Shown: positions 1 to 64,000 of the stretch, in pieces
How positions within the stretch are numbered: position 1 is the first letter of the stretch
How the letters are laid out: each line of letters opens with the position of its first letter
Assembly (NCBI GenBank): GCA_965198825.1
Contig: CBDAQB010000002.1
Location: 431,209-495,208 of the forward strand
Direction of reading: 5' to 3'
Length of the DNA: 64,000 nucleotides
DNA from: Acetobacteraceae bacterium
GTDB taxonomy: Bacteria; Pseudomonadota; Alphaproteobacteria; Acetobacterales; Acetobacteraceae
Program-made: the position numbers and the translations under genes
Notes under the pieces: generated by a model
The model's input: only the letters and a program-made list of their open reading frames with translations
Databases searched by the model: none
Told to the model about the DNA's origin: nothing

Positions 1-5
1 AGGAA

Positions 6-2069
6 GTGCTGCTGGCGGAGGAGGTGCTGGGTTTGTTGGCGCCTGGTTCGCCGGTTTGCTCGCTGGCTGGCCGGCTCCCGCTTGCGTCGCTGCCTGGCTT
101 GCTGAGGCGCTGCGCTTTGTTCGTAGGGAACGACAGTGGGCCGAAGCATATCGCGGGGAGCCTAGGCGTGCCGACCGTGGGGGTGCACTCCGGCGTGGTT
201 GACGCACGCGAGTGGGGACCGATGGGCCATGCTTCGGTGGCGGTTCAGAGGCAGATGGTGTGCGGGCCCTGCTACCTGGCGTTCGCAGAGGAATGCCCAC
301 GCGCACTGGCGTGCCTGACCGGGTTGCGGCCACGTGACGTTTATGCGGCGTGCCGGCGGGTGATGGCGGTTGGTCCGGCTGGGCTCTTGGAGAAAGAGGA
401 AGAAGTTGCCGCCATGCAGGCGCCGTTGAACCAGGCGCTGAAGCCCGCTGCCGCGGCAGTGCCGAGTGGCGTCGAGGGCATGTTGGGAGCAGCGCTGTCG
501 GAAGCGAGAGCCTTGGCCTTGCAGCCGCTCGCGCCGGTGGGGGCGCCTCAGGGCTATATCGAGACGGTCGCCTCGGATGGGTCGGGCGTGGTGTGGTTCG
601 TCGGCTGGATGCGGGACGAGCATCCTCTGGAGTTCGCGGCCGTCGTGGCGGCAAGGCGCCAGCATGCGGTCGGGGTGGGGCTGATGGTTTATCCTCGCGC
701 CGACCTGCCGCCGAACGCGCGCGGCGTGATCGGCATCGCGGCTGGGGAATGGGAGCCGGCCGCCGGAGAGGACGGATCGCTGGAGGCCTTCACCTTGTTC
801 TTTGGCGAAGCAGGGCGGTTCCATTTCCGCTGCCACATGCCGCTGCGCCGGCTGACGGTTCAGAAGCTGGCAGGCGAGTACCGGGATCTGCTGGCGCGCG
901 GGCACTCGATGCGGCTGGCGCCGAGCGTGCAGCGCCTGCTTGGCGCGCTCGAGAACTGGGAGCCGACGAAGGCTGGGCCGGCATGGCTAGGGGTGGAGGC
1001 GTCGGTCGATCGGATCCTCCTGGTGCCTGGCCTCGGCTGCATGGTGGAGGGATGGGTGCTAAGCCCGCTGCGACGCATCGATACGCTGCGGCTGCGCGTG
1101 GGCGGCGTGGTGATGACGCTCAGGCAGGAGACGCTCGGGTGGAAGCGCCGGCAGGATCTCGTCGCCGCCTATCCTGGCAGCGCCTCCATGGCGGGGCGCG
1201 CGGGGTTCGTGGGTCTGTTCGAATCGGGCGAGGAGCCGGTGGATTTTGCCGAGTCTATCCTCAAGCTGGTGTTCGAGGGCGGTACGTCGGTGAACTGGGT
1301 CGTTCCACCGAAACTGTTCAGGCGGTTGGGACAGTCGGCGAGTCTGGACGATGCTCGCCTCTTCTTTCCGGCCTTGGAGGAAGAGGCGTTCTTTTCGCAA
1401 TTCGCGGCGGCGGCCGTGCGAGCGGAGCGGGCATTGATGGCGCCGCCGCAGGTGATCCAGGCGGCCGCGGCGAAGCGGGTGCTGGTGTTCGGCCTCCCCA
1501 CCGAGCGGTGCGACCTGTTCCTGTTGTTCGAGGAGGTGGCGCGGCGCTGCAGGCGGCCGGATGCGGCTGGGTTCGATGGCGTGGTTTTTCTCGGCACAGC
1601 AGGCAGCGGCCGGTCGGATGCGCTGTGGATGGTGCGCGAATTCATGCGCGATGCGCCGGCGGCCGCGGCCAGCCTGATGATGATCGCCGACCAGAGCCAG
1701 GCCCTGGCGCAATTGCCTGGCGTGCTCGGGCTGGTGGGTGCGGAGCGCTTCCTGTTCGTGGCGGCAGGGTCGTTCCTGACTGCCGCAGGGTGGGATGTCG
1801 TGCCCTTCGTGCTGGAGGAAACGCCTGGGCTGGTGTGCCTGACGGGCGCGGACCGCACTCCGGGCGCGCGCGCCTTCGGCTGGTCGGCGGACGCGTTCGC
1901 GCTCTGGTCGGAAGGAGCGCCGCGGTTCGTGGGCGGCATCTTCGGCGACAACGGGCTCAGCGCAGAGACGCCAGTCATCGTGGCTGACGCGGTGCGGTCG
2001 AGCCGGGCAGAGGGGCGCAACAGGTTGCAGGATGCGGTGAACCGCGTTCTAGCGGAGACGCCAGCGTGA
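6..2069 (+). CDS. Glycosyltransferase family 9 (heptosyltransferase-like) C-terminal part fused to a large unknown domain; 5' end probably outside the window
   Basis: GT9-type motif FVGNDSGPKHIA...GVPTV and Cys-rich CGPCYL..C tail in the first ~120 aa; frame is open to the window edge; remaining ~550 aa not recognised. Confidence 0.7.
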   Translation: MLLAEEVLGLLAPGSPVCSLAGRLPLASLPGLLRRCALFVGNDSGPKHIAGSLGVPTVGVHSGVVDAREWGPMGHASVAVQRQMVCGPCYLAFAEECPRALACLTGLRPRDVYAACRRVMAVGPAGLLEKEEEVAAMQAPLNQALKPAAAAVPSGVEGMLGAALSEARALALQPLAPVGAPQGYIETVASDGSGVVWFVGWMRDEHPLEFAAVVAARRQHAVGVGLMVYPRADLPPNARGVIGIAAGEWEPAAGEDGSLEAFTLFFGEAGRFHFRCHMPLRRLTVQKLAGEYRDLLARGHSMRLAPSVQRLLGALENWEPTKAGPAWLGVEASVDRILLVPGLGCMVEGWVLSPLRRIDTLRLRVGGVVMTLRQETLGWKRRQDLVAAYPGSASMAGRAGFVGLFESGEEPVDFAESILKLVFEGGTSVNWVVPPKLFRRLGQSASLDDARLFFPALEEEAFFSQFAAAAVRAERALMAPPQVIQAAAAKRVLVFGLPTERCDLFLLFEEVARRCRRPDAAGFDGVVFLGTAGSGRSDALWMVREFMRDAPAAAASLMMIADQSQALAQLPGVLGLVGAERFLFVAAGSFLTAAGWDVVPFVLEETPGLVCLTGADRTPGARAFGWSADAFALWSEGAPRFVGGIFGDNGLSAETPVIVADAVRSSRAEGRNRLQDAVNRVLAETPA

Positions 2070-3325
2070 CCATCGCCATCGTCGCGCATACCCATCCGTC
2101 GGTCAGCAAAGGCGGTGCCGAGATCGCGGCCTTTGCGCTCTACGAGGGGCTGCTGGCGTCGGGTACAGAGGCCATCTTCATCGCCCTCTGCCATGAGCAG
2201 GACCGCGAGTCGCTAAGGCTGGGGTCGGACCGCGAGTTCGCCATCATGACGGACCCGATGCGCTACGATCATTTCTACCAGCTCGCCTCGCCTGACGTGT
2301 GGCGGCAATTGTCGGCGATCCTGCGCGGCCGTGACGTACGTCTGGTGAATTTCCACCACTTCCTCGGCCTCGGCGTGAACACGCTGCACCGGCTGGTGTC
2401 CGACACCGGCATCCCTTTCGTGGTGACGTTCCACGAGTTCCTGGCGATCTGTAACCACCATGGGCAGATGGTCACGAGGCCGGCGCGCCGGCTGTGTGAC
2501 ATGGCGAGTCCAGAGGCGTGCAGCGCCTGTTACCCGGAGCATTCGCGCGCCCAGTTCGCCCGAAGAGCCACGCTGATCTGCGAGGCGCTGATGCCCGCGG
2601 CGGCCTTCGTCTCGCCCAGCCGCTTCCTGGCGGACCGGATGATCGCCTGGGGACTGCCTGCCGACCGGTTCGCTGTGATCGAGAACGGGCTGCGGCGCGT
2701 GGAGGCGCCTGTGCCGCCGAGGCGGACGCGCGGGAAGCCTTGGGTATTCGGCTATTTCGGCCAGCTCACGCCATTCAAGGGCGGTGATATCCTGCTCGAC
2801 GCGATCGAAAACCTCGGGCAATCGGCGGAGCATGGCATTCGGCTGCGGCTGCACGGCACGCTCGTCGGGCAGCCGCCGGAGTTCGTCAAACGCTTCGAGG
2901 CAGCGTTCGCGTCGCAGGAATGGGCGCGCTTCCTGGGGCCCTACGACAATGCCGACGTCGGCGCGCTGATGAGCGCATGCGACTACGTGCTCATGCCGAG
3001 CACCTGGTGGGAAAACTCGCCGGTCGTCATTCAGGAGGCGTTCGCCGCAGGACGCCCTGTGATCTGCACAGGGATAGGCGGTATGGCCGAGAAAGTGCCC
3101 GACAGGCAGGCGGGGCTTCATTTTCGTCGCGGCGATGCGGCCGATCTGGCCCGGGTGATGCGAGAGGCGGCCGACGATGTGCTCTACGCCGCGCTTTGCT
3201 CGCAATTGCCGGGAGTGATGGATGGGGCTGCGATGGCGCGCGCCTACTTGGCGCTGTTTGAGCGGATGGGGGTAGGAAGCAGTTCTTTTTTGAAAAAAAG
3301 AACCAAAAAACTTTTGCGAACTTAG
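2066..3325 (+). CDS. Glycosyltransferase family 4 (GT-B)
   Basis: N-terminal GGAEI motif, C-terminal PSTWWENSPVVIQEA; 4-nt overlap with upstream stop; last 16 codons come from repeat A1. Confidence 0.85.
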   Translation: MTIAIVAHTHPSVSKGGAEIAAFALYEGLLASGTEAIFIALCHEQDRESLRLGSDREFAIMTDPMRYDHFYQLASPDVWRQLSAILRGRDVRLVNFHHFLGLGVNTLHRLVSDTGIPFVVTFHEFLAICNHHGQMVTRPARRLCDMASPEACSACYPEHSRAQFARRATLICEALMPAAAFVSPSRFLADRMIAWGLPADRFAVIENGLRRVEAPVPPRRTRGKPWVFGYFGQLTPFKGGDILLDAIENLGQSAEHGIRLRLHGTLVGQPPEFVKRFEAAFASQEWARFLGPYDNADVGALMSACDYVLMPSTWWENSPVVIQEAFAAGRPVICTGIGGMAEKVPDRQAGLHFRRGDAADLARVMREAADDVLYAALCSQLPGVMDGAAMARAYLALFERMGVGSSSFLKKRTKKLLRT

Positions 3326-3406
3326 GCTGGGCCATCGTCACGATCTCGGTCCCATAGCCCAAAAGTTATTTGCTTCTTTTTTTCAAAAAAGAAGCGCTGC
3401 CTTCCT
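3275..3406. repeat. AT-rich inverted-repeat element, family A copy 1 (complete)
   Basis: Left arm GTTCTTTTTTGAAAAAAAGAACCAAAAAACTTTT, 45-bp spacer, right arm AAAAGTTATTTGCTTCTTTTTTTCAAAAAAGAAG; TA at both flanks. Confidence 0.95.
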
Positions 3407-3514
3407 TACTTACTACTACCCACGTCTGTAAAATCGCCTCCGCTGGAGTGAAGCTTCAGTGATAGCATCAAACCACGCTTGATTCTGTCGCGCCGATGAA
3501 CATACGTTAGGCGG

Positions 3515-4513
3515 ATGTATTTATCGGGCAAGGCAATGGTCTCAGCGGAACGCAAGTTGCCGGTTTCACGCTTGATGGCTGTGTTAATTGCAGGGGCCTG
3601 TCTGTTGGCCAGCGGCAGCGCGCAGGCGCAGCACCGCACGGTTCGGATCGGCTACCAGAAATACGGCAATCTCGTGCTGGAGAAGGTGCGGGGATCGCTG
3701 GAGAAACGGCTGGCGCCAATGGGCGTGAGCGTGACCTGGACAGAATTTCTGGGCGGGCCTGCGCTGCTGGAGGCAATGGGCGGCGGAAGCGTGGATTTCG
3801 GCATTGCGGGCGACACGCCGCCGATTTTCGCGCAGGCTGCCGGGGTGAAGCTCGCCTATGTCGGCGTGGAGCCGGCGGCGCCGCATGGGGAGGCGCTGAT
3901 CGTGCTGCAAAGCTCGCCGATCAAGACCATTGCGGATCTCAAGGGGAAGCGGGTGGCGCTGAACCGCGGATCAAACGTGCATAATCTGCTGGTGCAAGTG
4001 CTGGCGGAGGCGAACCTGACGCCTGCTGATATTCAGACGGTGTTTCTCAAGCCCTCCGACGCACGGCCGGCGTTCGAGAACGGCAGCGTTGATGCGTGGG
4101 TGATCTGGGATCCCTATCTTGCGGCCGCGGAAACAGCGCTCCTCACGCGCAAGATTGCGGACGGCGTCGCGCCTGACGGCAAGGTGGTGGACGAGAACCG
4201 CGAGTATCTGCTGGCGAGCGCGGAGTTCGCGTCGCGCCAGCCCGATCTCGTCAAGGCCATTCTGGCGGATCTCGCCGAGACCGAAGCCTATGCGTCGGGT
4301 CATCGCGCACAGCTGACGGCGTTGCTGGCGCCTGAGATGGGCATGGATCCCAAGGCAGTGCAGCGCGCCGTCGATCGGCTGTCGTTCGGCGTGCTGCCTG
4401 TGGATTCAAAGATCGCCGCAGGGCAGCAGGCGATCGCCGACACATTGGCAAAACTCAATCTCATTCCGGACCCGGTGGACATCCACGAGGCCCTTCCCGC
4501 CCACGCGCTTTAG
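3515..4513 (+). CDS. ssuA: Aliphatic sulfonate ABC transporter substrate-binding protein
   Basis: Signal peptide; [24 protein letters not shown] motifs; operon with ssuD/C/B. Confidence 0.9.
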
Positions 4514-4526
4514 GGACAATTCGACC

Positions 4527-5690
4527 ATGCAAGTTCTTTGGTTCCTGCCGACACACGGCGATGGACGCTATCTGGCGACCCAGGTCGGCGGCCGTGCCCT
4601 GACGTTCGACTATTTGCGCCAGGTGGCGCAGGCGGCCGACCAGTCCGGCTATTATGGCGTGCTGCTACCGACGGGGCGCTCCTGCGAGGATAGCTGGGTG
4701 GTGGCCTCCACGGTGGCGCCGTTTACCAAGCAGCTGCGCTTCCTGGTGGCGCTGCGCCCCGGGCTGGTGTCGCCCGTCATGGGCGCGCGCATGGCGGCCG
4801 CACTCGACCGCGCGACGGACGGGCGGCTGCTCATCAACGTCGTCACCGGCGGCGATCCGGTTGAGCTCAAGGGCGACGGCATGTGGCTGGCGCACGACGA
4901 GCGCTACGGGCTGACGGACGAGTTCCTGCAGGTGTGGCGCCGAGTCATGTCGGGCGAGAGCGTGACGTTCGAAGGCAAGCACATCCATGTCGAGGACGCG
5001 CGCCTCGCCTTTCCGCCTGTGCAGACGCCTTATCCGCCGCTGTGGTTCGGCGGCTCTTCGGCAGCCGGCATCGATGTCGCGGCAGAACAATGCGACGTGT
5101 ATCTCACCTGGGGCGAGCCGCCGGCCGCTGTCGCGGAAAAGATCAAGGTGGCACAAGCAGCCGCCGAAAAGCGTGGCCGTCGATTCAAGTTCGGCATCCG
5201 CATGCACATCGTGGTGCGCGAAACACGCCAGGCCGCCTGGGACGCTGCGAACGACCTCATCCGCTATGTCGACGAGCAAGTAATCGCCAATGCCCAGAAA
5301 GTGTTCGCACGCTACGACAGCGTGGGGCAGCAGCGCATGGCCGCGCTGCACGGCGGCGACAAATCGAAGCTGGAAATCAGCCCCGACCTCTGGGCCGGCG
5401 TGGGCCTCGTGCGGGGCGGCGCGGGCACGGCGCTCGTCGGTGACGCGGACACCGTGGCTAAGCGCCTGATCGAATATAGCGATCTTGGCGTCGATAGCTT
5501 CATCCTCTCGGGATACCCTCATCTCGAAGAGGCGTACCGCGTCGCGGAATTGCTGTTCCCACGCCTGCCTTTGTCGCATGGCACTATGAAGATCGGCAGC
5601 GATGTCGCTTTGAATGGACCGTTCGGAGAGATCATTGCCAATGAGCGTATGCCTAAGTCGGCTTCTCCTGTGATGGCTGCTGCTTCTTGA
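4527..5690 (+). CDS. ssuD: FMNH2-dependent alkanesulfonate monooxygenase
   Basis: [40 protein letters not shown] motifs. Confidence 0.95.
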
Positions 5691-5710
5691 AGAAAAAGGA
5701 AAGCGGCAGG

Positions 5711-5790
5711 AAGGCCAGGGACTCTGCCCCTGGACCCCGTCGTGCGAAAGCACGCGCTGCGCGCTGGGTGGGAGTGACCTCCCAGACCCG
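5711..5790. repeat. GC-rich palindromic element, family B (partial), between ssuD and ssuC
   Basis: AAGGCCAGGGACTCTGCCCCTGGACCCC matches the family B left arm (1 mismatch); ends with GGGAGTGACCTCCCAGACCC inner-hairpin variant. Confidence 0.75.
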
Positions 5791-5853
5791 CGGACACTCG
5801 CATAACGATTATCTTGAAGCTAACGCTACGAGCTTTCTGGATGCGCCGCTCCG

Positions 5854-6627
5854 ATGACAACGAGCCGTACCCGTCAGGCACTCCTCAGCTGGGTAGTGCC
5901 CATCCTCCTCGTTGCCGTCTGGGAACTCGTCTCCGAAACAGGCATCGTCTCGGTCCATAAATTGCCGCCGCCGCATCAGGTGGTGGTGGCCGGATGGAAG
6001 ATGCTGCTGAAGGGCGAGCTGGTGCGCGATGTGCTCGTCTCGACAGCACGCGCAGCCGCAGGGTTTGCAATCGGCGGAGGGCTAGGCTTCATCTTTGGGC
6101 TTTTCGCCGGCGTCTGCCGCGCCGCGGAAACGACGGTGGACAGCTCGCTGCAGATGCTGCGCATGGTGCCGCATCTCGCCTTGATCCCGCTGATCATTCT
6201 TTGGTTCGGCATCGGCGAGTCGGCGAAGATCTTCCTCGTGGCGCTCGGCGTGTTCTTCCCGATCTACTACAACACCTACCACGGCATACGCGGCATCGAC
6301 GATGGGCTGCTCGAAATGGCGCGCATCCAGGGCCTGGGCAAATGGGCGCTGTTCCGGGAAGTGATCTTTCCCGGCGCGCTGCCTTCCATCCTTGTCGGCG
6401 TGCGCTACGGACTTGGCATTATGTGGCTGACGCTCATCGTGGCGGAGACCATCGCCGGCAATGCCGGGATCGGCTTCATGACGATGAACGCCCGTGAGTT
6501 TATGCAAACCGATGTCGTGCTGCTGGGCATCGTTCTCTACGCGTTACTCGGTAAACTGATCGATGTCGGCGCGCGCCGGATCGAAGGGAGTGCACTCGCA
6601 TGGCATCCGTCCTTCGGCAGCAACTGA
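5854..6627 (+). CDS. ssuC: Sulfonate ABC transporter permease
   Basis: Hydrophobic; [24 protein letters not shown]-region motifs. Confidence 0.9.
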
Positions 6628-7415
6628 ACCCGTTCGCGGACGCGCTCCCACGCGAACGCCCGGCGTCGCGCGCCTTCGAGCTGCCGGCGCCCGCAAACCG
6701 CAACCGCGGGCTGCCGATCGCAGTCAACGGCATTGCCAAAAGCTTTGGCGGCCGCTCGGTTCTTCGCAAGATCAGCCTCGATATTGCCCCTGGCCAATTC
6801 GTGGCCGTCGTCGGGCGTAGCGGTTCGGGCAAGAGCACGCTGCTGCGCCTTCTCGCCGGTCTCGAGGCGCCGGACGAGGGGAATGTGCTGCTCGGTGGCC
6901 GTTCGCCGCAGGAAGCTTCGGCCGCCCTGCGCATCATGTTCCAGGACGGAAGGCTGCTGCCGTGGCGTTCGGTAATTGCCAACGTAGCGTTGGGGCTGCC
7001 CCGTGCGGCAAGGCAGCGGGCCGTGGACGCGCTGGCGTCAGTCGGGCTCGCCGACCGTGCGGACGAGTGGCCTCGTGTGCTGTCGGGTGGGCAGAAGCAG
7101 CGGGTGGCGCTGGCGCGTGCGCTTGCTGCGGAGCCTGGTCTGATCCTGCTTGATGAGCCGCTCGGCGCCCTTGATGCGCTGACACGGCTTGAGATGCAGG
7201 CGCTTATCGAAGATTTGTGGCGCCGCCTTGGATTTTCGGCTGTTTTGGTAACGCATGATGTGGCGGAAGCCGCTCTACTCGCGGATCGGATCTTGCTGAT
7301 CGAGGATGGCGGGATTGCTCTCGATATCGCGGTGGATCTGCCTCGCCCAAGGCGGCCGGGGCCTGAGGTGGCCGCGATCGAACAGAAGATCTTGGGGCAT
7401 CTGTTGAAGGGGTAG
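6600..7415 (+). CDS. ssuB: Sulfonate ABC transporter ATP-binding protein
   Basis: Walker [14 protein letters not shown] signature, LLDEP Walker B. Confidence 0.9.
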
Positions 7416-7545
7416 CGAAGCACTTCTTTTTTGAAAAAAAGAAGCAAAAACTTTTGGACTGCGGGACCGAGATCGCGACGCAGACTCAGCCTAAATTCGC
7501 AAAAGTTCCTTTGTTCTTTTTTTCAAAAAAGAACTGCTTTCTTTC
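7415..7545. repeat. Family A copy 2 (complete), fills the gap between convergent stop codons
   Basis: Both arms present, 45-bp spacer; bounded by ssuB TAG and the GGDEF gene TAG. Confidence 0.95.
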
Positions 7546-8912
7546 TAACCCACCATCTCTAGCTTTTCGAACAACGAGAACCGCCCCTTTCCAGTCCGCT
7601 TGGCGTGATACAGCGCCTGGTCGGCTTCGCTGAGCAGGGCTTCGGGTGTTTCGTGGTGGATATCGGCGATGACGATACCGACGCTAATGCCGATATTCAC
7701 TTCCTGGCCTTCCGGGCCGAAGCGGCGCGGCATGTTGGTGACGATGCGCGCGGCGACAACGGCGGCTTCGTCGGCGCTGTTGATGCGGTCGAGAAGCATG
7801 GCAAATTCGTCGCCGCCTAGGCGGGCGACGAGATCGTCCTGGCGGTAGACGCAGCCTTTGAGGAAGAGGGCGGTTTCGCGTAGCAGGTCGTCGCCGGCGG
7901 CGTGGCCGAGTTGGTCGTTGACCTGCTTGAAGCCGTCGAGGTCCATGGTGACGATGGCGAAGGAGGCGTCCCCGCGGCGCCGGCGCGGAACCAGGCGGGT
8001 CATGAGGCGGTCCATGAATTGCGCGCGGTTGGGCAGGCCGGTGAGGAAGTCGTGGCGGGCCATGTGGGCAACTTCGGCTTCGGCCAGGCGGCGGAGCTTG
8101 TCCGACGCGAGAAGCCAGCCCGCGTTGTGCCAGATGAGCACAGCCATGGAGAGCATGGTGAGCATGACCATGACCGCGACGCCGATTTGCTGGCTGTAGA
8201 GGCCGGCTGTTTCGCCTTCCTGCCTGAGCCAGCCTAGGGCGACGGGGATGATGACGGCCGCGGGGAGAAGCGCACGGCTGGAGCGGCCGGCGGGGCCGCG
8301 GTCGGAAATGCGGGCGACAAGGCCGCGGTCTGCGGTTTCGAGCAGGATGAAGGCGGCGAGTGAGAGGAAGGCGATGGCGGCGTGCAGCGCCATCGGGTGG
8401 AGGGCGGCTACCACATAGAAGGCGGCGACGCCGTAGAGGTGGCCGACCATGGTGAAGACGGCGATGAGGGCGGCGACGAACGCCATGGCTTGGAGGGCTA
8501 CCACGTCGCGCTTAGAGCGTCGGCCCATCAGGAGCACGGCGGCGCTGATCAGGACGAAGCAGCCGGCGGTGTTAGGCGCGATCCGGCTGGGGCGAGCGTA
8601 GCCGGTGGTGAGCTGCGAAGCGAAGAAACTAGTGTCGACGTTAAAGTGGGTGCCGAGGACCAGGTCGGCGAGCTTGAGGACGCCGATGAGGCCGGCGGCG
8701 GCGATCAGGATCGTGCCGGCCGTGTTGGCGACACGGCCACCGCGAAACCGGACGATCAGGCCGGTACTGATGAGGAGGAAGGCCACAGCGGTTGCTGGGT
8801 TCATGGTGACCGAGCCGAGGCCGATGCGTTTCAACGGCTCTATGGCGAACGTCCAGCCGGCGAGCACAAGCGTGCCTATCGCAAACGGGATTGTCGCCAG
8901 CAGCCGTATCAA
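7545..8912 (-). CDS. Membrane-bound diguanylate cyclase (GGDEF)
   Basis: Multi-TM N-terminus; DFLTGLPNR, DLDGFKQVND..GH..GD, intact GGDEF and RxxD I-site (RQDD). Confidence 0.9.
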   Translation of the reverse strand: MIRLLATIPFAIGTLVLAGWTFAIEPLKRIGLGSVTMNPATAVAFLLISTGLIVRFRGGRVANTAGTILIAAAGLIGVLKLADLVLGTHFNVDTSFFASQLTTGYARPSRIAPNTAGCFVLISAAVLLMGRRSKRDVVALQAMAFVAALIAVFTMVGHLYGVAAFYVVAALHPMALHAAIAFLSLAAFILLETADRGLVARISDRGPAGRSSRALLPAAVIIPVALGWLRQEGETAGLYSQQIGVAVMVMLTMLSMAVLIWHNAGWLLASDKLRRLAEAEVAHMARHDFLTGLPNRAQFMDRLMTRLVPRRRRGDASFAIVTMDLDGFKQVNDQLGHAAGDDLLRETALFLKGCVYRQDDLVARLGGDEFAMLLDRINSADEAAVVAARIVTNMPRRFGPEGQEVNIGISVGIVIADIHHETPEALLSEADQALYHAKRTGKGRFSLFEKLEMVG

Positions 8913-9112
8913 GATGGCTTTCTCCGCCCTTCAAATAGCGACAATGCTCCGGGCCTGGAACATTCTACAACCAGGCTATAACAGTTTCGTGTGTAACGCA
9001 ACCTTAGGTAGAAATAGGCGCACAGAAGCTCTGGTCTGCTGCGGCCGATGAGGGGCATACCCTCCGCTGCGCCTTCTGTTAGGGTTGGCAAGCGTCTTTC
9101 CAGGATCAGCCG

Positions 9113-9985
9113 ATGACCTATCGCAAGCTTCTCCTGCCGCTCACTGCCGATGCCGCGGGCGAGGCGGCGCTTGCCACCGGGTTGATGCTAGCGAAGCAGT
9201 GGGGCGCGCATCTCACCTGCCTCGCCGTGCAGGTCGATAGCCGGGATGTCGCGCCGCTGGCGGGCGAAGGGCTGTCCGGGACAATGATCGAGGAGATGAT
9301 GCACGCGACCGAGCGGCAGAACGCCGAGGCCGCCCGGCAGGCGGCTGCGTTGTTTGCGCGCGCCGCGGAAACGCTGGGGGTCGAGGTCGCTGAGAGCGGA
9401 GCTGCCGCGCGGCCGGGCGAAGCGAGCACCAGCTTTACGGCAGTTGTCGGACGAGAGGAGGAACTCGTGCCCGCGCTGGCGCGGCTAAGCGACCTCACCG
9501 TTTTGCCGCACCCGAAACGCGAGGCGGACGCAGCCGGATCAGACGCGCTTCACGCCGTGCTGTTCGACAGCGGGCGGCCGGTTCTCATCGCGCCACGCCA
9601 GGCGCCGGCGTCGCTGGGAACGCGCTGCGCCGTCGCCTGGAACGGCACGCATCAGGGAGCGGCCGCACTCGCTGCGATTTTGCCTTGGCTGCGGAAGGCG
9701 GAGGCGGTGCGGGTGCTTTACGCGGCTGAATATCAGAGGCGCGATCCGCCGGCTTCCGAGGTGCTGCCCTATCTCGCCATGCATGGCGTATCGGCAGATG
9801 CGGCCGAGTTCCGGGTGGAAGGCGGCGCTGTCGGGGCCGGGTTGCTGGCGGGGGCTGCTGCGTTCGGCGCCGATCTGCTGGGCATGGGAGCTTATGCGCA
9901 CTCGCGTTTGCGCCAGGCTATTCTGGGCGGTGTGACGCGGCATGTTCTGGGGAACGCGGCTCTGCCGGTTTTGATGAGTCGGTAA
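9113..9985 (+). CDS. Universal stress protein (tandem UspA domains)
   Basis: DSGRPVL, VAWNG, DLLGMGAYAHSRLRQAILGGVTRHVL. Confidence 0.9.
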   Translation: MTYRKLLLPLTADAAGEAALATGLMLAKQWGAHLTCLAVQVDSRDVAPLAGEGLSGTMIEEMMHATERQNAEAARQAAALFARAAETLGVEVAESGAAARPGEASTSFTAVVGREEELVPALARLSDLTVLPHPKREADAAGSDALHAVLFDSGRPVLIAPRQAPASLGTRCAVAWNGTHQGAAALAAILPWLRKAEAVRVLYAAEYQRRDPPASEVLPYLAMHGVSADAAEFRVEGGAVGAGLLAGAAAFGADLLGMGAYAHSRLRQAILGGVTRHVLGNAALPVLMSR

Positions 9986-10117
9986 GAGAGCAAGGACTTC
10001 TTTTTTGAAAAAAAGAAGCAAAAAACTTTTTCCGATGTGGGACCGGGATCGTGGGTCACGCCGAGCCCAAGTGGCAAAAGTTTTTTGGTTCTTTTTTTCA
10101 AAAAAGAACTGCTTTCT
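9985..10117. repeat. Family A copy 3 (complete)
   Basis: Both arms, 45-bp spacer; bounded by convergent TAA stops. Confidence 0.95.
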
Positions 10118-11016
10118 TACTTCTCTTTGATGAGATCCACCGCCCCTTTTGTATCGTTACCCGTCACCTTCGGCGTAGTCGCCGACAAATTCATCAGCAA
10201 TGCGGTGCGCTGGCCAGTGTCGTTTGTAAAATGGTTGTTCTGCACGAAGATTTCCGGGGTTGGTTGATCGACCCCTTCGGCGCCGATGGCGATGGCGGCG
10301 TTTGTGTTGCCGGTGTGGGGGCCTTTTTCGAGCGTGTTGAAGCGGACGATGACGGTGCCGCCGTTTGGAGCTTCGACAAGGTAGCTTGAGGTGCCATCAG
10401 CGCCGTCGGTGATGTCGTTCCCAAGGACAACGGTCCGGGCGGCGCGGGATTTGATGGCGTGACCGTCGCGCGTGTTGGTGAAGCGGCTGCTGACGACACG
10501 AAGTTCGGCGATGCGGCCGGCGTAGATGGCGTGGGCGCAGGCGTCGCCACAGTAGCCGTTGCGGTCGAAGACGCTGTTCTCGACGAGGATTTTCGAGTCG
10601 GGCGAGGGGTTGGCGAGGATGCCGTCCTGGTTGTCGATGAACTGGACGTGGTCGACCGTGAGGTTTGCGCCTTCTTCGCGTATGCCGGCGCCATTGCCGT
10701 CCGGCACGCGGGCGCCGCCTAGGGTGAGATTGCGTATGGTGACGTTGTTGCCTTCGATGACGAGGATGCCCTTGCCGTCGCAGGTGCGGCCGGCGAGGAG
10801 GGTTTTTCCTGGCGTGCCCATGCCTTCGATGGTGATGTTGTTGGCACGCACCGTTGCGCAGTCCTGGTACTGGCCGGGCTCGATTTGGATGGTGTCGCCA
10901 TCGTCGGCGTCGGCCACTGCGCCGGAGACGCGGGCGTAGCCTTTGCCAGGGCCAACATGCAGCGTGCCGGCGGCCGCTGTGAGTGGTAGGAGAAGGAACA
11001 TCACGGCCAGGCGCAT
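10117..11016 (-). CDS. Secreted right-handed parallel beta-helix protein (pectin-lyase-like fold)
   Basis: Start re-set to ATG 11016 (MRLAVMFLLLPLTAAAG signal peptide); Asn/Gly-rich repeats such as GNGAGIR, NQDGIL, GHAIKSRA. Confidence 0.75.
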   Translation of the reverse strand: MRLAVMFLLLPLTAAAGTLHVGPGKGYARVSGAVADADDGDTIQIEPGQYQDCATVRANNITIEGMGTPGKTLLAGRTCDGKGILVIEGNNVTIRNLTLGGARVPDGNGAGIREEGANLTVDHVQFIDNQDGILANPSPDSKILVENSVFDRNGYCGDACAHAIYAGRIAELRVVSSRFTNTRDGHAIKSRAARTVVLGNDITDGADGTSSYLVEAPNGGTVIVRFNTLEKGPHTGNTNAAIAIGAEGVDQPTPEIFVQNNHFTNDTGQRTALLMNLSATTPKVTGNDTKGAVDLIKEK

Positions 11017-11115
11017 CGGTGGGCTCCAGGGGCGGCGGGTTGCAGGCTTGCTGCTTAGCACACGTTTCTGTATCGGTTGCGCGCCGGCTGGCACCGGCTT
11101 GGAGGCTTTATCCTC

Positions 11116-13065
11116 ATGTGCGGCATAGCGGGCATTTTCTCGGCCGACGCGGGTGCGCAGCCCGAGGGTCGCGCCGTTCGGCGTATGACGGATGCGCTCA
11201 GCCACCGTGGACCGGACGGTGAAGGTCTGCACGAGGATCCGGGCGTGGCCCTGGGACATAGGCGGCTTGCGATCATCGATCCCGAGGGCGGGCATCAGCC
11301 GATGTACAACGAGGACGAGAGCATCGCGATCGTCTTCAACGGCGAGATCTATGATTTTGCGACGCTTCGTGACGAGCTTGCGGCAATGGGGCACGTGTTC
11401 CGCAATCGCTGCGATACGGAAACCATTGTGCATGCCTGGGAAAGCTGGGGGCCGGCTTGCGTCGAGCGGCTCGATGGGATGTTCGCCTTCGCTTTGTGGG
11501 ACAGGCGTCTGGGGCAACTGTTTTGCGCGCGGGACAGGTTGGGCAAGAAGCCGTTCTACTATGCGATGGTGGATGGCGACTTCGTCTTCGGCTCCGAGAT
11601 GTGCGCGCTGACGACGATCGCTGGCTTGGATCGTCGTATCGATCCGCGGGCGGTGGATGATTTCTTCGCTTACGGCTACGTGCCCGAGCCCGAGACGATT
11701 TTTACGGGCGTGAAGAAGCTGCCAGCGGGGCACACGCTTCTTGTGGAGCGGGATGCGTCGCGCACGCGCATCATGCCGCTTCGTCCGCGGCGTTACTGGC
11801 AACCGCTCGTAGCAACGACGGCAATCAGCGAGGCGGAGGCGGCGCCTATGCTGCGGGCGCATCTGGCGCGTGCGACGAAGTCGCGGTTGATCGCCGATGT
11901 GCCACTGGGGGCGTTCCTGTCTGGTGGCGTCGACTCGAGTGCGGTGGTGGCGACGGCTGCGGGATTGCGCCGTGAGAAGCTGGATACTTTCACGATCGGT
12001 TTCGACGGGAGCGAGGACGAGACGCCTTACGCGAATGAAGTGGCGGCGCGTTATGGGACGCGCCAGCATGTGGAGCGGGCGGCGGCAACCGATATGATCG
12101 ACGGGGCGCGTAGCCAGGCGGCTGCGTTCGGCGAACCTTTCGGCGACAGCTCTTCGGTTCCTACGATGACCGTCTGCAGGCTGGCGCGGCGTCATGCGAC
12201 CGTGGCGATTTCCGGTGACGGCGGCGACGAAGTTTTCGCGGGCTACCGGCGGACACGCTGGCACTCGCTGGTGAGCGGCGCGCGCCGGTATCTGCCTTCC
12301 GGCGTGCGTCGTCATGCCGTCGGTCGGCTGGCGGCGTTGTATCCAAAGCTCGATCGGGCACCGCGGTTCTTGCGGGCGAAGCATACTCTGACGGAACTCA
12401 GCCTCGATGCCGCCATGGGTTATGCGAGCACGGTGACGAAGCTGCATGAACGGCAGCGGCGTGCGCTGTTCACGCCGCGGTTGAGGGCCGCGGTCGAGGG
12501 ACATGCCCCGTTTGCGCGTATCGCCAGCATCATGGAGGCGGCTGAGGACGCCGACCCGGTTTTGCAGGCGCAGCTTGCGGATCTGGCGACTTGGCTGCCA
12601 GGCGACATTCTGACGAAGGCGGATCGGGCGAGCATGGCGGCTTCGCTGGAGATGCGGGCGCCGTTCCTGGATGCTGCGTTCGTGTCCTGGGGGTTGAGCC
12701 TGCCGGCTTCCCTGAAGATCAAAGGCGGCGAGGGCAAGTATATCCTGAAGAAGGCGCTGGAGCCGTTGCTGCCGCGCGACATCCTGTATCGGCCGAAGCA
12801 GGGGTTTACCAGCGATCTCGCGGGGTTCTTCCGCAGCGACATGCATCGCGTGCGTGCTGTGCTTCTGAGCGACGCGTTCCTGTCGCATGATCTGTTCGAC
12901 GCTGCTGCAATCGCGAGGGTTCTGGACGAGCATGCGGCTGGTTCGATGAACCATGCACAGGCGATCTGGCTGCTGCTGGCGTTCGAAGGGTTTTTGCATA
13001 CGCTCGAGCCGTCTGTGCCGGTGGAGCGCGCCGAGGCGCCAGCCATGGTGGTGCATGCGGGCTGA
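11116..13065 (+). CDS. asnB: Asparagine synthase-like glutamine amidotransferase (polysaccharide-associated AsnB family)
   Basis: Ntn N-terminus MCGIAG at ATG 11116; HRGPDG, GHRRLAIID, FNGEIY, LSGGVDSS, SGDGGDE. Confidence 0.85.
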   Translation: MCGIAGIFSADAGAQPEGRAVRRMTDALSHRGPDGEGLHEDPGVALGHRRLAIIDPEGGHQPMYNEDESIAIVFNGEIYDFATLRDELAAMGHVFRNRCDTETIVHAWESWGPACVERLDGMFAFALWDRRLGQLFCARDRLGKKPFYYAMVDGDFVFGSEMCALTTIAGLDRRIDPRAVDDFFAYGYVPEPETIFTGVKKLPAGHTLLVERDASRTRIMPLRPRRYWQPLVATTAISEAEAAPMLRAHLARATKSRLIADVPLGAFLSGGVDSSAVVATAAGLRREKLDTFTIGFDGSEDETPYANEVAARYGTRQHVERAAATDMIDGARSQAAAFGEPFGDSSSVPTMTVCRLARRHATVAISGDGGDEVFAGYRRTRWHSLVSGARRYLPSGVRRHAVGRLAALYPKLDRAPRFLRAKHTLTELSLDAAMGYASTVTKLHERQRRALFTPRLRAAVEGHAPFARIASIMEAAEDADPVLQAQLADLATWLPGDILTKADRASMAASLEMRAPFLDAAFVSWGLSLPASLKIKGGEGKYILKKALEPLLPRDILYRPKQGFTSDLAGFFRSDMHRVRAVLLSDAFLSHDLFDAAAIARVLDEHAAGSMNHAQAIWLLLAFEGFLHTLEPSVPVERAEAPAMVVHAG

Positions 13066-14122
13066 CGGGCCGCCTTCGCTTCTGCACGTGTTTCCGAGTT
13101 TCGTGGTGGGCGGCGCGCAGATGCGGTTTGCGGCACTCGCCAATCATTTTGGCGACGCGTTCAGGCACAGCATCGTTGCCATGGATGGGCGCACGAGCGC
13201 GCGTGATTTATTGCACAGCGAAGTGCCTGTGCAGTTTCCAGCCATCGAAACGCGCGGCGGCAACATGGCAGCGCGGGTGGCACGTTTTGCCGGGTTCTTG
13301 CGTGAGACACGCCCGCGCCGGCTGATTACCAGCAACTGGGGCAGCATCGATTGGGCCATCGCGCGCCTTTTTGCCGGCACGGCGCATGTGCATATGGAGG
13401 ATGGATTTGGGCCGGAGGAGCGGTCGACGCAATTGCCGCGTCGCGTTCTGACACGGCGCGCCGTCTTGCGCAGGAGTGAAATCATCCTGCCGTCACACAC
13501 GCTTTTGCGGCTTGCTACGGACCGTTGGCGATTGCCGAAACGGCGGTTGCATCATATTCCAAACGGCATCGATCTATCGCGATTTGCGCCGCGTGTTGGC
13601 CGGCGACAGGGGCCGCCAGTAATCGGCACCGTTGCCGCCTTGCGTGCTGAAAAGAATATCGGACGGATGATCGAGGCCTTTGCAATCGTCCGGGCGCAGG
13701 GCGAGGCAAGGCTGGTGATCGTGGGTGATGGCGCCGAGTTGCCGAAGTTGAGGGCTCAGGCCGAAGGAATGGGCTTGACCGGCGACGTGGAATTTACGGG
13801 GCATAGTGCGAGCCCGGAGCGGTTTTATGCCGGCTTCGATGTTTTTGCGTTGTCCTCCGATACAGAGCAGATGCCGCTTTCGGTGCTGGAGGCGATGGCG
13901 GCGGGGTTGCCCGTAGCTTCGACGGACGTCGGTGACGTGCGATGGATGCTTGCCGAAGAGAACGGGCCGTTTGTTGGCGAGAAGTCCGCAGAGGGGCTTG
14001 CTTCGGCGATGTTAGGTTTGCTGGCGAAGCCATCAGCCATCGGCAAAGCCAATCGTTTCAGGGCGGAGGCAGAGTTCTCGGATAGCGTGATGTTCCAGCG
14101 CCACCTGGCACTCTGGGCTTAA
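13055..14122 (+). CDS. Glycosyltransferase family 4
   Basis: GGAQMRF, HMEDGFG, IPNGID, SSDTEQMPLSVLEAMAAG; overlaps asnB stop. Confidence 0.85.
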   Translation: MRADGPPSLLHVFPSFVVGGAQMRFAALANHFGDAFRHSIVAMDGRTSARDLLHSEVPVQFPAIETRGGNMAARVARFAGFLRETRPRRLITSNWGSIDWAIARLFAGTAHVHMEDGFGPEERSTQLPRRVLTRRAVLRRSEIILPSHTLLRLATDRWRLPKRRLHHIPNGIDLSRFAPRVGRRQGPPVIGTVAALRAEKNIGRMIEAFAIVRAQGEARLVIVGDGAELPKLRAQAEGMGLTGDVEFTGHSASPERFYAGFDVFALSSDTEQMPLSVLEAMAAGLPVASTDVGDVRWMLAEENGPFVGEKSAEGLASAMLGLLAKPSAIGKANRFRAEAEFSDSVMFQRHLALWA

Positions 14123-14200
14123 GGCTCGCGCTTCCCTCAAGCGTAGCGCAAATTCGCAAAAGTTTTTTGCTTCTTTTTTTCAAAAAAGAAGTGCTTTCTT
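14123..14200. repeat. Family A copy 4 (solo right arm plus spacer remnant)
   Basis: AAATTCGC (same as the end of the A2 spacer) then AAAAGTTTTTTGCTTCTTTTTTTCAAAAAAGAAG. Confidence 0.9.
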
Positions 14201-14224
14201 CTGCGAATCCGCGATGAATTGAGC

Positions 14225-14629
14225 TTACTTTTCCATGATAGGTGGCGGCCCGGCGGCGGCGGTTACTTCTGCTGCGGTGATGGTGTCGGTGTAGTGATTG
14301 CCGAAGTTTGAGCGGACGTAGTTGACGACGTCCGCAATCTGGTTGGGGGTGAGGATACCGTTGAACCAGGGCATGCCGCCGTGCCCGTTGAGAACCATCG
14401 AGACGGGGTAACCGATATTTTCGAGGTGGGGGTTATCGGCGAGCTTGGGGAAGGCGCCGGCGCCGCTGGCGCCTCGGCCGCCTGGCATATGGCAGCCTTG
14501 GCAGACGTGCTGAAACACGGCGGCGCCGCCGTCCGCCTCCACGGCGCGTGTGCTGTTCGCGGCGGAGTCAGCGTGAGCGTTTGTGGAAAACGTCAGGGCT
14601 GCGCAGGCGGCGATGAGGACCGTGCGCAT
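14225..14629 (-). CDS. Periplasmic class I cytochrome c
   Basis: Start re-set to ATG 14629; signal peptide; CQGCH heme motif; GGMP Met ligand. Confidence 0.85.
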   Translation of the reverse strand: MRTVLIAACAALTFSTNAHADSAANSTRAVEADGGAAVFQHVCQGCHMPGGRGASGAGAFPKLADNPHLENIGYPVSMVLNGHGGMPWFNGILTPNQIADVVNYVRSNFGNHYTDTITAAEVTAAAGPPPIMEK

Positions 14630-16212
14630 CAGATGGACTGCACGGCGCGCTGGTTGAGTTGGGTGATAGCGCTGATGGAGGAGAGCAGCGCGCCTTCCTG
14701 CCAGCAGCCGACGTGGGAGGCGTGTTCGCCTGCGAGAACGATACGGCCTTCCATGGTGGTCAGCGTCTTGTAGTGCTCCCTGCGGGCCTCTTCGGACCAC
14801 ATGGAACAGCACCCGAGGGTCCAGGGCATGCGGCTCCAGGCAACGCCGACGCCGCTCGAGAATTCCGTAGGATATTGCTTGTGGATCTTGGCACCCTGCG
14901 CCAGAGCGGCCTTGACGCGTTCCTGCGGTTCCATGCCGGCAAAATCCCAAGCCGCGGCGCCGAACATGTAGGCGGCCAGCATGACGGCGGGGCCTTGCGA
15001 GAAATAGCCGTGACTCGGGTAGGACATGACGCTGATCGGCTGGTCGGTGAAGGTGATGCCGCCGTAGATCTGTTCGTCCTCTTCCCAGAAGCGGCGCTTG
15101 AATTCGAGGCCGACCTTCACGGAGGAATGGTAGGGAACGGCGGCGATGGCGGCTTTCATCGGGGCGCTGACCTGCACGTCGAGCTGGCTCAAAACGGGGA
15201 GCGGGATGGTGCAGACGCAGTAGTCGGCGCGCGCAAGGAGCGGCGTGTTGCCGTCTGTGGTGTCGATGTAGGAGACGCTGACGCCCTGTTCGTCCTGGCC
15301 GATGGCGATGATCTTCGCGTTGTGTGTGACGAGATCGTTGACCTGGCGGCCGAAGGCTTTGCCGATCATGTCCATGCCGCCGACCGGCTGGAACATGGTG
15401 GTTTGCACGTCGTTCATCATGTTGAACGAGAGATACTCCCACAGGCCGGACTTCATGATGTCGGCGCGTGGCAGCACTTGCGAAGCCGTTGGCGCGCCAT
15501 CCGGCCCGGCGCCCGGAGGCTTGTCGAAGCCGCGGCGGAAGGAGGCGTCCATGCCGCCGTATTTGTAGTTTTTGTCGAGAAGGCCCCAGCCCTGCATGGC
15601 GCGGAGAAGGTCGTGCTTCTCCTCGTCGCTGATGGGGTCGTCCAGGGTTTTCTGGTTGATCGCCTTGGAGAGAAGCTCGGCGGTGTGGCCGGTGAAGTCG
15701 CCCAGGATGTGGCGATAGCGCTGCGGGGCGCCGCCGAAGGTGGTGGTGCTGTGCAAATAGGCGTTGTGGTTCACCTCAATGAAAGGCTCGAGCGCAACGC
15801 CCAAGGCGCGGCAGTAATGCAATATGGCGTTGTGGTGGTAGGGAATGCGCCAGGGCCCGGGATTAATGTAGTTGCCAGGCGCGAACTCGCATGTCTGCGT
15901 ATAGCCGCCAAGCTCGGTCAGCGTGTCGCCGCCACGTAGCGAGATGTTCCGGCCGCCGGAGCGGTTCTGATACTCGAGAACACGCACTTTGTAGCCAGCG
16001 CGGCGCAGTTCGTATGCCGCCAGCATGCCGGAGAGGCCCGCACCCAGGACGATCACACTGGTGCCCGGTTTTGCGCCATTCAGCACAGGCGGCCCGGCAA
16101 AGTCGGTGGACGCCGCGTGGCCGAGCTGGGTCATCGCCTGATACATCGCCACGCTGCCGGCCGCGACGCCGATGCGAGAGAGCAGTTGCCTACGTGTGGT
16201 CGCTTCGGTCAT
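14629..16212 (-). CDS. Flavin monoamine/L-amino acid oxidase family protein, Tat-exported
   Basis: TRRQLL twin-arginine; GAGLSG FAD motif, RSGGR, PGPWRIP, AGEH...WQEGA. Confidence 0.85.
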   Translation of the reverse strand: MTEATTRRQLLSRIGVAAGSVAMYQAMTQLGHAASTDFAGPPVLNGAKPGTSVIVLGAGLSGMLAAYELRRAGYKVRVLEYQNRSGGRNISLRGGDTLTELGGYTQTCEFAPGNYINPGPWRIPYHHNAILHYCRALGVALEPFIEVNHNAYLHSTTTFGGAPQRYRHILGDFTGHTAELLSKAINQKTLDDPISDEEKHDLLRAMQGWGLLDKNYKYGGMDASFRRGFDKPPGAGPDGAPTASQVLPRADIMKSGLWEYLSFNMMNDVQTTMFQPVGGMDMIGKAFGRQVNDLVTHNAKIIAIGQDEQGVSVSYIDTTDGNTPLLARADYCVCTIPLPVLSQLDVQVSAPMKAAIAAVPYHSSVKVGLEFKRRFWEEDEQIYGGITFTDQPISVMSYPSHGYFSQGPAVMLAAYMFGAAAWDFAGMEPQERVKAALAQGAKIHKQYPTEFSSGVGVAWSRMPWTLGCCSMWSEEARREHYKTLTTMEGRIVLAGEHASHVGCWQEGALLSSISAITQLNQRAVQSI

Positions 16213-16268
16213 GGCGTTCCGTTTCGTGCGGTCCAGCCGGATTCTAGCAAGGATCGTGCCTTTGAACG

Positions 16269-16393
16269 AGGAAGCAAGGAAGGACTTCTTTTTTGAAAAA
16301 AAGAAGCAAAAAACTTCTGCATGTTTGGGCCGGGCACTTCCACTGATTGGGCCTAAAGCCCCAGGGGTTTCTTTAAAAAAGGAGTTCTTGCCT
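16269..16393. repeat. Family A copy 5 (left arm intact, right arm degenerate)
   Basis: CTTCTTTTTTGAAAAAAAGAAGCAAAAAACTT ... TTTCTTTAAAAAAGGAG. Confidence 0.85.
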
Positions 16394-16397
16394 TAGC

Positions 16398-17306
16398 TTA
16401 TACCAAACTCCGCAGCCCCACATCGAGCACAGTTTCGGCCCTGACACCTAGGTGCTCGACCGCGAAGCCGGGGTCCCCCACGGAGCGGCGTATGTCGCCT
16501 GCGCGTGTCGGGCCGTGGTCGAGCTTGAGCGTCTGGCCGGAGATTGTCGCGAGGGTTTCGGCAAGCTGACGGACCGAGGTTTCGCGGCCGGTGCAGACGT
16601 TGGTGACGAAGGCGCCTGGGGTGGCGGCAAGTGCGCTCATGGCGGCGAGGAGGTGGGCGATGACGTCCGCGACGAAGATGAAGTCGCGTGTCTGGCCGCC
16701 GTCGCCGTGCAGGGTGAGCGGGAGGCCACGGCCTATGCGGTCGGCGAAGATGGAGATGACGCCGCTGTAGGGGGAGGAGGGGTCCTGACGCGGGCCATAG
16801 ACGTTGAAGAACCGCATGCCGAAGGAGGGAACCTGGTGGACGCCCCAACCGACAGCGGCGTGGAGTTCGGAGCCGTATTTGTCTGCGCCGTAGGCGGTGC
16901 GTGGGCGTGGGGTGAGGGCTTCGGTAGCGACCGCGTCGCCGACGTCGCCGTAGATGGCGGCAGAGGACGCATAAACCACGGGCAGGTGGCGGGGACGGCA
17001 GGCGTCCAGCACGCAGATGGTGCCGGTCTGGTTGGCCTGGTGGGTGACGAGCCATTCCTCGTTGCCGCGGGCGACGGAGGCAATGGCGGCTAGGTGGAAG
17101 CAGCCGTCCGCCCCTTCCAGCGCGCGGGCGACTGCAGCGGCGTCGCAGATATCGGCTTCTATGAACCGGGTGCGTGGGTCGAGGTTGGCCCGCTTGCCTG
17201 TGGAGAGGTCGTCCAGCACGCGGACATCGTGGCCTTCGGCGAGGAGCGCGTCGGCGAGGTGGGAGCCGATGAAGCCGGCGCCGCCGGTGACCAGGTAAGT
17301 TCCCAT
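16398..17306 (-). CDS. NAD-dependent epimerase/dehydratase (extended SDR)
   Basis: TGGAGFIG, YASSAAIYG, YGADK (YxxxK), RFFNVYGP. Confidence 0.9.
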   Translation of the reverse strand: MGTYLVTGGAGFIGSHLADALLAEGHDVRVLDDLSTGKRANLDPRTRFIEADICDAAAVARALEGADGCFHLAAIASVARGNEEWLVTHQANQTGTICVLDACRPRHLPVVYASSAAIYGDVGDAVATEALTPRPRTAYGADKYGSELHAAVGWGVHQVPSFGMRFFNVYGPRQDPSSPYSGVISIFADRIGRGLPLTLHGDGGQTRDFIFVADVIAHLLAAMSALAATPGAFVTNVCTGRETSVRQLAETLATISGQTLKLDHGPTRAGDIRRSVGDPGFAVEHLGVRAETVLDVGLRSLV

Positions 17307-17385
17307 GCTCGCTCCTTAAATGTTGCGGTCCTGGACCGGCTTGCGGCCCTGGCCGCTTAGGGTGGGCTCACCTATATCCGGCGTT

Positions 17386-18339
17386 ATGGCGAATGATCCT
17401 TACAAAACTCTCGGTGTGGCGAAGGATGCCACCGCCGACCAGATACGCAGTGCCTACCGCAAGCTGGCGAAGAAGCACCATCCGGACGTGAACCCTGGCG
17501 ACAAGAAGGCCGAAGAGCGGTTCAAGGCGATCAGCACTGCGAATGACCTGCTGTCTGATCCGGAAAAGCGGGCGCGTTTTGATCGGGGCGAGGTCGACGA
17601 GTCGGGAGCGGAGCGGCCGCCGCGCGATTTTTATCGCGGCTATGCGGAAGGGGCGCAGGGCAGCCGGTATCGGCGCAGTTCGGCCGACACGGCGGGTTTT
17701 CAGGATATCTTCTCGGACTTCATGCGCCAGGCGGGAGCCGGCGGTGCGGGTCCGGGGGCACGGGCGCCTAAGATGAAGGGCCAGGACGAGCATTATCAGC
17801 TTGCGGTGGAATTCCTCGAGGCAGTCCGCGGAGCGTCGCGTGCGGTGACCTTGCCAGACGGCCGGGCGCTCGAGGTGGCGATTCCGGCTGGGCTGCAGGA
17901 CGGGCAGACGTTGCGGTTGCGTGGACAGGGCGGGGCCGGTTGGAACGGCGAGCCGCCAGGCGATGCGCTGATCGAGGTGTCGGTGCTGCCGCATCCGTTC
18001 TACCGGCGCGACGGCGACGACATCCATCTCGACCTGCCGGTGACGATGGCCGAGGCGGTGCTGGGGGCCCGGGTCACGGTGCCGACGCCGGGTGGCAACG
18101 TCACGATGTCGGTGCCGCCGAAGTCGGATTCCGGTCGGCAGCTTCGGCTGCGTGGCCGGGGTGTGGCGGCTCATGCCGGGCGGCCGGCCGGTGATCTCTA
18201 CGCGACATTGCGGGTGGTGGTCGGCGGGCCGACGGACGCGGCACTCGAGGATGCGCTCAGGAGCTGGATGGAGAGCCACCCGATCGATCCGCGGGCGAGC
18301 ATGACTGGCGTCAAGGAGCCGGCAGGAGCGGCAGCATGA
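17386..18339 (+). CDS. cbpA: DnaJ-class curved DNA-binding chaperone CbpA
   Basis: Start ATG 17386 MANDPYKTLGV; HPD motif; DnaJ C-terminal domain, no Zn finger; followed by a cbpM-like gene. Confidence 0.8.
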   Translation: MANDPYKTLGVAKDATADQIRSAYRKLAKKHHPDVNPGDKKAEERFKAISTANDLLSDPEKRARFDRGEVDESGAERPPRDFYRGYAEGAQGSRYRRSSADTAGFQDIFSDFMRQAGAGGAGPGARAPKMKGQDEHYQLAVEFLEAVRGASRAVTLPDGRALEVAIPAGLQDGQTLRLRGQGGAGWNGEPPGDALIEVSVLPHPFYRRDGDDIHLDLPVTMAEAVLGARVTVPTPGGNVTMSVPPKSDSGRQLRLRGRGVAAHAGRPAGDLYATLRVVVGGPTDAALEDALRSWMESHPIDPRASMTGVKEPAGAAA

Positions 18340-18647
18340 TCAGCATGGCGGCAGTCTACGCCGAGGTTCCTGGGCTGCGCGAAGAGGAGTTGCGCGCCTG
18401 GTTGGCGGAGGAATGGGTACGGCCCGTCATGCGCGATGGGGAGCCGGCGTTCGGCGCGGTGGATGTGGCGCGCATCCGGCTGATCCTGGACCTGCATCGC
18501 GACCTTGCCATCGAGCCGCCGACTGTGCCGCTTGTGCTGCAGTTGTTGGACCAGCTGTTCGCGACGCGGCGACAGTTGCGCCGTGTTCTGGAACTCGCCG
18601 AATCACCGCTGAGGGAGCGGATCGCGGAGGTCCTGGTCCAGGAATAG
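18336..18647 (+). CDS. cbpM: Chaperone modulator CbpM (MerR-like)
   Basis: WLAEEWVRP, DVARIRLILDLHRDL; ATGA overlap with cbpA. Confidence 0.75.
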   Translation: MISMAAVYAEVPGLREEELRAWLAEEWVRPVMRDGEPAFGAVDVARIRLILDLHRDLAIEPPTVPLVLQLLDQLFATRRQLRRVLELAESPLRERIAEVLVQE

Positions 18648-18813
18648 ACGGGTCCAGGAGTAGAGGGGCGGCAGCGCCTGGATCACAATTGCGCGTATCT
18701 GTGGTGCAATGCAGCACCTATGCTGGAAACATCGGCTTAGTAAGCTACGTTATGAGTTTAGGAGGAGAGTAGCTGCTCTCCTTATTCTCGTAGAGCGGTG
18801 AGCACCAGCACGC

Positions 18814-21800
18814 ATGGGCATAGTCAAGTTCGCGCTGAAGTTCCCGCACACCTTCTACGTGCTGGCGATCCTGATGCTGTTCCTCGGTGGCAGCGCCATC
18901 ATCGTCACTCCGAAGGATATCTTCCCGAACATCAACATCCCCGTGGTCTCGGTGATCTGGCAATACACTGGCCTGACCCCGGAGGAGATGGAGCAGCGGG
19001 TCACCACCTATAGCGAGTATTCGATCAGCTCGTCGGTGAACGACATCAAGAACATCGAGAGTCAGACTCTGTCTGGCATTTCGGTGGAGCGGATCTACTT
19101 CCAGCCCAAGGTCAACGTCGATCTGGCCATCGCACAGATCGTTTCGGCATCGAATTCCATCCGCGCTTTGATGCCGACAGGTATCCAGCCGCCGACCATC
19201 GTGCAGTATAATGCATCGTCGGTGCCGGTGATCCAGCTCAGCCTCAGCTCGGACAAGCTGAACGAGCAACAGCTTTACGACTACGGCATCTACCAGGTGC
19301 GCCAGCAATTGGCGCCGATCCAGGGTATTACGCTGCCAACGCCTTACGGCGGCAAATACCGGCAGATCATGGTCGATCTCGATCCCGATGCGCTGCGGGC
19401 GCAGGGAATTACGCCCTACGACGTGGTGACTGCGGTCAATGCGCAGAGCCTGACGTTGCCTTCGGGTGACGCGAAGATGGGCGACAAGCAGTTCATCGTG
19501 CGGGTGAATGCATCTGCACAGTCGATCAAGGCGTTGAACGACGTGCCGATCAAGCAGGTCGGCGGCACGACGGTTTATCTGCACGACGTGGCGCATGTGC
19601 GTGACGGCTGGGCTGTGCAGCAGAACACGGTGAGTGCAGACGGCAAGAAGTCCGTACTGCTGACCATCATCAAGAACGGCGATGCCTCCACGCTAGACGT
19701 GGTGAACCGGGTGAAGGCCGCCCTGCCGTCCATCCAGAAGGCGGCGCCTCCCGGCATGACGATCAAGCTGCTGTTCGACCAGTCGGTGTTCGTGCAGAGC
19801 GCGATCGACTCGGTGCTGCGAGAGGGCGCCATCGCGGCAGGGCTGACTGCGCTGATGATCCTGATCTTCCTGGGATCGTGGCGGTCCACGATCGTGGTCA
19901 TGATTTCGATCCCGCTCTCCATCCTGACGTCTGTCGCGGTGCTCTCCGCATTGGGCGAGACGATCAACACGATGACGCTGGGCGGATTGGCGCTGGCGGT
20001 GGGCATCCTGGTCGACGACTCCACCGTCACGATCGAGAACACGCACCGATTGCTGGAAGAGGGCGGCGACTTCGACGAAGCGGTGCTCGAGGGTGCTGCC
20101 GGCATTGCGGTGCCGACGCTGATTTCCACGCTGGCGATCTGCTGCGTGTTCGTCAGCGTGTTCTTTCTACAGGGCGCTGCGAAATATCTGTTCACGCCGA
20201 TGGCCGAAGCGGTGGTGTTCGCCATGCTCGCGTCCTACGGCATTTCGCGCACGCTCACCCCGATCATCATTCGCCTGCTGCTTCGTAAAGAGTATGCAAA
20301 TCACGGGCATGAGGGCGAAGGGCGCAAGAACTGGTTCGGGCGGTTCCACGACGGGTTCAACGAGCGCTTCGACAGGTTCCGCAATTTCTACGGCTGGCTG
20401 CTGGCCGGCATCCTGGCGCGGCGCATCCTGACGCCGGTTGCCGGCGTAGGCGTGGTGGCCTGTGCGGCCGTGCTCAGCCTGTTCATCGGTTCGGACTTCT
20501 TTCCGAACGTCGATGCGGGGTTGATCCAGCTTCATGTGAGAGCGCCGGCGCGCACGCGTATCGAGCGCACCAACCAGATCTTCGCCGCTATTGAGGACAA
20601 TATTCGCGCGCATGTTCCGGCGAAGGATCTCGGGCTCGTTCTCGACAATATCGGGCTGCCGCAGCGCACCTATAACCTGGCGTTCACCGACGGTACGACG
20701 ATCGGCGTGAACGACGGCACCATCCAGATCCAGCTGAACGAAGGCCACGCGACGACGGCCTCTTATATCCGCACCCTGCGCGACGAACTTCCTGCAGCGT
20801 TTCCGGAAGTGCAGTTCTATTTCCAGCCCGCCGATCTGGTGACGCAGATCCTGAACTTCGGTGTGCCGTCGCAGATCGACGTGCAAGTGCAAGGGCGCGA
20901 CCGGGCGGAGAATGCGAAGATCGCCGCCGATATCAGCAAGCGTATCGCGGCAGAGCCCGGCATTGTCGACGCGCACGTGCAGCAGGAGCTCAACGCGCCA
21001 GAGATGTACTACACCATCGACCGCACGCGGGCGCAGGAGCTTGGCCTGACGGTCAACCAGATTGCACAGGACATCAACATCAGCCTGAGTTCGTCCGAGC
21101 AGGTGTCACCGAACTTCTGGACCGATCCGAAGAACGGCATCCCCTACTACATGGCCGTGCAGACGCCCGAGTACAAGCTGCACGACAAGAACGACCTGGA
21201 TAACATTCCGATCGCGAGCACAACTTCCACGAGTACCGGGTCGCCGCAGCAGATCCCTGACCTGCTCGGTAATGTTGCCAGCGCCGAACGCAAGGAAGTG
21301 CAGTCCGTCTATAACCAGTCGAACATCCAGGAAGTGTACGACGTCTATGCCAGCGTTCAGAGCCGTGATCTCGGCAGCGCGGCGGCGGCGATCAACAAGA
21401 TCGTGGCGGACGACCAGAAGCATCTGGGGCCATCGGACAAGATCAACATACGCGGCCAGATCGCGAGCATGAACGATGCTTTCGCGAACCTCACCATCGG
21501 GCTGCTGTTCGCTGCGGTGTTCGTCTATCTGCTGATGGTGGTGAACTATCAAAGCTTCGTCGATCCGCTGGCGGTGATCCTGGCATTGCCTGGTGCTGCT
21601 TCCGGTATCCTGCTCATGCTGTTCGTGACAGGCACGACCTTGTCCGTGCCGTCGCTGATGGGCGCCATCATGTCGGTGGGCGTCGCATCCGCGAACTCCA
21701 TTCTGCTTGTCACATTCGCGCGTGAGCAGCGCGAAGAGGGCATGAACGCCTTCGAGGCGGCGCTGGCCGCTGGCACCACGCGTTTGCGGCCGGTGCTGAT

Positions 21801-22032
21801 GACTGCTGCTGCGATGATCGTCGGCATGGTGCCGATGGCGATAGGTGGGCCGGGCGAAGAGCAGAACGCGGTGCTCGCACGCGCCGTGATCGGTGGCGTG
21901 ATGGTCGGTACGATCACCACACTTCTGTTCGTGCCCTATCTCTACTCGGTTTTCGGCGCCTTCGAGCGAAAGAGAGAAACATCCGGGGCGCGCGATGCAC
22001 ACCACGGGCTGAGCCACCAGGGGGCTTCATGA
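18814..22032 (+). CDS. RND efflux permease (AcrB/CusA family)
   Basis: 1072 aa; DIFPNINIPVV, GILVDD proton relay, RLRPVLMT. Confidence 0.92.
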   Translation: MGIVKFALKFPHTFYVLAILMLFLGGSAIIVTPKDIFPNINIPVVSVIWQYTGLTPEEMEQRVTTYSEYSISSSVNDIKNIESQTLSGISVERIYFQPKVNVDLAIAQIVSASNSIRALMPTGIQPPTIVQYNASSVPVIQLSLSSDKLNEQQLYDYGIYQVRQQLAPIQGITLPTPYGGKYRQIMVDLDPDALRAQGITPYDVVTAVNAQSLTLPSGDAKMGDKQFIVRVNASAQSIKALNDVPIKQVGGTTVYLHDVAHVRDGWAVQQNTVSADGKKSVLLTIIKNGDASTLDVVNRVKAALPSIQKAAPPGMTIKLLFDQSVFVQSAIDSVLREGAIAAGLTALMILIFLGSWRSTIVVMISIPLSILTSVAVLSALGETINTMTLGGLALAVGILVDDSTVTIENTHRLLEEGGDFDEAVLEGAAGIAVPTLISTLAICCVFVSVFFLQGAAKYLFTPMAEAVVFAMLASYGISRTLTPIIIRLLLRKEYANHGHEGEGRKNWFGRFHDGFNERFDRFRNFYGWLLAGILARRILTPVAGVGVVACAAVLSLFIGSDFFPNVDAGLIQLHVRAPARTRIERTNQIFAAIEDNIRAHVPAKDLGLVLDNIGLPQRTYNLAFTDGTTIGVNDGTIQIQLNEGHATTASYIRTLRDELPAAFPEVQFYFQPADLVTQILNFGVPSQIDVQVQGRDRAENAKIAADISKRIAAEPGIVDAHVQQELNAPEMYYTIDRTRAQELGLTVNQIAQDINISLSSSEQVSPNFWTDPKNGIPYYMAVQTPEYKLHDKNDLDNIPIASTTSTSTGSPQQIPDLLGNVASAERKEVQSVYNQSNIQEVYDVYASVQSRDLGSAAAAINKIVADDQKHLGPSDKINIRGQIASMNDAFANLTIGLLFAAVFVYLLMVVNYQSFVDPLAVILALPGAASGILLMLFVTGTTLSVPSLMGAIMSVGVASANSILLVTFAREQREEGMNAFEAALAAGTTRLRPVLMTAAAMIVGMVPMAIGGPGEEQNAVLARAVIGGVMVGTITTLLFVPYLYSVFGAFERKRETSGARDAHHGLSHQGAS

Positions 22033-23303
22033 ACCAGATCACCAAACCGCAGGCAGACGACGCGGCAGAGAAGCGCAGCAAGCCGGCTGAGCAACACCAG
22101 ACGCCGGGGCTCGATCATCAGGACGACCCTGAGATGGACCGCAAGCGGCGCCGCTCCGCGCGCGTTCTCGGCTTGGTCGTCGTGCTCATTCTTGTTCTGA
22201 TGGTCGGTGTAGGAGCCTGGACTCATATCGCGCGGAACGCCTCCGCACAGGAAGCACTCGAGACGCGGCAGAACACGGTGCCGACCGTGCGCACGATGGA
22301 TGCGAAGTCGATCGACACGCCGCGTACCGTCGATCTGCCTGGCAACATGCAGGCGTTCGATAGCGCGACGCTCTATGCCCGCGCGACCGGCTATATCGCG
22401 AAGCGGAACGTGGACATCGGCAGCAAGGTCAAGGCCGGCGACACACTGGCCGTAATTGCGGCGCCCGATCTCGACCAGCAATTGCAGCAGGCGCGCGCGC
22501 AGTTGGCCCAGATGCAGGCGGCGCTCGGCCAGGCGCAAGCCGGCCGTTCGCTTGCCGATGTCACCAACCGCCGGACTTCGACGCTCGTCACCGAGGGTTG
22601 GAGCAGCCGTCAGCAGGGCGACACCGACCGTTCGAACTTCACGTCGCAGACAGCGGCGGTGCGGGTGGCGCAGGCAAACATCCTGGCGCAGCAGGCGAGC
22701 GTAAACAGGCTGGTCGAACTGACCGGTTTCGAGCAGGTGAAGGCGCCTTTCGACGGCGTGATCACCAGCCGTTCGATCGACGTGGGCGCTCTGGTGAGCG
22801 CCGACCAATCAAGCGGGACGTCTCTGTTCTCGATCGCGCGCACCGATGTTCTTCGCGTGCAGGTCTATGTCCCGCAGGAATATTTCTTTGCGCTGAAGGA
22901 TGGGCAGGACGCGACGGTGACCGTGCCGCAACTTCCGGGCAAGACTTTCCACGGAACGGTCGCGCGCAACGCCGGGGCGCTGGCAACGGCGACACGCACG
23001 CTGCTTGCAGAGGTAGACGTTCAGAACGCCGACAACATGCTGTCAGCAGGTCTCTACGGCATCGTTCATCTCGAGCAGAAGCGTGATGCACCGGTGGTGC
23101 TCGTGCCATCTGAGGCAATCATCTTCAACAGGAACGGCCTGAGCGTTGCAGTCGTGAAGGACGGCAAGGTGAGCATTCAACATCTCGACGTGCTCGCCGA
23201 CGACGGTGCTCAGGTTCAGGTTCGCTCCGGGCTTAATCCTGGCGATAAGATCATTCTCAACCCTCCTGCGAATCTGAGCGAAGGGATGAAGGTTAAGACG
23301 TAG
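22029..23303 (+). CDS. RND periplasmic adaptor (membrane fusion protein)
   Basis: Single TM; ARATGYI...VDIG..VKAG lipoyl motif; APFDGVI. Confidence 0.9.
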   Translation: MNQITKPQADDAAEKRSKPAEQHQTPGLDHQDDPEMDRKRRRSARVLGLVVVLILVLMVGVGAWTHIARNASAQEALETRQNTVPTVRTMDAKSIDTPRTVDLPGNMQAFDSATLYARATGYIAKRNVDIGSKVKAGDTLAVIAAPDLDQQLQQARAQLAQMQAALGQAQAGRSLADVTNRRTSTLVTEGWSSRQQGDTDRSNFTSQTAAVRVAQANILAQQASVNRLVELTGFEQVKAPFDGVITSRSIDVGALVSADQSSGTSLFSIARTDVLRVQVYVPQEYFFALKDGQDATVTVPQLPGKTFHGTVARNAGALATATRTLLAEVDVQNADNMLSAGLYGIVHLEQKRDAPVVLVPSEAIIFNRNGLSVAVVKDGKVSIQHLDVLADDGAQVQVRSGLNPGDKIILNPPANLSEGMKVKT

Positions 23304-23460
23304 GAAGCGAGTTCTTTTTGAAAAAAGAACCAAAAACTTTTTACGACTTTGCACCACGTTTGAGGAGAAGCTCAGCCTCTCCTCGGACCTGGTCTAGAAG
23401 AACCAAAAGTTTTTTGGTTCTTTTTTTCAAAAAAGAACTGCTTGCTTCCCTTTGCCTGCC
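23303..23460. repeat. Family A copy 6 (complete, long 63-bp spacer)
   Basis: Both arms; bounded by convergent TAG stops. Confidence 0.92.
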
Positions 23461-24621
23461 CTACGGCCGAGGCAAAAGCACAAACTCCGTTCCAGGTTGA
23501 TGCATCAGCCCAGCCGTTCGAGCCGCCGAGTCGCCAGTACCCAAAAAAAGATCCGTGCGCGCAGGCCCGGTGATGTCGGTGCCGATATCCTGCGCAAGGA
23601 CGAGGCGGCGAAGCGGAGTGTTCGTCGTCGGATCCGTCGTGTCGATGAACACGGGGGCGCCGAGGGGGACGAAGTGGCGGTCCACCGCGGCCGAGCGACC
23701 GGCGGTGAGGTTGACGCCCATGGCGCCCGGAGGGCCAAAGTCGTTGTCTGCGTTGGGGGCGGCGCGAAAGAACACATAATCTTCGTTGCGGTCCATAATG
23801 CGCTTGGCCTGGTCGGGGTGGCTGTCGAGCCAGCCGCGTATGGTCTGCATGCTGACGGCTTCGGGAGCGAGGGCGTGTTCCTCGATGAGCACGCGGCCGA
23901 TGGGAGTGTAGGGGCGTCCGTTCCTGCCGTCGTAGGCGACCCGTACGACGGCGCCGTCGGGCAGGCGGATCCGGCCGGAGCCTTGTATTTGCAGGAAAAA
24001 GAGGTCGGCGGGGTTGCGCAGCCAGAAGAGCGGGCGCGCCTGGGCGCCGATGGCGCCGGCTTCGATGTCGGCGCGTGTCCAGTAAGGGATGATGTGCTGA
24101 CCGTCGCTGCGGCCGATGATAGGCGGCGCTAGCGGGTCGTTTGCGGCCGGCGCGGCTTTGACCAGGTCGGACGGACGAGCGAGCAGCGGCGTCTGGTAGG
24201 CGCCGCCCTGCTGCAGGCTGCCCGCGGCTTCGGGTTCGAAATAGCCCGTGACCAACGCAGGGACGCCGATGCGGTAGACTTGGAAGCGCGAGGTGAAGAA
24301 GGCGCGGGCGGCGGTGTCGTCCTGCTCCAGGTCAACGGCGGCGCGGCAGGTGGCCTGCCACTGGCCTGCGCGGCCGCCGTATGTGGCAGAGAGGCCTTGG
24401 CCACCAAGGTCGGTTTCGGCCGGCATGAGCGAGAGACGGCGGCACTGCGCCTTCAGGGCTGGCACCAGGGCTGCCGTGTGGTCGGACTGCCAGCCGGGCA
24501 GGTCGGTGAAGCTGGCTGGCGTGAGGTCTAGCGTTCTCGGTGAGCTGGGTGCTGGGGGGACGGTGCAGGCGCATAGGGCGGCAACCGCCAGGAAAGCGGC
24601 GGGGGTGGTGGTCTTTTGCAA
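23461..24621 (-). CDS. mltA: Membrane-bound lytic murein transglycosylase A
   Basis: TGYFEP, FFLQIQGSGR, LAQDIGTDITG..RTDLFLG; lipobox-like LCAC; TTG start at 24621 inferred. Confidence 0.85.
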   Translation of the reverse strand: MQKTTTPAAFLAVAALCACTVPPAPSSPRTLDLTPASFTDLPGWQSDHTAALVPALKAQCRRLSLMPAETDLGGQGLSATYGGRAGQWQATCRAAVDLEQDDTAARAFFTSRFQVYRIGVPALVTGYFEPEAAGSLQQGGAYQTPLLARPSDLVKAAPAANDPLAPPIIGRSDGQHIIPYWTRADIEAGAIGAQARPLFWLRNPADLFFLQIQGSGRIRLPDGAVVRVAYDGRNGRPYTPIGRVLIEEHALAPEAVSMQTIRGWLDSHPDQAKRIMDRNEDYVFFRAAPNADNDFGPPGAMGVNLTAGRSAAVDRHFVPLGAPVFIDTTDPTTNTPLRRLVLAQDIGTDITGPARTDLFLGTGDSAARTAGLMHQPGTEFVLLPRP

Positions 24622-24643
24622 GCTGGGGGGCTCCGGAGGGCTA

Positions 24644-24685
24644 GCAAGGAAGGTCTTCTTTTTTGAAAAAAGAAGCAAAAAACTT
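24644..24685. repeat. Family A copy 7 (solo arm) between tim44 and mltA
   Basis: GGAAGGTCTTCTTTTTTGAAAAAAGAAGCAAAAAACTT. Confidence 0.9.
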
Positions 24686-24719
24686 GTGGGACCCGGGGCC
24701 GGGCGGAGGAGACGCCGGG

Positions 24720-25388
24720 CTAGGCGACTTTGGCTTCGGCCAGTTTCCAGGCCAGGTCGCCTTGGCCGAGGGTGCGGGCGAAGGTCCATAGGTCGGCGAT
24801 TTCGGTCATGCCGTCGGTGCCGCTGAGCGGCGCGCCGTCGGCTCCCGTGGTATAGTTCACCTGTCGTGAAACGATATGCAGCGTGATGCTGGCTTCCTTG
24901 CCGGCCAGGTGCGCCTCGCGGATTTCGGCTTCCAGAATGTCGCGAATCTCCGTGTGCTGGGTTTCACCCGCAGCCTCACGTGCCGCAATGGCCTGCTCGA
25001 AGGCGCTGTAGGTCTCGTCCGTGAGCAGAGAGCGCAGGCGGACGCGGTCTCCGGCGGCAAAGGCGCTGACGATGATCCGGAATGCGGCTTCCGCGCCGGT
25101 GATGAAGGCCTGCGGGTCGAAGCGGCGGTCGGCCGCCTGCATGGCTGCAAGCGCCTGGCCGGCCGGCGAGGCAGGGTCCGGGAGGGCGCGGCCGACGGGC
25201 GCTATCGGTTCAGCACGCGAGTCGATGACAGGGCCGGCGGCCGTGCCGGGCTTCGGCGCCACAACTGGATTGGCTTCGAAGCCGGTCCGCTTGCCAAGGA
25301 TGCTGCGCAGCCGCAGCACCAGAAAGGCGGCGATCATCGCGAACAGTATGAGGTCGACCGGAAAACCGCCTGTCGCTTGCATGGGCAC
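24720..25388 (-). CDS. Tim44/TimA family putative adaptor protein
   Basis: FLVLRLRSILGKRTG N-terminus; FDPQAFITGA..AF..I..AFA.GD; DLWTFAR. Confidence 0.85.
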   Translation of the reverse strand: MPMQATGGFPVDLILFAMIAAFLVLRLRSILGKRTGFEANPVVAPKPGTAAGPVIDSRAEPIAPVGRALPDPASPAGQALAAMQAADRRFDPQAFITGAEAAFRIIVSAFAAGDRVRLRSLLTDETYSAFEQAIAAREAAGETQHTEIRDILEAEIREAHLAGKEASITLHIVSRQVNYTTGADGAPLSGTDGMTEIADLWTFARTLGQGDLAWKLAEAKVA

Positions 25389-25515
25389 TCCTCAACGTCT
25401 CGACGACATAGGGACCTCAGGACCGGTCGGCAATCGGCATAGGGCTGTGGGCTGACCGGCGCTTGCGCTGCCGGGGGTGATTGCAGTGCCGGGGAATCGC
25501 GGCTAGCAGCGCGGC

Positions 25516-26052
25516 ATGATCCTGATGCGTCATGGACAGAGCGAGTTCAACCTGCATTTCTCGGCGACCAAGAAGGATCCCGGGATCGAGGATCCGCGCC
25601 TGACGCCGCTTGGCCAGGCCCAGGCGGAAGCGGCCGCGCAGACGCTGCTGCACGCCGGCATCAAGCGCATCGTAGCCTCGCCCTATACGCGTGCCATGCA
25701 GACCGCGGCGCCCGCGGCACGCCTGCTCGGCTTGCCGGTGACGATCACGCCGCTGGTGCGCGAGCGGTTCCACTTCGCCTGTGACATAGGCACGCGCCGC
25801 AGCCTGCTGGCATCCGACTGGCCCGACCATGATTTCGGCGAGGTCGATGAGGTTTGGTGGCCGGAGGCGACCGAGACCGCGGAGGCGGTTCTCGAGCGGG
25901 CACGGGCGTTCCGCAAGGCGAGCGTCGAGCGGGCCGACTGGACGCATACCTTGGTGGTGAGCCACTGGGCGTTCATCCTGGCGCTATCCGGCCAAAGCCT
26001 GGAGAACGGCGAGTGGATTCGTTTCGACCCCACGGCGGATACGCTTAATTAA
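25516..26052 (+). CDS. Histidine phosphatase family protein
   Basis: RHGQS, LTPLG, SPYTRAMQTA, VVSH. Confidence 0.85.
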   Translation: MILMRHGQSEFNLHFSATKKDPGIEDPRLTPLGQAQAEAAAQTLLHAGIKRIVASPYTRAMQTAAPAARLLGLPVTITPLVRERFHFACDIGTRRSLLASDWPDHDFGEVDEVWWPEATETAEAVLERARAFRKASVERADWTHTLVVSHWAFILALSGQSLENGEWIRFDPTADTLN

Positions 26053-26148
26053 TCAGCATCATGGTAATCGGCGTTCGAGCAGGCCGGGCCGCTTTGCGCC
26101 ATTCGCAGGCCGTGCTACCGCGCGCCCACTTGAGCCCAGGAGCACAGA

Positions 26149-26691
26149 ATGTCCGAGACGACGACCACCGAAGCGCCAGCCGGCCAGCAGATCCCCCCGC
26201 TGGTGGTCAACGTTCAATACATTAAGGATCTTTCGTTCGAGGTGCCTAACGCGCCTGAGATCTACGCCACGCTGCGGTCACAGCCGGCTGTCGCCATCAA
26301 TCTCGATGTGCAGGCGCGGGCACTTCAGGAAGGCCAGAACGTCTTCGAAGTGGTGCTCTCGGTAAAGGTCGATGCGCGCGAGCCGACGCAGCCGCCCGCG
26401 TCGCAAAACGGCGCAGCGCCTGCGGCGCCCGCGCCAGGCGAGGGCCGCCCGGTGTTTATCGCCGAGCTTCAATATGCAGGCGTGTTCACGCTGAATGGCG
26501 TTCCGCCTGAGGCCGTCGAGCCGCTGCTGCTGATCGAGTGCCCGAGGTTGCTGTTCCCGTTTGCCCGCTCAGTGATTTCTGACGTGACACGGGAGGGTGG
26601 ATTCCCACCGGTGCTGCTGCAGCCGATCGATTTTGTCGGGCTCTGGCAGAGCCGCCGCGCTGCGCAGCCGGGGGCGCCGGCTCAGGCGTAA
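26149..26691 (+). CDS. secB: Protein-export chaperone SecB
   Basis: QYIKDLSFEVPNAP, CPRLLFPFAR, GGFPP..LQPIDF. Confidence 0.95.
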   Translation: MSETTTTEAPAGQQIPPLVVNVQYIKDLSFEVPNAPEIYATLRSQPAVAINLDVQARALQEGQNVFEVVLSVKVDAREPTQPPASQNGAAPAAPAPGEGRPVFIAELQYAGVFTLNGVPPEAVEPLLLIECPRLLFPFARSVISDVTREGGFPPVLLQPIDFVGLWQSRRAAQPGAPAQA

Positions 26692-26830
26692 GGGAGAACG
26701 GAAGGACTTCTTTTTTGAAAAAAAGACGCAAAAAACTTTTGGATTTTGGGACTGGGATTGTGCCGCAAGCCCGGCCTCAAGTCGCAGAAGTTTTTTGGTT
26801 CTTTTTTTCAAAAAAGAACATGCTGCCTTC
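26691..26830. repeat. Family A copy 8 (complete)
   Basis: Both arms, 45-bp spacer, starts at the secB TAA. Confidence 0.93.
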
Positions 26831-26835
26831 ACCCT

Positions 26836-27216
26836 TCAGCAATCATTACCCTTAAGGTTCCAGGACCGCACCACCCCGCCGGTCAGCTCGAAAGTGGTCG
26901 TGCATTGTTCCTGGACGATCTCGGGCGGGAAGCCGCCGAACCCGCCCCAGCCACCACCGTAGCCGTAACCGCCCCAACCGCCGTACCCGAAGCCAAAGCC
27001 AGGATCGCCGCCGTATTCGTCGATGTGGCTTTCGCTATAGGCCAGGAAGCGGTGGCCGTTGGTGTCGTAGGTGCGGTTCGGCACACCGTAGGCGCGAACC
27101 AGATCGGTTTCGGGCTTGCCGACGACGGCATTCAGTGAATCGATATGTTGCTTGCTGGGGTAGGCGCATCCGGCGAGTAGCGCCAACGCGCCTAGACTTA
27201 AGAATTTACGCATCAT
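26836..27216 (-). CDS. Small lipoprotein with Gly/aromatic-rich loop
   Basis: Lipobox LAGC; GFGFGYGGWGGYGYGGGWGGFGG; terminal Cys pair. Confidence 0.75.
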   Translation of the reverse strand: MMRKFLSLGALALLAGCAYPSKQHIDSLNAVVGKPETDLVRAYGVPNRTYDTNGHRFLAYSESHIDEYGGDPGFGFGYGGWGGYGYGGGWGGFGGFPPEIVQEQCTTTFELTGGVVRSWNLKGNDC

Positions 27217-27274
27217 GATGCCTACTCCGACGGGGTTGGGATCGATCATCCCTGGATCAGCCTTGCTGACCTAG

Positions 27275-28285
27275 TTAAGTGCGCGTGTGGCCTCCCGGTA
27301 GCCATTGCACCTGCTCAATTTTGCTGGCGCCACTTGCGATCATGGCGAGGCGGTCAAAACCCAGCGCGATTCCGGCGGCCGGCGGCATGCCGTGGCCGAG
27401 GGCGGCAAGGAAATCCTCGTCGAGCGGCCAATCATCGTGGCCGTTGATGGCATGGCGTCGTGCGCGGTCTTCCAGGAAGCGGGTGCGCTGTTCCGCCTGG
27501 TCGGTGAGTTCCTCGAAGGCGTTTGCGAGTTCCAGGCCGCAGACGAACAATTCGAAACGGAGGGCGACGCGTGGATCGGTGGGATCGCGCCTGGCGAGGG
27601 CCGCCTGGGCGGCTGGCCAGTGGGTGAGGAAGGTCGGGTGATTGCGGCCGAGATGCGGCTCGATGCGCTCCAGGAGAAGGCGGAAGAAGAGATCCTCCCA
27701 GATTTCGTTGTCCCGGAGGTGGGCGCCCGAAGAGCGGGCGAGGGCGGCTGCGTCGCCTGCCGTGCCCAGGACGTCCGCGCCGGCGTACCGGGCGAAGGCT
27801 TCGGCGACGGTGAGGTGCTCGACCCGGGCGAGATCGGTGGTGATGCCGCGGCAGGTGACGGTGGGAGGCAGGACGGTGCGCAGGAATCCGGTGGTTTCGG
27901 CGAGCAGCGCCGCAAAGTCCGCTTGCGGGCGATACCATTCGAGCATGGTGAATTCGGGCGTGTGGGTGTCGCTTCCTTCGCCGTTTCGCCAGACGCGTGC
28001 GAGCTGGAAGATCGGGCCGGCGCCTGCAACGAGCAGGCGTTTCATGGCAAATTCGGGCGAGGTGTGGAGCCACAGCGGGCAGCGCTCGCCCTGCGGCGTC
28101 ACGGCTTCCGTCGCGAAGGTCTGGATGTGCACCTCCTCGCCTGGGGCTGCGACGGCGTAGGGGGTTTCCGCTTCGGTGTAGCCTCTGGCGGCGAAGAAGG
28201 CGCGGGTCGCCTGGGTGAGCAGCGCACGCCGGCGCAGGTAGGGCATCCGGGCGGCCAGCGATTCGGGATGCCAGGTCGGGTGCAC
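27275..28285 (-). CDS. epmA: EF-P lysine aminoacylase (PoxA/GenX)
   Basis: LHTSPEFAMKRLL, H.PEFTMLEWY, ELANAF.ELTD, GIALGFDRL. Confidence 0.95.
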   Translation of the reverse strand: MHPTWHPESLAARMPYLRRRALLTQATRAFFAARGYTEAETPYAVAAPGEEVHIQTFATEAVTPQGERCPLWLHTSPEFAMKRLLVAGAGPIFQLARVWRNGEGSDTHTPEFTMLEWYRPQADFAALLAETTGFLRTVLPPTVTCRGITTDLARVEHLTVAEAFARYAGADVLGTAGDAAALARSSGAHLRDNEIWEDLFFRLLLERIEPHLGRNHPTFLTHWPAAQAALARRDPTDPRVALRFELFVCGLELANAFEELTDQAEQRTRFLEDRARRHAINGHDDWPLDEDFLAALGHGMPPAAGIALGFDRLAMIASGASKIEQVQWLPGGHTRT

Positions 28286-28348
28286 GCGCTCTCCTGGGTG
28301 GGTAGGGGTGTTTGACCGGAGCCGACGTCGTCTCTAGGCACCCGCATC

Positions 28349-29395
28349 ATGCCTGACGGATATTGCGCGCCAAGCCACGCTACTCTGCGCTCGACCAGCG
28401 ATCTGATCGAGGCCGGGCTGGTGAACGAGACAGAACGCGACGCGCTCGAGGCGGTCGGCGCGCGCTATGCGGTGGCGATCACTCCGACCCTGCGAGCGCT
28501 CATCGATGCGCCGGATGATCCGGTCGGGCGTCAATTCGTCCCGAGTGCTGCGGAGCTGCTGGCCGAACCTTCGCAGGATCCCGATCCGACGGGCGATGCG
28601 GTGTTCTCGCCGGTGCCCGGCATCGTGCACCGGTATCCCGACCGGGCATTGCTGAAGCCGCTTCTCGTCTGCCCGACATACTGCCGCTTCTGCTTCCGCC
28701 GCGAGCATGTGGGGCCGGATGGCGGGGTGCTCGGCGAGGCGGCGCTCGACCGCGCGCTGGCCTATCTGCGTGCGACGCCCGCGGTGCGGGAGGTGATCCT
28801 CACGGGGGGCGACCCGCTGATGCTATCGCCGCGGCGGCTCGGGCTCATCCTGAAAGCCCTGGACGCCATGCCGCATGTCGAGTTGTTGCGCATTCATACA
28901 CGGGTGCCCGTCGCCGATCCCGGTCGGGTGACCGATGCGTTGACGGCCGTTCTGGAAACGCAGACACCGCTCTGGCTTGCGGTGCATGCCAATCACGCCA
29001 GCGAGTTCTCCGCAGAGGCGGCGGTTGCCTTGCGCCGTATTCGGGCGCGAGGCGTGCCGCTGCTGGGCCAGTCGGTGCTGCTGCGTGGGGTCAACGACAG
29101 CGAGGCGGCACTGGAGGCTCTGTTCCGGGCCATGCTGCAAGCGCGGATGAAGCCCTATTATCTGCATCAGCTCGATGCGGCGCCCGGCACGGCGCATTTC
29201 CATGTGCCCATAGCAGAAGGGCAACGGCTGATGGCGGCGCTTCGCGGCCGGATCAGCGGTCTGGCCCTTCCGACTTACATCCTCGACATTGCCGGGGGAT
29301 ACGGGAAGGTGCCGGTCGGGCCCGGATATCTCGAAGCGGGCACGGTGCGGGATCCCTGGGGCACCGCGCATGCGCTTGCTGAGGGCACATCCTGA
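28349..29395 (+). CDS. epmB: Lysine 2,3-aminomutase (EF-P beta-lysylation)
   Basis: HRYPDR, CPTYCRFCFRR radical-SAM motif, TGGDPL, PYYLH; next to epmA/efp. Confidence 0.9.
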   Translation: MPDGYCAPSHATLRSTSDLIEAGLVNETERDALEAVGARYAVAITPTLRALIDAPDDPVGRQFVPSAAELLAEPSQDPDPTGDAVFSPVPGIVHRYPDRALLKPLLVCPTYCRFCFRREHVGPDGGVLGEAALDRALAYLRATPAVREVILTGGDPLMLSPRRLGLILKALDAMPHVELLRIHTRVPVADPGRVTDALTAVLETQTPLWLAVHANHASEFSAEAAVALRRIRARGVPLLGQSVLLRGVNDSEAALEALFRAMLQARMKPYYLHQLDAAPGTAHFHVPIAEGQRLMAALRGRISGLALPTYILDIAGGYGKVPVGPGYLEAGTVRDPWGTAHALAEGTS

Positions 29396-29465
29396 GGGCT
29401 AGAAGCCCGGCCAGCCGCATTCGCGATCCAATCTCCCTCATAAATCCAGAAAGTTCTGTTTTCTC

Positions 29466-30032
29466 ATGAAGCAGCAGGCGAACCTCATTCGGGCCGGCCA
29501 GGTCATCGAACACGATGGCAGGCGCTGGACGGTGCTCAAGCAGCAGATCATCACGCCCGGCAAGGGCGGCGCCTTCATCCAGGTGGAGATGCGCGACCTC
29601 AAGACAGGCAACAAGACGAACGAGCGCTGGCGCACCGCCGATACCGTCGAGCGTCTGATGACCGACAACAAGGAATACACCTACTCTTACACGGACGGGG
29701 ACAACATCGTCCTGATGGATCCCGAGACGTTCGAGCAGACCATCGTGCCGACCGTGATCCTGGGCGACCAGGCGCCGTTCCTGCAGGACAACATGGTCAT
29801 CGAGCTCGATCTGGTGGAAGGCGAGCCGGTCGGCGCGCATCTGCCGCAGATGGTGACGTTGGAGGTGGTCGAGGCCGATCCGGTGGTGAAGGGCCAGACG
29901 GCGAGTTCGTCCTACAAGCCGGCAAAATTGTCGAATGGGGTGAAGACGCTGGTGCCGCCTTTTGTGGAAGCTGGCGAGCGGATCGTTGTGCGCACCGAGG
30001 ATGGCTCCTACGTCGAGCGCGCGAAGGGGTAG
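29466..30032 (+). CDS. efp: Elongation factor P
   Basis: TPGKGGAF loop with modifiable Lys; SSSYKPA, VPPFV. Confidence 0.97.
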   Translation: MKQQANLIRAGQVIEHDGRRWTVLKQQIITPGKGGAFIQVEMRDLKTGNKTNERWRTADTVERLMTDNKEYTYSYTDGDNIVLMDPETFEQTIVPTVILGDQAPFLQDNMVIELDLVEGEPVGAHLPQMVTLEVVEADPVVKGQTASSSYKPAKLSNGVKTLVPPFVEAGERIVVRTEDGSYVERAKG

Positions 30033-30064
30033 GATTGAGCCCCTCTGCGCCCTATGATCACACG

Positions 30065-30241
30065 ATGGACACAGCACCCGCACGCGACGAGGCTGAGCTG
30101 GAGCGTGAACTCAGGCTTGTCGAAGAAGCACGGGCGGACGTGCGCGCTGGTCGTTTAGTGCCGTTTGAAGCGGTGCAAGACTGGATCGAAAGTATCGGCA
30201 CCGACCATGAGCTGCCGCCGCCACGTGCTAAGCCGGAATAG
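30065..30241 (+). CDS. Putative type II antitoxin
   Basis: 58 aa acidic; ARADVRAGRLVPFEAV..WIES.GT..EL.PP pattern; directly upstream of a ParE-like ORF. Confidence 0.6.
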   Translation: MDTAPARDEAELERELRLVEEARADVRAGRLVPFEAVQDWIESIGTDHELPPPRAKPE

Positions 30242-30552
30242 GGTTATCAATCACCCTACCGCGCGAGATCAACCTCACCGAACGCGCGATCTCAGATCTG
30301 GAGGAAGTGCAAGCTTGGTATTCGCAGCCAGGCGCGGGACAAGCGGCAAGTAACCTGCTCCATCGGCTTGCGGCGGCGATAGCGACCCTTTCGCACCTGC
30401 CATGTTTCTACGCGGCGGCGAAAGCACCGGGCACCCGGGTAATGATTTGCGGTCGGCACCGCGTCCTCTACGCGGTCGATCCGGATACGAATGACAACGC
30501 CACGGCTGGCGATATTTTGATTTTGCGCGTCCGTGGTCCAGGGACGCTCTGA
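30238..30552 (+). CDS. ParE/RelE-family toxin-like ORF lacking a canonical start
   Basis: Frame open from 30232: ..PREINLTERAISDLEEVQAWY..RLAAAI..L..GTRVMICGRHRVLYAV..ILILRV; first GTG (30307) is internal; start at ATA 30238 is a guess. Confidence 0.6.
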   Translation: MGLSITLPREINLTERAISDLEEVQAWYSQPGAGQAASNLLHRLAAAIATLSHLPCFYAAAKAPGTRVMICGRHRVLYAVDPDTNDNATAGDILILRVRGPGTL

Positions 30553-30564
30553 CAAGGAGTTTCG

Positions 30565-31404
30565 GTGGCCCTACGCCTTACGCCGCATATGACCGTCATG
30601 CAGAACGCTGCGCAAAAAGCTTCCAAGCGGCTTTTGCGGGATTTCAATGAAGTCGAGCAGTTGCAAGTCAGCGTCAAAGGGCCGTCCGACTTCGTCAGCC
30701 AGGCAGACCTGCGCGCCGAAGCCACCATACGCGAGGAACTCGCGAAGGCGCGTCCCGGATACGCCTTCCTCATGGAAGAGAGCGGCGCGTCCGGCGGCGA
30801 CAACTGGACGTGGCGCTGGGTCGTCGATCCTTTAGACGGCACCACGAACTTTTTGCACGGCATCCCTCACTGGTGCATCTCCATCGGACTGCAACGCAGG
30901 CAGCCGGACGGCACCATCGAAGTCGCCGCGGGCATGGTCTACAGCCCGGCCGCAGACGAAATGTTCTGGGCCGAGAAGGGCGGCGGTGCGTTCCTCAACG
31001 AACGGCGCCTGCGCGTCTCGGCACGGCGCGACATGAAGGACGCGCTGTTCGCGACAGGCATTCCGTTCGCGGCCGTCACCACGCGCAACCGCCTCGCCTT
31101 CGCCCGCACGCTCGGCGCGATTATGCCGGCAACCGCCGGCGTGCGCCGCTTCGGCTCTGCAGCCCTCGACCTCGCCTGGGTCGCTGCCGGCCGTTACGAC
31201 GGCTACTGGGAACTGGGGCTCAAGGCCTGGGATGCGGCCGCGGGGCTGCTGCTGGTGCGCGAAGCGGGCGGCACGGTGACCGATCCTGCAGGCGCCGAGT
31301 TCAATATCAGCGATGGGCCTGACAACGACGTCGTCGCGGGGAATGCGCATTTGCAGCCGAAGCTGCGCGAGCTGGTCGAGGACGGGATCGCGGCCGCAGG
31401 TTGA
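30565..31404 (+). CDS. suhB: Inositol monophosphatase family protein
   Basis: DFVSQAD, WVVDPLDGTTNF, RRFGSAALDL, WDAAAG. Confidence 0.92.
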   Translation: MALRLTPHMTVMQNAAQKASKRLLRDFNEVEQLQVSVKGPSDFVSQADLRAEATIREELAKARPGYAFLMEESGASGGDNWTWRWVVDPLDGTTNFLHGIPHWCISIGLQRRQPDGTIEVAAGMVYSPAADEMFWAEKGGGAFLNERRLRVSARRDMKDALFATGIPFAAVTTRNRLAFARTLGAIMPATAGVRRFGSAALDLAWVAAGRYDGYWELGLKAWDAAAGLLLVREAGGTVTDPAGAEFNISDGPDNDVVAGNAHLQPKLRELVEDGIAAAG

Positions 31405-31419
31405 GGCGGCAAACCGGCC

Positions 31420-32463
31420 CTACGCGGGCGCTGCGAAAATCTGCTTGACGGCCATCGCACGGCCGGGGCGCCCGACGATGGCGACGCCATCGCCGGCCTC
31501 TATGACGACGCTCGCCGGAGGCTGCATGTGGCTGCTGCCGTCCCGGCGCTCCAGTGCCACCACCATGAAAGCGCCCGCCGCCAGCGTCTCCAGCTCGGCA
31601 ATTGTCGCGCCTACGCTGGGACTGCCGGTTACCGCGGAGACGACCTCCAGATCGAGGCCGAGACGGCGGAGATCACGCACCAGGCCGCGCTTAGAATCAC
31701 CCTCCTTCAGCATGTCGGTGACCTCGGGATAAAGCAGCAACTCGGCAATGCGCTCGGCTCCGATATGGGTCGGCAGCACCACGCGGTGCGCCCCCGCATG
31801 CAGCAGCTTGCTCTCCGTGGAAGGCGCCTCGCCGCGCGCGATGATGGTGAGCTTGGGATTGAGGCTGCGCGCACTGAGCGTAATGAAAACATTGGCCGCA
31901 TCGTCAGGCAGCACGGTCGCCAAGGCGCGCGCGCGGCCGATTCCGGCAGCAACCAGACACTCCTCGTCCGTCGCATCCCCCTGCAGCACCAGAAAACCGG
32001 CGTCGCGCGCACTCCCCAGGCGCCCGTCGCTGCGCTCCAGGACAACGAACTTCATGCCGCCCGCCTTGAGGTCGCGTGCCAGCATCAGCCCGATGCGGCC
32101 GTAGCCGCAGATGATGACGTGGTCCGATAGCGCCTCGATTTCCTTCTGCATCCGGCGCACTCCGAAAAACTGTTGGAACTGGCTTACGGTGATCAACTGG
32201 ACCAGCGCACCGGTGAGGAAAATCATGCCCGTGCAGCCGAATACGATCAGGCCGATCGTAATGAAGCGCAACAACGGGGTGGTAATCGGCCGAACCTCGC
32301 CATACCCGACGGTGAAAACCGTCATAACCACCATGTAGACAGCGTCGGAGTAGCTCCACCCGGCAAGGTAGATGTACGCCAGTATGGCCAGCGCACTGAC
32401 CACGATCATGAACACGACGCCGGCCAGGAGATTACGGAGCGGGGAGCCGAGGAACTGTTGCAT
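31420..32463 (-). CDS. Potassium channel with RCK (TrkA-N/TrkA-C) domains
   Basis: TVGYG selectivity filter, GYGRIG Rossmann motif, GDAT. Confidence 0.9.
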   Translation of the reverse strand: MQQFLGSPLRNLLAGVVFMIVVSALAILAYIYLAGWSYSDAVYMVVMTVFTVGYGEVRPITTPLLRFITIGLIVFGCTGMIFLTGALVQLITVSQFQQFFGVRRMQKEIEALSDHVIICGYGRIGLMLARDLKAGGMKFVVLERSDGRLGSARDAGFLVLQGDATDEECLVAAGIGRARALATVLPDDAANVFITLSARSLNPKLTIIARGEAPSTESKLLHAGAHRVVLPTHIGAERIAELLLYPEVTDMLKEGDSKRGLVRDLRRLGLDLEVVSAVTGSPSVGATIAELETLAAGAFMVVALERRDGSSHMQPPASVVIEAGDGVAIVGRPGRAMAVKQIFAAPA

Positions 32464-32500
32464 TCTCACGCCATTGTTCGGCGTGTACTAGGAGTTTGTC

Positions 32501-32887
32501 ATGAGTTTTCCCTTCGCACTGCCGGACTGGGTGCCGGCCTGGATCCAGCTCCTGATCCTCGTCGTGGGCATCATGCTGCTGCTCTGCTTCGCCTGCATGC
32601 CGTTCAGCGTGTTCGGCGTGAAAAGCCGGCTCGAAGCGGTCGAAGCAAGGCTCGACGAAATTCAGGGCGAAATCCGCATGCTGGCGTTGCGCCTGCCCGA
32701 ACCAGGCCGGGGCGCCGCCTACGAGGAAGAACCCGTCGCCCGCCGCTCCCCTGCCGAGCCCGAACGCGAATTGCGCGCCCGGCCGCCTATTCCACCCGTC
32801 GCCTGGCGTGCTGATACCGGCGTCCGTTCGCGCAATCTGCCGCCTGCCGATGGGAAGCCTCGGGCTGAGCCTCGGTTGTCTCGGTAA
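32501..32887 (+). CDS. Hypothetical membrane protein
   Basis: N-terminal TM, PFSVFGVKSRL, coiled coil, Pro/Arg-rich tail; GGAG RBS. Confidence 0.65.
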   Translation: MSFPFALPDWVPAWIQLLILVVGIMLLLCFACMPFSVFGVKSRLEAVEARLDEIQGEIRMLALRLPEPGRGAAYEEEPVARRSPAEPERELRARPPIPPVAWRADTGVRSRNLPPADGKPRAEPRLSR

Positions 32888-32896
32888 AGGCAAGGG

Positions 32897-33034
32897 AAGG
32901 CCAGGGGCTCTGCCCCTGGACCCCGCTGGGGCCTAGAGGCCCCAGACCCCCGTGAGTTTGCACCGAGCTTACTTTTGAGAAATGGGGTCTGGGGACGAGT
33001 CCCCAGCGGGATCCAGGGGCAGAGCCCCTGGCCT
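32897..33034. repeat. Family B complete copy
   Basis: AAGGCCAGGGGCTCTGCCCCTGGACCCCGCTGGGGCCTAGAGGCCCCAGACCCC ... GGGGTCTGGGGACGAGTCCCCAGCGGGATCCAGGGGCAGAGCCCCTGGCCT. Confidence 0.95.
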
Positions 33035-34165
33035 AACTTCCGCTTGCCTACTGAACAGCACCAAATCATCCCGATGGATTAGCTCGTCGCGTCCCCGCCA
33101 TCCGAGCAAAGCCTCGATCTTCTCCGACCGATGGCCGGCGATGCGGGAAGCGTCGGCAGAGCCATAACCGGAGAGACCGCGGGCGAGGGTGACCCCATCG
33201 GCGGAGACCACGACGACGGCATCGCCACGCTCGAAATTGCCTGAGACCTGCACCACGCCGGCTGGAAGCAAGGACCCGCCGGCGGCGAGGGCGTGGGCGG
33301 CGCCGGGATCGACCACATAAGTACCGGCGGGGGCGAGGCTGCCGGCAATCCAGCGTTTGCGGGCGGAGCGGCCACCCGGGGCGGGGAGGAACCATGTGCA
33401 GCGGCCGCCTTGCTGCCAGGCGGCGAGGGGATGATCGCGGTGGCCGAGGGCAATGGCCATGGCGCAGCCGGCTTGGGTAGCGATGCGGCCTGCGGCGAGT
33501 TTGGTTCGCATGCCGCCTGAGGAGAAGCCGGGCGGGGGTTCGCCGGCGGCGGCTTCGATGGCGGGCGTGATGGCGTCCACGACGGGGAGATGGGTGGCGG
33601 CCGGGTTCTGGCGCGGGTCGGCGGTGTAAAGGCCGTCGATGTCGGAGAGCAGGACGAGCTGGTCTGCCTCGATCATTTCGGCGACGCGGGCGGCGAGGCG
33701 GTCGTTGTCGCCGAAGCGGATTTCGGCGGTGGCAACGCTGTCGTTCTCGTTAATGACGGGAATGCAGCCGAGGCTCAGCAGCGTGCGAAGGGTGGCGCGG
33801 GCGTTGAGATAGCGGCGGCGGTCCTCGGTATCTTCCAGGGTGAGAAGAAGCTGGGCGGCGACGAGGCCATGCGCGGCGAGCGCCTGCGTCCAGGCCTGGG
33901 CGAGCCGTATCTGGCCGACTGCGGCGGCCGCCTGCTTCTCCTCAAGGCGGAGCTTCGGCTGGAGGAGGCCGAGTGTGCGGCGGGCGAGAGCGATGGCGCC
34001 CGAGGAGACGACGATCACCTCGGTGCCGCGCGCCCGGGCGGCGGCGATATCGGCGGCGACGCCGTTCAGCCAGGCGTCTCGTGGGGCGGCGGCCTCCTGG
34101 TCCACCACGAGCGCGCTGCCGATTTTGACGACGAGGAGGCGGGCTTGAGCGGGGTTTGGGGTCAT
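32969..34165 (-). CDS. proB: Glutamate 5-kinase
   Basis: VVKIGS, VSSGAI, INENDSV, FGDND, GGMRTK, PUA domain; ATG 34165; last 21 aa come from the family B element. Confidence 0.95.
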   Translation of the reverse strand: MTPNPAQARLLVVKIGSALVVDQEAAAPRDAWLNGVAADIAAARARGTEVIVVSSGAIALARRTLGLLQPKLRLEEKQAAAAVGQIRLAQAWTQALAAHGLVAAQLLLTLEDTEDRRRYLNARATLRTLLSLGCIPVINENDSVATAEIRFGDNDRLAARVAEMIEADQLVLLSDIDGLYTADPRQNPAATHLPVVDAITPAIEAAAGEPPPGFSSGGMRTKLAAGRIATQAGCAMAIALGHRDHPLAAWQQGGRCTWFLPAPGGRSARKRWIAGSLAPAGTYVVDPGAAHALAAGGSLLPAGVVQVSGNFERGDAVVVVSADGVTLARGLSGYGSADASRIAGHRSEKIEALLGWRGRDELIHRDDLVLFSRQAEVRPGALPLDPAGDSSPDPISQK

Positions 34166-34167
34166 TG

Positions 34168-34310
34168 CGAGAAGGAAGCAAGCAAGTTCTTTTTTGAAAA
34201 AAAGAACCAAAAAACTTTTGCGAGTTTAGGCCGGGCTTGAGGACGTGCGCGGCCTAAACGGGTGAAAGTTTTTTGCTTCTTTTTTTCAAAAAAGAAGTGC
34301 TTGCCTTCCT
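34168..34310. repeat. Family A copy 9 (complete), fills the obg-proB gap
   Basis: Both arms; 44-45 bp spacer containing hairpin TTTAGGCCG..CGGCCTAAA. Confidence 0.95.
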
Positions 34311-35321
<1,011 letters not shown>

Positions 35322-35347
35322 TCAGGACCTGGGGGCGGACAGCGATC

Positions 35348-35376
35348 GGAGCCGGAGGGGCCTGATCCCCGGCTCC
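35348..35376. other. Stem-loop between rpmA and obg
   Basis: GGAGCCGG ... CCGGCTCC stem; no U-tract. Confidence 0.4.
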
Positions 35377-35390
35377 AGACCTCTGATGGA

Positions 35391-35660
35391 CTACTCGGCT
35401 GCGGCGGGCAGCGCTTCGACCGAGACATAGACGCGGTTATCGGCCCGTGTCTGGAATTTTACGTGGCCTTCGACGACGGCGAAGATCGTGTGGTCCTTGC
35501 CGAGGCCGACGTTGGTGCCTGGCTTCCAGCGCGTGCCGCGCTGGCGGATGATGATGTTGCCAGGGACGACGACTTCGCCGCCGTATTTCTTGACGCCTAG
35601 GCGCCGGCCTTCTGTATCGCGGCCGTTGCGGGAGGAGCCGCCTGCCTTCTTGTGTGCCAT
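35391..35660 (-). CDS. rpmA: 50S ribosomal protein L27
   Basis: [25 protein letters not shown]. Confidence 0.98.
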
Positions 35661-35678
35661 GAGGGTGTCTCCTGCGTC

Positions 35679-35993
35679 CTACGCGGGGATGATGTCGGCG
35701 ACGCGCAGCACGGTGATGTGCTGGCGGTGGCCATTCTTGCGGCGGCTGTTCTGCCGGCGGCGCTTCTTGAAGATAATCACCTTGTCCAGGCGATCCTGCG
35801 CGATCACGGTGGCCGTCACGCTCGCCCCTTCGACGATCGGCTTGCCGATGGTGATGCCGGCATCGGAGCCGACGGCGAGGACATCGGTAAAGGTGAAGGT
35901 GGAGCCGGGTTCGGCATCCAGCTTCTCGACCTTGAGCACCAGGTTTGGCGTCACCCGGTACTGTTTTCCGCCTGTGCGGATGACAGCAAACAT
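35679..35993 (-). CDS. rplU: 50S ribosomal protein L21
   Basis: [12 protein letters not shown] at ATG 35993; [16 protein letters not shown]. Confidence 0.97.
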
Positions 35994-36212
35994 CGACCAG
36001 AACTCCATGCGTGAGCGCTGTTCGCGCCCAATTCTTGTTATGAGGGCGGCTGCGCGCCCTGCATTCGCCGCTGGCTTATGCCAAACGACGAAACCCGCAT
36101 GGTTGTCCACGCGGGCCGCGCTGGATAGCGGGGCCAGGGCTGGAATGTCAAGCAGGGGCAGCGGGCCTTGCGTGGCCTGATGCCCGGCGGCTATATGCCG
36201 CCTCCCAGCGGC

Positions 36213-36288
36213 GGGGCCGTAGCTCAGTTGGGAGAGCGCCTGAATGGCATTCAGGAGGTCAGGGGTTCGATTCCCCTCGGCTCCACCA
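36213..36288 (+). tRNA. tRNA-Ala (GGC)
   Basis: 76 nt GGGGCCG..TAGCTCAGTTGGGAGAGC, anticodon stem CCTGA/TCAGG with loop ATGGCAT, GTTCGATTC T-loop, encoded CCA. Confidence 0.97.
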
Positions 36289-36437
36289 CCCGCCGCCTGC
36301 GAAAAACTCCCATTCGATGCGTCGGCTGCTGCACTTGGGCGCGGCGCATCTTTACCCGGTGCTGGTGAAACCGGCTACAGAGGGCGGGTCGAGGTCTAGC
36401 CAGACGCGACCGCTCAGTCAGCAGGCTTGGACCAGAT

Positions 36438-39023
36438 TTGAAGCAGAATAACGCGATTTCTTCGGTAGTGGCTTTTTGCGTCTTGCGCCCACGGGCGGTC
36501 GTTCTGGCGTTCGTGCTGATGGGCCTCGCCTGCGCCGGGTATGCGGCAGTCGGCCTGAAAATGACGACCGACTTGCGGCTGCTGTTCAGCCCAAGGCTGG
36601 CTTGGGTTCAGCGCGATGCCGCGGACCGTGCTGCATTTCCGCAGTTCCAGGATCTGATCGTGGCGGTCGTCGATGCGCGTATCCCGGAAGAGGCGGAGGC
36701 GACGGCGGCTGGCCTGGCGGACAAGCTGGCCTTGGACCACCAGCATTTCCTCAGCGTCGCCCGTCCTGACGCCTCGCCCTACCTGCAGGAGGAGGGGCTG
36801 CTCTTCCTGCCGACAGCCACGTTGTCGGATCTGCTCGACCGAACGGTGGATGCCGAGCCGTTCCTGGGGCAGTTGGCGGCCGATCCCAGTGCGCGGGGTT
36901 TGTTCGGTGCGCTTGGCCTGATCGGGGTGGGCGTGACGCGCGGGCAGGCGAACCTCGAGAGTTTCGCCCCGGCGCTTCGGGCCTTCCACGCAACGTTATC
37001 GGAAGCGGTACAGGGGAATGCAAAGCCGCTCTCCTGGGAGAGCCTGCTGGCGGGAGCGGCCGCCAAGCTCGCCGGACCCGACCGCATCGTCCTGCTCAAG
37101 CCGCGGCAGGATTATGGCGCGTTTCAGCCGGGAGCACAGGCGACCGCCGCCTTGCGTGCCGCGGCCGGCTCGCTGGAGTTCGTGAAGTCCGGCGATGCGC
37201 ATGTGTCGCTGACAGGAACGGTGCCGCTGGCGGACGAGGAGTTCTCCTCAGCCGCCAAGGGCGCGTTCCTCGGGCTGTTCGTGACCTTCGCTCTCATCGT
37301 GCTGTGGCTCTACCTGGCGCTGGGGAGCTGGCGTTTGATCCTGCCTGTGGCTGCGACCTTGCTGCTGGGGCTTGCGCTGACGACGGGTTTCGCCGCCGTG
37401 TCGGTAGGGACGCTGAACCTGATATCGGTCGCCTTCGCGATCCTGTTCGTGGGCATCGCGGTGGATTTCGCCATCCAATTCGCCGTGCGCTTCCGCGATC
37501 TGCGGCGCGGCGCGGCGACGATCGAGGCGGCGCTGGCGCTAACAGGAGGGCGGGTCGGCAGGCAGGTTCTCGTCGCCAGTGCCGCGACGGCCTCGGGATT
37601 TCTGGCCTTCGTGCCGACCGACTTCCGCGGCATGGCGGAGTTGGGGCAGATCGCCGGCGGCGGCATGCTCATCGCCTTCGCCTGCACGTTGACCTTCCTG
37701 CCCGCCATGCTGACCTTGTGCCGGCCGAAGGAAGATGCCGAGGAGATCGGGTTTGGCTGGGCGGCGCCGGCGGACCGGGTCATGGCACGGCTGCGTTGGC
37801 CGGTTCTTATGGCGGCAGGCGGGCTCTTCGTGGCTGGCGTGCTCCTCGCACCTTCGCTCGCGTTCGACAGCAACACGCTGCACACCAAGAGGCAGGACAG
37901 CGAAGCGGTGCAGACGCTGATGCGCCTGTTGCGCAATCCGGTGACCAACCCCTTCACCATCGACGTTCTGCGGCCCAGCCCGGCGGCGGCCTTGGCGCTC
38001 GCCGCGCCGATGTCCCGCCTCGTCCTGGTCGATCACGTGGTAACGGTCGATAGCTTCGTGCCAGCCGATCAAGGCGCGAAGCTGGCTATCATCAAGGATG
38101 CGGCGGGGCTGCTGCAGCCTGCACTCTCGCCGGCCCCGGCCTTGCCGGCCTCAACGGCGGACGTCCGCGCGGCGCTCACATCCTGCCTGGCAAAACTGCA
38201 GCCTGCGCTGAGCCGGCTTCCACCGGGCAATCCGCTTGGCAATATCGTGAAGGATATGCAGGCGCTTCAGGCATCGTCGGACGCGACGCTCGGCGCGGCG
38301 GCCGCGGCACTGGTGCGGTTCCTGACCCCTGAACTGGATCGCCTGCGTCTGGCTCTGGGTGCCGGTGCGGTAGGCGTCGCCGACGTACCCGCCGACATCA
38401 GGCGCGATTACGTATTGCCGGACGGGCGTGCGCGCATCGTGGTGGTGCCGAAAACCACGGTGAGCGACGGGCGCATACTTGACCGGTTCGTCGAACAGGC
38501 CGTGGCTGTAGCGCCGGATGCTTCAGGGCCGGCAATCACCATCGTTTCCACGGCACGGACAATCATCCGCGCTTTCGCCATCGCGGCATCGCTTTCCGTG
38601 ATTGCCATAGGATGCATTCTCTTCATCGCGCTTAGGAGCGTGCGCGACGTGATGCTGGTGCTGGCGCCGTTGTTCCTGTCGGCCGCGCTCACCGTAGTGG
38701 TGATGCGGCTGACAGGGATCGTGCTGAACTATGCCAACATCATCGCCTTGCCGTTGCTTCTCGGCGTAGGCGTGTCTTTCAGCATTTACTTCGTGATGAA
38801 TTTTCGCCTGGGCCAGGCACCACGGCTGACATCCGCCACCAGCCGCGCCACCGTGCTGTCCGCCCTGACGACAGGCACCGCGTTCGCGTCGCTGGCGGTG
38901 TCCGCGCATCCGGGCAGCGCTACCATGGGAACATTGCTTCTCATCGGCCTTGGAAACACCCTGCTGGCAACGCTGGTGTTCCTGCCGGCACTGCTTGGGT
39001 TGCTACGCGGAGCTGCCCGCTAG
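36438..39023 (+). CDS. MMPL/RND lipid transporter, HpnN-like (hopanoid-associated)
   Basis: 861 aa, two TM bundles; LNLISVAFAILFVGIAVDFAIQF, PLLLGVGVSFSIYFV, SAHPG...MG. Confidence 0.8.
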   Translation: MKQNNAISSVVAFCVLRPRAVVLAFVLMGLACAGYAAVGLKMTTDLRLLFSPRLAWVQRDAADRAAFPQFQDLIVAVVDARIPEEAEATAAGLADKLALDHQHFLSVARPDASPYLQEEGLLFLPTATLSDLLDRTVDAEPFLGQLAADPSARGLFGALGLIGVGVTRGQANLESFAPALRAFHATLSEAVQGNAKPLSWESLLAGAAAKLAGPDRIVLLKPRQDYGAFQPGAQATAALRAAAGSLEFVKSGDAHVSLTGTVPLADEEFSSAAKGAFLGLFVTFALIVLWLYLALGSWRLILPVAATLLLGLALTTGFAAVSVGTLNLISVAFAILFVGIAVDFAIQFAVRFRDLRRGAATIEAALALTGGRVGRQVLVASAATASGFLAFVPTDFRGMAELGQIAGGGMLIAFACTLTFLPAMLTLCRPKEDAEEIGFGWAAPADRVMARLRWPVLMAAGGLFVAGVLLAPSLAFDSNTLHTKRQDSEAVQTLMRLLRNPVTNPFTIDVLRPSPAAALALAAPMSRLVLVDHVVTVDSFVPADQGAKLAIIKDAAGLLQPALSPAPALPASTADVRAALTSCLAKLQPALSRLPPGNPLGNIVKDMQALQASSDATLGAAAAALVRFLTPELDRLRLALGAGAVGVADVPADIRRDYVLPDGRARIVVVPKTTVSDGRILDRFVEQAVAVAPDASGPAITIVSTARTIIRAFAIAASLSVIAIGCILFIALRSVRDVMLVLAPLFLSAALTVVVMRLTGIVLNYANIIALPLLLGVGVSFSIYFVMNFRLGQAPRLTSATSRATVLSALTTGTAFASLAVSAHPGSATMGTLLLIGLGNTLLATLVFLPALLGLLRGAAR

Positions 39024-39823
39024 CGCTTGACCAGCATCGCTTGCGATGTGGCCAGCTCAAGCGCGAACTCGGATTTATCTTCAAGGTATTCGTCGAAAGC
39101 TTCGCGCACGCCGTCGAGATACGAATAATCGTGGCTGAGGATGACGCCGCCCGGGACCATGCGCGGGTAGAAGAAGTCGAGGCACGCCAATGTACTCGAT
39201 TTCAGATCGACATCGAGATGGACGAACGAGAACCTCTTATCGGAGACGGGATGCGCCGTTGCCGGAAAAAGACCTTGGTAAAAATGGATGTTGCGTTCGC
39301 TGGAAAGGAATTTCTGCACCGACCCTAGCGAAGCCGCGTAGTGTCCCGCACTCATTCGATCGGTTTCGGTGGCGTTCGGCGATGGCAGGCCTTCGAAAGT
39401 GTCGAACAGATGCAGCGGCTTGGCACCGCTTGCGACGCTGATGATCCTGGCGGAGCAGCCCTGGTAAACGCCGACCTCTGCCATTTCTCCATCGATACGG
39501 CTTTGCGCACGGGCCAGCGAGTAAACGGTAAATGCCTCATTGCCGCTCAGCAGAGATTCCCGGCCACGCCTGGCGCTTTTCAATTGCGCCATATGGCCTG
39601 GCTGCTTATGGCCGGCGAGCAGGGCCAACTCGAGCCGTGCCATGAGGCCTATCGTCATGGCGCGAACCGGGCGGCTGGCAGCGATGAGGCGATGTACGCG
39701 GGCACTGTTGAAGCGCCGCCGGATACGGAGGCCCTTCAGTGCCGGAGACATGACAGCAGCCGGTTCGCTCACGATGTCGGAGATAGGCTTGTTCCTTCGG
39801 TGCCTGTCGCCCGTGGCGACCAA
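39020..39823 (-). CDS. TylF/MycF-family O-methyltransferase
   Basis: GEMAEVGVYQG, LFDTFEGLP, FSFVHLDVDL, GGVILSHDY; start uncertain. Confidence 0.85.
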   Translation of the reverse strand: MVATGDRHRRNKPISDIVSEPAAVMSPALKGLRIRRRFNSARVHRLIAASRPVRAMTIGLMARLELALLAGHKQPGHMAQLKSARRGRESLLSGNEAFTVYSLARAQSRIDGEMAEVGVYQGCSARIISVASGAKPLHLFDTFEGLPSPNATETDRMSAGHYAASLGSVQKFLSSERNIHFYQGLFPATAHPVSDKRFSFVHLDVDLKSSTLACLDFFYPRMVPGGVILSHDYSYLDGVREAFDEYLEDKSEFALELATSQAMLVKR

Positions 39824-40015
39824 GCTCGCTCCGGCTGCGGATTTGATGCGCTAACGCACCCCTCCTGGCAATGTTCCGCAAGCCTTGTTCCGAGCGTGTC
39901 TTCGTGCAAACGAGGTTCACCATAGACTTGCCGGAAGATCGGTCGGATATTTCGGCATATCCGGATATGAAAAATCGGGAGGCCTTACAATCGGCCAGTA
40001 AATGGGGAGAGAGAA

Positions 40016-41194
40016 ATGCCGCGATCAGCCGATTTCGATGTTGTCGTTTACGGAGCAACCGGTTTTACCGGCCGGCTGGTCGCCGAGCATTTAGCGCAGC
40101 ATGGCGGAGACCGTCTGGTGTGGGCCATGGCGGGGCGTAGTGCTGCGAAACTGGCGGCCGTGCGTGATGAGATCGGCGCACCGGCAGACACGCCGTTGAT
40201 CGTGGCGGACGCAGATGATGCTGCCTCGCTGGATGCAATGGTGGCGCGCGCGAAGATCGTCATCACCACGGTCGGCCCGTATCAGCTCTATGGCGAGCCC
40301 CTCGTGGCGGCGTGCGTACGCGCCGGCACCGACTATCTCGATCTCTGCGGCGAGCCGAACTGGATGCATCGGATGATCGGCGCCTATGACGCCGCGGCGC
40401 GTGCAAGCGGGGCGCGCATCCTGTTCTCGTGCGGGTTCGATTCTATCCCGTTCGAGCTTGGCGTTTTCTTTCTGCAGGAGACTGCGAGGGACCGGTTGGG
40501 CGCGCCTGTGCCGCGTGCCATGGGACGCGTGCGCAAGATGCAGGGAAGTTTCTCCGGCGGAACGGCAGCGAGCCTGAAGGCGACGCTTGCCGCAGCCGCG
40601 GCCGATCCTGCCGTCATGGATGTCCTGCGCGATCCTTTCGCCCTGACGCCAGGGTTTCGGGGACCGGACCAGCCGCACGGCATGGCGCCTGCCTACGACG
40701 AGGCGCTTGGAACCTGGGCCGCCCCCTTCATCATGGCGGCGATCAACACACGCAATGTGCATCGGTCGAACGCCTTGCAGAGGCACGCTTACGGTACGGA
40801 GTTCGTCTATGACGAAATGGTCCTGACCGGCCCCGGGGAGCGCGGCGAGGCGGCTGCGAAGGCGATGGCGGCAGCACCTTCTCCGTTCGGCGAGGATGGC
40901 CCGAAACCAGGCGAGGGGCCCAGCAAGGCGGAACGCGACAATGGTTTCTATGAAGCGCTGTTCGCCGGCGTCGCGCGCGATGGCAAGGTTGTTCGTGTGT
41001 CCGTCAGCGGAGACCGTGATCCGGGCTATGGCTCCACATCGAAGATCATTGCCGAAACGGCAATCTGCCTGTTGCGCGAAGGTGAGCACGTGCCTGGCGG
41101 CATTTGGACGCCAGGCGCTGCCCTGGGCCGAAAACTCATCGAGGCACTGACCAGCTACGCAGGGCTGAACTTCAACGTCGATGACGCTGCCTAA
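40016..41194 (+). CDS. Saccharopine dehydrogenase-like NADP-binding oxidoreductase
   Basis: YGATGFTG, TVGPY..YG, YLDLCGE, CGFDSIP, DPGYGST. Confidence 0.85.
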   Translation: MPRSADFDVVVYGATGFTGRLVAEHLAQHGGDRLVWAMAGRSAAKLAAVRDEIGAPADTPLIVADADDAASLDAMVARAKIVITTVGPYQLYGEPLVAACVRAGTDYLDLCGEPNWMHRMIGAYDAAARASGARILFSCGFDSIPFELGVFFLQETARDRLGAPVPRAMGRVRKMQGSFSGGTAASLKATLAAAAADPAVMDVLRDPFALTPGFRGPDQPHGMAPAYDEALGTWAAPFIMAAINTRNVHRSNALQRHAYGTEFVYDEMVLTGPGERGEAAAKAMAAAPSPFGEDGPKPGEGPSKAERDNGFYEALFAGVARDGKVVRVSVSGDRDPGYGSTSKIIAETAICLLREGEHVPGGIWTPGAALGRKLIEALTSYAGLNFNVDDAA

Positions 41195-41490
41195 AGGAAG
41201 TCAGGCAGGGTCTTCTTGTCGGCGTAGAAGAATTGCACCTCCTGCGGTGCATCGAGCCGCCATGCCTTGGCGTGGAGAAGCGACGATCTGAACCAGCGTA
41301 TATCCAATGAAGCAGGGGTTAGGGATTGCGCGGCATCAAGCGCTGTCTCGGCCTTCACCCGGCGCGGGAGGGATGGAATGCAGGAGGCCTGGGCCCATGC
41401 GTAGGTCATGACTAGAAAATCCGGCACGCATCGCACTCCGTCAATCAGGCGCACTATTGGCAGGGCGCACAGCCGAAACTCCCGTTGGGT

Positions 41491-41775
41491 TTACCGGCTC
41501 TGAGTTTTCGTCGTTTGCTGGCGCGTTTCGGATGCATCGCGGGCGGCCGAGTGCGGCAGCCGATCTGCTGAACCGGGGCTTCGCTCGGCCAGTGCGCGCT
41601 CACGCATGCTGGACAACGCGCCCCGCATTTCTTCTAAGAGTGCCGCCTCGGCCTCCGCGTCATCCGGATGCCCGGTCGCGAGAAGATACGAAAGCCACTC
41701 GTTCTTTGCAGCAATCTTCGCTTCCTGCTCCAGGATCAGGCTCTGGAGGTCGGCGCCATGGCGACTTTTTCCCAC
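41491..41775 (-). CDS. Small hypothetical helical protein
   Basis: 94 aa amphipathic-helix-like; purine-rich GAGAGGG upstream; no family recognised. Confidence 0.35.
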   Translation of the reverse strand: MGKSRHGADLQSLILEQEAKIAAKNEWLSYLLATGHPDDAEAEAALLEEMRGALSSMRERALAERSPGSADRLPHSAARDASETRQQTTKTQSR

Positions 41776-41963
41776 GTTGTTGAGTGCCCTCTCTCATGTC
41801 ACGCCGGTATCCCGGGGAAGACGTTTATCGTCGTGAGAACCCCATGCGGATGCATGCCGGCGGTAGGCTCCCGGTATCGTGACCAAGGGCACGACTTCCT
41901 GGTGTGCGCGGATGACGCTGCCGGCGGGGTTAGGGCCGCTTGCGGGAGGGGCGCAATGACGCC

Positions 41964-43190
41964 ATGCACAAGGCGATGCCGCCAGCGAAGATACGCCTGA
42001 TCCGCCACCCGGGCGTGCTGCCCATGATCGGCGGCCGAAGCCTTTCCTCGCTGGCCTCGCAAATGCAGGCCGTCGTGGTCGGCTGGCAGATCTATGCGCT
42101 GACAGGAAGCGCCTTCTCGCTCGGCCTGGTCGGGCTCGCGCAATTCCTGCCGGTCGTGGTGCTCGGTTTCGTTGCAGGACACGTCGTCGACCGCTCGGAC
42201 AGGCGGCGCATCGCGGGCACCTGCCAGATCATCGCCTGTCTCGCCGCGCTCGCACTGGCGGCCGCCTCGTTCGCCCACATGCTGACACCGTCGATGATCT
42301 ACGGCCTGGTGGTTGTCGTCGGCGCGGTGCGCGCCTTCGAGGCGCCAAGCCTGCAGGCGCTGCTGCCAGCCCTCGTGCCGGCCGAGGCGTTTCCGCAAGC
42401 GGCCGCGCTCTCTTCGTCATTGTTCCAGACAGCAACGATCGTAGGTCCCTCGCTAGGCGGCCTGCTCTACGGCCTCGGCCCCGACGTCGCCTACGCCACC
42501 TGTGCTGCAACCTTCCTTCTTGCCGCACTCTCCACACTCACGGTGCCGCCGATCCGCCGCGCCGCCGCCCTGGAGCCGCCAACCCTCGCCTCGGTGTTCG
42601 GCGGACTGACCTTCATTCGCCAGCGGCCGGAAATCCTCGGCGCCATCTCGCTCGACCTGTTCGCCGTGCTGCTGGGAGGTGCGACCGCACTCCTCCCGGT
42701 CTATGCACGCGACATCCTCAAGGCCGGACCGCTCGGCCTCGGCCTGCTGCGCGCAGCACCAGGCCTCGGCGCCATCGGCGTGTCGCTCTGGCTCGCCCGG
42801 CGCCCCCTGCGCGGCAAACTCGGCATGCGCATGTTCGCGGCGGTCTTCGTGTTCGGCCTCGCCACCATCGCATTCGGCTTCTCGACCTACCTGCCGCTCT
42901 CCGTGGCAGCCCTCGCGGTCCTCGGCGGCGCAGACGTCATCAGCGTCGTCATCCGGTCCACCCTCGTGCAAATGCGCACGCCGGACGCCATGCGCGGCCG
43001 CGTCGCCGCGGTGAACATGCTTTTCATCGGATCATCGAACCAGCTTGGAGAATTCGAAAGTGGAACGCTGGCGGGCTTCGTCGGCGCGGTGCCTGCCGTG
43101 GTGATCGGCGGTTTGGGTACTTTGGCCGTTGCCTGGATCTGGATGGCGCTCTTCCCGCAGCTTCGCCGGCTGGATCGGGTGGAGGTTTAA
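41964..43190 (+). CDS. MFS transporter
   Basis: ~12 TM; GHVVDRSDRR motif A; TPDAMRGRV. Confidence 0.88.
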   Translation: MHKAMPPAKIRLIRHPGVLPMIGGRSLSSLASQMQAVVVGWQIYALTGSAFSLGLVGLAQFLPVVVLGFVAGHVVDRSDRRRIAGTCQIIACLAALALAAASFAHMLTPSMIYGLVVVVGAVRAFEAPSLQALLPALVPAEAFPQAAALSSSLFQTATIVGPSLGGLLYGLGPDVAYATCAATFLLAALSTLTVPPIRRAAALEPPTLASVFGGLTFIRQRPEILGAISLDLFAVLLGGATALLPVYARDILKAGPLGLGLLRAAPGLGAIGVSLWLARRPLRGKLGMRMFAAVFVFGLATIAFGFSTYLPLSVAALAVLGGADVISVVIRSTLVQMRTPDAMRGRVAAVNMLFIGSSNQLGEFESGTLAGFVGAVPAVVIGGLGTLAVAWIWMALFPQLRRLDRVEV

Positions 43191-43245
43191 GCGAAGACAA
43201 AAGGAGGTCTTCTTTTTTGAAAAAAAGAAGCAAAAAAACTTTTGC
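43190..43245. repeat. Family A copy 10 (solo left arm)
   Basis: GGTCTTCTTTTTTGAAAAAAAGAAGCAAAAAAACTTTT right after the MFS TAA. Confidence 0.9.
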
Positions 43246-43278
43246 ATCTTTGGGCGGTGCTTGAGGAGAAGCTGGGCG

Positions 43279-43707
43279 TCAGGCTGCGCCTGTTGGTAGT
43301 GGCCCCTGCGCAGAGAGTATTGCCCATTCGTTGTCCGTGAAGATCCGGCTGCGTGTTAGGAAACGAACTCCCTCTGGAGATTCCAGGGAAAAACCCGAGC
43401 CTCGGCCTGGGACTACGTCGATGGTGAGCTGCGTGTGAGCCCAATATTCGAATTGAGCTGCGCCCATGTAGAAGGGCGCGCCGGCGATGGTTCCCAGGAG
43501 AACATCCTGTGCGCCTACGCGGAAATCACCGAGCGGGTAGCACATAGGGGCGCTGCCGTCGCAGCATCCGCCCGATTGATGGAACAATAAGTCGCCGTGA
43601 ATGGCGCGAAGCTTCTCCACGATTTTTTCAGCAGCAGGCGTAATCAAGACCCGCGCCGCAGGCATTTCGACAGTGGCGGTGTCAGTGTCGTGATCCATGA
43701 TGCCCAT
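43279..43707 (-). CDS. DUF779 family protein (typically linked to aldehyde dehydrogenase genes)
   Basis: FHQSGGCCDGSAPMCY, QFEYWAHTQLTIDVVPGRGSGFSLE. Confidence 0.9.
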   Translation of the reverse strand: MGIMDHDTDTATVEMPAARVLITPAAEKIVEKLRAIHGDLLFHQSGGCCDGSAPMCYPLGDFRVGAQDVLLGTIAGAPFYMGAAQFEYWAHTQLTIDVVPGRGSGFSLESPEGVRFLTRSRIFTDNEWAILSAQGPLPTGAA

Positions 43708-43722
43708 CCTAATTCCGAGGTT

Positions 43723-43785
43723 CCAAGGACTTGTCCTTGGTGGGGGTCCCCCCTGAAGCGATTGGGGGCAAAGCCCCCCGGCCTT
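43723..43785. repeat. Family B-like degenerate half element
   Basis: CCAAGGACTTGTCCTTGG hairpin and GGGGGCAAAGCCCCCCGGCCTT, resembling GGGGCAGAGCCCCTGGCCTT. Confidence 0.5.
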
Positions 43786-43787
43786 GC

Positions 43788-44741
43788 TTACTCAGCGCGC
43801 CTCAAACCGAGCCGGCGCAATTTACGATGTAGGGTAGCGCGGCTCACACCCAAGACGCGCGCCGCCTGCGACACATTGCCGTCCGCGCGGGCGAGGGCGC
43901 GTTGGAGGACTCCGCGTTCGGCGGATTCGAGGTTTTCAATGCCGTCGTCAGCCGGGCAGAGGATGGTGTCTGCCGGCAGGGATTTGGCGAGTTGCGCGTC
44001 GGTAATGCCACAGGCGATACGGGCGGCGCGTGTTGCACCGACGATGAGGTCGTCTTCGCTGATGGCGAGCAGGGCGCCTGCGCCCCAGTCCGTATCGGGT
44101 GCGAGGACGATGCGGGCGCGCGGGAAGGCGCCGCGGAAGTTGCGCGCCTCGATGCGCCGTGCGGCGTCCACGACGGCCGATGCGATCAGGCCGATGAAAT
44201 CCTGGGTGAGGTCGGCGCGGCAGGATGAGACGTCGATGGCCGCCGCGAGGCGTCCCTGGTGGTCGTAGATGGGGGCTACGGTGCAGCTGAGGCCAGTGTT
44301 CCGGGCGTGGAAATGCTGGTCGCGGTGGATGGTGAGCGCGCGTTCCTCGGCGATGCAGGTGCCGATTCCGTTGGTGCCTTCGGCTTCCTCGCTCCAGACG
44401 GTTCCTGTCCAGAGGCCCCAGCGAAAGAAGGTTTTGTCATCGGCGCAGACGCCGCGCCGGTCCACGGGAACGCCGTGGCGGTCGGTGAAGAGCACGCAGC
44501 AGCCGGTATCGCCGACCGCCTGGAAGAGGCGGTCGAGCGTGCCTGTCGCGGCGGAGAGGAGCGGTTCGACATGTTCACGGGCTTCGCGCAGTTCGCGGTC
44601 AGTGAGCACGCGCGGGGGGCGGGTATCGTGCGGATCGAGGCCGTAACGGGTGAGCGAACGGGTCCAGGAGGCGAAGATAGCAGAGCGCCCGGACGCGGAG
44701 GGGTCGCGTGCTGCGGCAATGATGCGATCGGCGTGGTTCAC
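43788..44741 (-). CDS. GAF + Fis-type HTH regulator (AcoR-like, no AAA+ domain)
   Basis: SWTRS, GTNGIGTCI, LSCTVAPIYD GAF motifs; GNVSQAARVLGVSRATLHRKL; GGGAGG 9 nt upstream of GTG. Confidence 0.85.
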   Translation of the reverse strand: MNHADRIIAAARDPSASGRSAIFASWTRSLTRYGLDPHDTRPPRVLTDRELREAREHVEPLLSAATGTLDRLFQAVGDTGCCVLFTDRHGVPVDRRGVCADDKTFFRWGLWTGTVWSEEAEGTNGIGTCIAEERALTIHRDQHFHARNTGLSCTVAPIYDHQGRLAAAIDVSSCRADLTQDFIGLIASAVVDAARRIEARNFRGAFPRARIVLAPDTDWGAGALLAISEDDLIVGATRAARIACGITDAQLAKSLPADTILCPADDGIENLESAERGVLQRALARADGNVSQAARVLGVSRATLHRKLRRLGLRRAE

Positions 44742-44885
44742 CTGGACATGCCTCCCGGCATCGTTTCGATTTTAGCCCACTTGGCGTGGAGTCGACCTGC
44801 TTTGCTCTTCGTGTCAATATCCCTCCAGGCCCGGAACACTAGCAAGTAACGGGTTGCCACTATGCTGCGACGCACAATAATGTGC

Positions 44886-44915
44886 TGTCTCATCCTGTCG
44901 CAGGAGTGCGACAGG
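44886..44915. promoter_or_regulatory. Candidate operator in the divergent regulator/ADH promoter region
   Basis: Perfect inverted repeat CCTGTCGCA-GGAG-TGCGACAGG (44894-44915) plus extra half-site TGTCTCA (44886-44892). Confidence 0.45.
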
Positions 44916-45081
44916 TCGGCATAAAGTCGGCGACCGCTGCGGTTGTCACATCCGGTTCAACTGATCAACTTAACGACGACTTCAGAAGTGCGAAGGCTCT
45001 TGTCGGCGAGGTCGGGGATCAGCGCGGCTGCCTCATTGCATTACGCCGAAATTCAACAGAATACTTGGAGGATACACAATA

Positions 45082-46824
45082 ATGACTGACCGTGTTCCCG
45101 CCCGTTTCGGCTTGCGAAGCGCCGGCTTGCGACTTCGGCAGGTGCTGGCTCTGACCTGCGCCGTAGCGTTGCCGCTGTCGCAGGCTTCGGCTGGTGCGAC
45201 CCTGAAATATTCGCCTGTCACGGACGCGCGCCTTGCTGCTGCCGCGAACGACGACGGCTGGCTGATGTATCGCCATGATTACGGCAGCACCGGCTATTCG
45301 AAGCTGAAGCTGATCAACGAGACAAACGTCGGCAAGCTCAGGCAGATCTGGGACTACAAGAGCGACTTCGAGCAGGGTCATGAGTCGGCGCCGATCGTCA
45401 ACGGCGACACGATGTTCATCACCACGCCGAAGGACGAGGTGCATGCGTTCCAGGCGAGCACGGGCAAGGCGCTGTGGACCTACAAGCATGACCTCTCGAG
45501 CGTCGGCCTGAAGACGGTTTGCTGCGACGTGGTGAACCGCGGCGTGGCGGTCTATGGCGACAACGTCTATCTCGCGACGCTCGACAACTATGTCGTGGCG
45601 CTCGATGGCCAGACCGGCAACGTGGTGTGGAAGAAGCAGCTCGCTCCGGCCGATCAGGGTGCTGCGATGACGCTGGCGCCGCTCGTCGTGAAGGGCAAGG
45701 TCATCGTCGGCCTGTCCGGCGGCGAATATGGCGCACGTGGCGCGGTCACCGCGCTCGATGCGAAAACCGGTGATCAAGTCTGGAAGAAATTCACCATCCC
45801 GGCGCCTGGCGAGCCTGGCGGCGATACCTGGCCGAAGGGCGCCTACAAGACCGGCGGCGGCGGCGCCTGGCTGACTGGCACCTACGATGCGGCGACCGAC
45901 ACGCTGTTCTGGGGCGTCGGCAATCCTGGCCCGTGGCTGGCAACACTTCGTCCCGGCAACAACCTCTACACCGACAGCGTCATTGCGATGAACCCGGGCA
46001 CCGGCGACATCAAGTGGAGCTATCAGTACACGCCGCACGACACCTGGGACTACGACGGCACCAACGAGACGGTGCTGACCGACATCAACTACGAGGGCAC
46101 GCCGCACAAGGCGCTGGTCTCGGCGAGCCGGAATGGCTGGTTCTACGCCATCGACCGGGTCAGCGGTAAGCTGATCTATGCCGAGAAGTTCGCGACCGCG
46201 ACGTCGGTCAAGGGCGTCGAGAACGGCCAGATGGTGACGGACGATGCGCTGCGTCCTGATGTGGGCAAGGAAGTGTTCACCTGCCCGAGCTTCCTGGGCG
46301 GCAAGAACTGGTGGCCGATCGCCGTCGATCCGCAGACCCATTTCGCCTACGTGCCGACGATGCATACCTGCATGAAGATCAAGGGCGGCGCGGTGAGCTA
46401 CCACGCCGGCCTGCCGTTCCTCGGCGAGAGCTTCAACGTCATGCGTGATCCGGCCTTCCCGGATGCGTGGGGCGCCGTGCAGGCGATCGATCTGAACACC
46501 GGCAAGCAGGCGTGGAACTTCCCCTCCAAGCTGCCCTGGAACGACGGCATGCTGGCAACTGCCGGCGGGCTGGTTTTCTCAGGCAGCGCTGACGGCTACC
46601 TGTATGGCTTCGACGCCAAGACGGGTGCCGTGAAGTGGAAGAGCCCGCAGATGAGCTCAGGCATCATCGGCGTGCCAAGCACCTGGAAGGTCGGCGGCAA
46701 GCAGTATGTCGGCCTGTGGGCCGGCTGGGGCGGCGCGACACCGATCTGGGGCGGCGACATGGCCAAGGATCCGGCCGTGAAATCCATTCCGCTCGGTGGC
46801 CACTTCTATGTGTTCGGGCTGTAG
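45082..46824 (+). CDS. Type I PQQ-dependent alcohol dehydrogenase, ExaF/PedH-like (lanthanide-type motif)
   Basis: Signal peptide; CCDVVNRG vicinal Cys; GGEYG, GNPGPW, WDYDG; PSFLGGKNW; no heme motif. Confidence 0.9.
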   Translation: MTDRVPARFGLRSAGLRLRQVLALTCAVALPLSQASAGATLKYSPVTDARLAAAANDDGWLMYRHDYGSTGYSKLKLINETNVGKLRQIWDYKSDFEQGHESAPIVNGDTMFITTPKDEVHAFQASTGKALWTYKHDLSSVGLKTVCCDVVNRGVAVYGDNVYLATLDNYVVALDGQTGNVVWKKQLAPADQGAAMTLAPLVVKGKVIVGLSGGEYGARGAVTALDAKTGDQVWKKFTIPAPGEPGGDTWPKGAYKTGGGGAWLTGTYDAATDTLFWGVGNPGPWLATLRPGNNLYTDSVIAMNPGTGDIKWSYQYTPHDTWDYDGTNETVLTDINYEGTPHKALVSASRNGWFYAIDRVSGKLIYAEKFATATSVKGVENGQMVTDDALRPDVGKEVFTCPSFLGGKNWWPIAVDPQTHFAYVPTMHTCMKIKGGAVSYHAGLPFLGESFNVMRDPAFPDAWGAVQAIDLNTGKQAWNFPSKLPWNDGMLATAGGLVFSGSADGYLYGFDAKTGAVKWKSPQMSSGIIGVPSTWKVGGKQYVGLWAGWGGATPIWGGDMAKDPAVKSIPLGGHFYVFGL

Positions 46825-46833
46825 GGACTGGTA

Positions 46834-48021
46834 TTGATGAAGACCAACTCCACCAGGCAGGCGCTTCTGGCGTCCTGCTTGGTGGCCGGAGGTGTCGTGC
46901 TCGCGCACGGCACCGCTTCGGCCGCCACCATGCCGGGCAACCTCTCGGTGTGCATCGACACGGCTAGCGCTTCGGCCGCGCGTGACCAGAAGGTTGCAGA
47001 GGCGGTGGCGCACCGTGAAAATGTTCAGCTTGCCGTGGAGCATTTCACCAGCAGCGACGATGACGACGGAGTTTCGCCAAAGGAATTCCGCAAGCTCATC
47101 GGCAGCAAATGCAAGCTGGTGCTCGGCTTTCCGGTCGATGCCACAAAGGGATCGTCGCCCGGGCTGCCGCCTGACCTGATGACCACGACGGCCTATGGTG
47201 AGACCGGTTTCGTGTTCGTGGTGCCGCAGGGATCGACGGCCAAGCGGCTCGCCGACCTTCCCGACAACACCGACGTGGCGGTGACCTACGAGACGGCGCC
47301 GAACACGTATTTTCTGGACCACAAGAATGTTTCGCCGGACGTGCATACGTCCGACAAGGAGACGCTGGAGACGGTCGCCTCAGGCAAGGTGAAGGCCGCC
47401 ATGGTCTGGGGCCCAACTCTGCAGGCCTACCTGAAATCGACCCCGGACGCGAAGCTCAGCGCCTATCCGCTGGATGAGCCCCACGCGCGCTACCAGGTGG
47501 TGGCCCTCTATGGCGAGGACGGCACGGCAGACGCGGCGCGCTTCCAGAAGGCTGTCGCCGATCTCGGTGGCTCCAGCGCGCTCGACAAGACGATCGCCTC
47601 GGACGGCGAGGGCGGCGGCACCACGACTGTGCAGCCGCCGGCGCCCTCTTCCGCCCCCGGGCCGCACGCCGACGCCGGCGGCTTGCCCGCGCTCTATACG
47701 GAGGCGCAGGCCAAGCAAGGCGCACAAAAGTTCTCCGACAATTGCGAGCAGTGCCATGGCGCGCATCTCGAAGGCCGCGCAGGGCCGGCGCTCAAGGGGC
47801 CGAACTTTGCCTCCAAGGCCTCAAACTTCACGGTTAGCGACATCTTCACGATTGTCTCACAGAACATGCCTGCTTCCAATCCAGGCAGCCTGGAGCACGA
47901 TGATTACGTGCAGATCATGGCTTTCCTCTTGCAGCAGAACGGCTACCCCGCGGGTTCGACTGCCTTGACGTTCGACGGTGCGGGCGCTTCCAAGGTCGCT
48001 TTGGTCTACCAGCCTAAATAG
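46834..48021 (+). CDS. Fusion of MxaJ/XoxJ-like periplasmic binding protein and C-terminal cytochrome c
   Basis: LSVCID, CKLVLGFP, LMTTTAYGETGFVFV, AMVWGP; Pro/Gly linker; CEQCH and NMP ligands. Confidence 0.8.
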   Translation: MMKTNSTRQALLASCLVAGGVVLAHGTASAATMPGNLSVCIDTASASAARDQKVAEAVAHRENVQLAVEHFTSSDDDDGVSPKEFRKLIGSKCKLVLGFPVDATKGSSPGLPPDLMTTTAYGETGFVFVVPQGSTAKRLADLPDNTDVAVTYETAPNTYFLDHKNVSPDVHTSDKETLETVASGKVKAAMVWGPTLQAYLKSTPDAKLSAYPLDEPHARYQVVALYGEDGTADAARFQKAVADLGGSSALDKTIASDGEGGGTTTVQPPAPSSAPGPHADAGGLPALYTEAQAKQGAQKFSDNCEQCHGAHLEGRAGPALKGPNFASKASNFTVSDIFTIVSQNMPASNPGSLEHDDYVQIMAFLLQQNGYPAGSTALTFDGAGASKVALVYQPK

Positions 48022-48075
48022 TTTATAATTTGGCTCGGCCGGGCCCCCAAAGCCCGGCGAAATGGGAGAAATAAA

Positions 48076-49596
<1,521 letters not shown>

Positions 49597-49602
49597 GTAA
49601 AA

Positions 49603-49634
49603 GGCTGTCTTGTTCTTCCGGGAACAAGACAGCC
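49603..49634. terminator. 13-bp perfect hairpin after aldB
   Basis: GGCTGTCTTGTTC / GAACAAGACAGCC; a short T-tract follows only on the minus strand. Confidence 0.55.
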
Positions 49635-49786
49635 CCGCCGTGTGCTGAAGAGAACGCAGCAACCCGGAAAACCTGCGTTGCAGGTGTCACAAACTTCACA
49701 CCCGGCTTAAGTCTAAAGCCGCAATCCTCCGACATCGCTGATTTGTGTAGTTCTTTGGTAACTCTCCTCAGGCAGTGTCCGTCCGG

Positions 49787-50155
49787 ATGAGTACTGAGGA
49801 CATGCAAGTGGATGTGCTGCTGGTAGAGGACGATGACCTCGTCCGCGACTGCCTGGCAGAGGCGTTGCACGATGCTGGCCTGGATATTGAAGGAACCTCG
49901 TCGGGCGAGGACGCGCTTCTCGTGCTGCGTCGTGCCGCGGCGCCAAAGGTTTTGGTGACCGATATCAATCTCGGCCAGGGCATGGATGGGTTGGCTTTCG
50001 CGCGCGCCGCCCGCGAGGTTTATCCTGGTCTCCCGGTGGTTTATATCAGCGGCCGCTATGGCGAGTTGCGTGGGTTATCCAGCCGCGAGCGCTTCCTGCC
50101 GAAGCCGTTCACCGCCCCTACCCTGCTACGCGCCATCGCCGAAGTTCAGGCCTGA
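49787..50155 (+). CDS. Single-domain response regulator
   Basis: LLVEDD, LVTD phosphoacceptor, YISG, PKPF. Confidence 0.88.
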   Translation: MSTEDMQVDVLLVEDDDLVRDCLAEALHDAGLDIEGTSSGEDALLVLRRAAAPKVLVTDINLGQGMDGLAFARAAREVYPGLPVVYISGRYGELRGLSSRERFLPKPFTAPTLLRAIAEVQA

Positions 50156-51579
50156 TCGCTCCTGGGCTTTGATGCGGCCAAACTATCGAAAAGCCGCTCC
50201 CATTCCCTCCTGACGGACCCTGTTTCGAAGCGCGCCAGAACAGGGCCGCCCGGCGCCAAACTGTCCGATATTCCAGGCCCCAAGGCGCGCTCGATCGCCG
50301 CGGCGATTGCCTCTGGGTCGTAGGGGTCTGCGTAGATGACGGCATCGCCGAAGATCCCCCGGAATACCGGTATGTCGGATACGACGCACGGGGTGCCGGC
50401 CTGCATCGCCTCGAGAGGCGCGTAGCCGAAGCCTTCGTTGAAGGACGGCAGCGCGAAGCAGGCGGCGCCGCGCATCAGAACTTGCAACTCGTCCTGTGGC
50501 ACGCTTTGCAAATGCAGGATCTGTCCGCTCGCCACGCCGGGCCGAATCTGAGAGAGGATCGGCTCTTCCTGCCACCCTGGCCCGCCGACAATGATGAGGC
50601 GAAGCCCGCCGCCGGTACGGGCGGCTGCGCGCTCCCAGCCACGTATGAGCCCCGGGTAGTTCTTTCTCGGTTCCAAGGTCGAGACGGCCAACACGTAGCG
50701 CATGCCCTCCGACGGTGGCGACCAGCCGGGCGGAGCCGCCGCCCCGCCGAGCGCGCGGAAGGTCAGGTGCCGCTCGATAATGGCGCGGGTGGTGAGGCCG
50801 GCGACCGCCGGGACCGCCGGGGCCAGGGCACATGGGATGACCACAGCGGTCGCTTCCCGCCGCGGATCCAGGGCCAGGAGATTGTCTCGGCTTTGGACCG
50901 AATTGCACACGAAGATCGCATCGGTGTCGCAGGCCCTGACCAGCCGTGAATGCGCGAGCCCCATCTGCCAGCGCCCTACCGTATCCGCATCCGTCACCGG
51001 AACCGCGTCGTGAAACCGCATGATCTGGCGAACGCCGGGCGGCAGGCGAACCGGCCTTGGCATGCAGAACAGCACCGCTTCGAAGCCTACCGCATCCAGC
51101 CGCTTGTGCAGGGGCGGCGGCAGGCGGAGCGCGCGATCGATCACCGAGGCTACAGACAGGTCGGTCGCCTGAAATGAACGCGCCAACACAGCGCTACGCC
51201 GGTCAGGCGCCAGAGTTTTGCTGAACAGCACGCGCCAGATGGAGTCGCCTTGCCCCGCCCCCGCCGCGGGCAAGAGCGCGTGCCTGAGCCGAACCTGCTG
51301 GCTGATCGATCGGGCATGCTGCAGGAGGCTCAGCGGAAAGCGTTCGCGCGCCGGACCGTCCCAGTTGCGCTCCATGGCATGCAATACCGCGGCCGTGAGC
51401 GCCGGGGCATCCGGACCATCTGGGCGCAGCGTGGGCAGGTCGTGCCGGCCGGCCGGCATCAGCAAACCGGTCGGCTCTACGCCGTCCAGGTCGCAGAGCA
51501 TCGAAAAGATGAGCCTGATGTCTTGCGCGATGCCCACGTAGCCGCCGGCTGCGTGGGAGAGGTCTACTAGAAGGCGCAT
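50146..51579 (-). CDS. Glycosyltransferase family 4
   Basis: Start re-set to ATG 51579 (upstream ORF part is repeat A11); STLEPRKN, PSFNEGFGYAPLEAM. Confidence 0.85.
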   Translation of the reverse strand: MRLLVDLSHAAGGYVGIAQDIRLIFSMLCDLDGVEPTGLLMPAGRHDLPTLRPDGPDAPALTAAVLHAMERNWDGPARERFPLSLLQHARSISQQVRLRHALLPAAGAGQGDSIWRVLFSKTLAPDRRSAVLARSFQATDLSVASVIDRALRLPPPLHKRLDAVGFEAVLFCMPRPVRLPPGVRQIMRFHDAVPVTDADTVGRWQMGLAHSRLVRACDTDAIFVCNSVQSRDNLLALDPRREATAVVIPCALAPAVPAVAGLTTRAIIERHLTFRALGGAAAPPGWSPPSEGMRYVLAVSTLEPRKNYPGLIRGWERAAARTGGGLRLIIVGGPGWQEEPILSQIRPGVASGQILHLQSVPQDELQVLMRGAACFALPSFNEGFGYAPLEAMQAGTPCVVSDIPVFRGIFGDAVIYADPYDPEAIAAAIERALGPGISDSLAPGGPVLARFETGSVRREWERLFDSLAASKPRSDQA

Positions 51580-51581
51580 TA

Positions 51582-51721
51582 GGAAGGAAGAAAGGTCTTC
51601 TTTTTTGAAAAAAAGAAGCAAAAAACTTTTGCGACCTGGGACCGAGATCCTGGGAACGCACGGCCTGAACGAACAAAAGTTTTTTGGTTCTCTTTTTCAA
51701 AAAAGAACATGCTTTCTTGCC
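51582..51721. repeat. Family A copy 11 (complete), fills the argG-GT4 gap
   Basis: Both arms, 44-bp spacer; TA at both flanks. Confidence 0.95.
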
Positions 51722-52995
51722 TAAAGCGTGCCCCCACGCCGCCCCGCCGTAGCAGCCAGCCGCAACCGCAGCGCGTTGAGCTTGATGAAGCCCTGGGCAT
51801 CGACCTGGTCATAAGCGCCCTGGTCATCCTCGAAGGTCACGACGCGCGTAGAATAAAGGCTGTTGGGGCTCTCGCGCCCAATGACGATCGTATTGCCCTT
51901 ATAGAGTTTTAGTCGGACTCGGCCGCTGACCGAGCGTTGGCTTTCGTCCACCATGGCCTGCAGCATCCGCCGCTCGGGCGAGTACCAGAAGCCGTTGTAG
52001 ATCAGCTCGGCATAGCGCGGCGCGAAGCTGTCCTTCAGGTGGGCGGCTTCTCGGTCTAGCGTGATGCTCTCGATGGCGCGGTGGGCGACATGGAGGATGG
52101 TGCCGCCTGGCGTTTCGTAGATGCCGCGGGACTTCATGCCGACGAAGCGGTTCTCCACCAGGTCGAGGCGCCCGATGCCGTTATCGCGGCCGAGGTCGTT
52201 AAGCCGCGCGAGAAGGGAAGCGGGCGAGAGGGGTTTGCCGTCGATCGCCGTGGGGTCGCCATGCTCAAAATCGATCGTGATGATGGTCGGTTTGTCGGGC
52301 GCCGCTTCGGGGCTGATGGTGCGCTGGAAGACGATCTCGTCCGGTTCTACCGCCGGGTCTTCGAGGATTTTACCTTCCGACGATGAGTGCAGGAGGTTCG
52401 CGTCCACCGAGAATGGCGCCTCGCCACGCTTGTCGCGGCTGATCGGGATCTGGTGGGCTTCCGCAAACTCTAGCAGCTTGGTCCGGCTGGTAAGCTCCCA
52501 TTCGCGCCAGGGCGCGATGACGCGAACGTCGGGTTTGAGGGCGTAATAGGCGAGTTCGAAACGGACCTGGTCGTTGCCTTTGCCCGTGGCGCCGTGGGCG
52601 ACGGCATCGGCGCCTGTCGCTTCGGCGATTTCGATCTGTCTTTGCGCGATCAAGGGGCGGGCTATGGAGGTGCCCAGAAGATACTGGCCTTCGTAGAGGG
52701 CATTGGCGCGGAACATCGGAAAGACGAAGTCGCGCACGAAGGTCTCGCGCAAATCCTCGACGAAGATTTCACGAACGCCGGCCTGCTCTGCCTTGCGGCG
52801 GGCGGGTTCGAGTTCCTCGCCCTGGCCGAGGTCCGCGGTGAAGGTAACGACTTCGCAGCGGTAGGTGGTCTGCAGCCAGCGGAGGATGACGCTGGTGTCC
52901 AGGCCGCCCGAATAGGCGAGAACCACCTTCTTTACCGTTTTGTCCGATGCTGCGGCACCGTGGTCCAGTCCAGCAGGAGCTGTCGCGTTCGTCAC
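51721..52995 (-). CDS. argG: Argininosuccinate synthase
   Basis: [43 protein letters not shown]; start uncertain (GTG 52995). Confidence 0.95.
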
Positions 52996-53153
52996 CTTCA
53001 CCGCCTCGGCTGCATCTCGTACGGCCTTAACGCCCGCAGCATCCCTGGGCAAGCAGCAGTGGCTTTGGGCCCATGAGGTGCCTGGACACGCGAGACGTGA
53101 TGTGCGGACGCTTTTTTCGGCCTCAGCCCGCCTGTATGGTTTCAGGCAACATC

Positions 53154-53891
53154 ATGTACGAAAACGACCCTTTCGCCGAACCTGCCTTTCTGAGCCGGCT
53201 ACAGAAGCTCCTGCCCATGCTCGGTTCGGCGCAGCCTGCCGAAGCGGATGCGGCGCGGCGCAAGCTGCTCGAACATCTGGCGCACGCGCGCCTTTCGCTG
53301 ACCGATGTGTCGAACCGGCTTGGCAGTGCGCCTGCACCGCAAAGCTCGTTTTTGCAGGGCACGCGCGAGATGAGCCTGGAGCGGCAGCTCGGTATCGCCA
53401 GGACGGCGCGGCACGAGGCGGAGGCTGAGGCGGCAGCGGCGCGCGCCAGGGTGGCCGAGTTGCAGGCGGCTCTCCAGCAATCGACATTGAATGTCGGCCG
53501 GGCGCTGCAGGGCCAGGCGAGGGGACGGACGTTCGCCGCCCTTGGCTTTTGCGCCGCGGCCATTGCGCTGATGGTGGCCGGCGGCGCGCAGTTCGGCCCT
53601 TTGTTTTCCCGCGGGAGCGCAGGCGCGCCGTTAGCGACTCTGCAGTCTTCCGGTGACAAGGCGGCCGGCGAAACCCTGCAACTTGCGCGCGGCGAACGCC
53701 TGGGAACAGCACTGGTGCAGGACCTGGCCGTGCGGCTCGCGCCGAGCGACAGCGCCGGCGTCAGGGCTTTTCTCAATCAAGGCACGCGTGTCGCGATCTC
53801 CGGCCAGGAGCGGGTGGGCCCACAGAATTGGCTCTATATTCGCAGCGGCAGCGGGTTTGGGTGGGTCAGAGCCGGAGACGTGCTGCACTAG
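53154..53891 (+). CDS. Hypothetical membrane protein with C-terminal SH3-like domain
   Basis: GSAQPAEADAARRKL (DUF2786-like), coiled coil, TM, VRLAPS...NWLYIR..GFGWV. Confidence 0.55.
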   Translation: MYENDPFAEPAFLSRLQKLLPMLGSAQPAEADAARRKLLEHLAHARLSLTDVSNRLGSAPAPQSSFLQGTREMSLERQLGIARTARHEAEAEAAAARARVAELQAALQQSTLNVGRALQGQARGRTFAALGFCAAAIALMVAGGAQFGPLFSRGSAGAPLATLQSSGDKAAGETLQLARGERLGTALVQDLAVRLAPSDSAGVRAFLNQGTRVAISGQERVGPQNWLYIRSGSGFGWVRAGDVLH

Positions 53892-54086
53892 CCGCACCGC
53901 CTGGCCTGGAATGCTACTAGGCCGGCCATCTGACGCGGTTTTCCTGCGCTCCGGTGCTCATGGCCGCAGAGGCCACTCCGCTCCGGTGCTCGGCAAAACC
54001 ACGCCAGCTGACTCGGCCTAGCGCATTCCAGACCAGGCTTGGAGAATGTTCGTCACCACGCGTGCACAACCTGCTCCTGTTGGATT

Positions 54087-54491
54087 TTAGGCGGCGCGGG
54101 TGTTGGGGCTGGGGGTGATGGGTTGGCCTGGGGGGAAGGTCTCGTCCATGGCGACCCAGGTGTCTGAGAGGGCGGTGGCTAGGGCGTTGGCGAGGGCGCA
54201 GGCGGCGATGGCTTCGCCGTTGTCGCAGGCGGCTTGAAGGCTGGCAGCGAGGGTCTGGGCACGTCGGGCGCCAATGGTGCCGGCCATGGCTATGAGATTG
54301 TGGGCGTGATTGCGCAGGTTCGGCAGGTCGCAGGCGGCCGAGAAGGCATTCAGGGCGTCTGCCCGCAGCTTTGCGTCCTGCCTGCATTTCTCCAGGAGGG
54401 CACCGAGCCGGTCGGACGAGAGGATAGCGCTCAGGCGGACGAGCACATCACTGTCGAGAAGCGGGCACTCGGCTGACGGCGTGACCGTCAC
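54087..54491 (-). CDS. Hpt (histidine phosphotransfer) domain protein
   Basis: LRNHAHNLIAMAGTIGA; GTGA overlap with the upstream response regulator stop. Confidence 0.75.
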   Translation of the reverse strand: MTVTPSAECPLLDSDVLVRLSAILSSDRLGALLEKCRQDAKLRADALNAFSAACDLPNLRNHAHNLIAMAGTIGARRAQTLAASLQAACDNGEAIAACALANALATALSDTWVAMDETFPPGQPITPSPNTRAA

Positions 54492-55129
54492 CACCCGCCG
54501 CCGCCACGGACGCGGGCGCCGTCCGTGCTGCTAAGCCGCGCTTCCTCGAAGCTCTTGAGCTGGTAGGAGACGCAAGCCAACAGGGCCGGAAAATCCAGCG
54601 GTTTGGCATACATCGCGTCGAACTCCACGCGTGAAGAGGCTTCGTGCATCGTCAGGCTTTCAGGCGAGGCGGTGATCGCGATCAGGCGCGGGCATTCCGG
54701 CCCGTCGAACACGTCGCGCATCAGCCTCGCCGTCGTTAGCCCGTCGATCTTGGGGATCTGATAGTCGATGAGCGCAAGCGAGTAGCCGCCTGTCCGCGCC
54801 TTGGTCACTGCCGTCAGACCGTCTGCCGCTGAATCGGTCGCGAAACCGCAGCTCAGCAGAATGTCGGTCAGGAACATGCGCTGCAGATCGTCGTCCTCGA
54901 CCACCAGCACGCGCGGGGCGTTAATCTGGAGACCGCCGGAGGTCAGGGTGTATTCGGCTTGCGGCAGCTTGTAGGCGTTCTTAGAGCGCGTTACCGCACC
55001 CTGAGAGCTTGCCGCCACCAGCTTCGTCGGGGCGCCCGGATGGCTGGAGCGAGCGCCGCGTGGTGGCGTGAACCCGGCGAGCGAGGCGATGGAAGCATCC
55101 TTGGACAAGCGCCGGCCCTTTCTCTCCAC
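54488..55129 (-). CDS. Response regulator receiver protein with unknown N-terminal extension
   Basis: VLVVEDD, LALID, IDGL, IAITA, AKP; start uncertain. Confidence 0.8.
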   Translation of the reverse strand: MERKGRRLSKDASIASLAGFTPPRGARSSHPGAPTKLVAASSQGAVTRSKNAYKLPQAEYTLTSGGLQINAPRVLVVEDDDLQRMFLTDILLSCGFATDSAADGLTAVTKARTGGYSLALIDYQIPKIDGLTTARLMRDVFDGPECPRLIAITASPESLTMHEASSRVEFDAMYAKPLDFPALLACVSYQLKSFEEARLSSTDGARVRGGGGW

Positions 55130-55398
55130 CCGGGCGCTTCGACCCGCGGCGATTTCACGCTAGCGGGCAGGGGTTAGCAGGGGGTTAAGCGCTCCAAGGG
55201 TGGCGGCAGGGCGGCAACAGTGCCGCATTCAATTCCTTGTTGAATGACCACGCTCGCACCCCATCATCTTGCGGCGACTCCGCTGCGGTCGCTAACTTTC
55301 TGATCGTGGCATCGTGTTCGTGGCACTGGTTCCACGGCGCGGTCCACGCATGACGGCTTGTTCCAGTTGGCCTTCCTCCACCCCCTGGGGAGACCCCT

Positions 55399-55899
55399 AT
55401 GTCATTCCACATGGAAACCGCACATAACGCCGCCAATCCGCTCGACATGATGGAGCAGATCGTCTCGGCCAACGAATGGGTGTTCGACCGCCGGTCGGAT
55501 GCCGAAATGGCCGCCGAGGCGCCGGGCAAATGGTGTGACTACGGCTTGTTCTTCAGCTGGTCGGCCGAAATCTCAGCCATGCATTTCACCTGCACCTTCG
55601 ACCTGAAAGTGCCCGCACCACGCCGCGCTGCCCTGTACGAGCTGCTGTCGCTCGCCAACGAGCGGCTCTGGATCGGCCATTTCGGCATGGATTCGGACGA
55701 CGGCATGCCGCTGTTCCGCCATGCGGTGCTGCTGCGCGGCGCGCCGGGCGCCTCTGCCGAAAGCCTTGAGGACATGGTCGATATCGCCATCACCGAGTGC
55801 GAACGCTTCTACCCGGCGTTCCAGTTCGTGCTGTGGGGCGGCAAGAGCCCGGCCGAGGCGCTGGAGGCGGCGATGCTGGAGTGTGTTGGGGAAGCGTAA
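55399..55899 (+). CDS. YbjN domain-containing protein
   Basis: NPLDMMEQIV, ANERLWIGHF, ECERFYPAFQFVLWGGK; upstream of proC. Confidence 0.85.
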   Translation: MSFHMETAHNAANPLDMMEQIVSANEWVFDRRSDAEMAAEAPGKWCDYGLFFSWSAEISAMHFTCTFDLKVPAPRRAALYELLSLANERLWIGHFGMDSDDGMPLFRHAVLLRGAPGASAESLEDMVDIAITECERFYPAFQFVLWGGKSPAEALEAAMLECVGEA

Positions 55900-56028
55900 G
55901 AAAGGCCTTCTTTTGAAAAAAAGAAGCAAGAAACTTTTGCGACTTAGCGCCGGTGCGCCGGAAAGGCCGGGCCCAAGGATACAAAAGTTTTTTGGTTCTT
56001 TTTTTCAAAAAAGAACTGCTTCCTTCCT
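55899..56028. repeat. Family A copy 12 (complete), fills the ybjN-proC gap
   Basis: Both arms, 44-bp spacer; abuts the proC TTG. Confidence 0.95.
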
Positions 56029-56829
56029 TTGACCGACATCCCCCCCATCCTGCTCGTAGGCGCAGGCAAAATGGGCAGCACCATGTTCAGCGGCTGGTCG
56101 AAAGCCGGCCTGGCTCCCTCAGTTCTGGTCGATCCAGCATCCCAAGGCGTGGCCAGGCCGCAGGACAGAGCCATTGCCGCCTTGGCCGATCTCCCGGGTG
56201 ATTTCGAGCCTGCCGTCGCCGTTCTGGCGGTCAAGCCGCAGATGGCAGCCGGCGTGTTCGAGGCGTTAGACAATTCGCTGCCCAAGGCATGCGTGGTGCT
56301 GTCCATCATGGCTGGCATCACCATCGGCAGACTCGAAGCATCCCTGGGTGGCCGGCGGGTGGTCAGGGCGATGCCGAACACGCCGGCCGCGATCGGGCGC
56401 GGCATGACGGTCGCGTGCGCGGGACCGGAGCTCGCGGATGACGACCATGCATTGTGCGAGCGCCTTCTCGCAGCGGTGGGCGAGGTGGCGTGGGTCGATG
56501 ACGAGGCGCTGATGGATTCGGTGACAGCCGTTTCCGGCAGCGGACCTGCCTATGTGTTCCTGCTGGCGGAGATCCTGGAACAGGCGGGCGTTGAGCAGGG
56601 CATCCCGCCTGAGCTTGCGCGGCTACTCGCCAGGCGGACGGTATCGGGTGCCGGGGCGCTGCTGGAGGCCTCCGATGCCGATGCCGCCGCGCTGCGCCAG
56701 GCGGTGACCAGTCCTGGTGGCACGACGGAACAGGCGCTGGCGGTGCTGATGGAGGCCGGGGCGTGGCCCGCCGCTGTTCGCCGCGCCGTGGCGGCCGGGA
56801 AGGCACGGGCGCGCGTCCTCGCCGAGTAG
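56029..56829 (+). CDS. proC: Pyrroline-5-carboxylate reductase
   Basis: GAGKMG, AVKPQ, RAMPNTP, SGSGPAY, VTSPGGTT. Confidence 0.95.
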   Translation: MTDIPPILLVGAGKMGSTMFSGWSKAGLAPSVLVDPASQGVARPQDRAIAALADLPGDFEPAVAVLAVKPQMAAGVFEALDNSLPKACVVLSIMAGITIGRLEASLGGRRVVRAMPNTPAAIGRGMTVACAGPELADDDHALCERLLAAVGEVAWVDDEALMDSVTAVSGSGPAYVFLLAEILEQAGVEQGIPPELARLLARRTVSGAGALLEASDADAAALRQAVTSPGGTTEQALAVLMEAGAWPAAVRRAVAAGKARARVLAE

Positions 56830-56901
56830 ACTTGGGGGACCGTGCATTTTGACGCGCGCCCCCATCTGCTAAGGCGGACAGCAACAGCAGGCAGCCTCGG
56901 T

Positions 56902-57606
56902 ATGTCGGTTCTCGACCATGACGATTTCGACGAACAGCTCATCGGGGGCGCGTTCGCCCTGGCGGCGCGTGATGGATGGTCGTCTGTATCGGTGGCTGGC
57001 GCTGCGCGCGAGGCAGGGGTGGCGCTGGACAAGGCGCGGGTGCGTTTCCCAGGGCGCGGAGCGGTCCTTCTGAAGCTCGGCCAGATGGCAGATCGCTACG
57101 CTTTGGCCGATGCAATGGAGGTGGGCGAGACACGCGAGCGCCTTTTCGATCTGCTCATGCGGCGCTTCGATGTGTTGCAACGGCATAGGGCGGGCGTGCT
57201 TGCCCTTTTGCGTGCGCTCCCAGGGCATCCAGGCGAGGCGCTGATGCTGGCGGCGGCGACCCAGGCGAGCATGGGCTGGATGCTCGAGGCGGCAGGCGCG
57301 TCATCGTCTGGACTGACTGGAGCAGTGCGGTCGCAGGGCCTCGGCGCGGTTTGGCTCTACGCGTTACGGGCCTGGCGGAACGACGAGAGTGCGGATCTGT
57401 CCGGCACGATGGCAGCGCTCGATCGCGCCCTGGAACGCGCCGAGCAGGCCGCGGGCTGGCTGGGCGGCGAGGCGCAGCCTGCTGCGCCGAAGCCGTTCCC
57501 TGAGGTGGCCGGTTCTGTGCAGGAAATGTCGTTGGAGAATGAGCCTATGCAGGAGCAGCCGCTGGACGGTTTTTCCGAACCGCCGGAGATCCTTGACGAA
57601 CCCTGA
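56902..57606 (+). CDS. TetR-like regulator / conserved alphaproteobacterial protein
   Basis: HTH-like LAARDGWSSVSV..AAREAG; RERLFDLLMRRFD; TMAALDRAL. Confidence 0.65.
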   Translation: MSVLDHDDFDEQLIGGAFALAARDGWSSVSVAGAAREAGVALDKARVRFPGRGAVLLKLGQMADRYALADAMEVGETRERLFDLLMRRFDVLQRHRAGVLALLRALPGHPGEALMLAAATQASMGWMLEAAGASSSGLTGAVRSQGLGAVWLYALRAWRNDESADLSGTMAALDRALERAEQAAGWLGGEAQPAAPKPFPEVAGSVQEMSLENEPMQEQPLDGFSEPPEILDEP

Positions 57607-57618
57607 GCGGCATATTTC

Positions 57619-57658
57619 CGTGATGACCCCGTCTGGTCAGCGTGATGACCCTGTCTGG
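57619..57658. repeat. 18-bp direct repeat upstream of the phasin gene
   Basis: CGTGATGACCCCGTCTGG (57619) and CGTGATGACCCTGTCTGG (57641), 17/18 identical, 22-bp period. Confidence 0.8.
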
Positions 57659-57751
57659 CTGGCCGATAAAGCTCTAGTGACTTACGCAGCCCGCTGCCGA
57701 TCCAGGTGAGGCACGCGTTAGGATAGAAAATCCTCAGAAGGAGAGTGCATC

Positions 57752-58360
57752 ATGGCTGATGAAACGACCCCGCCGTCTGAAAATCCCGCTTCCATGGCTG
57801 CCAAGAACATCGAGAACTCCGCCGCCGCGATGAAGCAGGCGGCCGCGGCATCGGTTGCCACCGGAGAGGAAATTGCGCGGCGGACGCATGAGACCGTGGG
57901 AGGCTTTGCGCGCGCTGCCGCCGAGGGCCAGCAGGCCATGGCTGGCGACATGACACGCATGTTCAAGGAAATGCGCTTCCCCTCGGTCATCCCGGACAGT
58001 GGTGCGCTGATGGCTGCCCACCGCCGCAACATGGAGGCTCTGTCTTCCGCCAACCGCATGGCGCTCGAAGGCGCGCAGGCCGTCGCGCGCCGCCACATGG
58101 AGATCATGCAGCAGACGATGAGCGAACTGTCTGAGCATGTCCGTGAAATCGCCAGCACCGACACGCCGCAAAGCAAGGCCGCCAAGCAGGCCGAGCTGGT
58201 CAAGAAGAGCTACGAGCGCGCGGTCAGCAACATTCGTGAATTGTCGGACCTCATTCAGCGGTCGAACGGCGAGGCGCTCGGGTTGCTCAACGATCGCTTC
58301 CGCGAGGCAATGGACGAGGTGAAGCAGCTGCTGGAGAAGACCGGCGAACACAAGGCCTGA
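57752..58360 (+). CDS. phaP: Phasin (PHA granule-associated protein)
   Basis: AHRRNMEAL..AN..A.EG.Q.VARR..EI; ELIQRSN-like C-terminus; Ala-rich. Confidence 0.85.
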   Translation: MADETTPPSENPASMAAKNIENSAAAMKQAAAASVATGEEIARRTHETVGGFARAAAEGQQAMAGDMTRMFKEMRFPSVIPDSGALMAAHRRNMEALSSANRMALEGAQAVARRHMEIMQQTMSELSEHVREIASTDTPQSKAAKQAELVKKSYERAVSNIRELSDLIQRSNGEALGLLNDRFREAMDEVKQLLEKTGEHKA

Positions 58361-58368
58361 GTTTCCGA

Positions 58369-59009
58369 ATGCCGCAAGGGGGCGAGCCTCCTACGCGGTA
58401 AAGGAGATCTTTTCCACACTTCAGGGCGAAGGCGCTTGGGCCGGGCGCCCTGCGGTGTTTTGCCGTTTTGCTGGTTGCAACCTGTGGTCCGGCCTGGAAG
58501 CGGACCGGTCGGCCGCGGTCTGCCAGTTTTGCGATACTGACTTCGTGCGGCCCGACGCAGGCAAGTTCGCCGGCGCTGCGGCCTTGGCTGACGCGATCGA
58601 GGCGGCTTGGCCAGCGGGACGGACGCACCGGTTTGCCGTGCTCACAGGCGGCGAGCCGCTTCTGCAGGTGGATGAGGCGTTGCTCGAAGCCTTGCACACG
58701 CGCGGCTTCATGGTGGCGGTCGAAACCAACGGGACACAGGAAGCACCAGTGGGTCTCGATTGGATCTGCGTCAGCCCGAAAGCGGGCGCGGAGCTTTTGC
58801 TGCGCAAGGGAGACGAATTGAAGCTGGTGTTTCCTCAGGCGGGCGCCGACCCCGCTCGTTTCGAGGATTTGGCATTCAGCCATTTTCTGCTTCAGCCCAT
58901 GGATGGGCCGGATGCCGCCGCCAACACGCAGGCGGCGATCGCCTATTGTCTCGCCCATCCGCAGTGGCGGCTGAGCGTCCAAACCCATAAGGTGCTTGGC
59001 TTGAGGTAG
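58369..59009 (+). CDS. queE: 7-carboxy-7-deazaguanine synthase with a 5' frameshift or missing start
   Basis: SYAVKEIFSTLQGEG from 58389, CNLWSG..CQFCDTDF, TGGEP, ETNGT, VSPK; no in-frame start before the QGEG motif; ATG 58369 is in another frame. Confidence 0.8.
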
Positions 59010-59031
59010 CGACCTGTCGCAGGAGGGCAGC

Positions 59032-59511
59032 ATGCCTGATGACATCTACTGGCACGACGCCCTTGCTTGGTCGGAACAGCAGGCCGACCTCCTGCAACGT
59101 CTGGCTCGCGGCGAGCGGGTGAACGCAGAGATCGATTGGGAACACGTGGTTGAGGAAGTGCGCGACCTGGGTAGGTCAGAGTTGCGCGCGGTCGAGAGCC
59201 TGCTAACGCGCGCTTTGGAGCACCTCTTGAAGATTTATGGGTGGCCGGCCTCGCCTGCGATTAACCACTGGAAAGCAGAGACGCTCTCGTTCTTGCTCGA
59301 CGCTAGAAATACCTGCAGCCCATCGATGCGCGGCCGGGTTGACGCCGCTGGCTGTTATCTTCGCGCCTCGCAGCCAATTTCGGTTTTGATGCTCGGCGCG
59401 TTGGATCCGCGTCCCTGGCCAGGGGTGTGTCCGTTCGCTTTGGCAGATCTGCTACCGGTGAGCGACGAACGCCCCGACATAAATGCCTTGATAGCCAAGC
59501 TTCACGCCTGA
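59032..59511 (+). CDS. DUF29 family protein
   Basis: YWHDALAWSEQQADLL, IDWEHVVEEVRDLGRSE, LEHLLK, CPF. Confidence 0.85.
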   Translation: MPDDIYWHDALAWSEQQADLLQRLARGERVNAEIDWEHVVEEVRDLGRSELRAVESLLTRALEHLLKIYGWPASPAINHWKAETLSFLLDARNTCSPSMRGRVDAAGCYLRASQPISVLMLGALDPRPWPGVCPFALADLLPVSDERPDINALIAKLHA

Positions 59512-59535
59512 CCTGCCGAAATCGAGGTCTATCCC

Positions 59536-60852
59536 ATGGACGCGCACGTCAATTCTCTCGACGCCTTTTGGATGCCCTTCACGGCGAACCGTCAGTACAA
59601 GGCGGCGCCGCGCCTGCTCGTGGCAGCGAAGGACATGCACTACACCTCGCATGACGGGCGGCAGATCCTGGACGGCACGGCAGGCCTGTGGTGCGTCAAT
59701 GCCGGGCATTGCCGGCCGCGCATTACCGAAGCGATCCAGCGCCAGGCAGGGAGGATGGATTTCGCACCCGCCTTCCAGATGGGCCATCCGCTCGCCTTCG
59801 AGGCCGCTGCGCGCGTGGCGAACCTGCTGCCCGAAGGGCTCGACCATGTGTTCTTCACCAACTCGGGCTCGGAAGCGGTCGATACCGCTCTGAAGATCGC
59901 CTTGGCTTATCACCGCATGCGTGGAGAGGGCGCACGCACACGCCTCATCGGCCGCGAACGCGGCTATCACGGCGTCGGCTTTGGCGGCATTTCCGTCGGC
60001 GGCATCGGCAATAACCGCAAGCATTTTGGTCCGCTGCTGCCAGGGGTGGATCACCTGCCGCACACCCACGACCTTGCGCGCAATGCCTTTTCGCATGGTC
60101 AGCCTGCGCACGGCGCCGAACACGCCGATGTCCTCGAACGGATCGTCGCGCTGCATGATCCAAGCACCATCGCCGCCGTCATCGTGGAACCGCTCGCCGG
60201 CTCAACAGGCGTGCTCGTCCCGCCGGTCGGTTATCTGCAGAAGCTGCGCGAGATCTGCACCAGACACCGCATCCTGCTGATCTTCGACGAAGTCATCAGC
60301 GGTTTCGGCCGGCTCGGCGCCCCGTTCGCCACCGACCTGTTCGGCGTCACGCCCGACCTCATCACGCTCGCCAAAGGCATCACCAACGCCGCCGTACCGA
60401 TGGGCGCCGTCGGCACCACCGACGCGGTGCACGACGCCTTCATGAACGGCCCGGAAGGCAGCATCGAATTCCTGCACGGCTACACCTACTCGTCGCACGT
60501 GCTCGCCTGCGCCGCCGCCATCGCCACGCTCGATACCTACGAGGAGGAAGGCTTGTTCGCCCGCGCAGCCTCGCTCGCGGGCCACTTCGGGGAAGCTGCA
60601 CACGCCCTTCAAGGCGCCCCGCACGTCATCGACGTGCGCAATCTCGGCCTCGTCGCTGGTATCGAACTCGCCCCCCGCCCGGGCGCGCCAGGCGCCCGCG
60701 CCTACGAGGCTTTCGTGCGCGCATATGAGGCCGGGGTGCTGCTGCGTGTGACAGGCGACATCATCGCCGTGTCGCCGCCTTTGATCATCAGCCCTTCGCA
60801 GATCGACGAGGTGTTCGAGACTCTTCGTCGTGTGTTGGATGGGGTCGCTTAG
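59536..60852 (+). CDS. Class III aminotransferase (omega-amino acid/beta-alanine:pyruvate type)
   Basis: FWMPFTANRQ, DGTAGLWC, NSGSEAVDTALK, FDEVISGFGR, AKG PLP Lys. Confidence 0.9.
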   Translation: MDAHVNSLDAFWMPFTANRQYKAAPRLLVAAKDMHYTSHDGRQILDGTAGLWCVNAGHCRPRITEAIQRQAGRMDFAPAFQMGHPLAFEAAARVANLLPEGLDHVFFTNSGSEAVDTALKIALAYHRMRGEGARTRLIGRERGYHGVGFGGISVGGIGNNRKHFGPLLPGVDHLPHTHDLARNAFSHGQPAHGAEHADVLERIVALHDPSTIAAVIVEPLAGSTGVLVPPVGYLQKLREICTRHRILLIFDEVISGFGRLGAPFATDLFGVTPDLITLAKGITNAAVPMGAVGTTDAVHDAFMNGPEGSIEFLHGYTYSSHVLACAAAIATLDTYEEEGLFARAASLAGHFGEAAHALQGAPHVIDVRNLGLVAGIELAPRPGAPGARAYEAFVRAYEAGVLLRVTGDIIAVSPPLIISPSQIDEVFETLRRVLDGVA

Positions 60853-60857
60853 CGAGA

Positions 60858-61040
60858 AAGGCCAGGGGCTCTGCCCCTGGACCCCGCTGGGGACTCGTCC
60901 CCAGACCCCATTTCTGAGAAGGCGCCTGGGCCAGCGGCGCAGCCAATAAAAGGGCTTCGCCCAAGTAAGCCCGAACCAAAGGAACGGGGGTCTGGGGCCT
61001 CTAGGCCCCAGCGGGGTCCAGGGGCAGAGCCCCTGGCCTT
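60858..61040. repeat. Family B complete copy, opposite orientation to 32897
   Basis: Left inner hairpin GGGGACTCGTCCCC, right inner GGGGCCTCTAGGCCCC; outer GGGGC(TCT/AGA)GCCCC arms. Confidence 0.95.
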
Positions 61041-61069
61041 ACTTCGACACACGAAATATATTTGCCGCC

Positions 61070-62020
61070 ATGCCGCGCGGCGACCTGTTTCCGGAGATTG
61101 GGCCTTTCGAGACCGGCTATCTGCCGCTGACCGATGGCCACGTGATGTATTGGGAGCAGGTCGGCAATCCGCGTGGGCGGCCGGTCCTGTTCCTTCACGG
61201 TGGGCCAGGCGCTGGCGCCGGTGCGGTGCACAGGCGGTTTTTCGATCCGGCGCATTGGCGCATCGTGATCTTCGATCAGCGTGGCGCGGGACGGTCTCGG
61301 CCGTTGGGGTGCCTGGATGCGAACACGACGCCGCACCTGGTCGCCGACATCGAGCATTTGCGGAAATACCTGGCCATCGAGCGGTGGCTGCTGTTTGGCG
61401 GATCCTGGGGCTCGACCTTGGCGCTGGCCTATGCGCAGGCGCATGCGGCGCATGTGGCGGGGCTGGTTTTGAGGGGTGTTTTCCTGGGTCGGGCGGAGGA
61501 GGTTTCCTGGTTCCTCGAGGGGCTGCGGCAGATCTTTCCGGACGCTCACGCTGCTTTCGTGGGGCATTTGCCGCCTGAGGAGCGTGGCGACCTGCTGGGA
61601 GCCTACTTGGCAAGGCTCACCGATCCTGACCCTCTGGTGCACATGGCGGCTGCCCGGGCGTGGTCGATCTACGAGGGGTCCTGCAGCACGCTATTGCCAA
61701 GCCCTGACACGGTGCATTCGTTTGCGCAGGACCGTACGGCGCTGGGGCTGGCGCGTATCGAGGCGCATTACTTCGCCCATTCGCTTTTTCTGCCTGCGGG
61801 CGGCTTGCTCGGGAACATGGATCTCATCGGCCATATTCCGGCCGAGATCGTGCAGGGGCGTTACGACATGGTGTGCCCTGCGGTGACGGCATTCGAGCTT
61901 GCGGCCAAGTGGCCAGCGGCGCGCCTGACAGTCATTCCGGATGCTGGTCATTCGGCCCTGGAGCCCGGGGTGCGGCGCGCTCTTGTCGCCGCTGTGGAGA
62001 GGTTCCGGCACCAGCGCTGA
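61070..62020 (+). CDS. pip: Proline iminopeptidase
   Basis: LHGGPGAG, FDQRGAGRS, GGSWGS, VQGRYD, AGHS. Confidence 0.93.
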   Translation: MPRGDLFPEIGPFETGYLPLTDGHVMYWEQVGNPRGRPVLFLHGGPGAGAGAVHRRFFDPAHWRIVIFDQRGAGRSRPLGCLDANTTPHLVADIEHLRKYLAIERWLLFGGSWGSTLALAYAQAHAAHVAGLVLRGVFLGRAEEVSWFLEGLRQIFPDAHAAFVGHLPPEERGDLLGAYLARLTDPDPLVHMAAARAWSIYEGSCSTLLPSPDTVHSFAQDRTALGLARIEAHYFAHSLFLPAGGLLGNMDLIGHIPAEIVQGRYDMVCPAVTAFELAAKWPAARLTVIPDAGHSALEPGVRRALVAAVERFRHQR

Positions 62021-62134
62021 TCGCCTCGCGTTCCGCTGTCACGCTGGCGCTAGCAGGCAACGGCGGCCTTGGGTTCGCGTTGCTCGCCCGACAGCCGCGG
62101 GTCTTTGCCGTGGCCTAACAGGAGCTTTGACATA

Positions 62135-62812
62135 ATGAACAAGAAGACCGCCTGGGCTGCAGCCCTTGCCTTGCCGATGCTGATGACCGCCGCCGCGCAG
62201 GCCCAGCCTGCCGCTGCTCCAGGAACAACCGTGCCGAACGCGGCTCCTGGCGGCATCTCGCCTGGCGCTCCTGCACCTGCCATGAGGGCGCCCGGCAACA
62301 CCGGACCTGCTTCGCCGGCTGAGCCTTCCGCCGCAGGTGTTAACCCAAATGCCCCCTCGGCTCCCGCTGCCGGCGACAGTGCCAGCCTATCGGCTGCAGA
62401 CAAGCGCTTCGTCACGAAGGCCGCAGTCGGCGGCATGGCCGAGGTTCAGTTGGCCCAGCTGGCGCAGCAGAAGTCGCAAAGCGACAACGTCAAGCAGTTC
62501 GCGCAGAAGATGATCGACGATCACACGCCGAACAACGAGCAGCTGGCCAAGATCGCATCGGGCAAGGGTGTAACCGCGCCGACCGAACTGGATGCGATGC
62601 ACCAGAAGGAAATGACCAAGCTGCAGGCGCTGAACGGCGCCAAGTTCGACAAGATGTATCTGAGCGGTCAGGCGAAGGATCACCTGACGATGCTCAAGTT
62701 GTTTCAGACGGAAGCCAAGAGCGGGCACGATGCCGACCTGAAGAGCTTCGCCGAGGCGACCATTCCGACGATCCAGTCGCATGAGGACATGGCCAAAAGC
62801 GACATGAAGTAG
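62135..62812 (+). CDS. DUF4142 (ferritin-like) secreted protein
   Basis: AGGAG RBS, signal peptide, Pro/Ala-rich linker, FV.KAA.GG.AEVQLAQLA, MIDDH, FDKMYL, DH. Confidence 0.85.
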   Translation: MNKKTAWAAALALPMLMTAAAQAQPAAAPGTTVPNAAPGGISPGAPAPAMRAPGNTGPASPAEPSAAGVNPNAPSAPAAGDSASLSAADKRFVTKAAVGGMAEVQLAQLAQQKSQSDNVKQFAQKMIDDHTPNNEQLAKIASGKGVTAPTELDAMHQKEMTKLQALNGAKFDKMYLSGQAKDHLTMLKLFQTEAKSGHDADLKSFAEATIPTIQSHEDMAKSDMK

Positions 62813-62855
62813 CGTCTATCTGGGCGGCGAGGGGTCTCCTCGCCGCCCAAACTGA

Positions 62856-64000
62856 CTATCGGAGCAGGGCCAATTCCTGCTCCACGCCGGCGTTGTGTGC
62901 GGCTTCGTCCGCCCGGGCGAGGCGCGGGCTCCAACGGCCGTGCATGGTGAATACGAAGGCCACGAAGATCAGCGGTCCTACCGCGCATAGCGCGAACCAC
63001 GATTGCCAGTGCGATGCGGCGGCTCCAGGCGTTGCTGTCTCGATGACGTAGGGCATCGACAGGAACGCACCCGTCACGACAAGCCGCAGGAGCCAGCCCC
63101 AGATGGCAAGGCCGGTGGCAGTCAATGCCGGATTATGCGCCTCGATTGTTTCGGTGAAACTCGCCATCCAGGTGGCGTAAGCAAACCCCATCAGGGTCGA
63201 TATCGAGACGCCGACGAAAGCCATGCCGGCGAACGACGAGTTCGCGAAGCCATGCGCCATGAACACCCAGATCAGCACCGCCGAGCCCAGGCCGCCTGCC
63301 ACCATGAAAGGCTTGCGTACGCGCAGCGCGTCGGACCATACGCCTGCGATGATGAGTGCCACCGCGTTGGCAGCCCAACTCCAGTTCAGCAGGGCGTTCG
63401 CGCGTGCCGGGGTGAAGCCGAAGATGGTGACGAGATAGACCACGCCGAACGCGACGGTCGTATAATAGACGAGCAGCAGGACGGACACGCCCAGGGCGGA
63501 GCCGATGATGTCCAGCTTCAGCATCTGGCGCCACGGATTGGCGAGGCTGGCCGCGAGGTCCAATCCGCGGGCCTTCAACTCATTCAGCATCCTGTCGCGC
63601 TCGCTGACCATGAGCTGGTCGCGCAGGGCGGGTGCCAATTCCCGCAAGAAGAGGAAGGCCAGCACGAAGACGACAAGGTCGAACACGCCGCAGATGACAT
63701 ATTGCGAGCGCCAGCTGTGCAGCACGGGAAGGGTGGCGCTGTTCACGGCGCTGGTGAGCAGGCTGCCTAGCACCGGGCCTACGGTCCAAAAGCCCATGGC
63801 GGTGGCGCGGCCGACCTGCGGCGAGAAGTCGCGTATCAGGGCAGGCGTCGCCACCAGGATGATGCCCTCGACAAACCCGACGCCGACGCCGAGCAGCCCG
63901 TAGGTGAAGCGGTCGTGCACGAAGGGCACGAGGATCGTCAGCACGCCGACGAGAAGCAGGCCCCAAACCACCAGTCGGGCGCGGCCGAAGCGGTCGGTCA
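62856..64000 (-). CDS. MFS transporter (5' end outside the window)
   Basis: TDRFGRARLVV motif A at the window edge; multiple TMs; DALRVRKP. Confidence 0.8.
   Translation of the reverse strand, partial: TDRFGRARLVVWGLLLVGVLTILVPFVHDRFTYGLLGVGVGFVEGIILVATPALIRDFSPQVGRATAMGFWTVGPVLGSLLTSAVNSATLPVLHSWRSQYVICGVFDLVVFVLAFLFLRELAPALRDQLMVSERDRMLNELKARGLDLAASLANPWRQMLKLDIIGSALGVSVLLLVYYTTVAFGVVYLVTIFGFTPARANALLNWSWAANAVALIIAGVWSDALRVRKPFMVAGGLGSAVLIWVFMAHGFANSSFAGMAFVGVSISTLMGFAYATWMASFTETIEAHNPALTATGLAIWGWLLRLVVTGAFLSMPYVIETATPGAAASHWQSWFALCAVGPLIFVAFVFTMHGRWSPRLARADEAAHNAGVEQELALLR

Follow-up and report, generated by a model that had tools for sequence, protein, structure and literature searches.

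REPINs, which are known from Pseudomonas and E. coli, are REP doublets mobilised by RAYT (Y1 HUH) transposases. E. coli BIMEs bind gyrase and IHF, BIMEs and REPs have roles at mRNA 3' ends, and some E. coli REPs reportedly lie within 15 nt of stop codons (Liang, Rudd & Deutscher 2015, Mol Cell 58:431). REPs tagged by GTAG/CGTC have been described by Di Nocera et al. 2013 (PMC3733652), where Acetobacteraceae lack CGTC repeats, and REPs also serve as targets for insertion sequences (PMC1525189). The repeat family presented here resembles REPINs in that both have two foldable short palindromes inverted around a short spacer, and in that both are extragenic with hundreds of copies placed at gene ends and are targets of insertion sequences. 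The differences are that the arms of this family are A/T-only stems in a GC-rich genome without a GTAG/CGTC head, and that there is no RAYT gene in this genome or in most of the carriers. With the BIMEs and REPs of E. coli it shares palindromic units near stop codons, enrichment between convergent genes and a plausible role, here putative, as 3'-end protector or gyrase site, but the sequence is unrelated and the unit is a fixed composite of 135 bp and not a mosaic. Correia elements (NEMIS) in Neisseria and ERIC/IRU in enterobacteria are likewise palindromic, 100-160 bp long and inverted at their ends, often co-transcribed with their neighbours, with TA at the boundaries, overlapping stop codons and no assigned transposase. 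In contrast to those, each arm here is a palindrome in itself and has covarying pairs, and the bacterial family is another one. We give about an even chance to the explanation that this is a non-autonomous palindromic repeat of Acetobacteraceae, similar to REPIN, BIME and Correia, with arm hairpins that are under selection and act in the transcript.

The window, that is the whole stretch of 64,000 nt that was analysed (GCA_965198825.1 CBDAQB010000002.1:431209-495208, Acetobacteraceae bacterium), contains 35 matches to the 20-nt arm core TTCTTTTTTGAAAAAAAGAA with at most 3 mismatches on both strands, and the core was matched in 0 of 100 shuffles of the window. Sequence reading and a repeat finder show that the 12 AT-rich loci claimed in a preliminary description are all real: eight are complete, one has a decayed arm and three are single arms. 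The consensus is indeed the arm given there, with G/C at its position and then CAAAAAACTTTT, and the guess of possibly hundreds of copies per genome was right. With a profile made from the copies in the window, 709 loci are detected in the host genome of 4.4 Mb and 64% GC, of which 469 are complete, and an arm profile finds 1174 arms, distributed on 459 pairs and 256 single arms. The family makes up 1.9% of the genome DNA and fills about 700 gaps at gene ends. The repeat had not been recognised as a named family in the preliminary description, and this is supported: no family in Rfam 15 reaches the gathering threshold for the repeat, with only a tRNA passing in the window, and a literature search found no paper describing it. 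With a lax Rfam threshold, one copy gives only sub-threshold matches to generic long-hairpin families.

Complete copy 1 (3275..3405, cores 3283-3393) lies between the genes for a GT4 glycosyltransferase (2066..3325) and an NMT1-type binding protein (3515..4513), and the GT4 frame extends 17 codons into it. The whole gap from the TAG of an ABC ATPase gene (6600..7415, +) to the TAG of a GGDEF gene (7545..8912, -) is taken up by complete copy 2 (7416..7544, cores 7424-7533), and complete copy 3 (9986..10116, cores 9998-10108) reaches from stop to stop between a Usp-domain gene (9113..9985, +) and the gene for a 1008-aa beta-helix protein (10117..13143, -). A single right arm at 14145..14203, consisting of inner motif, core (14171-14190) and tip, is found downstream of a GT4 gene (12953..14122). 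In the copy at 16269..16395 the left arm is intact (core 16286-16305) whereas the right arm has decayed, and this copy is located between the start of an amine-oxidase gene and the stop of an epimerase gene (16398..17306, -). A complete copy with a longer centre at 23303..23450 (cores about 23312-23437), where the left arm is one T/A shorter, follows the TAG of an HlyD-type gene (22029..23303), and a single left arm at 24644..24720 (core 24656-24674) adjoins the stop codon of a Tim44-like gene (24720..25388, -). A complete copy at 26692..26835 (cores 26708-26818) takes up the gap that separates the secB TAA (26149..26691, +) from the stop of a gene for 137 aa (26836..27249, -). The complete copy at 34168..34310 (cores 34187-34296) separates obg (34311..35318, -) and proB (about 32969..34150, -), which are transcribed in the same direction. 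A single left arm with centre at 43191..43280 (arm core at 43210) lies between the stops of an MFS gene (41940..43190, +) and a DUF779 gene (43279..43707, -). The last two complete copies are found at 51582..51720 (cores 51598-51707), between the argG stop (51721..53052, -) and the start region of a GT4 gene (about 50146..51570, -), and at 55899..56028 (cores 55906-56015), between the ybjN stop (55399..55899, +) and the next gene on the + strand (56029..56829).

The unit of about 135 bp is built up by five parts: a purine tip (NAAG)n, an arm, an inner motif CAAAAAACTTTTG, a GC-rich centre of 42 nt and the mirror image of the first three. The arm is a self-folding A/T palindrome of 22 nt, S-TTCTTTTTT-GA-AAAAAGAA-S. 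In the consensus of 469 copies the arms end in S-TTC and the tips are purines, and there is neither a GTAG nor a CGTC head. In most copies the length from core to core is 110 +/- 1 bp, and the arm matches in the 459 inverted pairs are 39-45 nt apart. The inverted tips and arms and the uniform small size are MITE-like features.

Each arm is its own palindrome, and pairing between the arms is mismatched at the closing positions. Within the left arm the closing pair is GC in 245 copies and CG in 204, and within the right arm CG in 296 and GC in 161, but a comparison of the closing positions between the two arms gives GG or CC in about 82% of the copies. Other genomes have compensatory changes from T-A to C-G or G-C at pairs 2/19, 8/13 and 9/12. 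Among unique arm sequences, compensatory changes at pairs 8/13 and 9/12 number 13, compared with 8 and 10 one-sided changes, whereas at pair 2/19 they are fewer than the one-sided (12 versus 19). Orthologous arms in the genomes G004, G006, G008 and G014 bear differing compensatory variants. The one-sided changes, in tiny counts, do not have the G-U asymmetry expected of an RNA hairpin.

The centres of different copies are related, with a median pair identity of 0.60 compared with 0.26 for shuffled sequences and up to 0.98 between nearest neighbours, which means that whole units were copied. They are of common ancestry, but their rate of change is 7-13 times that of the arms. The arms are 92-99% identical and the centres 50-85%, the arm value being inflated because both arms are needed for detection. 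Of 218 copies with equal length, 44 combine arms at about 92% identity with centres at about 50%, which is not expected if both parts are neutral. The arms are also kept at the orthologous site after 6600..7415, where the centres are unalignable and of unequal lengths and the flanking coding DNA is about 72% identical. Such persistence of arms around randomised centres argues for selection on the arms and not only mobility, and the near-unchanged hairpin arms point to a function.

A purely selfish MITE without host function would have to owe its arm conservation to detection bias, ectopic gene conversion or repeated insertion at hot spots. There is an age spectrum in the family, with some nearly identical pairs, and arm identity declines as the centre diverges (r = 0.60). 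The 256 single arms and several decayed arms fit this explanation too, the unalignable centres at orthologous sites could be independent insertions, and 1174 near-identical arms of 34 bp are open to gene conversion. However, the 44 copies with diverged centres and conserved arms are unlike the neutral expectation and the arm changes are compensatory and not random. Moreover, an exact arm of 33 nt is common to Acidiphilium, Gluconacetobacter, Roseomonas and many MAGs, and conversion within a genome cannot explain a sequence that crosses genera. We find a purely selfish element rather unlikely.

Among the sampled alphaproteobacteria the repeat family is restricted to Acetobacteraceae: it was found in 86 of 301 Acetobacteraceae genomes, representing 48 of 143 genera, and in none of 397 other alphaproteobacterial genomes. 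The copy number varies across genera from about 5 to more than 1000 (candidate counts at first look were about 5 to 1267). Confinement to one bacterial family, inverted pairs at gene ends and arms kept better than neutral DNA are properties shared with the DUS/USS of Neisseria and Haemophilus, where terminator pairs offer a model for a non-mobile host signal that arises in place and is kept by biased uptake and recombination. Such an origin is very unlikely for this repeat, given that only a third of the genera carry it with a 200-fold variation in copy number, and that its conserved arm of about 34 nt plus tip is far beyond the known uptake signals of about 10-12 nt. The related centres of separate copies imply copying of whole 135-bp units, while uptake sequences arise in place. 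DUS/USS are short motifs of naturally competent taxa that arise by mutation and are also present in coding DNA, and the repeat was not assigned to them in view of whole-unit copying, an arm of more than 34 nt and near absence from coding DNA (40 of 709 loci inside called genes, with gene context taken from crude gene calls).

The suggestion that the element is non-autonomous is borne out by its behaviour, with related centres, whole-unit copying and variable copy number across genera. It had also been proposed to look for empty sites, and congeneric species do differ in whether orthologous sites are filled or empty. The gap 4513-4527 is empty in G000, G008 and G011 and filled in G006, G004 and G014, a site near 14620 has a copy in G006 and G004 alone, and 4-5 species have one after 6600..7415. 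The site of copy 2 is likewise occupied in G004 and G008, while a single arm is present there in G006 and a remnant in G014. At the site of copy 3, the orthologous gene in relatives is followed by a single arm, by a degenerate copy or by no repeat at all, and at the 14145..14203 site the copy is complete in G008 and a single arm is present in G006. That arms persist where centres have been randomised goes beyond what the preliminary description expected. TAA or TAG is found at the tip boundary in 55-62% of the arms compared with 8% at random, and in 47-53% of the arms where no gene ends. A target-site duplication was not demonstrated, as TAA/TAG at both ends was observed in 153 cases with 151 expected for independent ends, and tip lengths differ. 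Because the two ends are independent, the TA duplication of Correia and IS630/Tc1 elements is likewise not shown here.

The mobility is probably provided in trans. The analogy with REPIN and RAYT fails as a mechanism, because Y1/RAYT transposase (PF01797) has no match in this genome (93.8% complete) and Y1 transposase is missing from about 77 of the 86 genomes that carry the repeat. PF01797 matches occur in only about 9 of the 86 and are mostly weak, and eight of nine genomes with strong matches lack the repeat. An IS630-type transposase flanked by the arms had been put forward as well, but the sole IS630-type (DDE_3) element, present in 12 copies, has ends (TACCCCGAC...) unrelated to the repeat tips and uses the arms as targets. 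The two multi-copy insertion sequences of the genome are unrelated to each other and are inserted into arms, and their ends are not shared with the repeat. A screen of the window for multi-copy insertion sequences and DDE_3 genes found neither. Apart from insertion sequences inserted into elements, no arm pair encloses a transposase gene here or in 138 loci of other genomes, and no full-length element combining the ends of the repeat with a transposase was found. 

The repeat occupies 41% of the gaps between convergent genes, 17% of those between tandem genes and 9% of those between divergent genes. The stop codon is usually within the purine tip, and where a gene runs into the repeat the distance from the end of the stop codon to the arm core is in most cases 6-16 nt. 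The arm type has no polarity relative to the direction of transcription (70 versus 58, p = 0.33), and the orientation of the centre is weakly biased (87 versus 60, p = 0.03). The peak in convergent gaps, where converging transcription piles up supercoils, might indicate a structural site in DNA, either a binding or wrapping site for gyrase or a nucleoid protein, as for BIMEs, or a cruciform that acts as a supercoil sink. The A/T palindromes are at a fixed distance around the GC-rich centre even though centres vary, the near lack of polarity is in agreement with such a site, and covariation up to the innermost pair beside the 2-nt centre is more easily reconciled with strict palindromy or a DNA cruciform than with the loop of an RNA hairpin. 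On the other hand, no IHF-like consensus is readable in the arms, we know of no protein that binds them, and a symmetric dimer alone does not account for paired changes in the half-sites. We consider this explanation unlikely.

In the favoured explanation, the family spread over a long period by copying of whole units into short gaps after stop codons, where A/T-rich or TA-containing DNA is tolerated in a genome with 64% GC. After insertion the centre would drift freely, while the arm hairpins and their spacing would be held by purifying selection. The arms may well act in the transcript, where they would place a hairpin at a distance of 6-16 nt from the stop codon. Combined with the core of A6, stem and U6, they might make up a moderately strong terminator that works in both directions, or a protector of the 3' end, and they could perhaps also be the hairpin recognised by the copying enzyme.

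A two-way intrinsic terminator has a stable GC-rich stem-loop between an A tract and a U tract that follows directly. In 427 of 432 copies the helix of minimum energy (-21 to -24 kcal/mol) extends into both the A6 and the U6 tract. The stem adjoining the U tract is A-U rich and the centre folds no better than shuffles (mean z -0.68), and none of the copies was called in a simple scan for consensus terminators. The terminator reading is weak. SPRITE-like terminator repeats are also dispersed, with a stem flanked by A and U tracts, but differ from this family, in which the terminator features are weak and two extra arm hairpins and purine tips are present. Also speaking against a terminator, single arms are not found preferentially on the downstream side of the hairpin, and there are copies within likely operons, as between obg and proB and in the pair of binding-protein and monooxygenase genes.

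The tip resembles a ribosome-binding site (Shine-Dalgarno) with a TTG in the arm about 6 nt after it, and one frame is open through the consensus, so the copies could be read as encoding a small lysine-rich peptide, or else as a discrete small RNA gene. The chance of this is close to negligible: core-to-core lengths of 108, 109, 110, 111 and 112 are all common so that no reading frame is kept, no Rfam family is reached at threshold and the centre is poorly conserved.

Family A is a real and very abundant repeat that is restricted to one bacterial family, and literature searches based on taxa, keywords and sequence strings turned up no published account of it. The core TTCTTTTTTGAAAAAAAGAA has 35 matches in the window on both strands with up to three mismatches, and none in 100 shuffles at the same tolerance. 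Inspection and a repeat finder agree with the 12 loci listed in the preliminary description. Eight of these loci are complete, the one at 16286 has a right arm that has decayed, and those at 14171, 24656 and 43210 each consist of a single arm. Arms made of A and T only are conspicuous here because the GC content of the window is 60-69%. The assembly comprises 4.40 Mb in three contigs (window C2:431209-495208), and a profile made from the copies in the window detects 709 loci genome-wide, 469 of them complete, which bears out the earlier guess of hundreds of copies per genome. With an arm profile, 1174 arms are found (459 pairs and 256 single arms). Family A accounts for 1.9% of the genome (84.8 kb).

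The consensus of the 469 complete copies starts with a purine tip of NAAG units and continues with a closing base S, TTCTTTTTT-GA-AAAAAGAA, the complementary closing base, CAAAAAACTTTTG and a GC-rich centre of 42 nucleotides, after which the tip, arm and inner-motif parts return in mirror image. Conservation per position is 96-99% in the arms and 40-90% in the centres of these copies. About half of the copies measure 110 bp from core to core and most fall within 109-111 bp, and the orientation of the centre is flipped relative to the arm type in about one quarter (117 versus 44). A coding peptide is rejected because the length variants disrupt every reading frame.

The closing pair is complementary within the arm in 96-97% of copies and occurs in two forms, with 245 GC and 204 CG in the left arm and 296 CG and 161 GC in the right arm. 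When the same closing positions are compared between the two arms, about 82% of copies have GG or CC, which means that most elements combine one G-closed and one C-closed arm. This combination disfavours pairing from arm to arm and favours two local hairpins. One long hairpin across both arms is not what is kept, since variable positions of the tip and centre are paired in just 30-50% of copies. The arms of other genomes have double changes that keep the stem, from T-A to C-G at positions 8/13 (36 loci) and 9/12 (31 loci), and from T-A to C-G (17 loci) or G-C (9 loci) at 2/19. Counted as unique arm sequences, paired changes exceed one-sided changes at 8/13 and 9/12 (13 versus 8 and 10) and are fewer at 2/19 (12 versus 19). 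Different compensatory variants are found in the congeneric species G004, G006, G008 and G014 at one orthologous site. The compensatory evolution of the arms is unusually clear.

In the 218 copies of equal length, centre identities of about 50% go with an arm identity of 92%, and centre identities of about 85% with one of 99%, the arm figures being inflated by a detection that demanded both arms. From these identities the arms change 7-13 times more slowly than the centres. By this comparison, a neutral arm beside a centre at 50% could not hold an identity of 92%, even given the detection bias. Three species compared at the orthologous site that follows 6600..7415 have intact arms but centres that are unalignable and of unequal length.

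Pairs of centres have a median identity of 0.60, compared with 0.26 when shuffled, and nearest neighbours reach 0.98. The centres thus share ancestry, so whole units have been copied over a long period. The mobility proposed in the preliminary description is consistent with the orthologous sites, both filled and empty, found among congeneric species with genes that are approximately 70-83% identical in DNA. A gap of 14 nucleotides (4513/4527) is empty in this genome, G008 and G011 and holds a copy in G006, G004 and G014, between the genes for a binding protein and a monooxygenase. The site near 14620 is filled in G006 and G004 only, the site after 6600..7415 has a copy in four or five species, and the site after the gene for a 1008-amino-acid protein at 10117 is occupied in the relatives by a lone arm or a degenerate copy, or is empty. 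Joining the flanks of all complete copies to search for empty sites within the genome yielded only one paralogous pair, which was uninformative. A metagenome search for relatives at strain level, made through argG, had a best match of 88% protein identity and thus gave no near-identical flanks.

Family A was found in 86 of 301 sampled Acetobacteraceae genomes, representing 48 of 143 genera. A search of 397 genomes belonging to other families of Alphaproteobacteria found no copy. First-look counts range from about 5 to 1267 per carrier genome. The exact 33-nucleotide arm is present in Acidiphilium sp. PA, Gluconacetobacter liquefaciens DSM 5603, Roseomonas sp. GC11 and many MAGs, and a plasmid collection gave two unannotated matches, both on replicons of Pseudoroseomonas cervicalis. 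In several short-read assemblies of relatives a contig ends inside a family A arm (at the genomic place L113 and others, in the draft genome G007 and other drafts). Draft assemblies are thus broken up by the repeat, and their copy counts are too low.

Family A belongs to a known kind, the small palindromic intergenic elements, although it falls outside both the REPIN/RAYT systems and the insertion-sequence-derived MITEs when membership is tested. Compared with REP-RAYT, it is a REP-like doublet without a RAYT. The REPIN/RAYT mechanism, named as an analogue in the preliminary description, does not fit this genome, where the Y1/RAYT domain (PF01797) has no match. The domain was found in 19 of the 301 family genomes and in only about nine of the 86 carriers, mostly as weak matches. 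In Rfam, also named there for comparison, no family reaches its threshold. According to a survey, the Acetobacteraceae are without CGTC-type REPs (PMC3733652).

A search for an IS630-type transposase flanked by the arms had also been suggested. The sole DDE_3 genes of the genome are those of an IS630-family element in 12 copies, and its ends are unrelated to the tips of family A. Wherever a pair of arms encloses a transposase, an insertion sequence has landed inside an element. The IS630-family element (contig C3:415574-416862, L139, and 11 other places, none in the window) encodes 353-358 amino acids with DDE_3 and HTH domains, and its copies are at least 99% identical. All 12 lie within a family A arm or directly next to one, and nine share one position of the A6/T6 tract, with a flanking 2-bp TT/AA repeat. 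Of the five copies of an IS1595-like element (PF12762, 228-231 amino acids; contig C1:703071-704130, L140, and four other places, none in the window), four sit within the inner motif of an arm and have duplicated 8 bp (AAAGTTTT or AAAACTTT). As targets of two insertion sequences, the arms behave like REPs, which serve as insertion-sequence targets (PMC1525189).

Based on our own crude gene calls, family A is present in 41% of convergent, 17% of tandem and 9% of divergent gaps, and about one in six genes of this genome ends within 20 nucleotides of an arm. Such gene ends are similarly frequent across many members of the Acetobacteraceae, to which the industrial acetic acid bacteria belong. Genes enter from the outer side at 671 arms; TAG and TAA are the prevailing stops there, and the stop mostly ends 6-16 nucleotides ahead of the core, the distribution peaking at -9, -12 and -13. 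A TGA within the arm core is the stop of 39 genes genome-wide. TAA or TAG is found at the tip boundary in 55-62% of ends over all complete copies versus 8% in random windows, and in 47-53% of arms even without a gene ending there. The two ends of one copy are statistically independent in this respect (153 observed, 151 expected), so a TA duplication at the ends is possible at most. In the window, copies adjoin secB, obg/proB, argG, ybjN, several GT4 genes, an ABC ATPase and a GGDEF gene. One GT4 glycosyltransferase frame (2066-3325) has no stop before the first copy; it crosses the tip and left arm in 17 codons and terminates at a TAG within the centre.

With moderate confidence, we regard family A as a REPIN- or Correia-like element that is retained at gene ends because its arm hairpins are predicted to act on transcripts. 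The arm hairpin would form just beyond the stop codon, and the element would give a moderate two-way block at the 3' end. The A6-stem-U6 core resembles a two-way terminator, with a helix that extends into the A6 as well as the U6 tract in 427 of the 432 copies and has an energy of -21 to -24 kcal/mol. As a reading of this predicted fold, a two-way terminator is weak, because the base of the stem is A-U rich, the centre folds no better than shuffles (z -0.68), a simple terminator scan with the consensus called no copies, copies are found within likely operons, and single arms are neutral as to side. The prediction that single arms retain the side downstream of the hairpin failed, with 34 upstream-gene-stop arms versus 28 far arms in same-direction gaps; single arms associate more strongly with the gene running in from the outer side. 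A complete copy at 34168-34310 separates obg and proB, which are adjacent and codirectional, and strong termination between likely operon genes would split the operons.

The main rival to an action on transcripts is a role at the DNA level, either as a binding site for gyrase or nucleoid proteins or as a cruciform. One-sided arm changes, with too few substitutions to separate RNA from DNA hairpins, show no trend in the RNA direction. Arm type has no polarity with respect to the direction of transcription (70 versus 58, p = 0.33), and centre orientation has a weak bias (87 versus 60, p = 0.03). Rather unlikely, in our judgement, is a further reading in which a putative Acetobacteraceae-specific protein would recognise the arm, as single-stranded DNA or as RNA, by both its sequence and its structure, an A/T hairpin of 10 bp whose loop is fixed. 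Such a system would be apart from RAYT/REP and would either copy the element or mark gene 3' ends genome-wide, and the G-closed/C-closed rule would then keep each arm self-folded and unpaired with its partner. The compensatory evolution and family-wide conservation of the arms make what reads the hairpins a concrete and testable question.

Family A determines the stop codons and sometimes the final codons of genes, occupies 3' untranslated regions, breaks short-read assemblies at contig ends and draws insertion sequences. Given these effects and its abundance at gene ends, a curated model would improve annotation. For the engineering of alphaproteobacteria with GC-rich genomes, the element may also supply a compact module that works at 3' ends in both directions.

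The window also contains another repeat family, which is GC-rich and has the core GGCCAGGGGCTCTGCCCCTGGACCCC, at 5711-5748, 32897-32934, 32998-33040, 60858-60895 and 61003-61045. Its copy at 5711 is located in the gap between 4527..5690 and 5854..6627. G006 and G008 have a family A element at this site, which indicates that the two families can use the same kind of site.

Follow-up and report, generated by a model that had tools for sequence, protein, structure and literature searches.

The window, a stretch of 64,000 nt from an Acetobacteraceae genome, contains complete and single copies of a palindromic repeat, here called family A. Copy A1 occupies positions 3271-3405, with a GAAC-form arm at 3282-3303 and a GAAG-form arm at 3373-3394; a purine tract precedes the former and a pyrimidine tract follows the latter. 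Between the arms are two inner repeats (3304-3316 and 3360-3372) and a variable centre (3317-3359). An ORF on the plus strand (2066-3325) continues across the left arm of A1 to a TAG in the centre of this copy, so that the last ~17 codons of this ORF are encoded by the element. A second complete copy, A2 (7416-7544), has the opposite polarity, with its GAAG-form arm at 7423-7444 and its GAAC-form arm at 7513-7534. It makes up the whole spacer between the TAG stop (7413-7415) of a plus-strand ORF (6600-7415) and the stop (7545-7547) of a minus-strand ORF (7545-8912). Copy A3 (9986-10116; GAAG-form arm at 9997-10018, GAAC-form arm at 10088-10109) is also complete and is located between the TAA stop (9983-9985) of a plus-strand ORF (9113-9985) and the stop (10117-10119) of a minus-strand ORF (10117-13143).

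Additional two-armed copies were found at 26690-26836 (GAAG-type arm with one mismatch at 26707-26728, GAAC arm at 26798-26819), 34168-34315 (GAAC arm at 34186-34207, GAAG arm at 34276-34297), 51597-51708 (GAAG arm at 51597-51618, GAAC-type arm with one mismatch at 51687-51708) and 55905-56016 (partly degenerate GAAG-type left arm, GAAC arm at 55995-56016). The homotypic copy A6 (23302-23446) combines a GAAC-type left arm shortened to 20 nt with a GAAC arm at 23417-23438. Solo arms of the GAAG form occur at 14170-14191, 16285-16306 and 43209-43230, and a solo GAAG-type arm of 21 nt, in which one A is missing, at 24655-24675. Two other identities were considered. DNA uptake sequences (DUS/USS) are short words that are scattered singly, also inside genes; this candidate was rejected, as all 36 window occurrences of the 10-mer sit inside arms. 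A likeness to integron attC sites was dropped, because copies lie dispersed between core genes and point in either direction. A plasmid database search gave no useful match, Rfam returned only sub-threshold chance hairpin matches, and literature searches found no match to the arm sequences and, by topic, no description of the element family.

The arm consensus is a 22-mer, STTC-T6-GA-A6-GAAS, with 35 strand hits in the window versus 0 expected. A Hamming scan that allowed up to three mismatches detected 1081 arms in the source genome. Two arm forms, in which the closing pair switches together, had been claimed by a sequence-only reading of this DNA, and the genome bore this out: the closing letters were C..G in 552 arms and G..C in 425 (977/1081 together), with other combinations in 104. 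The arm had also been described as a 22-bp palindrome; the palindrome holds, but its architecture is 10 bp + GA + 10 bp, and the free arm is predicted to form a hairpin of 9 pairs with a 4-nt loop. Arms were joined into 386 pairs at a spacing of 57-79 nt (mode 70). Heterotypic pairs, composed of one GAAC and one GAAG arm, accounted for 278 of them, compared to ~49% expected under random combination; GAAG/GAAG pairs numbered 41 and GAAC/GAAC pairs 10. Most elements thus combine one arm of each form, as had been claimed, rather than joining arms at random with independently varying G and C positions. Divergence of arms in the source genome was ~2.4% per site, and 57 of 158 single changes fell at loop positions. 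We also observed a G.T wobble asymmetry (50:24, p = 0.003) in GAAG arms only, in a sample too small for strand assignment.

The element is roughly 135 bp long and has two AT-rich ends, with terminal inverted repeats of ~46 nt. It is composed of a (GGAA)n-type purine tract, the 22-nt arm, an inner repeat of 13 nt that forms a small palindrome in its own right, and a centre of ~42 nt, followed by the mirror image of these parts. The predicted fold of the whole element has a free energy of -48.5 kcal/mol (z = -4.8). Arm stems are AT homopolymers in a host genome of 63% GC, and the centre is GC-rich and evolves far faster than the arms: random pairs of centres were 67% identical, and a match of at least 95% was found for only 12 of the 386 centres. 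The claim that spacer polarity tracks the arms was retained for the first three nucleotides, since the inner repeat CAAAAAACTTTTG was followed by CGA more often in GAAC arms (64%) than in GAAG arms (23%; chi-square p of roughly 1e-21 to 1e-25). The centre module GGAAGTGCC was polar (59:11) and the module GGGACCGAGATC weakly so (82:52). However, this polarity is leaky, as centre modules were inverted relative to the arms in 16-39% of copies. The idea that the centre is a captured native terminator was rejected, its length being fixed and its modules common to several copies.

Comparison across genera separated the two ends. The GAAC arm is invariant in other genera, and its inner repeat likewise did not differ between the genera compared; the GAAG arm varies, through mirrored changes that preserve the palindrome. 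In one further genome (G098), 34 pairs were heterotypic, 3 were GAAG/GAAG and none was GAAC/GAAC. Pairing inside an arm was 97%, compared to 87% from arm to arm, which argues for a constraint on two different self-folding ends and agrees with the earlier claims that the two ends are distinguishable and that pairing is kept within arms and mismatched between them. Among 33 different partner arms taken without regard to sequence, 94.5% of cells were paired and 5 of 10 pairs changed on both sides; doubly changed cells numbered 31, where shuffles gave 9.8 +/- 2.1, the covariation score was 0.324 versus 0.08-0.12 with slid partners, and a second count gave 90 of 125 compensated non-T:A stem cells versus 45 +/- 3.5 expected, all covariation counts being inflated by kinship of copies and the 22-nt set having been picked by best-pairing length. 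These data support the view that constraint acts on pairing within each arm, and that the two ends are distinguishable, with a polarity conserved across genera. Horizontal spread could be partly responsible for the identity of arms between genera.

Among the genomes searched, the repeat was found only in Acetobacteraceae, with up to about 700 copies per genome. Of 143 genera in this family, 36 contained carriers; 16 other families of the class contained none. According to record titles, carriers include Acidiphilium sp. PA, Roseomonas sp. GC11 and Gluconacetobacter liquefaciens DSM 5603. Arm counts ranged from 1 to 1423 among 26 species within one genus, in which eight genomes had 718-1423 arms and seven had 1-13. 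Genes were called by codon log-odds, and 344 of the 386 paired elements lay between gene calls. Elements begin 7-12 nt past stop codons and fill whole intergenic spacers. Where an end adjoins a stop codon, GTAA or GTAG was present 7-12 nt beyond the arm in about 55% of instances, and stop codons adjoining elements were TAA or TAG in 81% of cases, versus 45% elsewhere. The frequency of a TA dinucleotide 5-16 nt outside the end was 75% for stop-facing ends and 44% for the remaining ends, compared to 22% at control positions; the gene caller covers 82% of the genome, so some of the remaining ends are probably stop-facing too. No direct repeat was found at any offset for k = 3-8, and TA occurred on both sides of 136 elements versus 137 expected under independence; a TA target duplication was therefore rejected. 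Downstream of the ssuB stop, an element was present in 12 of 23 species, in either orientation and with unrelated centres, and this site was empty in others. Elements are also preferred targets of two IS families, and long arm-to-arm intervals contained guest insertion sequences or ordinary genes.

From these sequence features, we consider it probable that family A is a non-autonomous, hairpin-ended repeat of the REP/BIME/REPIN kind. The trait preserved would be the folding of each arm upon itself in a single strand, and not the pairing of arm with arm; such folding might take place in DNA while it is copied, in read-through RNA or in an extruded cruciform. A conserved factor may read the GAAC arm by its sequence and the GAAG arm mostly by its shape. 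Copy numbers show that multiplication occurs in lineage-specific bursts. The element lands or survives 7-12 nt past stop codons and leaves no target duplication. Its centre flips with respect to the arms; exchange between the inverted inner repeats, or template switching from one to the other, is the probable mechanism.

The two hairpins had previously been attributed to left and right end recognition by HUH-type transposases. According to this (Y1) model, a RAYT or an IS200/IS605-type TnpA moves the element as ssDNA through its left and right hairpins. Two different self-folding ends with conserved polarity, the lack of target duplication and the GTAA or GTAG near stop-abutting ends would fit such an enzyme, and the source genome does contain one intact RAYT (L136:3961-4494, minus strand), detected by tblastn with the protein of a relative. 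In addition, RAYT and element co-occurred somewhat above chance in the family sample (18 genomes with both, 32 with the element only, 22 with RAYT only, 129 with neither). However, this RAYT, the only HUH transposase gene detected in the source genome, is flanked by its own inverted, GC-rich GTAG REPs, which occur only 2-4 times in this genome, and lies 5.5 kb from the nearest family A arm. Across the family, GC-rich GTAG palindromes were present within 400 nt at 15 of 19 RAYT loci, and none of the 19 was bracketed by family A arms. Abundance was also decoupled from RAYT: 32 of 50 element-bearing genomes had none, and the complete genome richest in arms within its genus (G008, with 1423) lacks RAYT, whereas genomes of the same genus with 3-5 RAYT matches had 10-189 arms. 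The GTAG/CGTC tag is absent from the 5' end of the palindrome, where arms begin with G or C and TTC after the purine tract; the GTAR outside does not adjoin the stem and coincides with stop codons. Three independent tests show that the RAYT of these genomes is not the copying enzyme of the element.

Other HUH enzymes fared no better. A PF01797 (Y1_Tnp) profile search of the source genome gave no match at E <= 0.01, and the only TnpA relative found was the RAYT, at 20.5 bits. An IS200-type Y1 gene, a TnpB above cut-off and a Y2 gene were not detected there, control genomes for the Y2 search being uninformative. Moreover, flanks of GAAC ends and GAAG ends are alike, and no orientation bias was seen relative to local GC skew (p = 0.07, a weak test because skew is patchy in the draft assembly) or to gene direction (69:60), unlike in IS200/IS605-type elements. 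HUH-type recognition is thus improbable, and this part of the sequence-only reading was not upheld. No mobilising gene for the element was found. A hairpin-recognising enzyme of another kind may be involved.

It is also improbable that family A consists of static cis elements kept by the host, that is, 3'-end RNA stem-loops protecting or tuning the upstream message or translation termination, or sites for a DNA-binding protein, with per-locus selection holding the arms constant. Nearly invariant arms with drifting centres, and arms identical across genera, are consistent with such a role, as is the proximity to stop codons: 88% of upstream stops were within 20 nt of an arm, and of 121 convergent gene pairs, 80 had both stop codons next to the element, with a median stop-to-stop distance of 135 nt. 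In E. coli, translation is reportedly affected by REPs located no more than 15 nt from a stop codon, an observation attributed to Liang, Rudd and Deutscher in 2015. Published REP termini also point this way, as they often provide the stop codon of flanking ORFs (PMC3733652). However, the range of copy numbers within one genus, and the same site being filled or empty between species and occupied in either orientation, are difficult to reconcile with static elements, and mirrored double changes offer no compensation where a dimeric protein binds dsDNA. An intrinsic terminator ends transcription by a GC-rich stem followed by a U run; no element was flagged as one, and one element occupies the atpG-atpD spacer in the atp operon, which makes strong termination unlikely. 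A cis role kept by the host and mobility can coexist.

An account that is less probable still treats the mirrored changes as a by-product, in which template switching at a quasi-palindrome during replication corrects one half of an arm to match the other and founder subfamilies are subsequently amplified. Each variant arm type recurs many times, suggesting amplified founders; symmetric 1-nt deletions, resulting in 20-nt arms, were also seen, and only 6 of 80 two-mismatch arms in the source genome were mirror-complementary. Against this, double changes were found at five or more stem positions, pairs beside the loop were of up to three types (T:A, C:G, G:C), and uncompensated intermediates were rare. 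Self-correction would also leave the identity of the GAAC arm, the loop and the inner repeat across genera unexplained. Finally, a MITE moved in trans by a TA-inserting DDE transposase (IS630/Tc1 type), with stop codons as the main TA sites of a GC-rich genome, would fit the long terminal inverted repeats, the TA enrichment, the excess of TAA and TAG stops and the 12 copies of an IS630-like element in the genome, but is very unlikely, because direct repeats are absent, TA is independent on the two sides, the ends of the IS630-like element are unlike the arms, its presence inside elements marks it as a guest and not the parent, and no long arm-bounded element with a transposase was found in the source genome or at 110 loci elsewhere.

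The preferred reading, a non-autonomous hairpin-ended repeat, can be extended tentatively. Acetobacteraceae may possess a RAYT-independent way of copying two-hairpin elements, in which an enzyme or a host process would read one invariant AT-rich hairpin by sequence and the other by shape, and copies would be placed a few bases after stops without target duplication, reaching up to ~2% of the genome. Persistent repeats in bacterial genomes are chiefly REPs, BIMEs and REPINs, and RAYT is the accepted mobiliser for the best-studied small palindromic repeats. Family A has a REP-like build and habits (inverted units, stop adjacency and use as IS landing sites), yet reaches ~700 copies in genomes without RAYT. 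It offers a natural experiment on recognition, with one end frozen in sequence and the other free to change while still folding. Identifying the recognising factor might uncover a new route of mobilisation or a host role for 3'-UTR hairpins. In practical terms, the elements break up genome assemblies of Acetobacteraceae and give ORFs altered C-termini.

Several known systems share features with family A. ERIC/IRU, Correia, RUP and other MITEs are likewise imperfect palindromes of ~100-150 bp located in transcribed intergenic regions and operons; Correia and RUP duplicate their targets and have plausible parent insertion sequences, whereas neither a target duplication nor a parent IS was found for our element. 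IS200/IS605 elements and PATEs are similar in having different subterminal hairpins at their ends and no target duplication. However, IS200/IS605 elements insert on the 3' side of a defined tetra- or pentanucleotide, which adjoins just one of their ends, and show a bias towards one replication strand; family A differs in its symmetric flanks, in the lack of a visible bias and in that no TnpA was found. GTAG-tagged REPs are, like family A, close to ORF ends (Di Nocera et al. 2013, PMC3733652), and CGTC repeats were reported to be missing in Acetobacteraceae in the same study. In contrast to the GTAG REPs, the stop codon of family A lies 7-12 nt outside the stem, with the (GGAA)n tract between.

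BIMEs of enterobacteria, described by Gilson, Bachellier and colleagues, are built of alternating Y and Z palindromic units. Both they and family A have two types of palindromic units, inverted and with set spacers, and occur after genes and inside operons; family A differs in its unrelated sequence, a single spacing that is fixed at 70 +/- 2 nt and a common though drifting centre. REPINs, which are mobilised by RAYTs, are also similar in organisation. The element differs from them in having AT-homopolymer stems in a 63% GC genome and no GTAG/CGTC at the stem; in addition, RAYTs here have other, GC-rich REPs, and element abundance is unrelated or opposite to RAYT presence. On the other hand, REPINs and family A both occur in hundreds of extragenic copies and consist of two inverted short palindromes around a spacer that form one long hairpin (Bertels and Rainey 2011, PMC3116915). 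Both also have solo units that resemble decayed doublets, lack target duplication, serve as IS targets and are inherited within a bacterial lineage (PMC3116915).

Three complete copies of family A, a repeat of about 135 bp, were identified within 3275-10117, at 3271-3405 (A1), 7416-7544 (A2) and 9986-10116 (A3). From the outside in, each has a purine tract, with a pyrimidine tract as its mirror at the opposite end; a 22-nt arm of the form G or C, TTC-T6-GA-A6-GAA, G or C; an inner repeat of 13 nt, CAAAAAACTTTTG, a small palindrome by itself; a centre that is GC-rich and about 42 nt long; and the inner repeat and arm again as mirror image. In the window, the arm gave 35 strand-hits versus 0 expected, and all occurrences of the 10-mer half-arm fell within arms. 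An open reading frame (2066-3325) reads through the left arm of A1 and gains a tail encoded by the element (…SSFLKKRTKKLLRT), ending at a TAG within the A1 centre. Arms like AGGCCAGGGGCTCTGCCCCTGGACCCCGC mark a further inverted-repeat family, the GC-rich family B, which was present at 32898-33034 and 60855-61043, with a partial copy near 5711-5760; it appeared among the listed inverted repeats and also past the ssuD stop codon.

The window corresponds to C2:431209-495208 of the source assembly (4.40 Mb, 63.5% GC, three contigs, C1-C3). A mismatch-tolerant scan of this assembly detected 1081 arms, with closing letters C..G (GAAG form) in 552, G..C (GAAC form) in 425 and others in 104. Arms of 20 nt, reflecting symmetric loss of one T and one A, recurred at several loci, and many solo arms were elements truncated within the centre. 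Among 386 arm pairs separated by 57-79 nt (most commonly 70), 278 were of mixed form, 41 GAAG/GAAG and 10 GAAC/GAAC, whereas chance would give about half mixed. Random combination of the two forms and independent variation of their end letters, named by the sequence-only reading as evidence against its own proposal, were checked genome-wide; the forms are not combined at random, and the observation stands. In another genus (G098), mixed pairs outnumbered like pairs 34 to 3, so this polarity is old.

Occurrence of family A was assessed by exact matching in a single genome for each species, which located the element in Acetobacteraceae. Carriers included metagenome-assembled genomes from bog, lake and lichen, Roseomonas sp. 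GC11, Acidiphilium sp. PA and Gluconacetobacter liquefaciens DSM 5603. It was found in 50 of the 201 family genomes sampled (36 of 143 genera) and in none of the 16 other families of the class examined. Arms per genome ranged from 1 to 1423 within the genus of the source genome.

Closing pair aside, evidence for a pairing constraint within the source genome is thin (only 6 of the 80 arms with two mismatches were mirror-complementary, although 57 of 158 single changes fell at loop positions); it is other genomes that supply the decisive evidence. In every genus inspected, the GAAC arm and its inner repeat were unchanged at one end; the opposite end carried a GAAG-type arm whose inner part was lineage-specific and still a perfect palindrome. 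Loop-proximal variants of the GAAG arm included ...TTTTCT-TC-AGAAAA..., ...TTTTGT-TC-ACAAAA... and ...TTTTTC-TC-GAAAAA..., and closing stems of GTCC...GGAC, CTGC...GCAG and even GCGC...GCGC were also present. Covariation was analyzed in partner arms only, which were not used for locus finding and so were not chosen by sequence. The 33 distinct 22-nt partner arms, a class chosen by best-pairing length, were 94.5% paired, with two-sided changes at 5 of 10 pairs and a covariation score of 0.324 that fell to 0.08-0.12 when partners were slid. Doubly changed cells numbered 31 versus 9.8 +/- 2.1 in shuffles (observed value reached in 0 of 500), and a further count, covering every length class, gave 90 of 125 compensated non-T:A stem cells versus 45 +/- 3.5 expected, although these counts overstate independent events because the copies are related. 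Mean pairing was 97% within arms versus 87% from arm to arm, and 63 of 98 elements contained a perfect arm that mismatched its partner. Since several stem positions show more than one pair type, and a mirrored change compensates nothing for a dimeric protein on duplex DNA, we accept two different self-folding ends as the feature that appears to be preserved. The proposal of two distinguishable hairpins is supported by the partner-arm covariation and the difference in pairing.

Spacer polarity, also claimed from the sequence alone, proved real but incomplete. CGA formed the first three bases past the inner repeat in 64% of GAAC arms versus 23% of GAAG arms (p about 1e-21), and the centre module GGAAGTGCC kept its orientation 59:11, whereas GGGACCGAGATC did so only 82:52. 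This leakiness indicates that a sizeable minority of copies have the centre flipped with respect to the arms, probably because the inverted inner repeats undergo exchange or template switching. Arm cores differed from consensus at about 2.4% of sites. By contrast, random pairs of centres were 67% identical (median best match 75%), only 12 of 386 matched another at >=95%, and centres were unrelated between genera. Near-constant arms and unrelated centres suggest that arm and inner repeat are kept constant by something common to the whole family, and that the centre drifts.

With genes called by us (3240, covering 82% of the genome), family A was enriched in convergent spacers (121 of 344 elements versus 18% of all spacers) and depleted in divergent ones (31 elements). 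Distances from the neighbouring stop to the arm start were 7-12 nt and peaked at 7-8 and 10-11 nt, in step with the purine tract's 4-nt period. In tandem pairs, 88% of upstream stops lay within 20 nt; in convergent pairs, both stops abutted the element in 80 of 121 cases (median stop-to-stop distance 135 nt), and the element is in effect the entire spacer. Adjacent stops were TAA or TAG in 81% of cases versus 45% elsewhere, preceded by G or T, not C. Adjacency to stop codons would arise either because insertion prefers this sequence context or because only such copies are kept. At the orthologous site at the 3′ end of ssuB, the element was present in 12 of 23 species and absent in 11, in both orientations and with unrelated centres, which points to recurrent insertion at gene ends.

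Family A is itself a site of insertion. Every full copy of a 930-bp IS1595-like element (4 of 4) and 10 of the 12 copies of a 1139-bp IS630-like element (99-100% identical) lay within it, at set positions of the inner repeat (e.g., G000:C1:703070-704118 and C3:245850-247105 of the source genome), and both appear to target this repeat specifically. No transposase was bounded by arms; long arm-to-arm intervals were guest insertion sequences or ordinary genes. In genomes other than the source, pairs of inward-facing half elements enclosed one ordinary gene (DUF2147, DUF347, EAL or cytochrome c), as if it occupied the centre (loci L011:1327-2455, L025:4105-5267, L099:4221-5456 and L014:3093-4520).

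The whole element is predicted to fold into a single extended hairpin (-48.5 kcal/mol, z = -4.8), and a single arm a weak stem (-5.6 kcal/mol as DNA). A consensus terminator scan flagged no family A element. In the source genome, a complete copy occupies the atpG-atpD spacer (L202:2380-2520, contig C1), and an arm lies 12 nt past the atpC stop (L201:1908-1927). As atpG and atpD are normally co-transcribed, the copy between them, at least, must presumably be read through. An RNA-level role, for instance in message stability or translation termination, is possible.

It is possible that some hairpin-reading enzyme handles family A. An HUH-type transposase was proposed in the sequence-only reading for recognition of left and right end hairpins. 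The Pfam Y1_Tnp model found no match in the source genome; a relative's protein as query revealed one intact gene for a RAYT, the REP-associated HUH transposase (C3:1805975-1806493, minus strand, 177 aa; NF047646 190.8 bits, Pfam Y1_Tnp only 20.5 bits). This gene, which lies 5.5 kb from the nearest family A arm, has on both sides inverted copies of GTAGGGCGTGCTCCAGCACGCC, a GTAG REP of the classic type (C3:1805886-1806650, L136:3887-4650). Genome-wide, this REP had only two exact occurrences and two related copies, making the gene a RAYT without a REP population. GTAG GC-rich palindromes lay within 400 nt of 15 of 19 RAYT loci taken from the family, and family A arms bracketed none of the 19. 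Two RAYT-plus-REP units of G091 sit some 60 nt into half family A elements (L188:1360-1465, L189:1330-1460), one with an arm closing GCGC...GCGC instead of GTTC...GAAC; these units look like insertions into family A. In the family sample, RAYT was absent from 32 of 50 element-bearing genomes, and the element from 22 RAYT-bearing genomes. In the genus of the source genome, the complete single-contig genome with 1423 arms lacked RAYT, and genomes with 3-5 RAYT matches had 10-189 arms. Searches for a Y2 transposase (control genomes uninformative) and TnpB detected none. An IS200/IS605-like mechanism predicts a one-sided target and strand bias; the flanks of GAAC and GAAG ends were alike, and orientation was unbiased relative to gene direction (69:60) and local GC skew (p = 0.07; skew patchy in this draft). 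Together, these observations leave the HUH interpretation unsupported. The local skew flips sign repeatedly along C1-C3, which weakens replichore-based tests and could reflect mis-ordering or heavy rearrangement of the assembly. A transposase that duplicates TA is unlikely, since no target duplication was found at any offset and TA occurred independently on the two flanks.

No Rfam family matched family A, and no description of it was found in the literature searched. Family A fails the defining tests of a DDE MITE (duplication, parent element) and of a REPIN-RAYT system (tag, RAYT flanks, co-occurrence). Family A is a two-hairpin repeat with AT-rich stems, spread across Acetobacteraceae, and a variant of a known repeat type: it behaves like REP, BIME and REPIN elements. 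Insertion of IS elements into the repeats is a property common to REPs and family A, as is stop-codon adjacency, REP termini often providing the stop codons of flanking ORFs (PMC3733652).

Follow-up and report, generated by a model that had tools for sequence, protein, structure and literature searches.

Does the exported alcohol dehydrogenase encoded at this locus of an Acetobacteraceae bacterium depend on a rare-earth metal, and to which branch of the PQQ dehydrogenases does it belong? The gene lies within a 64,000-nucleotide stretch of DNA (the window), for which a sequence-only reading had suggested a soluble, rare-earth-dependent route of alcohol oxidation. We propose, with a probability of roughly 0.65, that the enzyme (ADH hereafter) carries out lanthanide- and PQQ-dependent oxidation of ethanol in the periplasm, that its electrons leave through a fusion cytochrome encoded next to it, and that the aldehyde is oxidised further by an ExaC-type dehydrogenase.

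A haem-less quinoprotein with an export signal

The frame is open for 580 residues from an ATG start that follows a GGAGG by about 12 nt. In profile searches its product scored 576 bits against TIGR03075, the model of the methanol/ethanol-family PQQ dehydrogenases (cut-off 480), and 249 bits against Pfam PF01011. The polypeptide stops at the end of the propeller and carries no C-terminal haem c domain, as the sequence-only reading had stated, and the profile searches found no cytochrome domain in it; by comparison, quinohaemoprotein ADHs recovered from Gluconacetobacter and Acetobacter lie in open frames of 750–950 aa. The N-terminus reads as a signal peptide with a likely cleavage site near SQASA-GA, and the alignment to mature PedH starts past residues 1–38. 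The earlier description of a soluble PQQ alcohol dehydrogenase also holds, in that the protein is exported, free of haem and equipped with the Asp that marks lanthanide-dependent enzymes. Each motif on which that description drew (GGEYG, GNPGPW, WDYDG, the vicinal CC and PSFLGGKNW, the last at residues 402–410) was located in the protein (Table 1). A scan for promoters and terminators around the gene returned nothing above chance.

An AlphaFold2 model built with 35 clade sequences (pLDDT 83, pTM 0.85; residues 1–38 have pLDDT <50) predicts an eight-bladed beta-propeller. Its best superposition is on PedH 6zcw (TM 0.87/0.90, rmsd 2.1 Å), and the top 30 Foldseek matches are all PQQ dehydrogenases.

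Table 1. Features of the ADH locus, in window positions
Feature	Position	Strand	Basis or remark
DUF779 protein, 3' of the GAF-HTH regulator	43279..43707	-	Pfam PF05610, 160 bits
GAF + Fis-type HTH_8 regulator without sigma-54 AAA+ module, divergent	43788..44741	-	Pfam PF01590, PF02954
Candidate sigma-70-like hexamer pair, TTGCCA-16-AATAAT	44854..44881	+	~200 nt 5' of ADH; 1 site vs 1.3 expected by chance
PQQ-dependent alcohol dehydrogenase, PQQ-ADH type 7, lanthanide-type metal site	45082..46824	+	TIGR03075, PedH match, model, tree
Probable Sec signal peptide, residues 1 to ~38	45082..45195	+	Read from sequence (...SQASA-GA)
Vicinal Cys147-Cys148, disulphide ring over PQQ	45520..45525	+	VCCDV 146-150; invariant in 255/255 clade proteins
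Glu215, metal ligand, GGEYG 213-217	45724..45726	+	Aligns to GGEFG of PedH and SolV XoxF; invariant
Asn281, metal ligand, GNPGPW 280-285	45922..45924	+	Aligns to PedH GNPAPW and SolV XoxF SNPGTW; invariant
Asp323-Tyr324-Asp325, catalytic base and additional lanthanide-ligand Asp, WDYDG 322-326	46048..46056	+	Gap-free alignment
MoxJ/XoxJ-like binding-protein domain + Gly/Pro/Thr linker + class I cytochrome c fusion, 395 aa	46834..48021	+	PF13442, TIGR03871
ExaC, NAD-dependent acetaldehyde dehydrogenase	48076..49596	+	NF050026 (AcaldDHExaC, equivalog), 933.6 bits, cut-off 900

The metal site and the rest of the genome

HMMER alignments place the segment TPHDTWDYDGTNE of ADH gap-free on TPHDGWDFDGVNE of PedH (6zcw), where the motif is D-F-D, and on TPWDSWDYDGVNE of SolV XoxF (4mae), where it is Asp299-Tyr-Asp301; 1kv9 (WDFTA) and 1kb0 (WDYTS), both quinohaemoproteins of the calcium type, align gap-free with the same segment as well. 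The position of Asp325 corresponds to Asp301 in SolV XoxF and to the equivalent Asp in PedH, and is Thr in both calcium-type enzymes. Since all four alignments are gap-free, the second Asp of ADH sits at the diagnostic position, and the D-Y-D aligns with the metal site of PedH and SolV XoxF, where the sequence-only reading had put it. The second Asp is kept in all 255 homologues of 51–89% identity, and so are the Glu and the Cys-Cys pair, a constancy that excludes a chance origin of the motif. In XoxF1 and ExaF this Asp is reported to be indispensable both for coordinating the lanthanide and for function (bioRxiv 10.1101/2020.02.25.964783; PMC11996626). The Asp motif is nevertheless a predictor, not a proof, of lanthanide use, and it is from the motif that we infer lanthanide dependence of ADH.

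The rest of the genome bears on the same point. The assembly (4.4 Mb, 93.8% complete) holds exactly two methanol/ethanol-family PQQ dehydrogenases, the enzyme described here and an XoxF5 that scores 896 bits to Methylorubrum extorquens XoxF1 (6oc5) and is followed by xoxG and xoxJ. A pqqC above its cut-off lies in a pqqB-E-like run of open frames. Given xoxF5-xoxG-xoxJ and pqqC, the cell can be expected to make PQQ and to oxidise alcohols by a lanthanide-type enzyme. Calcium-type PQQ-ADHs (AdhA, ExaA/PedE and MxaF types) were not found in the 93.8%-complete genome. The sequence-only reading had also proposed a search for lut and lanM genes; a regular expression run over all six-frame open frames of the genome returned no lanmodulin-like EF-hand protein, and no lut-type TonB receptor was seen in the ~16 kb that flank xoxFGJ on each side, where only a binding protein, a sensor kinase and an ABC ATPase were noted.

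Could the same enzyme work with Ca2+, or with several metals, despite its extra Asp, so that lanthanides would not be required? We regard this as unlikely. It is consistent with the correlative standing of the Asp motif outside XoxF and type 2b, with an XoxF1-MxaI complex reported with Ca2+ only (PMC6028718), with the metal heterogeneity described inside PQQ dehydrogenase families (PMC11996626), and with a genome in which we found no lanmodulin and no obvious lut cluster around xoxFGJ. However, the Asp is constant in 255 clade proteins from several phyla, which argues for strong selection on the ligand, the calcium-type relatives consistently replace it, and the genome already relies on XoxF5. 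Taken together, the Cys-Cys pair, the Glu/Asn/Asp ligands and Asp325 make a light lanthanide the most likely metal, over Ca2+.

Assignment to PQQ-ADH type 7

ADH belongs to PQQ-ADH type 7. Among solved structures it comes closest to PedH 6zcw (389 bits), followed by ExaA (349), 1kv9 (341) and SolV XoxF (337); these near-equal scores mean that the enzyme is almost equidistant from all four. When 1.84 billion cluster representatives were searched, the one of its own cluster scored 679 bits at 55% identity and the runner-up 488 bits at 45%, and the PedH/ExaA representative (P0133, 785 bits to 6zcw) ranked about twelfth. For the type labels we relied on Table S3 of Alessa et al. 2021 (PMC8561711), which draws on the Keltjens et al. 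2014 tree and gives EDT10345 from Paraburkholderia graminis C4D1M as PQQ ADH type 7; a cluster look-up showed that P0364 bears accession EDT10345.1. In a maximum likelihood tree of 59 sequences (LG+C20+F+G4), ADH and EDT10345 fall inside one 18-row clade with 100/100 support and join at a node of 98/93. The sister of this clade includes the plasmid ADH of Methylobacterium aquaticum 22A, a type 6a enzyme (PMC7356819), and the union of the two is supported at 100/99; a type 6a assignment was therefore rejected, the plasmid enzyme being in the sister group and not in the same clade.

The comparison with XoxF, ExaF and PedH that the sequence-only reading had in mind thus leads away from ExaF/PedH and to the type 7 reference. 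An orthologue of ExaF/PedH (type 2b) would account for PedH being the best solved match both by sequence and by fold, and for the resemblance of PSFLGGKNW to PedH PAFLGAKNW. That likeness is real locally but does not extend to clade membership: the PedH/ExaA representative, together with the XoxF/MxaF and AdhA-type enzymes, lies beyond a 95/97 split from ADH, and an AU test rejected a single clade of type 7 and the PedH/ExaA representative (p 0.004). Identity to PedH is just ~38–43%, ten cluster representatives outscore that of PedH/ExaA, and a loop of ~16 residues found in PedH after residue 240 is absent. We consider type 2b orthology very improbable; the tree, the AU test and the missing loop instead assign ADH to type 7.

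Three further identities were rejected. ADH is only 37% identical to the XoxF5 of its own genome, and the tree puts the two on opposite sides, which argues against an XoxF methanol dehydrogenase. A membrane-bound type III quinohaemoprotein ADH would have a haem domain, which is lacking here, and D-Y-T as in AdhA in place of D-Y-D. Finally, the Burkholderiaceae homologues of 52–56% identity are not the Burkholderiales MDH2, as Mdh2 belongs to the calcium-type ExaA/PedE group (PMC6028718).

EDT10345 itself is ~53% identical to ADH, has the same length and the same 3' fusion gene, and shares the invariant CC, GGEYG, GNPGPW, WDYD and PSFLGGKNW. The two differ in that the sub-branch of Acetobacteraceae, Rhodanobacter and Beijerinckia (70–83% to ADH) stands on a long branch away from the Burkholderiaceae, and in that the ADH locus has a short GAF-HTH regulator and not a sigma-54-dependent activator. 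The clade as a whole is populous, spans several phyla and is no isolated lineage; the earlier suggestion of a possibly divergent clade was misleading, since type 7 is large and has had its name since 2014.

A conserved gene module

ADH heads a conserved module in which it is followed by the fusion gene and then by exaC. The fusion gene starts ten bases 3' of the ADH gene, and its product has a signal peptide. Pfam PF13442 covers residues 291–365, with CEQCH encoded at 47743–47757, and TIGR03871 (MoxJ_2) gives a weak match of 30 bits over residues 52–216. Matches of the cytochrome part to cytochrome c550/c551/MoxG are weak, as is its similarity to XoxG or ExaB. Against XoxJ the J-like part shows 23% identity (E 0.005), and the cytochrome has no real match to XoxG. 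The Paraburkholderia counterpart is 31% identical over the full length (E 7e-46), and the fusion gene lies directly 3' of the ADH gene in nearly all clade members, a few loci carrying the cytochrome part alone. Based on this arrangement, we propose that the 395-aa protein is probably the dedicated electron acceptor of ADH.

In most loci of the clade exaC accompanies the ADH gene, on its downstream or its upstream side. It was not found within 6 kb of ADH in the Gluconacetobacter loci, and the Nevskia loci also lack a linked copy. The regulator has orthologues of 65–77% identity in the Acetobacteraceae ADH loci; those of Rhodanobacter and Paraburkholderia have long sigma-54-type regulators in its stead. 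Genes for DUF779 proteins, such as the one beyond the regulator, are usually associated with aldehyde dehydrogenase genes.

Proposed mechanism and comparison with known systems

We infer the metal, the substrate and the electron route from the site and its gene partners as follows. The site, composed of the Cys-Cys ring, the Glu/Asn/Asp ligands and Asp325, would bind a light lanthanide, not Ca2+, as the Lewis acid by PQQ. In the periplasm, ethanol and likely other short primary alcohols would be oxidised to the aldehyde. Electrons are expected to pass from ADH to the cytochrome c domain of the presumably co-transcribed MoxJ-like/cytochrome c fusion and from there to the respiratory chain, and acetaldehyde would be converted to acetate by the co-encoded ExaC.

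It is also conceivable, though rather unlikely in our view, that ADH is of the lanthanide type and acts on something other than ethanol, either methanol and formaldehyde or longer, aromatic or diol alcohols from its habitat. ExaF and PedH are broad and accept several alcohols and aldehydes (PMC11996626), many relatives of ADH come from lichen, moss and bog metagenomes, and the missing exaC linkage in the Gluconacetobacter and Nevskia loci points the same way; for Gluconacetobacter, its absence within 6 kb means that an ethanol assignment is not universal for type 7. Against this stand the ExaC equivalog and the DUF779 gene, which belong to the module in this genome as in most loci of the clade, and a separate xoxF5-G-J system that serves methanol in this genome. 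Ethanol therefore stays our preferred substrate.

Close parallels are PedH of Pseudomonas putida KT2440 (6zcw/6zcv) and ExaF of M. extorquens AM1, lanthanide-dependent ethanol dehydrogenases of type 2b. Like them, ADH is a soluble periplasmic quinoprotein without haem; it shares their metal ligands, the extra Asp among them, and its gene has a cytochrome c and an ExaC-type aldehyde dehydrogenase as linked partners. Unlike them, it belongs to another clade, its cytochrome partner forms one polypeptide with a MoxJ-like domain, and no calcium-type twin (PedE/ExaA) was found in its genome. With XoxF5-XoxG-XoxJ it shares the D-Y-D site and partners in the form of a J-like binding protein and a c-type cytochrome, but here J and cytochrome are one polypeptide, both parts very distant from XoxJ and XoxG, and the linkage is to an acetaldehyde dehydrogenase and not to C1 genes. 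The membrane-bound quinohaemoprotein AdhA (8gy2) is of the same superfamily as type 7; it differs by its C-terminal haem domain and its WDYT[SA] of the calcium type, and none of its kind was found in the genome of ADH.

Significance and distribution

ADH can fairly be described as an ordinary further member of type 7, a group known since 2014, and not as a new kind of enzyme. Lanthanide-type motifs had been predicted in 14 of 17 PQQ dehydrogenase families (PMC11996626) and, in a 2026 preprint, in 15 clades; the conceptual gain is modest because such motifs were already predicted for most clades of these enzymes. We found no characterised type 7 enzyme in the literature searched, and the supplements of PMC11996626 contain no type 7 or relevant organism names. 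If our proposal is true, PQQ-ADH type 7, which is widespread among plant-associated Proteobacteria and those of acidic soils, bogs and lichens, would gain its first biochemical assignment, and some acetic acid bacteria would have a soluble, rare-earth-dependent route for ethanol next to the textbook membrane-bound enzyme or in its place. A wider and more tentative proposal, to which we give slightly less than even odds, is that type 7 is a distinct and uniformly lanthanide-dependent ethanol system with a XoxJ-like/cytochrome c acceptor, that all periplasmic alcohol oxidation in the present organism, with XoxF5 and the type 7 enzyme as its only such dehydrogenases, is rare-earth-dependent, and that cultivated Gluconacetobacter and Acetobacter use the same route. 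Cultivated carriers of type 7 include Gluconacetobacter liquefaciens DSM 5603, Acetobacter nitrogenifigens DSM 23921, Beijerinckia indica, Paraburkholderia graminis and Rhodanobacter, and the prediction is cheap to test since the enzyme occurs in easily grown acetic acid bacteria. That occurrence, the corrected clade assignment and the conserved fused partner are the useful points of the analysis.

The nearest named relatives of ADH are from Acetobacteraceae metagenome-assembled genomes of lichens, bogs and soils, at 78–83% identity, which agrees with the attribution to an Acetobacteraceae-like organism made from the sequence alone. Within the family, further relatives occur in Gluconacetobacter species (dulcium, liquefaciens, sacchari, asukensis and others; 71–77%), in A. 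nitrogenifigens and A. sacchari (73–74%) and in Lichenicoccus roseus (69%). Orthologues of at least 55% identity are present in 13 of 300 other Acetobacteraceae genomes sampled, including all three of the same genus, so the distribution in the family is patchy. Beyond it, identities are 73% for B. indica, 73–77% for Rhodanobacter, Dyella, Luteibacter and Pseudoxanthomonas, 69% for Nevskia, 52–56% for Burkholderiaceae and 52–58% for Vulcanimicrobiota and Chloroflexota metagenome-assembled genomes. The sequence-only reading had set this soluble enzyme against the membrane-bound quinohaemoprotein ADH of classical acetic acid bacteria. That contrast is weaker than stated: Gluconacetobacter dulcium and A. 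nitrogenifigens have both kinds, the type 7 enzyme and long AdhA-type quinohaemoproteins with WDYT[SA]. Lichen, moss and bog metagenomes are the source of many of the relatives.

Two D-Y-D dehydrogenases and their gene neighborhoods

The genome that carries the type 7 PQQ alcohol dehydrogenase (ADH) encodes only two PQQ dehydrogenases of the methanol/ethanol family, the type 7 enzyme itself and a XoxF5 enzyme that lies in a canonical cluster, and the D-Y-D motif is present in both. A regular-expression search of six-frame ORFs across this whole genome found no lanmodulin-like protein with at least two EF-hand loops.

The immediate partner of the type 7 ADH is a single polypeptide that joins a MoxJ-like binding protein to a cytochrome c. 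This fusion is kept beside type 7 ADHs across Acetobacteraceae, Rhodanobacter and Paraburkholderia, but the smaller share of loci, among them L015, L021, L029, L071, L089, L058, L066 and L073, carry the cytochrome part alone directly 3' of the ADH. The regulator, which is followed by the DUF779 gene, is AcoR-like and cut down to GAF and HTH_8 domains, lacking the AAA+ sigma-54 module, whereas operon relatives in Gammaproteobacteria and Burkholderiaceae retain a full-length sigma-54-dependent regulator. The genes upstream of the module might constitute a small-molecule, perhaps metallophore, export set; no evidence tying them to the ADH was found.

Coordinates of the features discussed
Feature	Position	Location
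MMPL-family transporter, TylF-type O-methyltransferase, saccharopine-dehydrogenase-like protein, EntS-like MFS exporter	window 36438-43190	upstream of module
Reduced AcoR-like regulator, then DUF779 gene	window 43279-44741	
MoxJ-like/cytochrome c fusion	window 46834-48021	
xoxF5-xoxG-xoxJ cluster	L001 1414-4596 (G000:C3:2167536-2170718)	same genome as window
Split ADH	L071 5851-7622	one MAG
pqqD copy and 63-codon ORF	L109 3893-4405	Paraburkholderia largidicola

Variant and possibly misassigned loci

Locus L071 belongs to a MAG assembled from long reads; its ADH orthologue is broken into two overlapping frames, probably through a frameshift or an assembly error. The ADHs of a 'Verrucomicrobia' and a 'Methylobacterium' MAG (L055 and the L028 entry) likely reflect mis-binned contigs or recent transfer; the former is almost identical in the tree to the Nevskia soli ADH, and the latter is Rhodanobacter-like and sits on a 3.6-kb contig. 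In P. largidicola, a stand-alone pqqD copy and a short ORF lie ahead of the type 7 ADH and may point to a PQQ-related accessory pair at this locus.

Follow-up and report, generated by a model that had tools for sequence, protein, structure and literature searches.

A gene lying directly downstream of a lanthanide-type PQQ alcohol dehydrogenase (ADH) gene in an Acetobacteraceae bacterium encodes, in one polypeptide, a periplasmic binding domain of distant XoxJ/MxaJ/PedG descent followed by a c-type cytochrome. That this is a genuine single-chain fusion, as a sequence-only reading of the 64,000-nucleotide stretch analysed here (the window) had claimed, is borne out by its domains, its motifs and its homologues. 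We propose that the product is an exported two-domain partner of the upstream dehydrogenase, in which a dedicated electron acceptor would be tethered to a module for dehydrogenase binding or maturation, and we give this reading a probability of roughly 0.6.

The fusion gene and its locus

The open reading frame lies on the + strand and runs from an ATG at position 46,837 to 48,021 (394 aa), or from an alternative TTG at 46,834 (395 aa); the database copy of the protein starts at the ATG and has 394 aa. All the motifs on which the sequence-only reading had been built are present: LSVCID (residues 37–42), CKLVLGFP (93–100), VWGP (191–194), the linker (258–283), CEQCH (304–308) and NMP (344–346), and likewise TTTAYGETGFVFV. 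The frame opens with a predicted Sec signal peptide (46,837–46,923, + strand), read by eye from the sequence, with a basic n-region, a hydrophobic core and an AxA site that would place cleavage after A-S-A (residues 28–30). The AlphaFold2 model (pLDDT 78.6) consists of a two-lobed alpha/beta domain, a disordered segment (257–281) and a helical cytochrome domain, whose placement relative to each other is unreliable at a pTM of 0.61. Among the family collections, Pfam recognises the C-terminal cytochrome alone (PF13442, residues 291–365, E 2e-8) and misses the N-terminal domain wholly, while NCBIfam gives a weak match at residues 52–216 (E 2.9e-7) to TIGR03871, the family of quinoprotein-dehydrogenase-associated binding proteins. 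Such proteins currently go by the names of just "c-type cytochrome" or "amino-acid transport substrate-binding protein".

The fusion directly follows a lanthanide-type PQQ-ADH, with 12 nt between the ADH stop codon and the fusion start. This PedH/ExaF-like enzyme (45,082–46,824, + strand, 580 aa; TIGR03075, 576 bits against a cut-off of 480) has PedH as its best solved relative (6ZCW, E 3e-115), carries WDYDG at the metal site, where PedH has WDFDG and the calcium-type ExaA has WDFSG, retains the vicinal CC and is devoid of a haem domain. Downstream lies the gene for ExaC, an NAD-dependent acetaldehyde dehydrogenase (48,076–49,596, + strand, 506 aa; NF050026, 933.6 bits, cut-off 900). The cluster extends rightward with ADH, fusion and ExaC, and leftward with two genes on the − strand: a divergent regulator with GAF and Fis-type HTH domains (43,788–44,741, 317 aa; PF01590, PF02954), which is kept upstream in the Acetobacteraceae loci at 65–76% identity, and a DUF779 protein (43,279–43,707, 142 aa; PF05610, E 2e-47), also found in the related clusters L108, L109 and L110. 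The earlier statement that the operon has no separate J or cytochrome gene stands for the window; elsewhere in the same genome, however, another contig carries a classical xoxF-xoxG-xoxJ-CXXCW cluster. The genome also has pqqC, and in its 93.8% complete assembly no PedF-type c550 gene was found elsewhere.

Distant kinship of the N-terminal domain with J proteins

Residues 36–256 (46,939–47,601, + strand) form a type II periplasmic-binding-protein domain, modelled with a pLDDT mostly of 85–95, whose assignment as a distant XoxJ/MxaJ/PedG relative draws on the AlphaFold2 model, Foldseek, TIGR03871, hhalign and the pair Cys40/Cys93. Foldseek matched it to type II amino-acid-binding proteins of the Venus-flytrap fold (E about 1e-12); the best 50 matches listed were all amino-acid-binding proteins, with XoxJ and MxaJ absent among them, so that this comparison confirms the fold and cannot rank the J proteins. 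Profile searches suggest a closer placement. TIGR03871 is the sole binding-protein family that the query matches, Pfam SBP_bac_3 not being matched by the domain, and the same family is matched by 21 of 34 homologues (best E 1.2e-8), against a single one of the 34 that matches any other binding-protein family. The score itself, 30.3 bits, falls far below the curated cut-off of 212.15 bits. When aligned with hhalign to the XoxJ/MxaJ alignment, the domain gave a probability of 97.5% (E 5e-12, 207 columns). Solved structures, queried both by the protein itself and by a profile of 34 sequences, yielded cytochromes and, for the N-terminal domain, very weak generic binding proteins, and did not reach XoxJ or MxaJ; an SBP_bac_3 protein, looked for in the bacterium's own genome as a control for the profile comparison, was not found above the cut-off.

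Individual residues point the same way. Cys40 and Cys93 are invariant in the 34 homologues and line up with the Cys pair of the XoxJ encoded in the same genome and of 6ONP, 5SV6 and 9ISM_B, and the surrounding motifs correspond (LSVCID to LRVCAD, CKLVLG to CDVIIG, VWGP to LWGP of the J proteins). The L8 region, by contrast with that of MxaJ, is shortened and lacks the R-N-x-Y motif; since XoxJ 6ONP lacks RNQY too, this motif defines MxaJ and not all J proteins. In MxaJ the L8 loop contacts the roof loop of MxaF (PMC12276312), and because this loop is shortened here the domain may bind its enzyme in a different manner. By these comparisons, the N-terminal domain is a distant J relative, closer to J than to other binding-protein families.

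What sets the domain apart is an acidic, Gly-rich loop, SSDDDDG (47,050–47,070, + strand; residues 73–79), with the family consensus GSGDDDG and an invariant Asp77, at a position where canonical XoxJ and MxaJ have a non-acidic loop in the alignment. It varies among homologues, is modelled with low confidence, and is longer still in the stand-alone relatives P0218 and P0220. From our own mapping onto the LAO-binding protein, the loop, running from strand 2 to the following helix of the first lobe, would presumably sit at the lip of the cleft between the lobes.

Linker and cytochrome

The two domains are joined by a 26-residue flexible linker rich in Gly, Pro, Ala and Thr (47,605–47,682, + strand; residues 258–283; pLDDT <50 across 257–281), variable in length and sequence among homologues and longer in many relatives. 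What follows is a class I monohaem c-type cytochrome domain (47,683–48,018, + strand; residues 284–395), with its haem-binding CEQCH at 47,743–47,757 and the axial Met345 at 47,866–47,868; Cys304, Cys307, His308 and Met345 are invariant in the 34 homologues. The domain scores above the cut-offs of PF13442 (34.7 bits, cut-off 27) and PF00034 (21.5 bits, cut-off 21.3). Its matches to c550/c551 and MoxG families are weak, and none exceeds a cut-off: against MoxG/cytochrome cL (TIGR03872), which 28 of the 34 homologues also match weakly, it reaches 28.8 bits (E 1e-6) where 147.8 are needed, and against cytochrome c550 PedF/ExaB (TIGR04494, cut-off 122 bits) the query gave no match at E ≤ 0.01. The nearest relatives are stand-alone cytochromes of 135–190 aa from unnamed families. 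On these profile scores, the cytochrome domain belongs neither to the cL nor to the PedF family.

Fused, split and separately fused forms

The sequence-only reading had offered the architecture as a novelty. In the databases it is in fact common, carried by at least 249 protein clusters and at least 124 species genomes, among them members of the Acetobacteraceae, Beijerinckia, Rhodanobacter, Dyella, Pseudoxanthomonas, Solimonas, Nevskia and the Steroidobacteraceae, and the fused state has been kept across Alpha- and Gammaproteobacteria at 32–58% identity. Its association with the dehydrogenase is strict. Wherever a related locus includes upstream DNA, the next gene upstream, on the same strand, encodes a PQQ-ADH; the ADH orthologues in this position are 59–85% identical, and the upstream enzyme has WDYDG in all 66 scorable loci. 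The same ADH–fusion pairing was seen in the four matching genomes of a 400-genome sample of the phylum, and most related loci have an ExaC orthologue on one side of the pair or the other.

Split orthologues occur at two metagenome loci (L109 and L110). There the J-like protein (252 aa) and the cytochrome (140 aa) are encoded separately, by genes that share a 4-nt overlap; both products carry a signal peptide of their own, and they match the corresponding halves of the fusion at 36% and 43% identity. The genes follow an ADH that is 54% identical and has the same Asp-x-Asp (WDYD), and their acidic loop is weakly so (DGGEG). In the alignment, the linker of the fusion corresponds to the stretch that directly follows the signal peptide in the stand-alone cytochrome. 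The Rosetta-stone argument of the earlier reading therefore holds, because the J-like protein and the cytochrome are also encoded separately, in an unchanged gene order and each behind a signal peptide. Two further loci, L107 and L108, were considered as split forms and rejected: their halves lie in different frames without a separate start or signal peptide, the ADH of L107 is broken too, and long-read frameshifts are likely in both.

A second, bridging fusion lineage (L104–L106) is closer to canonical XoxJ, with TIGR03871 scores of 93–102 bits; when one member, L106, was searched against solved structures, the top match was 6ONP, a XoxJ (E 5e-11). In a tree of the N-terminal domains, fused and split forms of the family are interleaved and this second lineage lies beside canonical J.

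Discussion

How might such a protein work? The C-terminal cytochrome would be the dedicated acceptor of the dehydrogenase, in the role of ExaB/PedF or XoxG, and would pass electrons on to the respiratory chain, after which ExaC would oxidise the aldehyde product. The N-terminal domain, from a diverged branch of the XoxJ/MxaJ/PedG lineage, would by analogy with MxaJ bind the dehydrogenase at the face of the PQQ pocket, and the 26-residue tether, which is longer in many relatives, would keep the cytochrome locally concentrated at that face, so that maturation or recognition and electron transfer could be combined in a single polypeptide. J may dock the acceptor on the dehydrogenase, as the earlier reading had inferred. 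The fusion probably goes back to neighbouring J-like and cytochrome genes with coupled translation, and the linker may derive from the region around the former end of the cytochrome's signal peptide. Several points weigh against the view of a partner protein, namely the score of the N-terminal domain (30 bits against the J cut-off of 212), its shortened L8 loop, the placement of the cytochrome outside both the cL and the PedF family, and the unreliable relative position of the two modelled domains.

The role of J, treated as unresolved in the sequence-only reading, no longer is so for MxaJ: a cryo-EM study of 2025 showed that it acts on MxaF as a chaperone, opening the PQQ pocket, clamping the roof loop over the pocket and leaving after PQQ has bound (PMC12276312). 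A chaperone is expected to leave once PQQ is loaded, and this sits uneasily with a permanent tether.

Alternatively, the N-terminal domain could be only a transient chaperone for PQQ or metal insertion, like MxaJ, and the fusion a near-neutral accident, in which two overlapping, co-translated genes lost the stop codon that separated them, and which says nothing about docking in catalysis. MxaJ does dissociate once PQQ is bound (PMC12276312), the 4-nt overlap of the split genes means that one small indel could fuse them, the linker aligns just past the signal peptide of the stand-alone cytochrome, and two metagenome contigs have apparent frameshifts in the linker. An accident would not, however, readily account for a fused state retained in both Alpha- and Gammaproteobacteria at 32–58% identity, nor for its recurrence, given the interleaving of fused and split forms on the N-domain tree, the second lineage beside canonical J and a further fusion in Verrucomicrobia. 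That the fusion recurs and has long been retained speaks for a selective advantage, and we consider the accident rather unlikely. A far more radical doubt, that the long frame is an artefact of sequencing or assembly that merged two genes, can draw on the two long-read metagenome contigs with their halves in different frames, which show that errors in this GC-rich linker do occur. Yet a contig of 632 kb from a separate source (ENA) carries a copy of 394 aa, 87% identical, in which the frame is likewise unbroken; by a strict motif test the same is true of 70 of 80 related loci, and the unbroken frame also occurs in cultured members of Gluconacetobacter, Acetobacter, Dyella, Rhodanobacter, Pseudoxanthomonas and Beijerinckia. 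Because of the separate copy and the hundreds of full-length homologues, the frame cannot be put down to such an error, and on its conservation this vanishingly improbable reading is already refuted.

It is quite unlikely, in our judgement, that the N-terminal domain is instead a ligand-binding module whose cleft and acidic loop capture a lanthanide ion or PQQ for delivery to the dehydrogenase, with the cytochrome as a passenger or a redox sensor. The Venus-flytrap fold would suit this role, the GSGDDDG-type loop with its invariant Asp is particular to the fusion family and absent from XoxJ and MxaJ, every partner ADH is of the lanthanide type, and P0218 and P0220, the stand-alone relatives, have even longer acidic loops. 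Against it, the split orthologues pair with the same kind of ADH despite a weakly acidic DGGEG, the loop is variable and modelled with low confidence, and a metal-site geometry cannot be read from these data. XoxJ, moreover, reportedly binds neither lanthanides nor PQQ. A bolder extension of the tethered-acceptor reading is that the J helper, instead of acting as a hit-and-run chaperone, has become a lasting part of the electron-transfer complex in this ADH clade, its cleft and acidic loop holding the roof loop or a lanthanide ion while the cytochrome docks on the same face; the repeated independent fusions (this family, L104–L106 and the cGJ of Verrucomicrobia) would in that case reflect a general, so far unrecognised role of J proteins in the catalytic cycle. 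We regard this extension as unlikely.

Joining a J-type domain to an electron acceptor is an idea already known, and the impression that such a fusion was undescribed is outdated: the cytochrome–XoxJ fusion of Methylacidiphilum, XoxGJ or cytochrome cGJ, has been characterised as the acceptor of XoxF (PMC8498564, PMC6688271, PMC8170126), the work dating from 2019 and establishing that cGJ takes electrons from XoxF (PMC8498564, PMC6688271). What appears to be new is the J-then-cytochrome family beside PedH/ExaF-like enzymes, on which the literature that we searched yielded no paper, an absence that is not proof. The papers treat the Methylacidiphilum fusion as an exception, and the demonstration that MxaJ is a chaperone for PQQ insertion, one that has to leave its enzyme, is very recent. 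Among the PedH/ExaF-like lanthanide enzymes of soil and plant-associated Proteobacteria, an entire clade has the J-type domain joined to the electron acceptor as a rule, and many of these bacteria are cultured and tractable (Gluconacetobacter, Acetobacter, Beijerinckia, Dyella, Rhodanobacter). Natural split and fused versions side by side provide a clean experimental handle on the role of J during catalysis.

A close parallel is cGJ (XoxGJ, Mfumv2_1185) of Methylacidiphilum fumariolicum SolV and its relatives, which, like the fusion described here, combines a cytochrome and an XoxJ-type protein in one polypeptide beside a lanthanide-dependent PQQ dehydrogenase (PMC8498564, PMC6688271, PMC5623727). 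By the published descriptions, the two nevertheless differ: (i) cGJ is named G:J and its J part is called truncated (PMC6688271), an order and a homology that we take from the name and the wording of the papers, whereas here J precedes the cytochrome and the binding domain is complete; (ii) the partner of cGJ is the methanol dehydrogenase XoxF, that of the fusion a PedH/ExaF-like enzyme accompanied by ExaC; (iii) cGJ occurs in Verrucomicrobia and the fusion in Proteobacteria; and (iv) Methylacidiphilum keeps a separate xoxJ in the operon besides cGJ.

Similar mixtures of likeness and divergence are seen with the single-domain proteins. With XoxJ, MxaJ and PedG (TIGR03871, TIGR03870; 6ONP, 5SV6, 9ISM) the N-terminal domain shares the type II fold, the Cys pair (VCxD ... 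C-x-[LV]-[VI]-x-G) and the W-G-P motif, and the genes of both adjoin that of a PQQ dehydrogenase; in contrast to them, it is only about 20–23% identical, has a shortened L8 and an added acidic loop, and is covalently joined to a cytochrome. The C-terminal domain resembles ExaB/PedF c550 and MxaG/XoxG cL, the known acceptors, in being a small periplasmic monohaem class I cytochrome encoded beside PQQ-ADH genes. The split orthologues L109 and L110 have the same order of ADH, J-like protein and cytochrome and the same DUF779 and aldehyde dehydrogenase neighbours, and differ in consisting of two genes with their own signal peptides and in their weak acidic loop. Finally, the type II quinohaemoprotein ADHs (1KV9, 1YIQ, 1KB0) hold a cytochrome near the PQQ site by a covalent tether, as the fusion would, but there it is the dehydrogenase that carries the cytochrome, and here the helper protein.

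The fusion protein

The open frame at 46834/46837-48021 (+) encodes 395 or 394 residues and starts 12 nt beyond the upstream gene's stop codon. The sequence-only reading had described a J-like binding domain joined to a cytochrome c in one chain, and this proved correct: it is a real single-chain gene, with all the quoted motifs present at the positions assigned to them. Read by eye from the sequence, the N-terminus resembles a Sec signal peptide with an A-S-A end at residues 28-30. The sole Pfam match is a class I cytochrome c (residues 291-365); in NCBIfam, residues 52-216 weakly match TIGR03871 (binding protein associated with quinoprotein dehydrogenases), and the C-terminus weakly matches c550/c551 and MoxG. 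An AlphaFold2 model built with 34 homologues (pLDDT 78.6) comprises a two-lobed alpha/beta domain (residues 36-256), a disordered stretch (257-281) and a helical cytochrome domain in the C-terminal part. In the 34 homologues the haem ligands Cys304, Cys307, His308 and Met345 are invariant, likewise Cys40 and Cys93 of the N-domain, and their linkers differ in both length and sequence. Near kin of the C-domain (profile E 1e-74 to 1e-87) occur in four copies in each of the proteins P0151-P0159 (about 900-1030 aa).

By sequence comparison the N-domain is assigned as J-like, but distant. TIGR03871 is the only binding-protein family that the query matches, at a score far under the family cut-off (30 vs 212 bits); it is matched by 21 of the 34 homologues, and any other binding-protein family by one of the 34. 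As to fold, the Foldseek matches listed from the PDB are type II amino-acid-binding proteins (E about 1e-12). When the N-domain alignment was compared, profile against profile, with one of XoxJ/MxaJ drawn from related genomes, the probability was 97.5% (E 5e-12, 207 columns); the Cys pair recurs in XoxJ 6ONP and in MxaJ 5SV6 and 9ISM. The genome's own XoxJ shares 23% identity, and the motifs that align are LSVCID/LRVCAD, CKLVLG/CDVIIG and VWGP/LWGP. Compared with MxaJ, the N-domain is shortened in the region of loop L8, the part that grips MxaF (PMC12276312); the RNQY motif is lacking in XoxJ as it is in the N-domain.

Genomic context

Upstream of the fusion lies a PQQ alcohol dehydrogenase (ADH) of the methanol/ethanol family (45082-46824; 576 bits), whose closest match among solved structures is PedH, a lanthanide enzyme (6ZCW, E 3e-115). 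Its metal-site motif is WDYDG, against WDFDG in PedH and WDFSG in the calcium enzyme ExaA, and the lanthanide-coordinating Asp is therefore present. Downstream lies an ExaC acetaldehyde dehydrogenase (48076-49596; 933.6 bits, cut-off 900). Leftward and divergent are a DUF779 protein and, beside it, a GAF and Fis-type HTH regulator (43788-44741, -), in which Pfam detected no sigma-54 ATPase domain; the Acetobacteraceae loci keep this regulator next to the ADH (65-76% identity), and none turned up in the gammaproteobacterial fusion loci. The ADH-fusion cluster has no separate J-like or cytochrome gene.

To judge from pqqC (380 bits), the genome makes PQQ; it has no PedF-type c550. Another contig carries a second, classical lanthanide-type cluster (G000 C3 2167.5-2174.5 kb; L010:8537-15502) encoding a XoxF-like enzyme, a methanol metabolism-related cytochrome (TIGR03874-like, under the family cut-off), a true XoxJ (281 bits; PDB 6ONP, E 1e-59) and a CXXCW protein. 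Directly after it come a NosP sensor (just below cut-off) and a NahK-like hybrid kinase. No protein of this genome reached the Pfam SBP_bac_3 cut-off, the sole weak match being XoxJ, so the organism appears to be without ordinary polar-amino-acid binding proteins of that family.

Distribution of fused and split forms

Full-length fusion homologues form at least 249 clusters in a large protein collection, named, where a name is given, 'c-type cytochrome' or 'substrate-binding protein'; the fusion is thus in databases without annotation as a J-cytochrome fusion. At 50% clustering, 145 representatives matched at E < 1e-30, several dozen of them full-length fusions. Among species-representative genomes, 124 loci encode it, its named hosts including Gluconacetobacter, Acetobacter, Acidomonas, Lichenicoccus, Beijerinckia mobilis, Rhodanobacter, Dyella, Dokdonella, Pseudoxanthomonas, Solimonas, Nevskia and Steroidobacteraceae. 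Of 80 loci, 70 satisfied a stringent motif test for a single ORF. The link between fusion and enzyme is strong: wherever a locus extends upstream, an ADH orthologue (59-85% identical) ends just 5' of the fusion on the same strand. WDYDG is carried by every one of the 66 upstream ADHs open to scoring, and ExaC is close by in most loci. Even sampling of the phylum (400 genomes) yielded only four further matches, and the family is therefore patchy; each of the four is a frame with CxxCH, 410-485 aa long, adjoining a WDYDG enzyme.

Searching with the N-domain only retrieved stand-alone relatives. Loci L109 and L110, representing six contigs from four sources, have the order aldehyde dehydrogenase, DUF779, ADH, J-like gene (252 aa) and cytochrome gene (140 aa), the last two overlapping by 4 nt (split module at L109:5001-6990 and L110:2400-4389). 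Each split product has its own signal peptide, and identity to the corresponding half of the fusion is 36% for the J-like protein and 43% for the cytochrome; their ADH shares 54% identity with that of the window and keeps the Asp-x-Asp (WDYD). These loci supply, in the same ADH setting, the split counterpart that the earlier Rosetta-stone argument needs. The fusion linker aligns with the stretch right after the signal peptide of the stand-alone cytochrome, which suggests that the fusion may have arisen by read-through between coupled genes. After the split pair lies P0346, a conserved exported 270-aa protein without a family match.

Two other candidate split forms, on long-read metagenome contigs (L107:5001-6210 and L108:5001-6157), were rejected: the two halves of each are out of frame with one another, the break falling within the linker, and in L107 the adjoining ADH is broken too. 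Homopolymer errors in the long reads are the likely cause.

Three of the four sampled matches (L104:1192-2430; L105:1003-2304, -; L106:1051-2280, -) are a separate fusion lineage, much nearer canonical XoxJ, each adjoining a WDYDG PQQ dehydrogenase. L104 and L106 score 93-102 bits with TIGR03871, and their C-domains weakly match PedF c550; for L106, the sole member searched, the best solved relative is XoxJ 6ONP. A maximum-likelihood tree built from the N-domains places the L104-L106 lineage with canonical XoxJ/MxaJ (support 100/99) and the window's family with the split clade; L103, also a fusion, falls outside these two groups. Since the fused and split states interleave, more than one fusion or fission is required; as midpoint rooting served for drawing only, we claim no direction. 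The stand-alone relatives P0218 (279 aa) and P0220 (292 aa; on 86 contigs) are nested in the fused clade and bear long acidic loops.

Function and relation to known systems

We favour, with a probability of about 0.6, a dedicated electron acceptor, in which a J-derived module, recognising the dehydrogenase and probably aiding its maturation, carries the cytochrome on a tether. By analogy with homologues, the fusion would both transfer electrons and bind the ADH. MxaJ was shown in 2025 to act as a chaperone, one that draws the roof loop away from the MxaF PQQ pocket and departs after PQQ binding (PMC12276312), and a pure chaperone joined to the acceptor by a neutral fusion is conceivable, if unlikely. 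The family also has an acidic loop (SSDDDDG here, consensus GSGDDDG, one Asp invariant) where canonical J proteins have a non-acidic one; that the N-domain binds a cofactor or lanthanide through it seems rather improbable. An artefactual ORF is scarcely credible, being refuted by the conservation of the fusion. The main value of the fusion is that fused and split natural versions in cultivable bacteria make the role of J proteins in the catalytic cycle directly testable.

In our full-text literature search, no paper turned up that describes a fusion with J first and cytochrome second next to PedH/ExaF-like enzymes. PedG is the J homologue of the ped cluster, and at the M. extorquens ExaF locus the PedG- and PedF-like genes are separate (PMC12997753). 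The observation of the sequence-only reading holds, and its interpretation in part: the fusion and its link to the enzyme are real, but the architecture is common in databases and the concept had already been set by cGJ: XoxGJ of Methylacidiphilum, called exceptional and truncated in its J part, is described as a 'cytochrome c protein fused with XoxJ', and the purified cytochrome cGJ accepts electrons from XoxF (PMC8498564, PMC6688271, PMC8170126, PMC5623727, PMC8779874).
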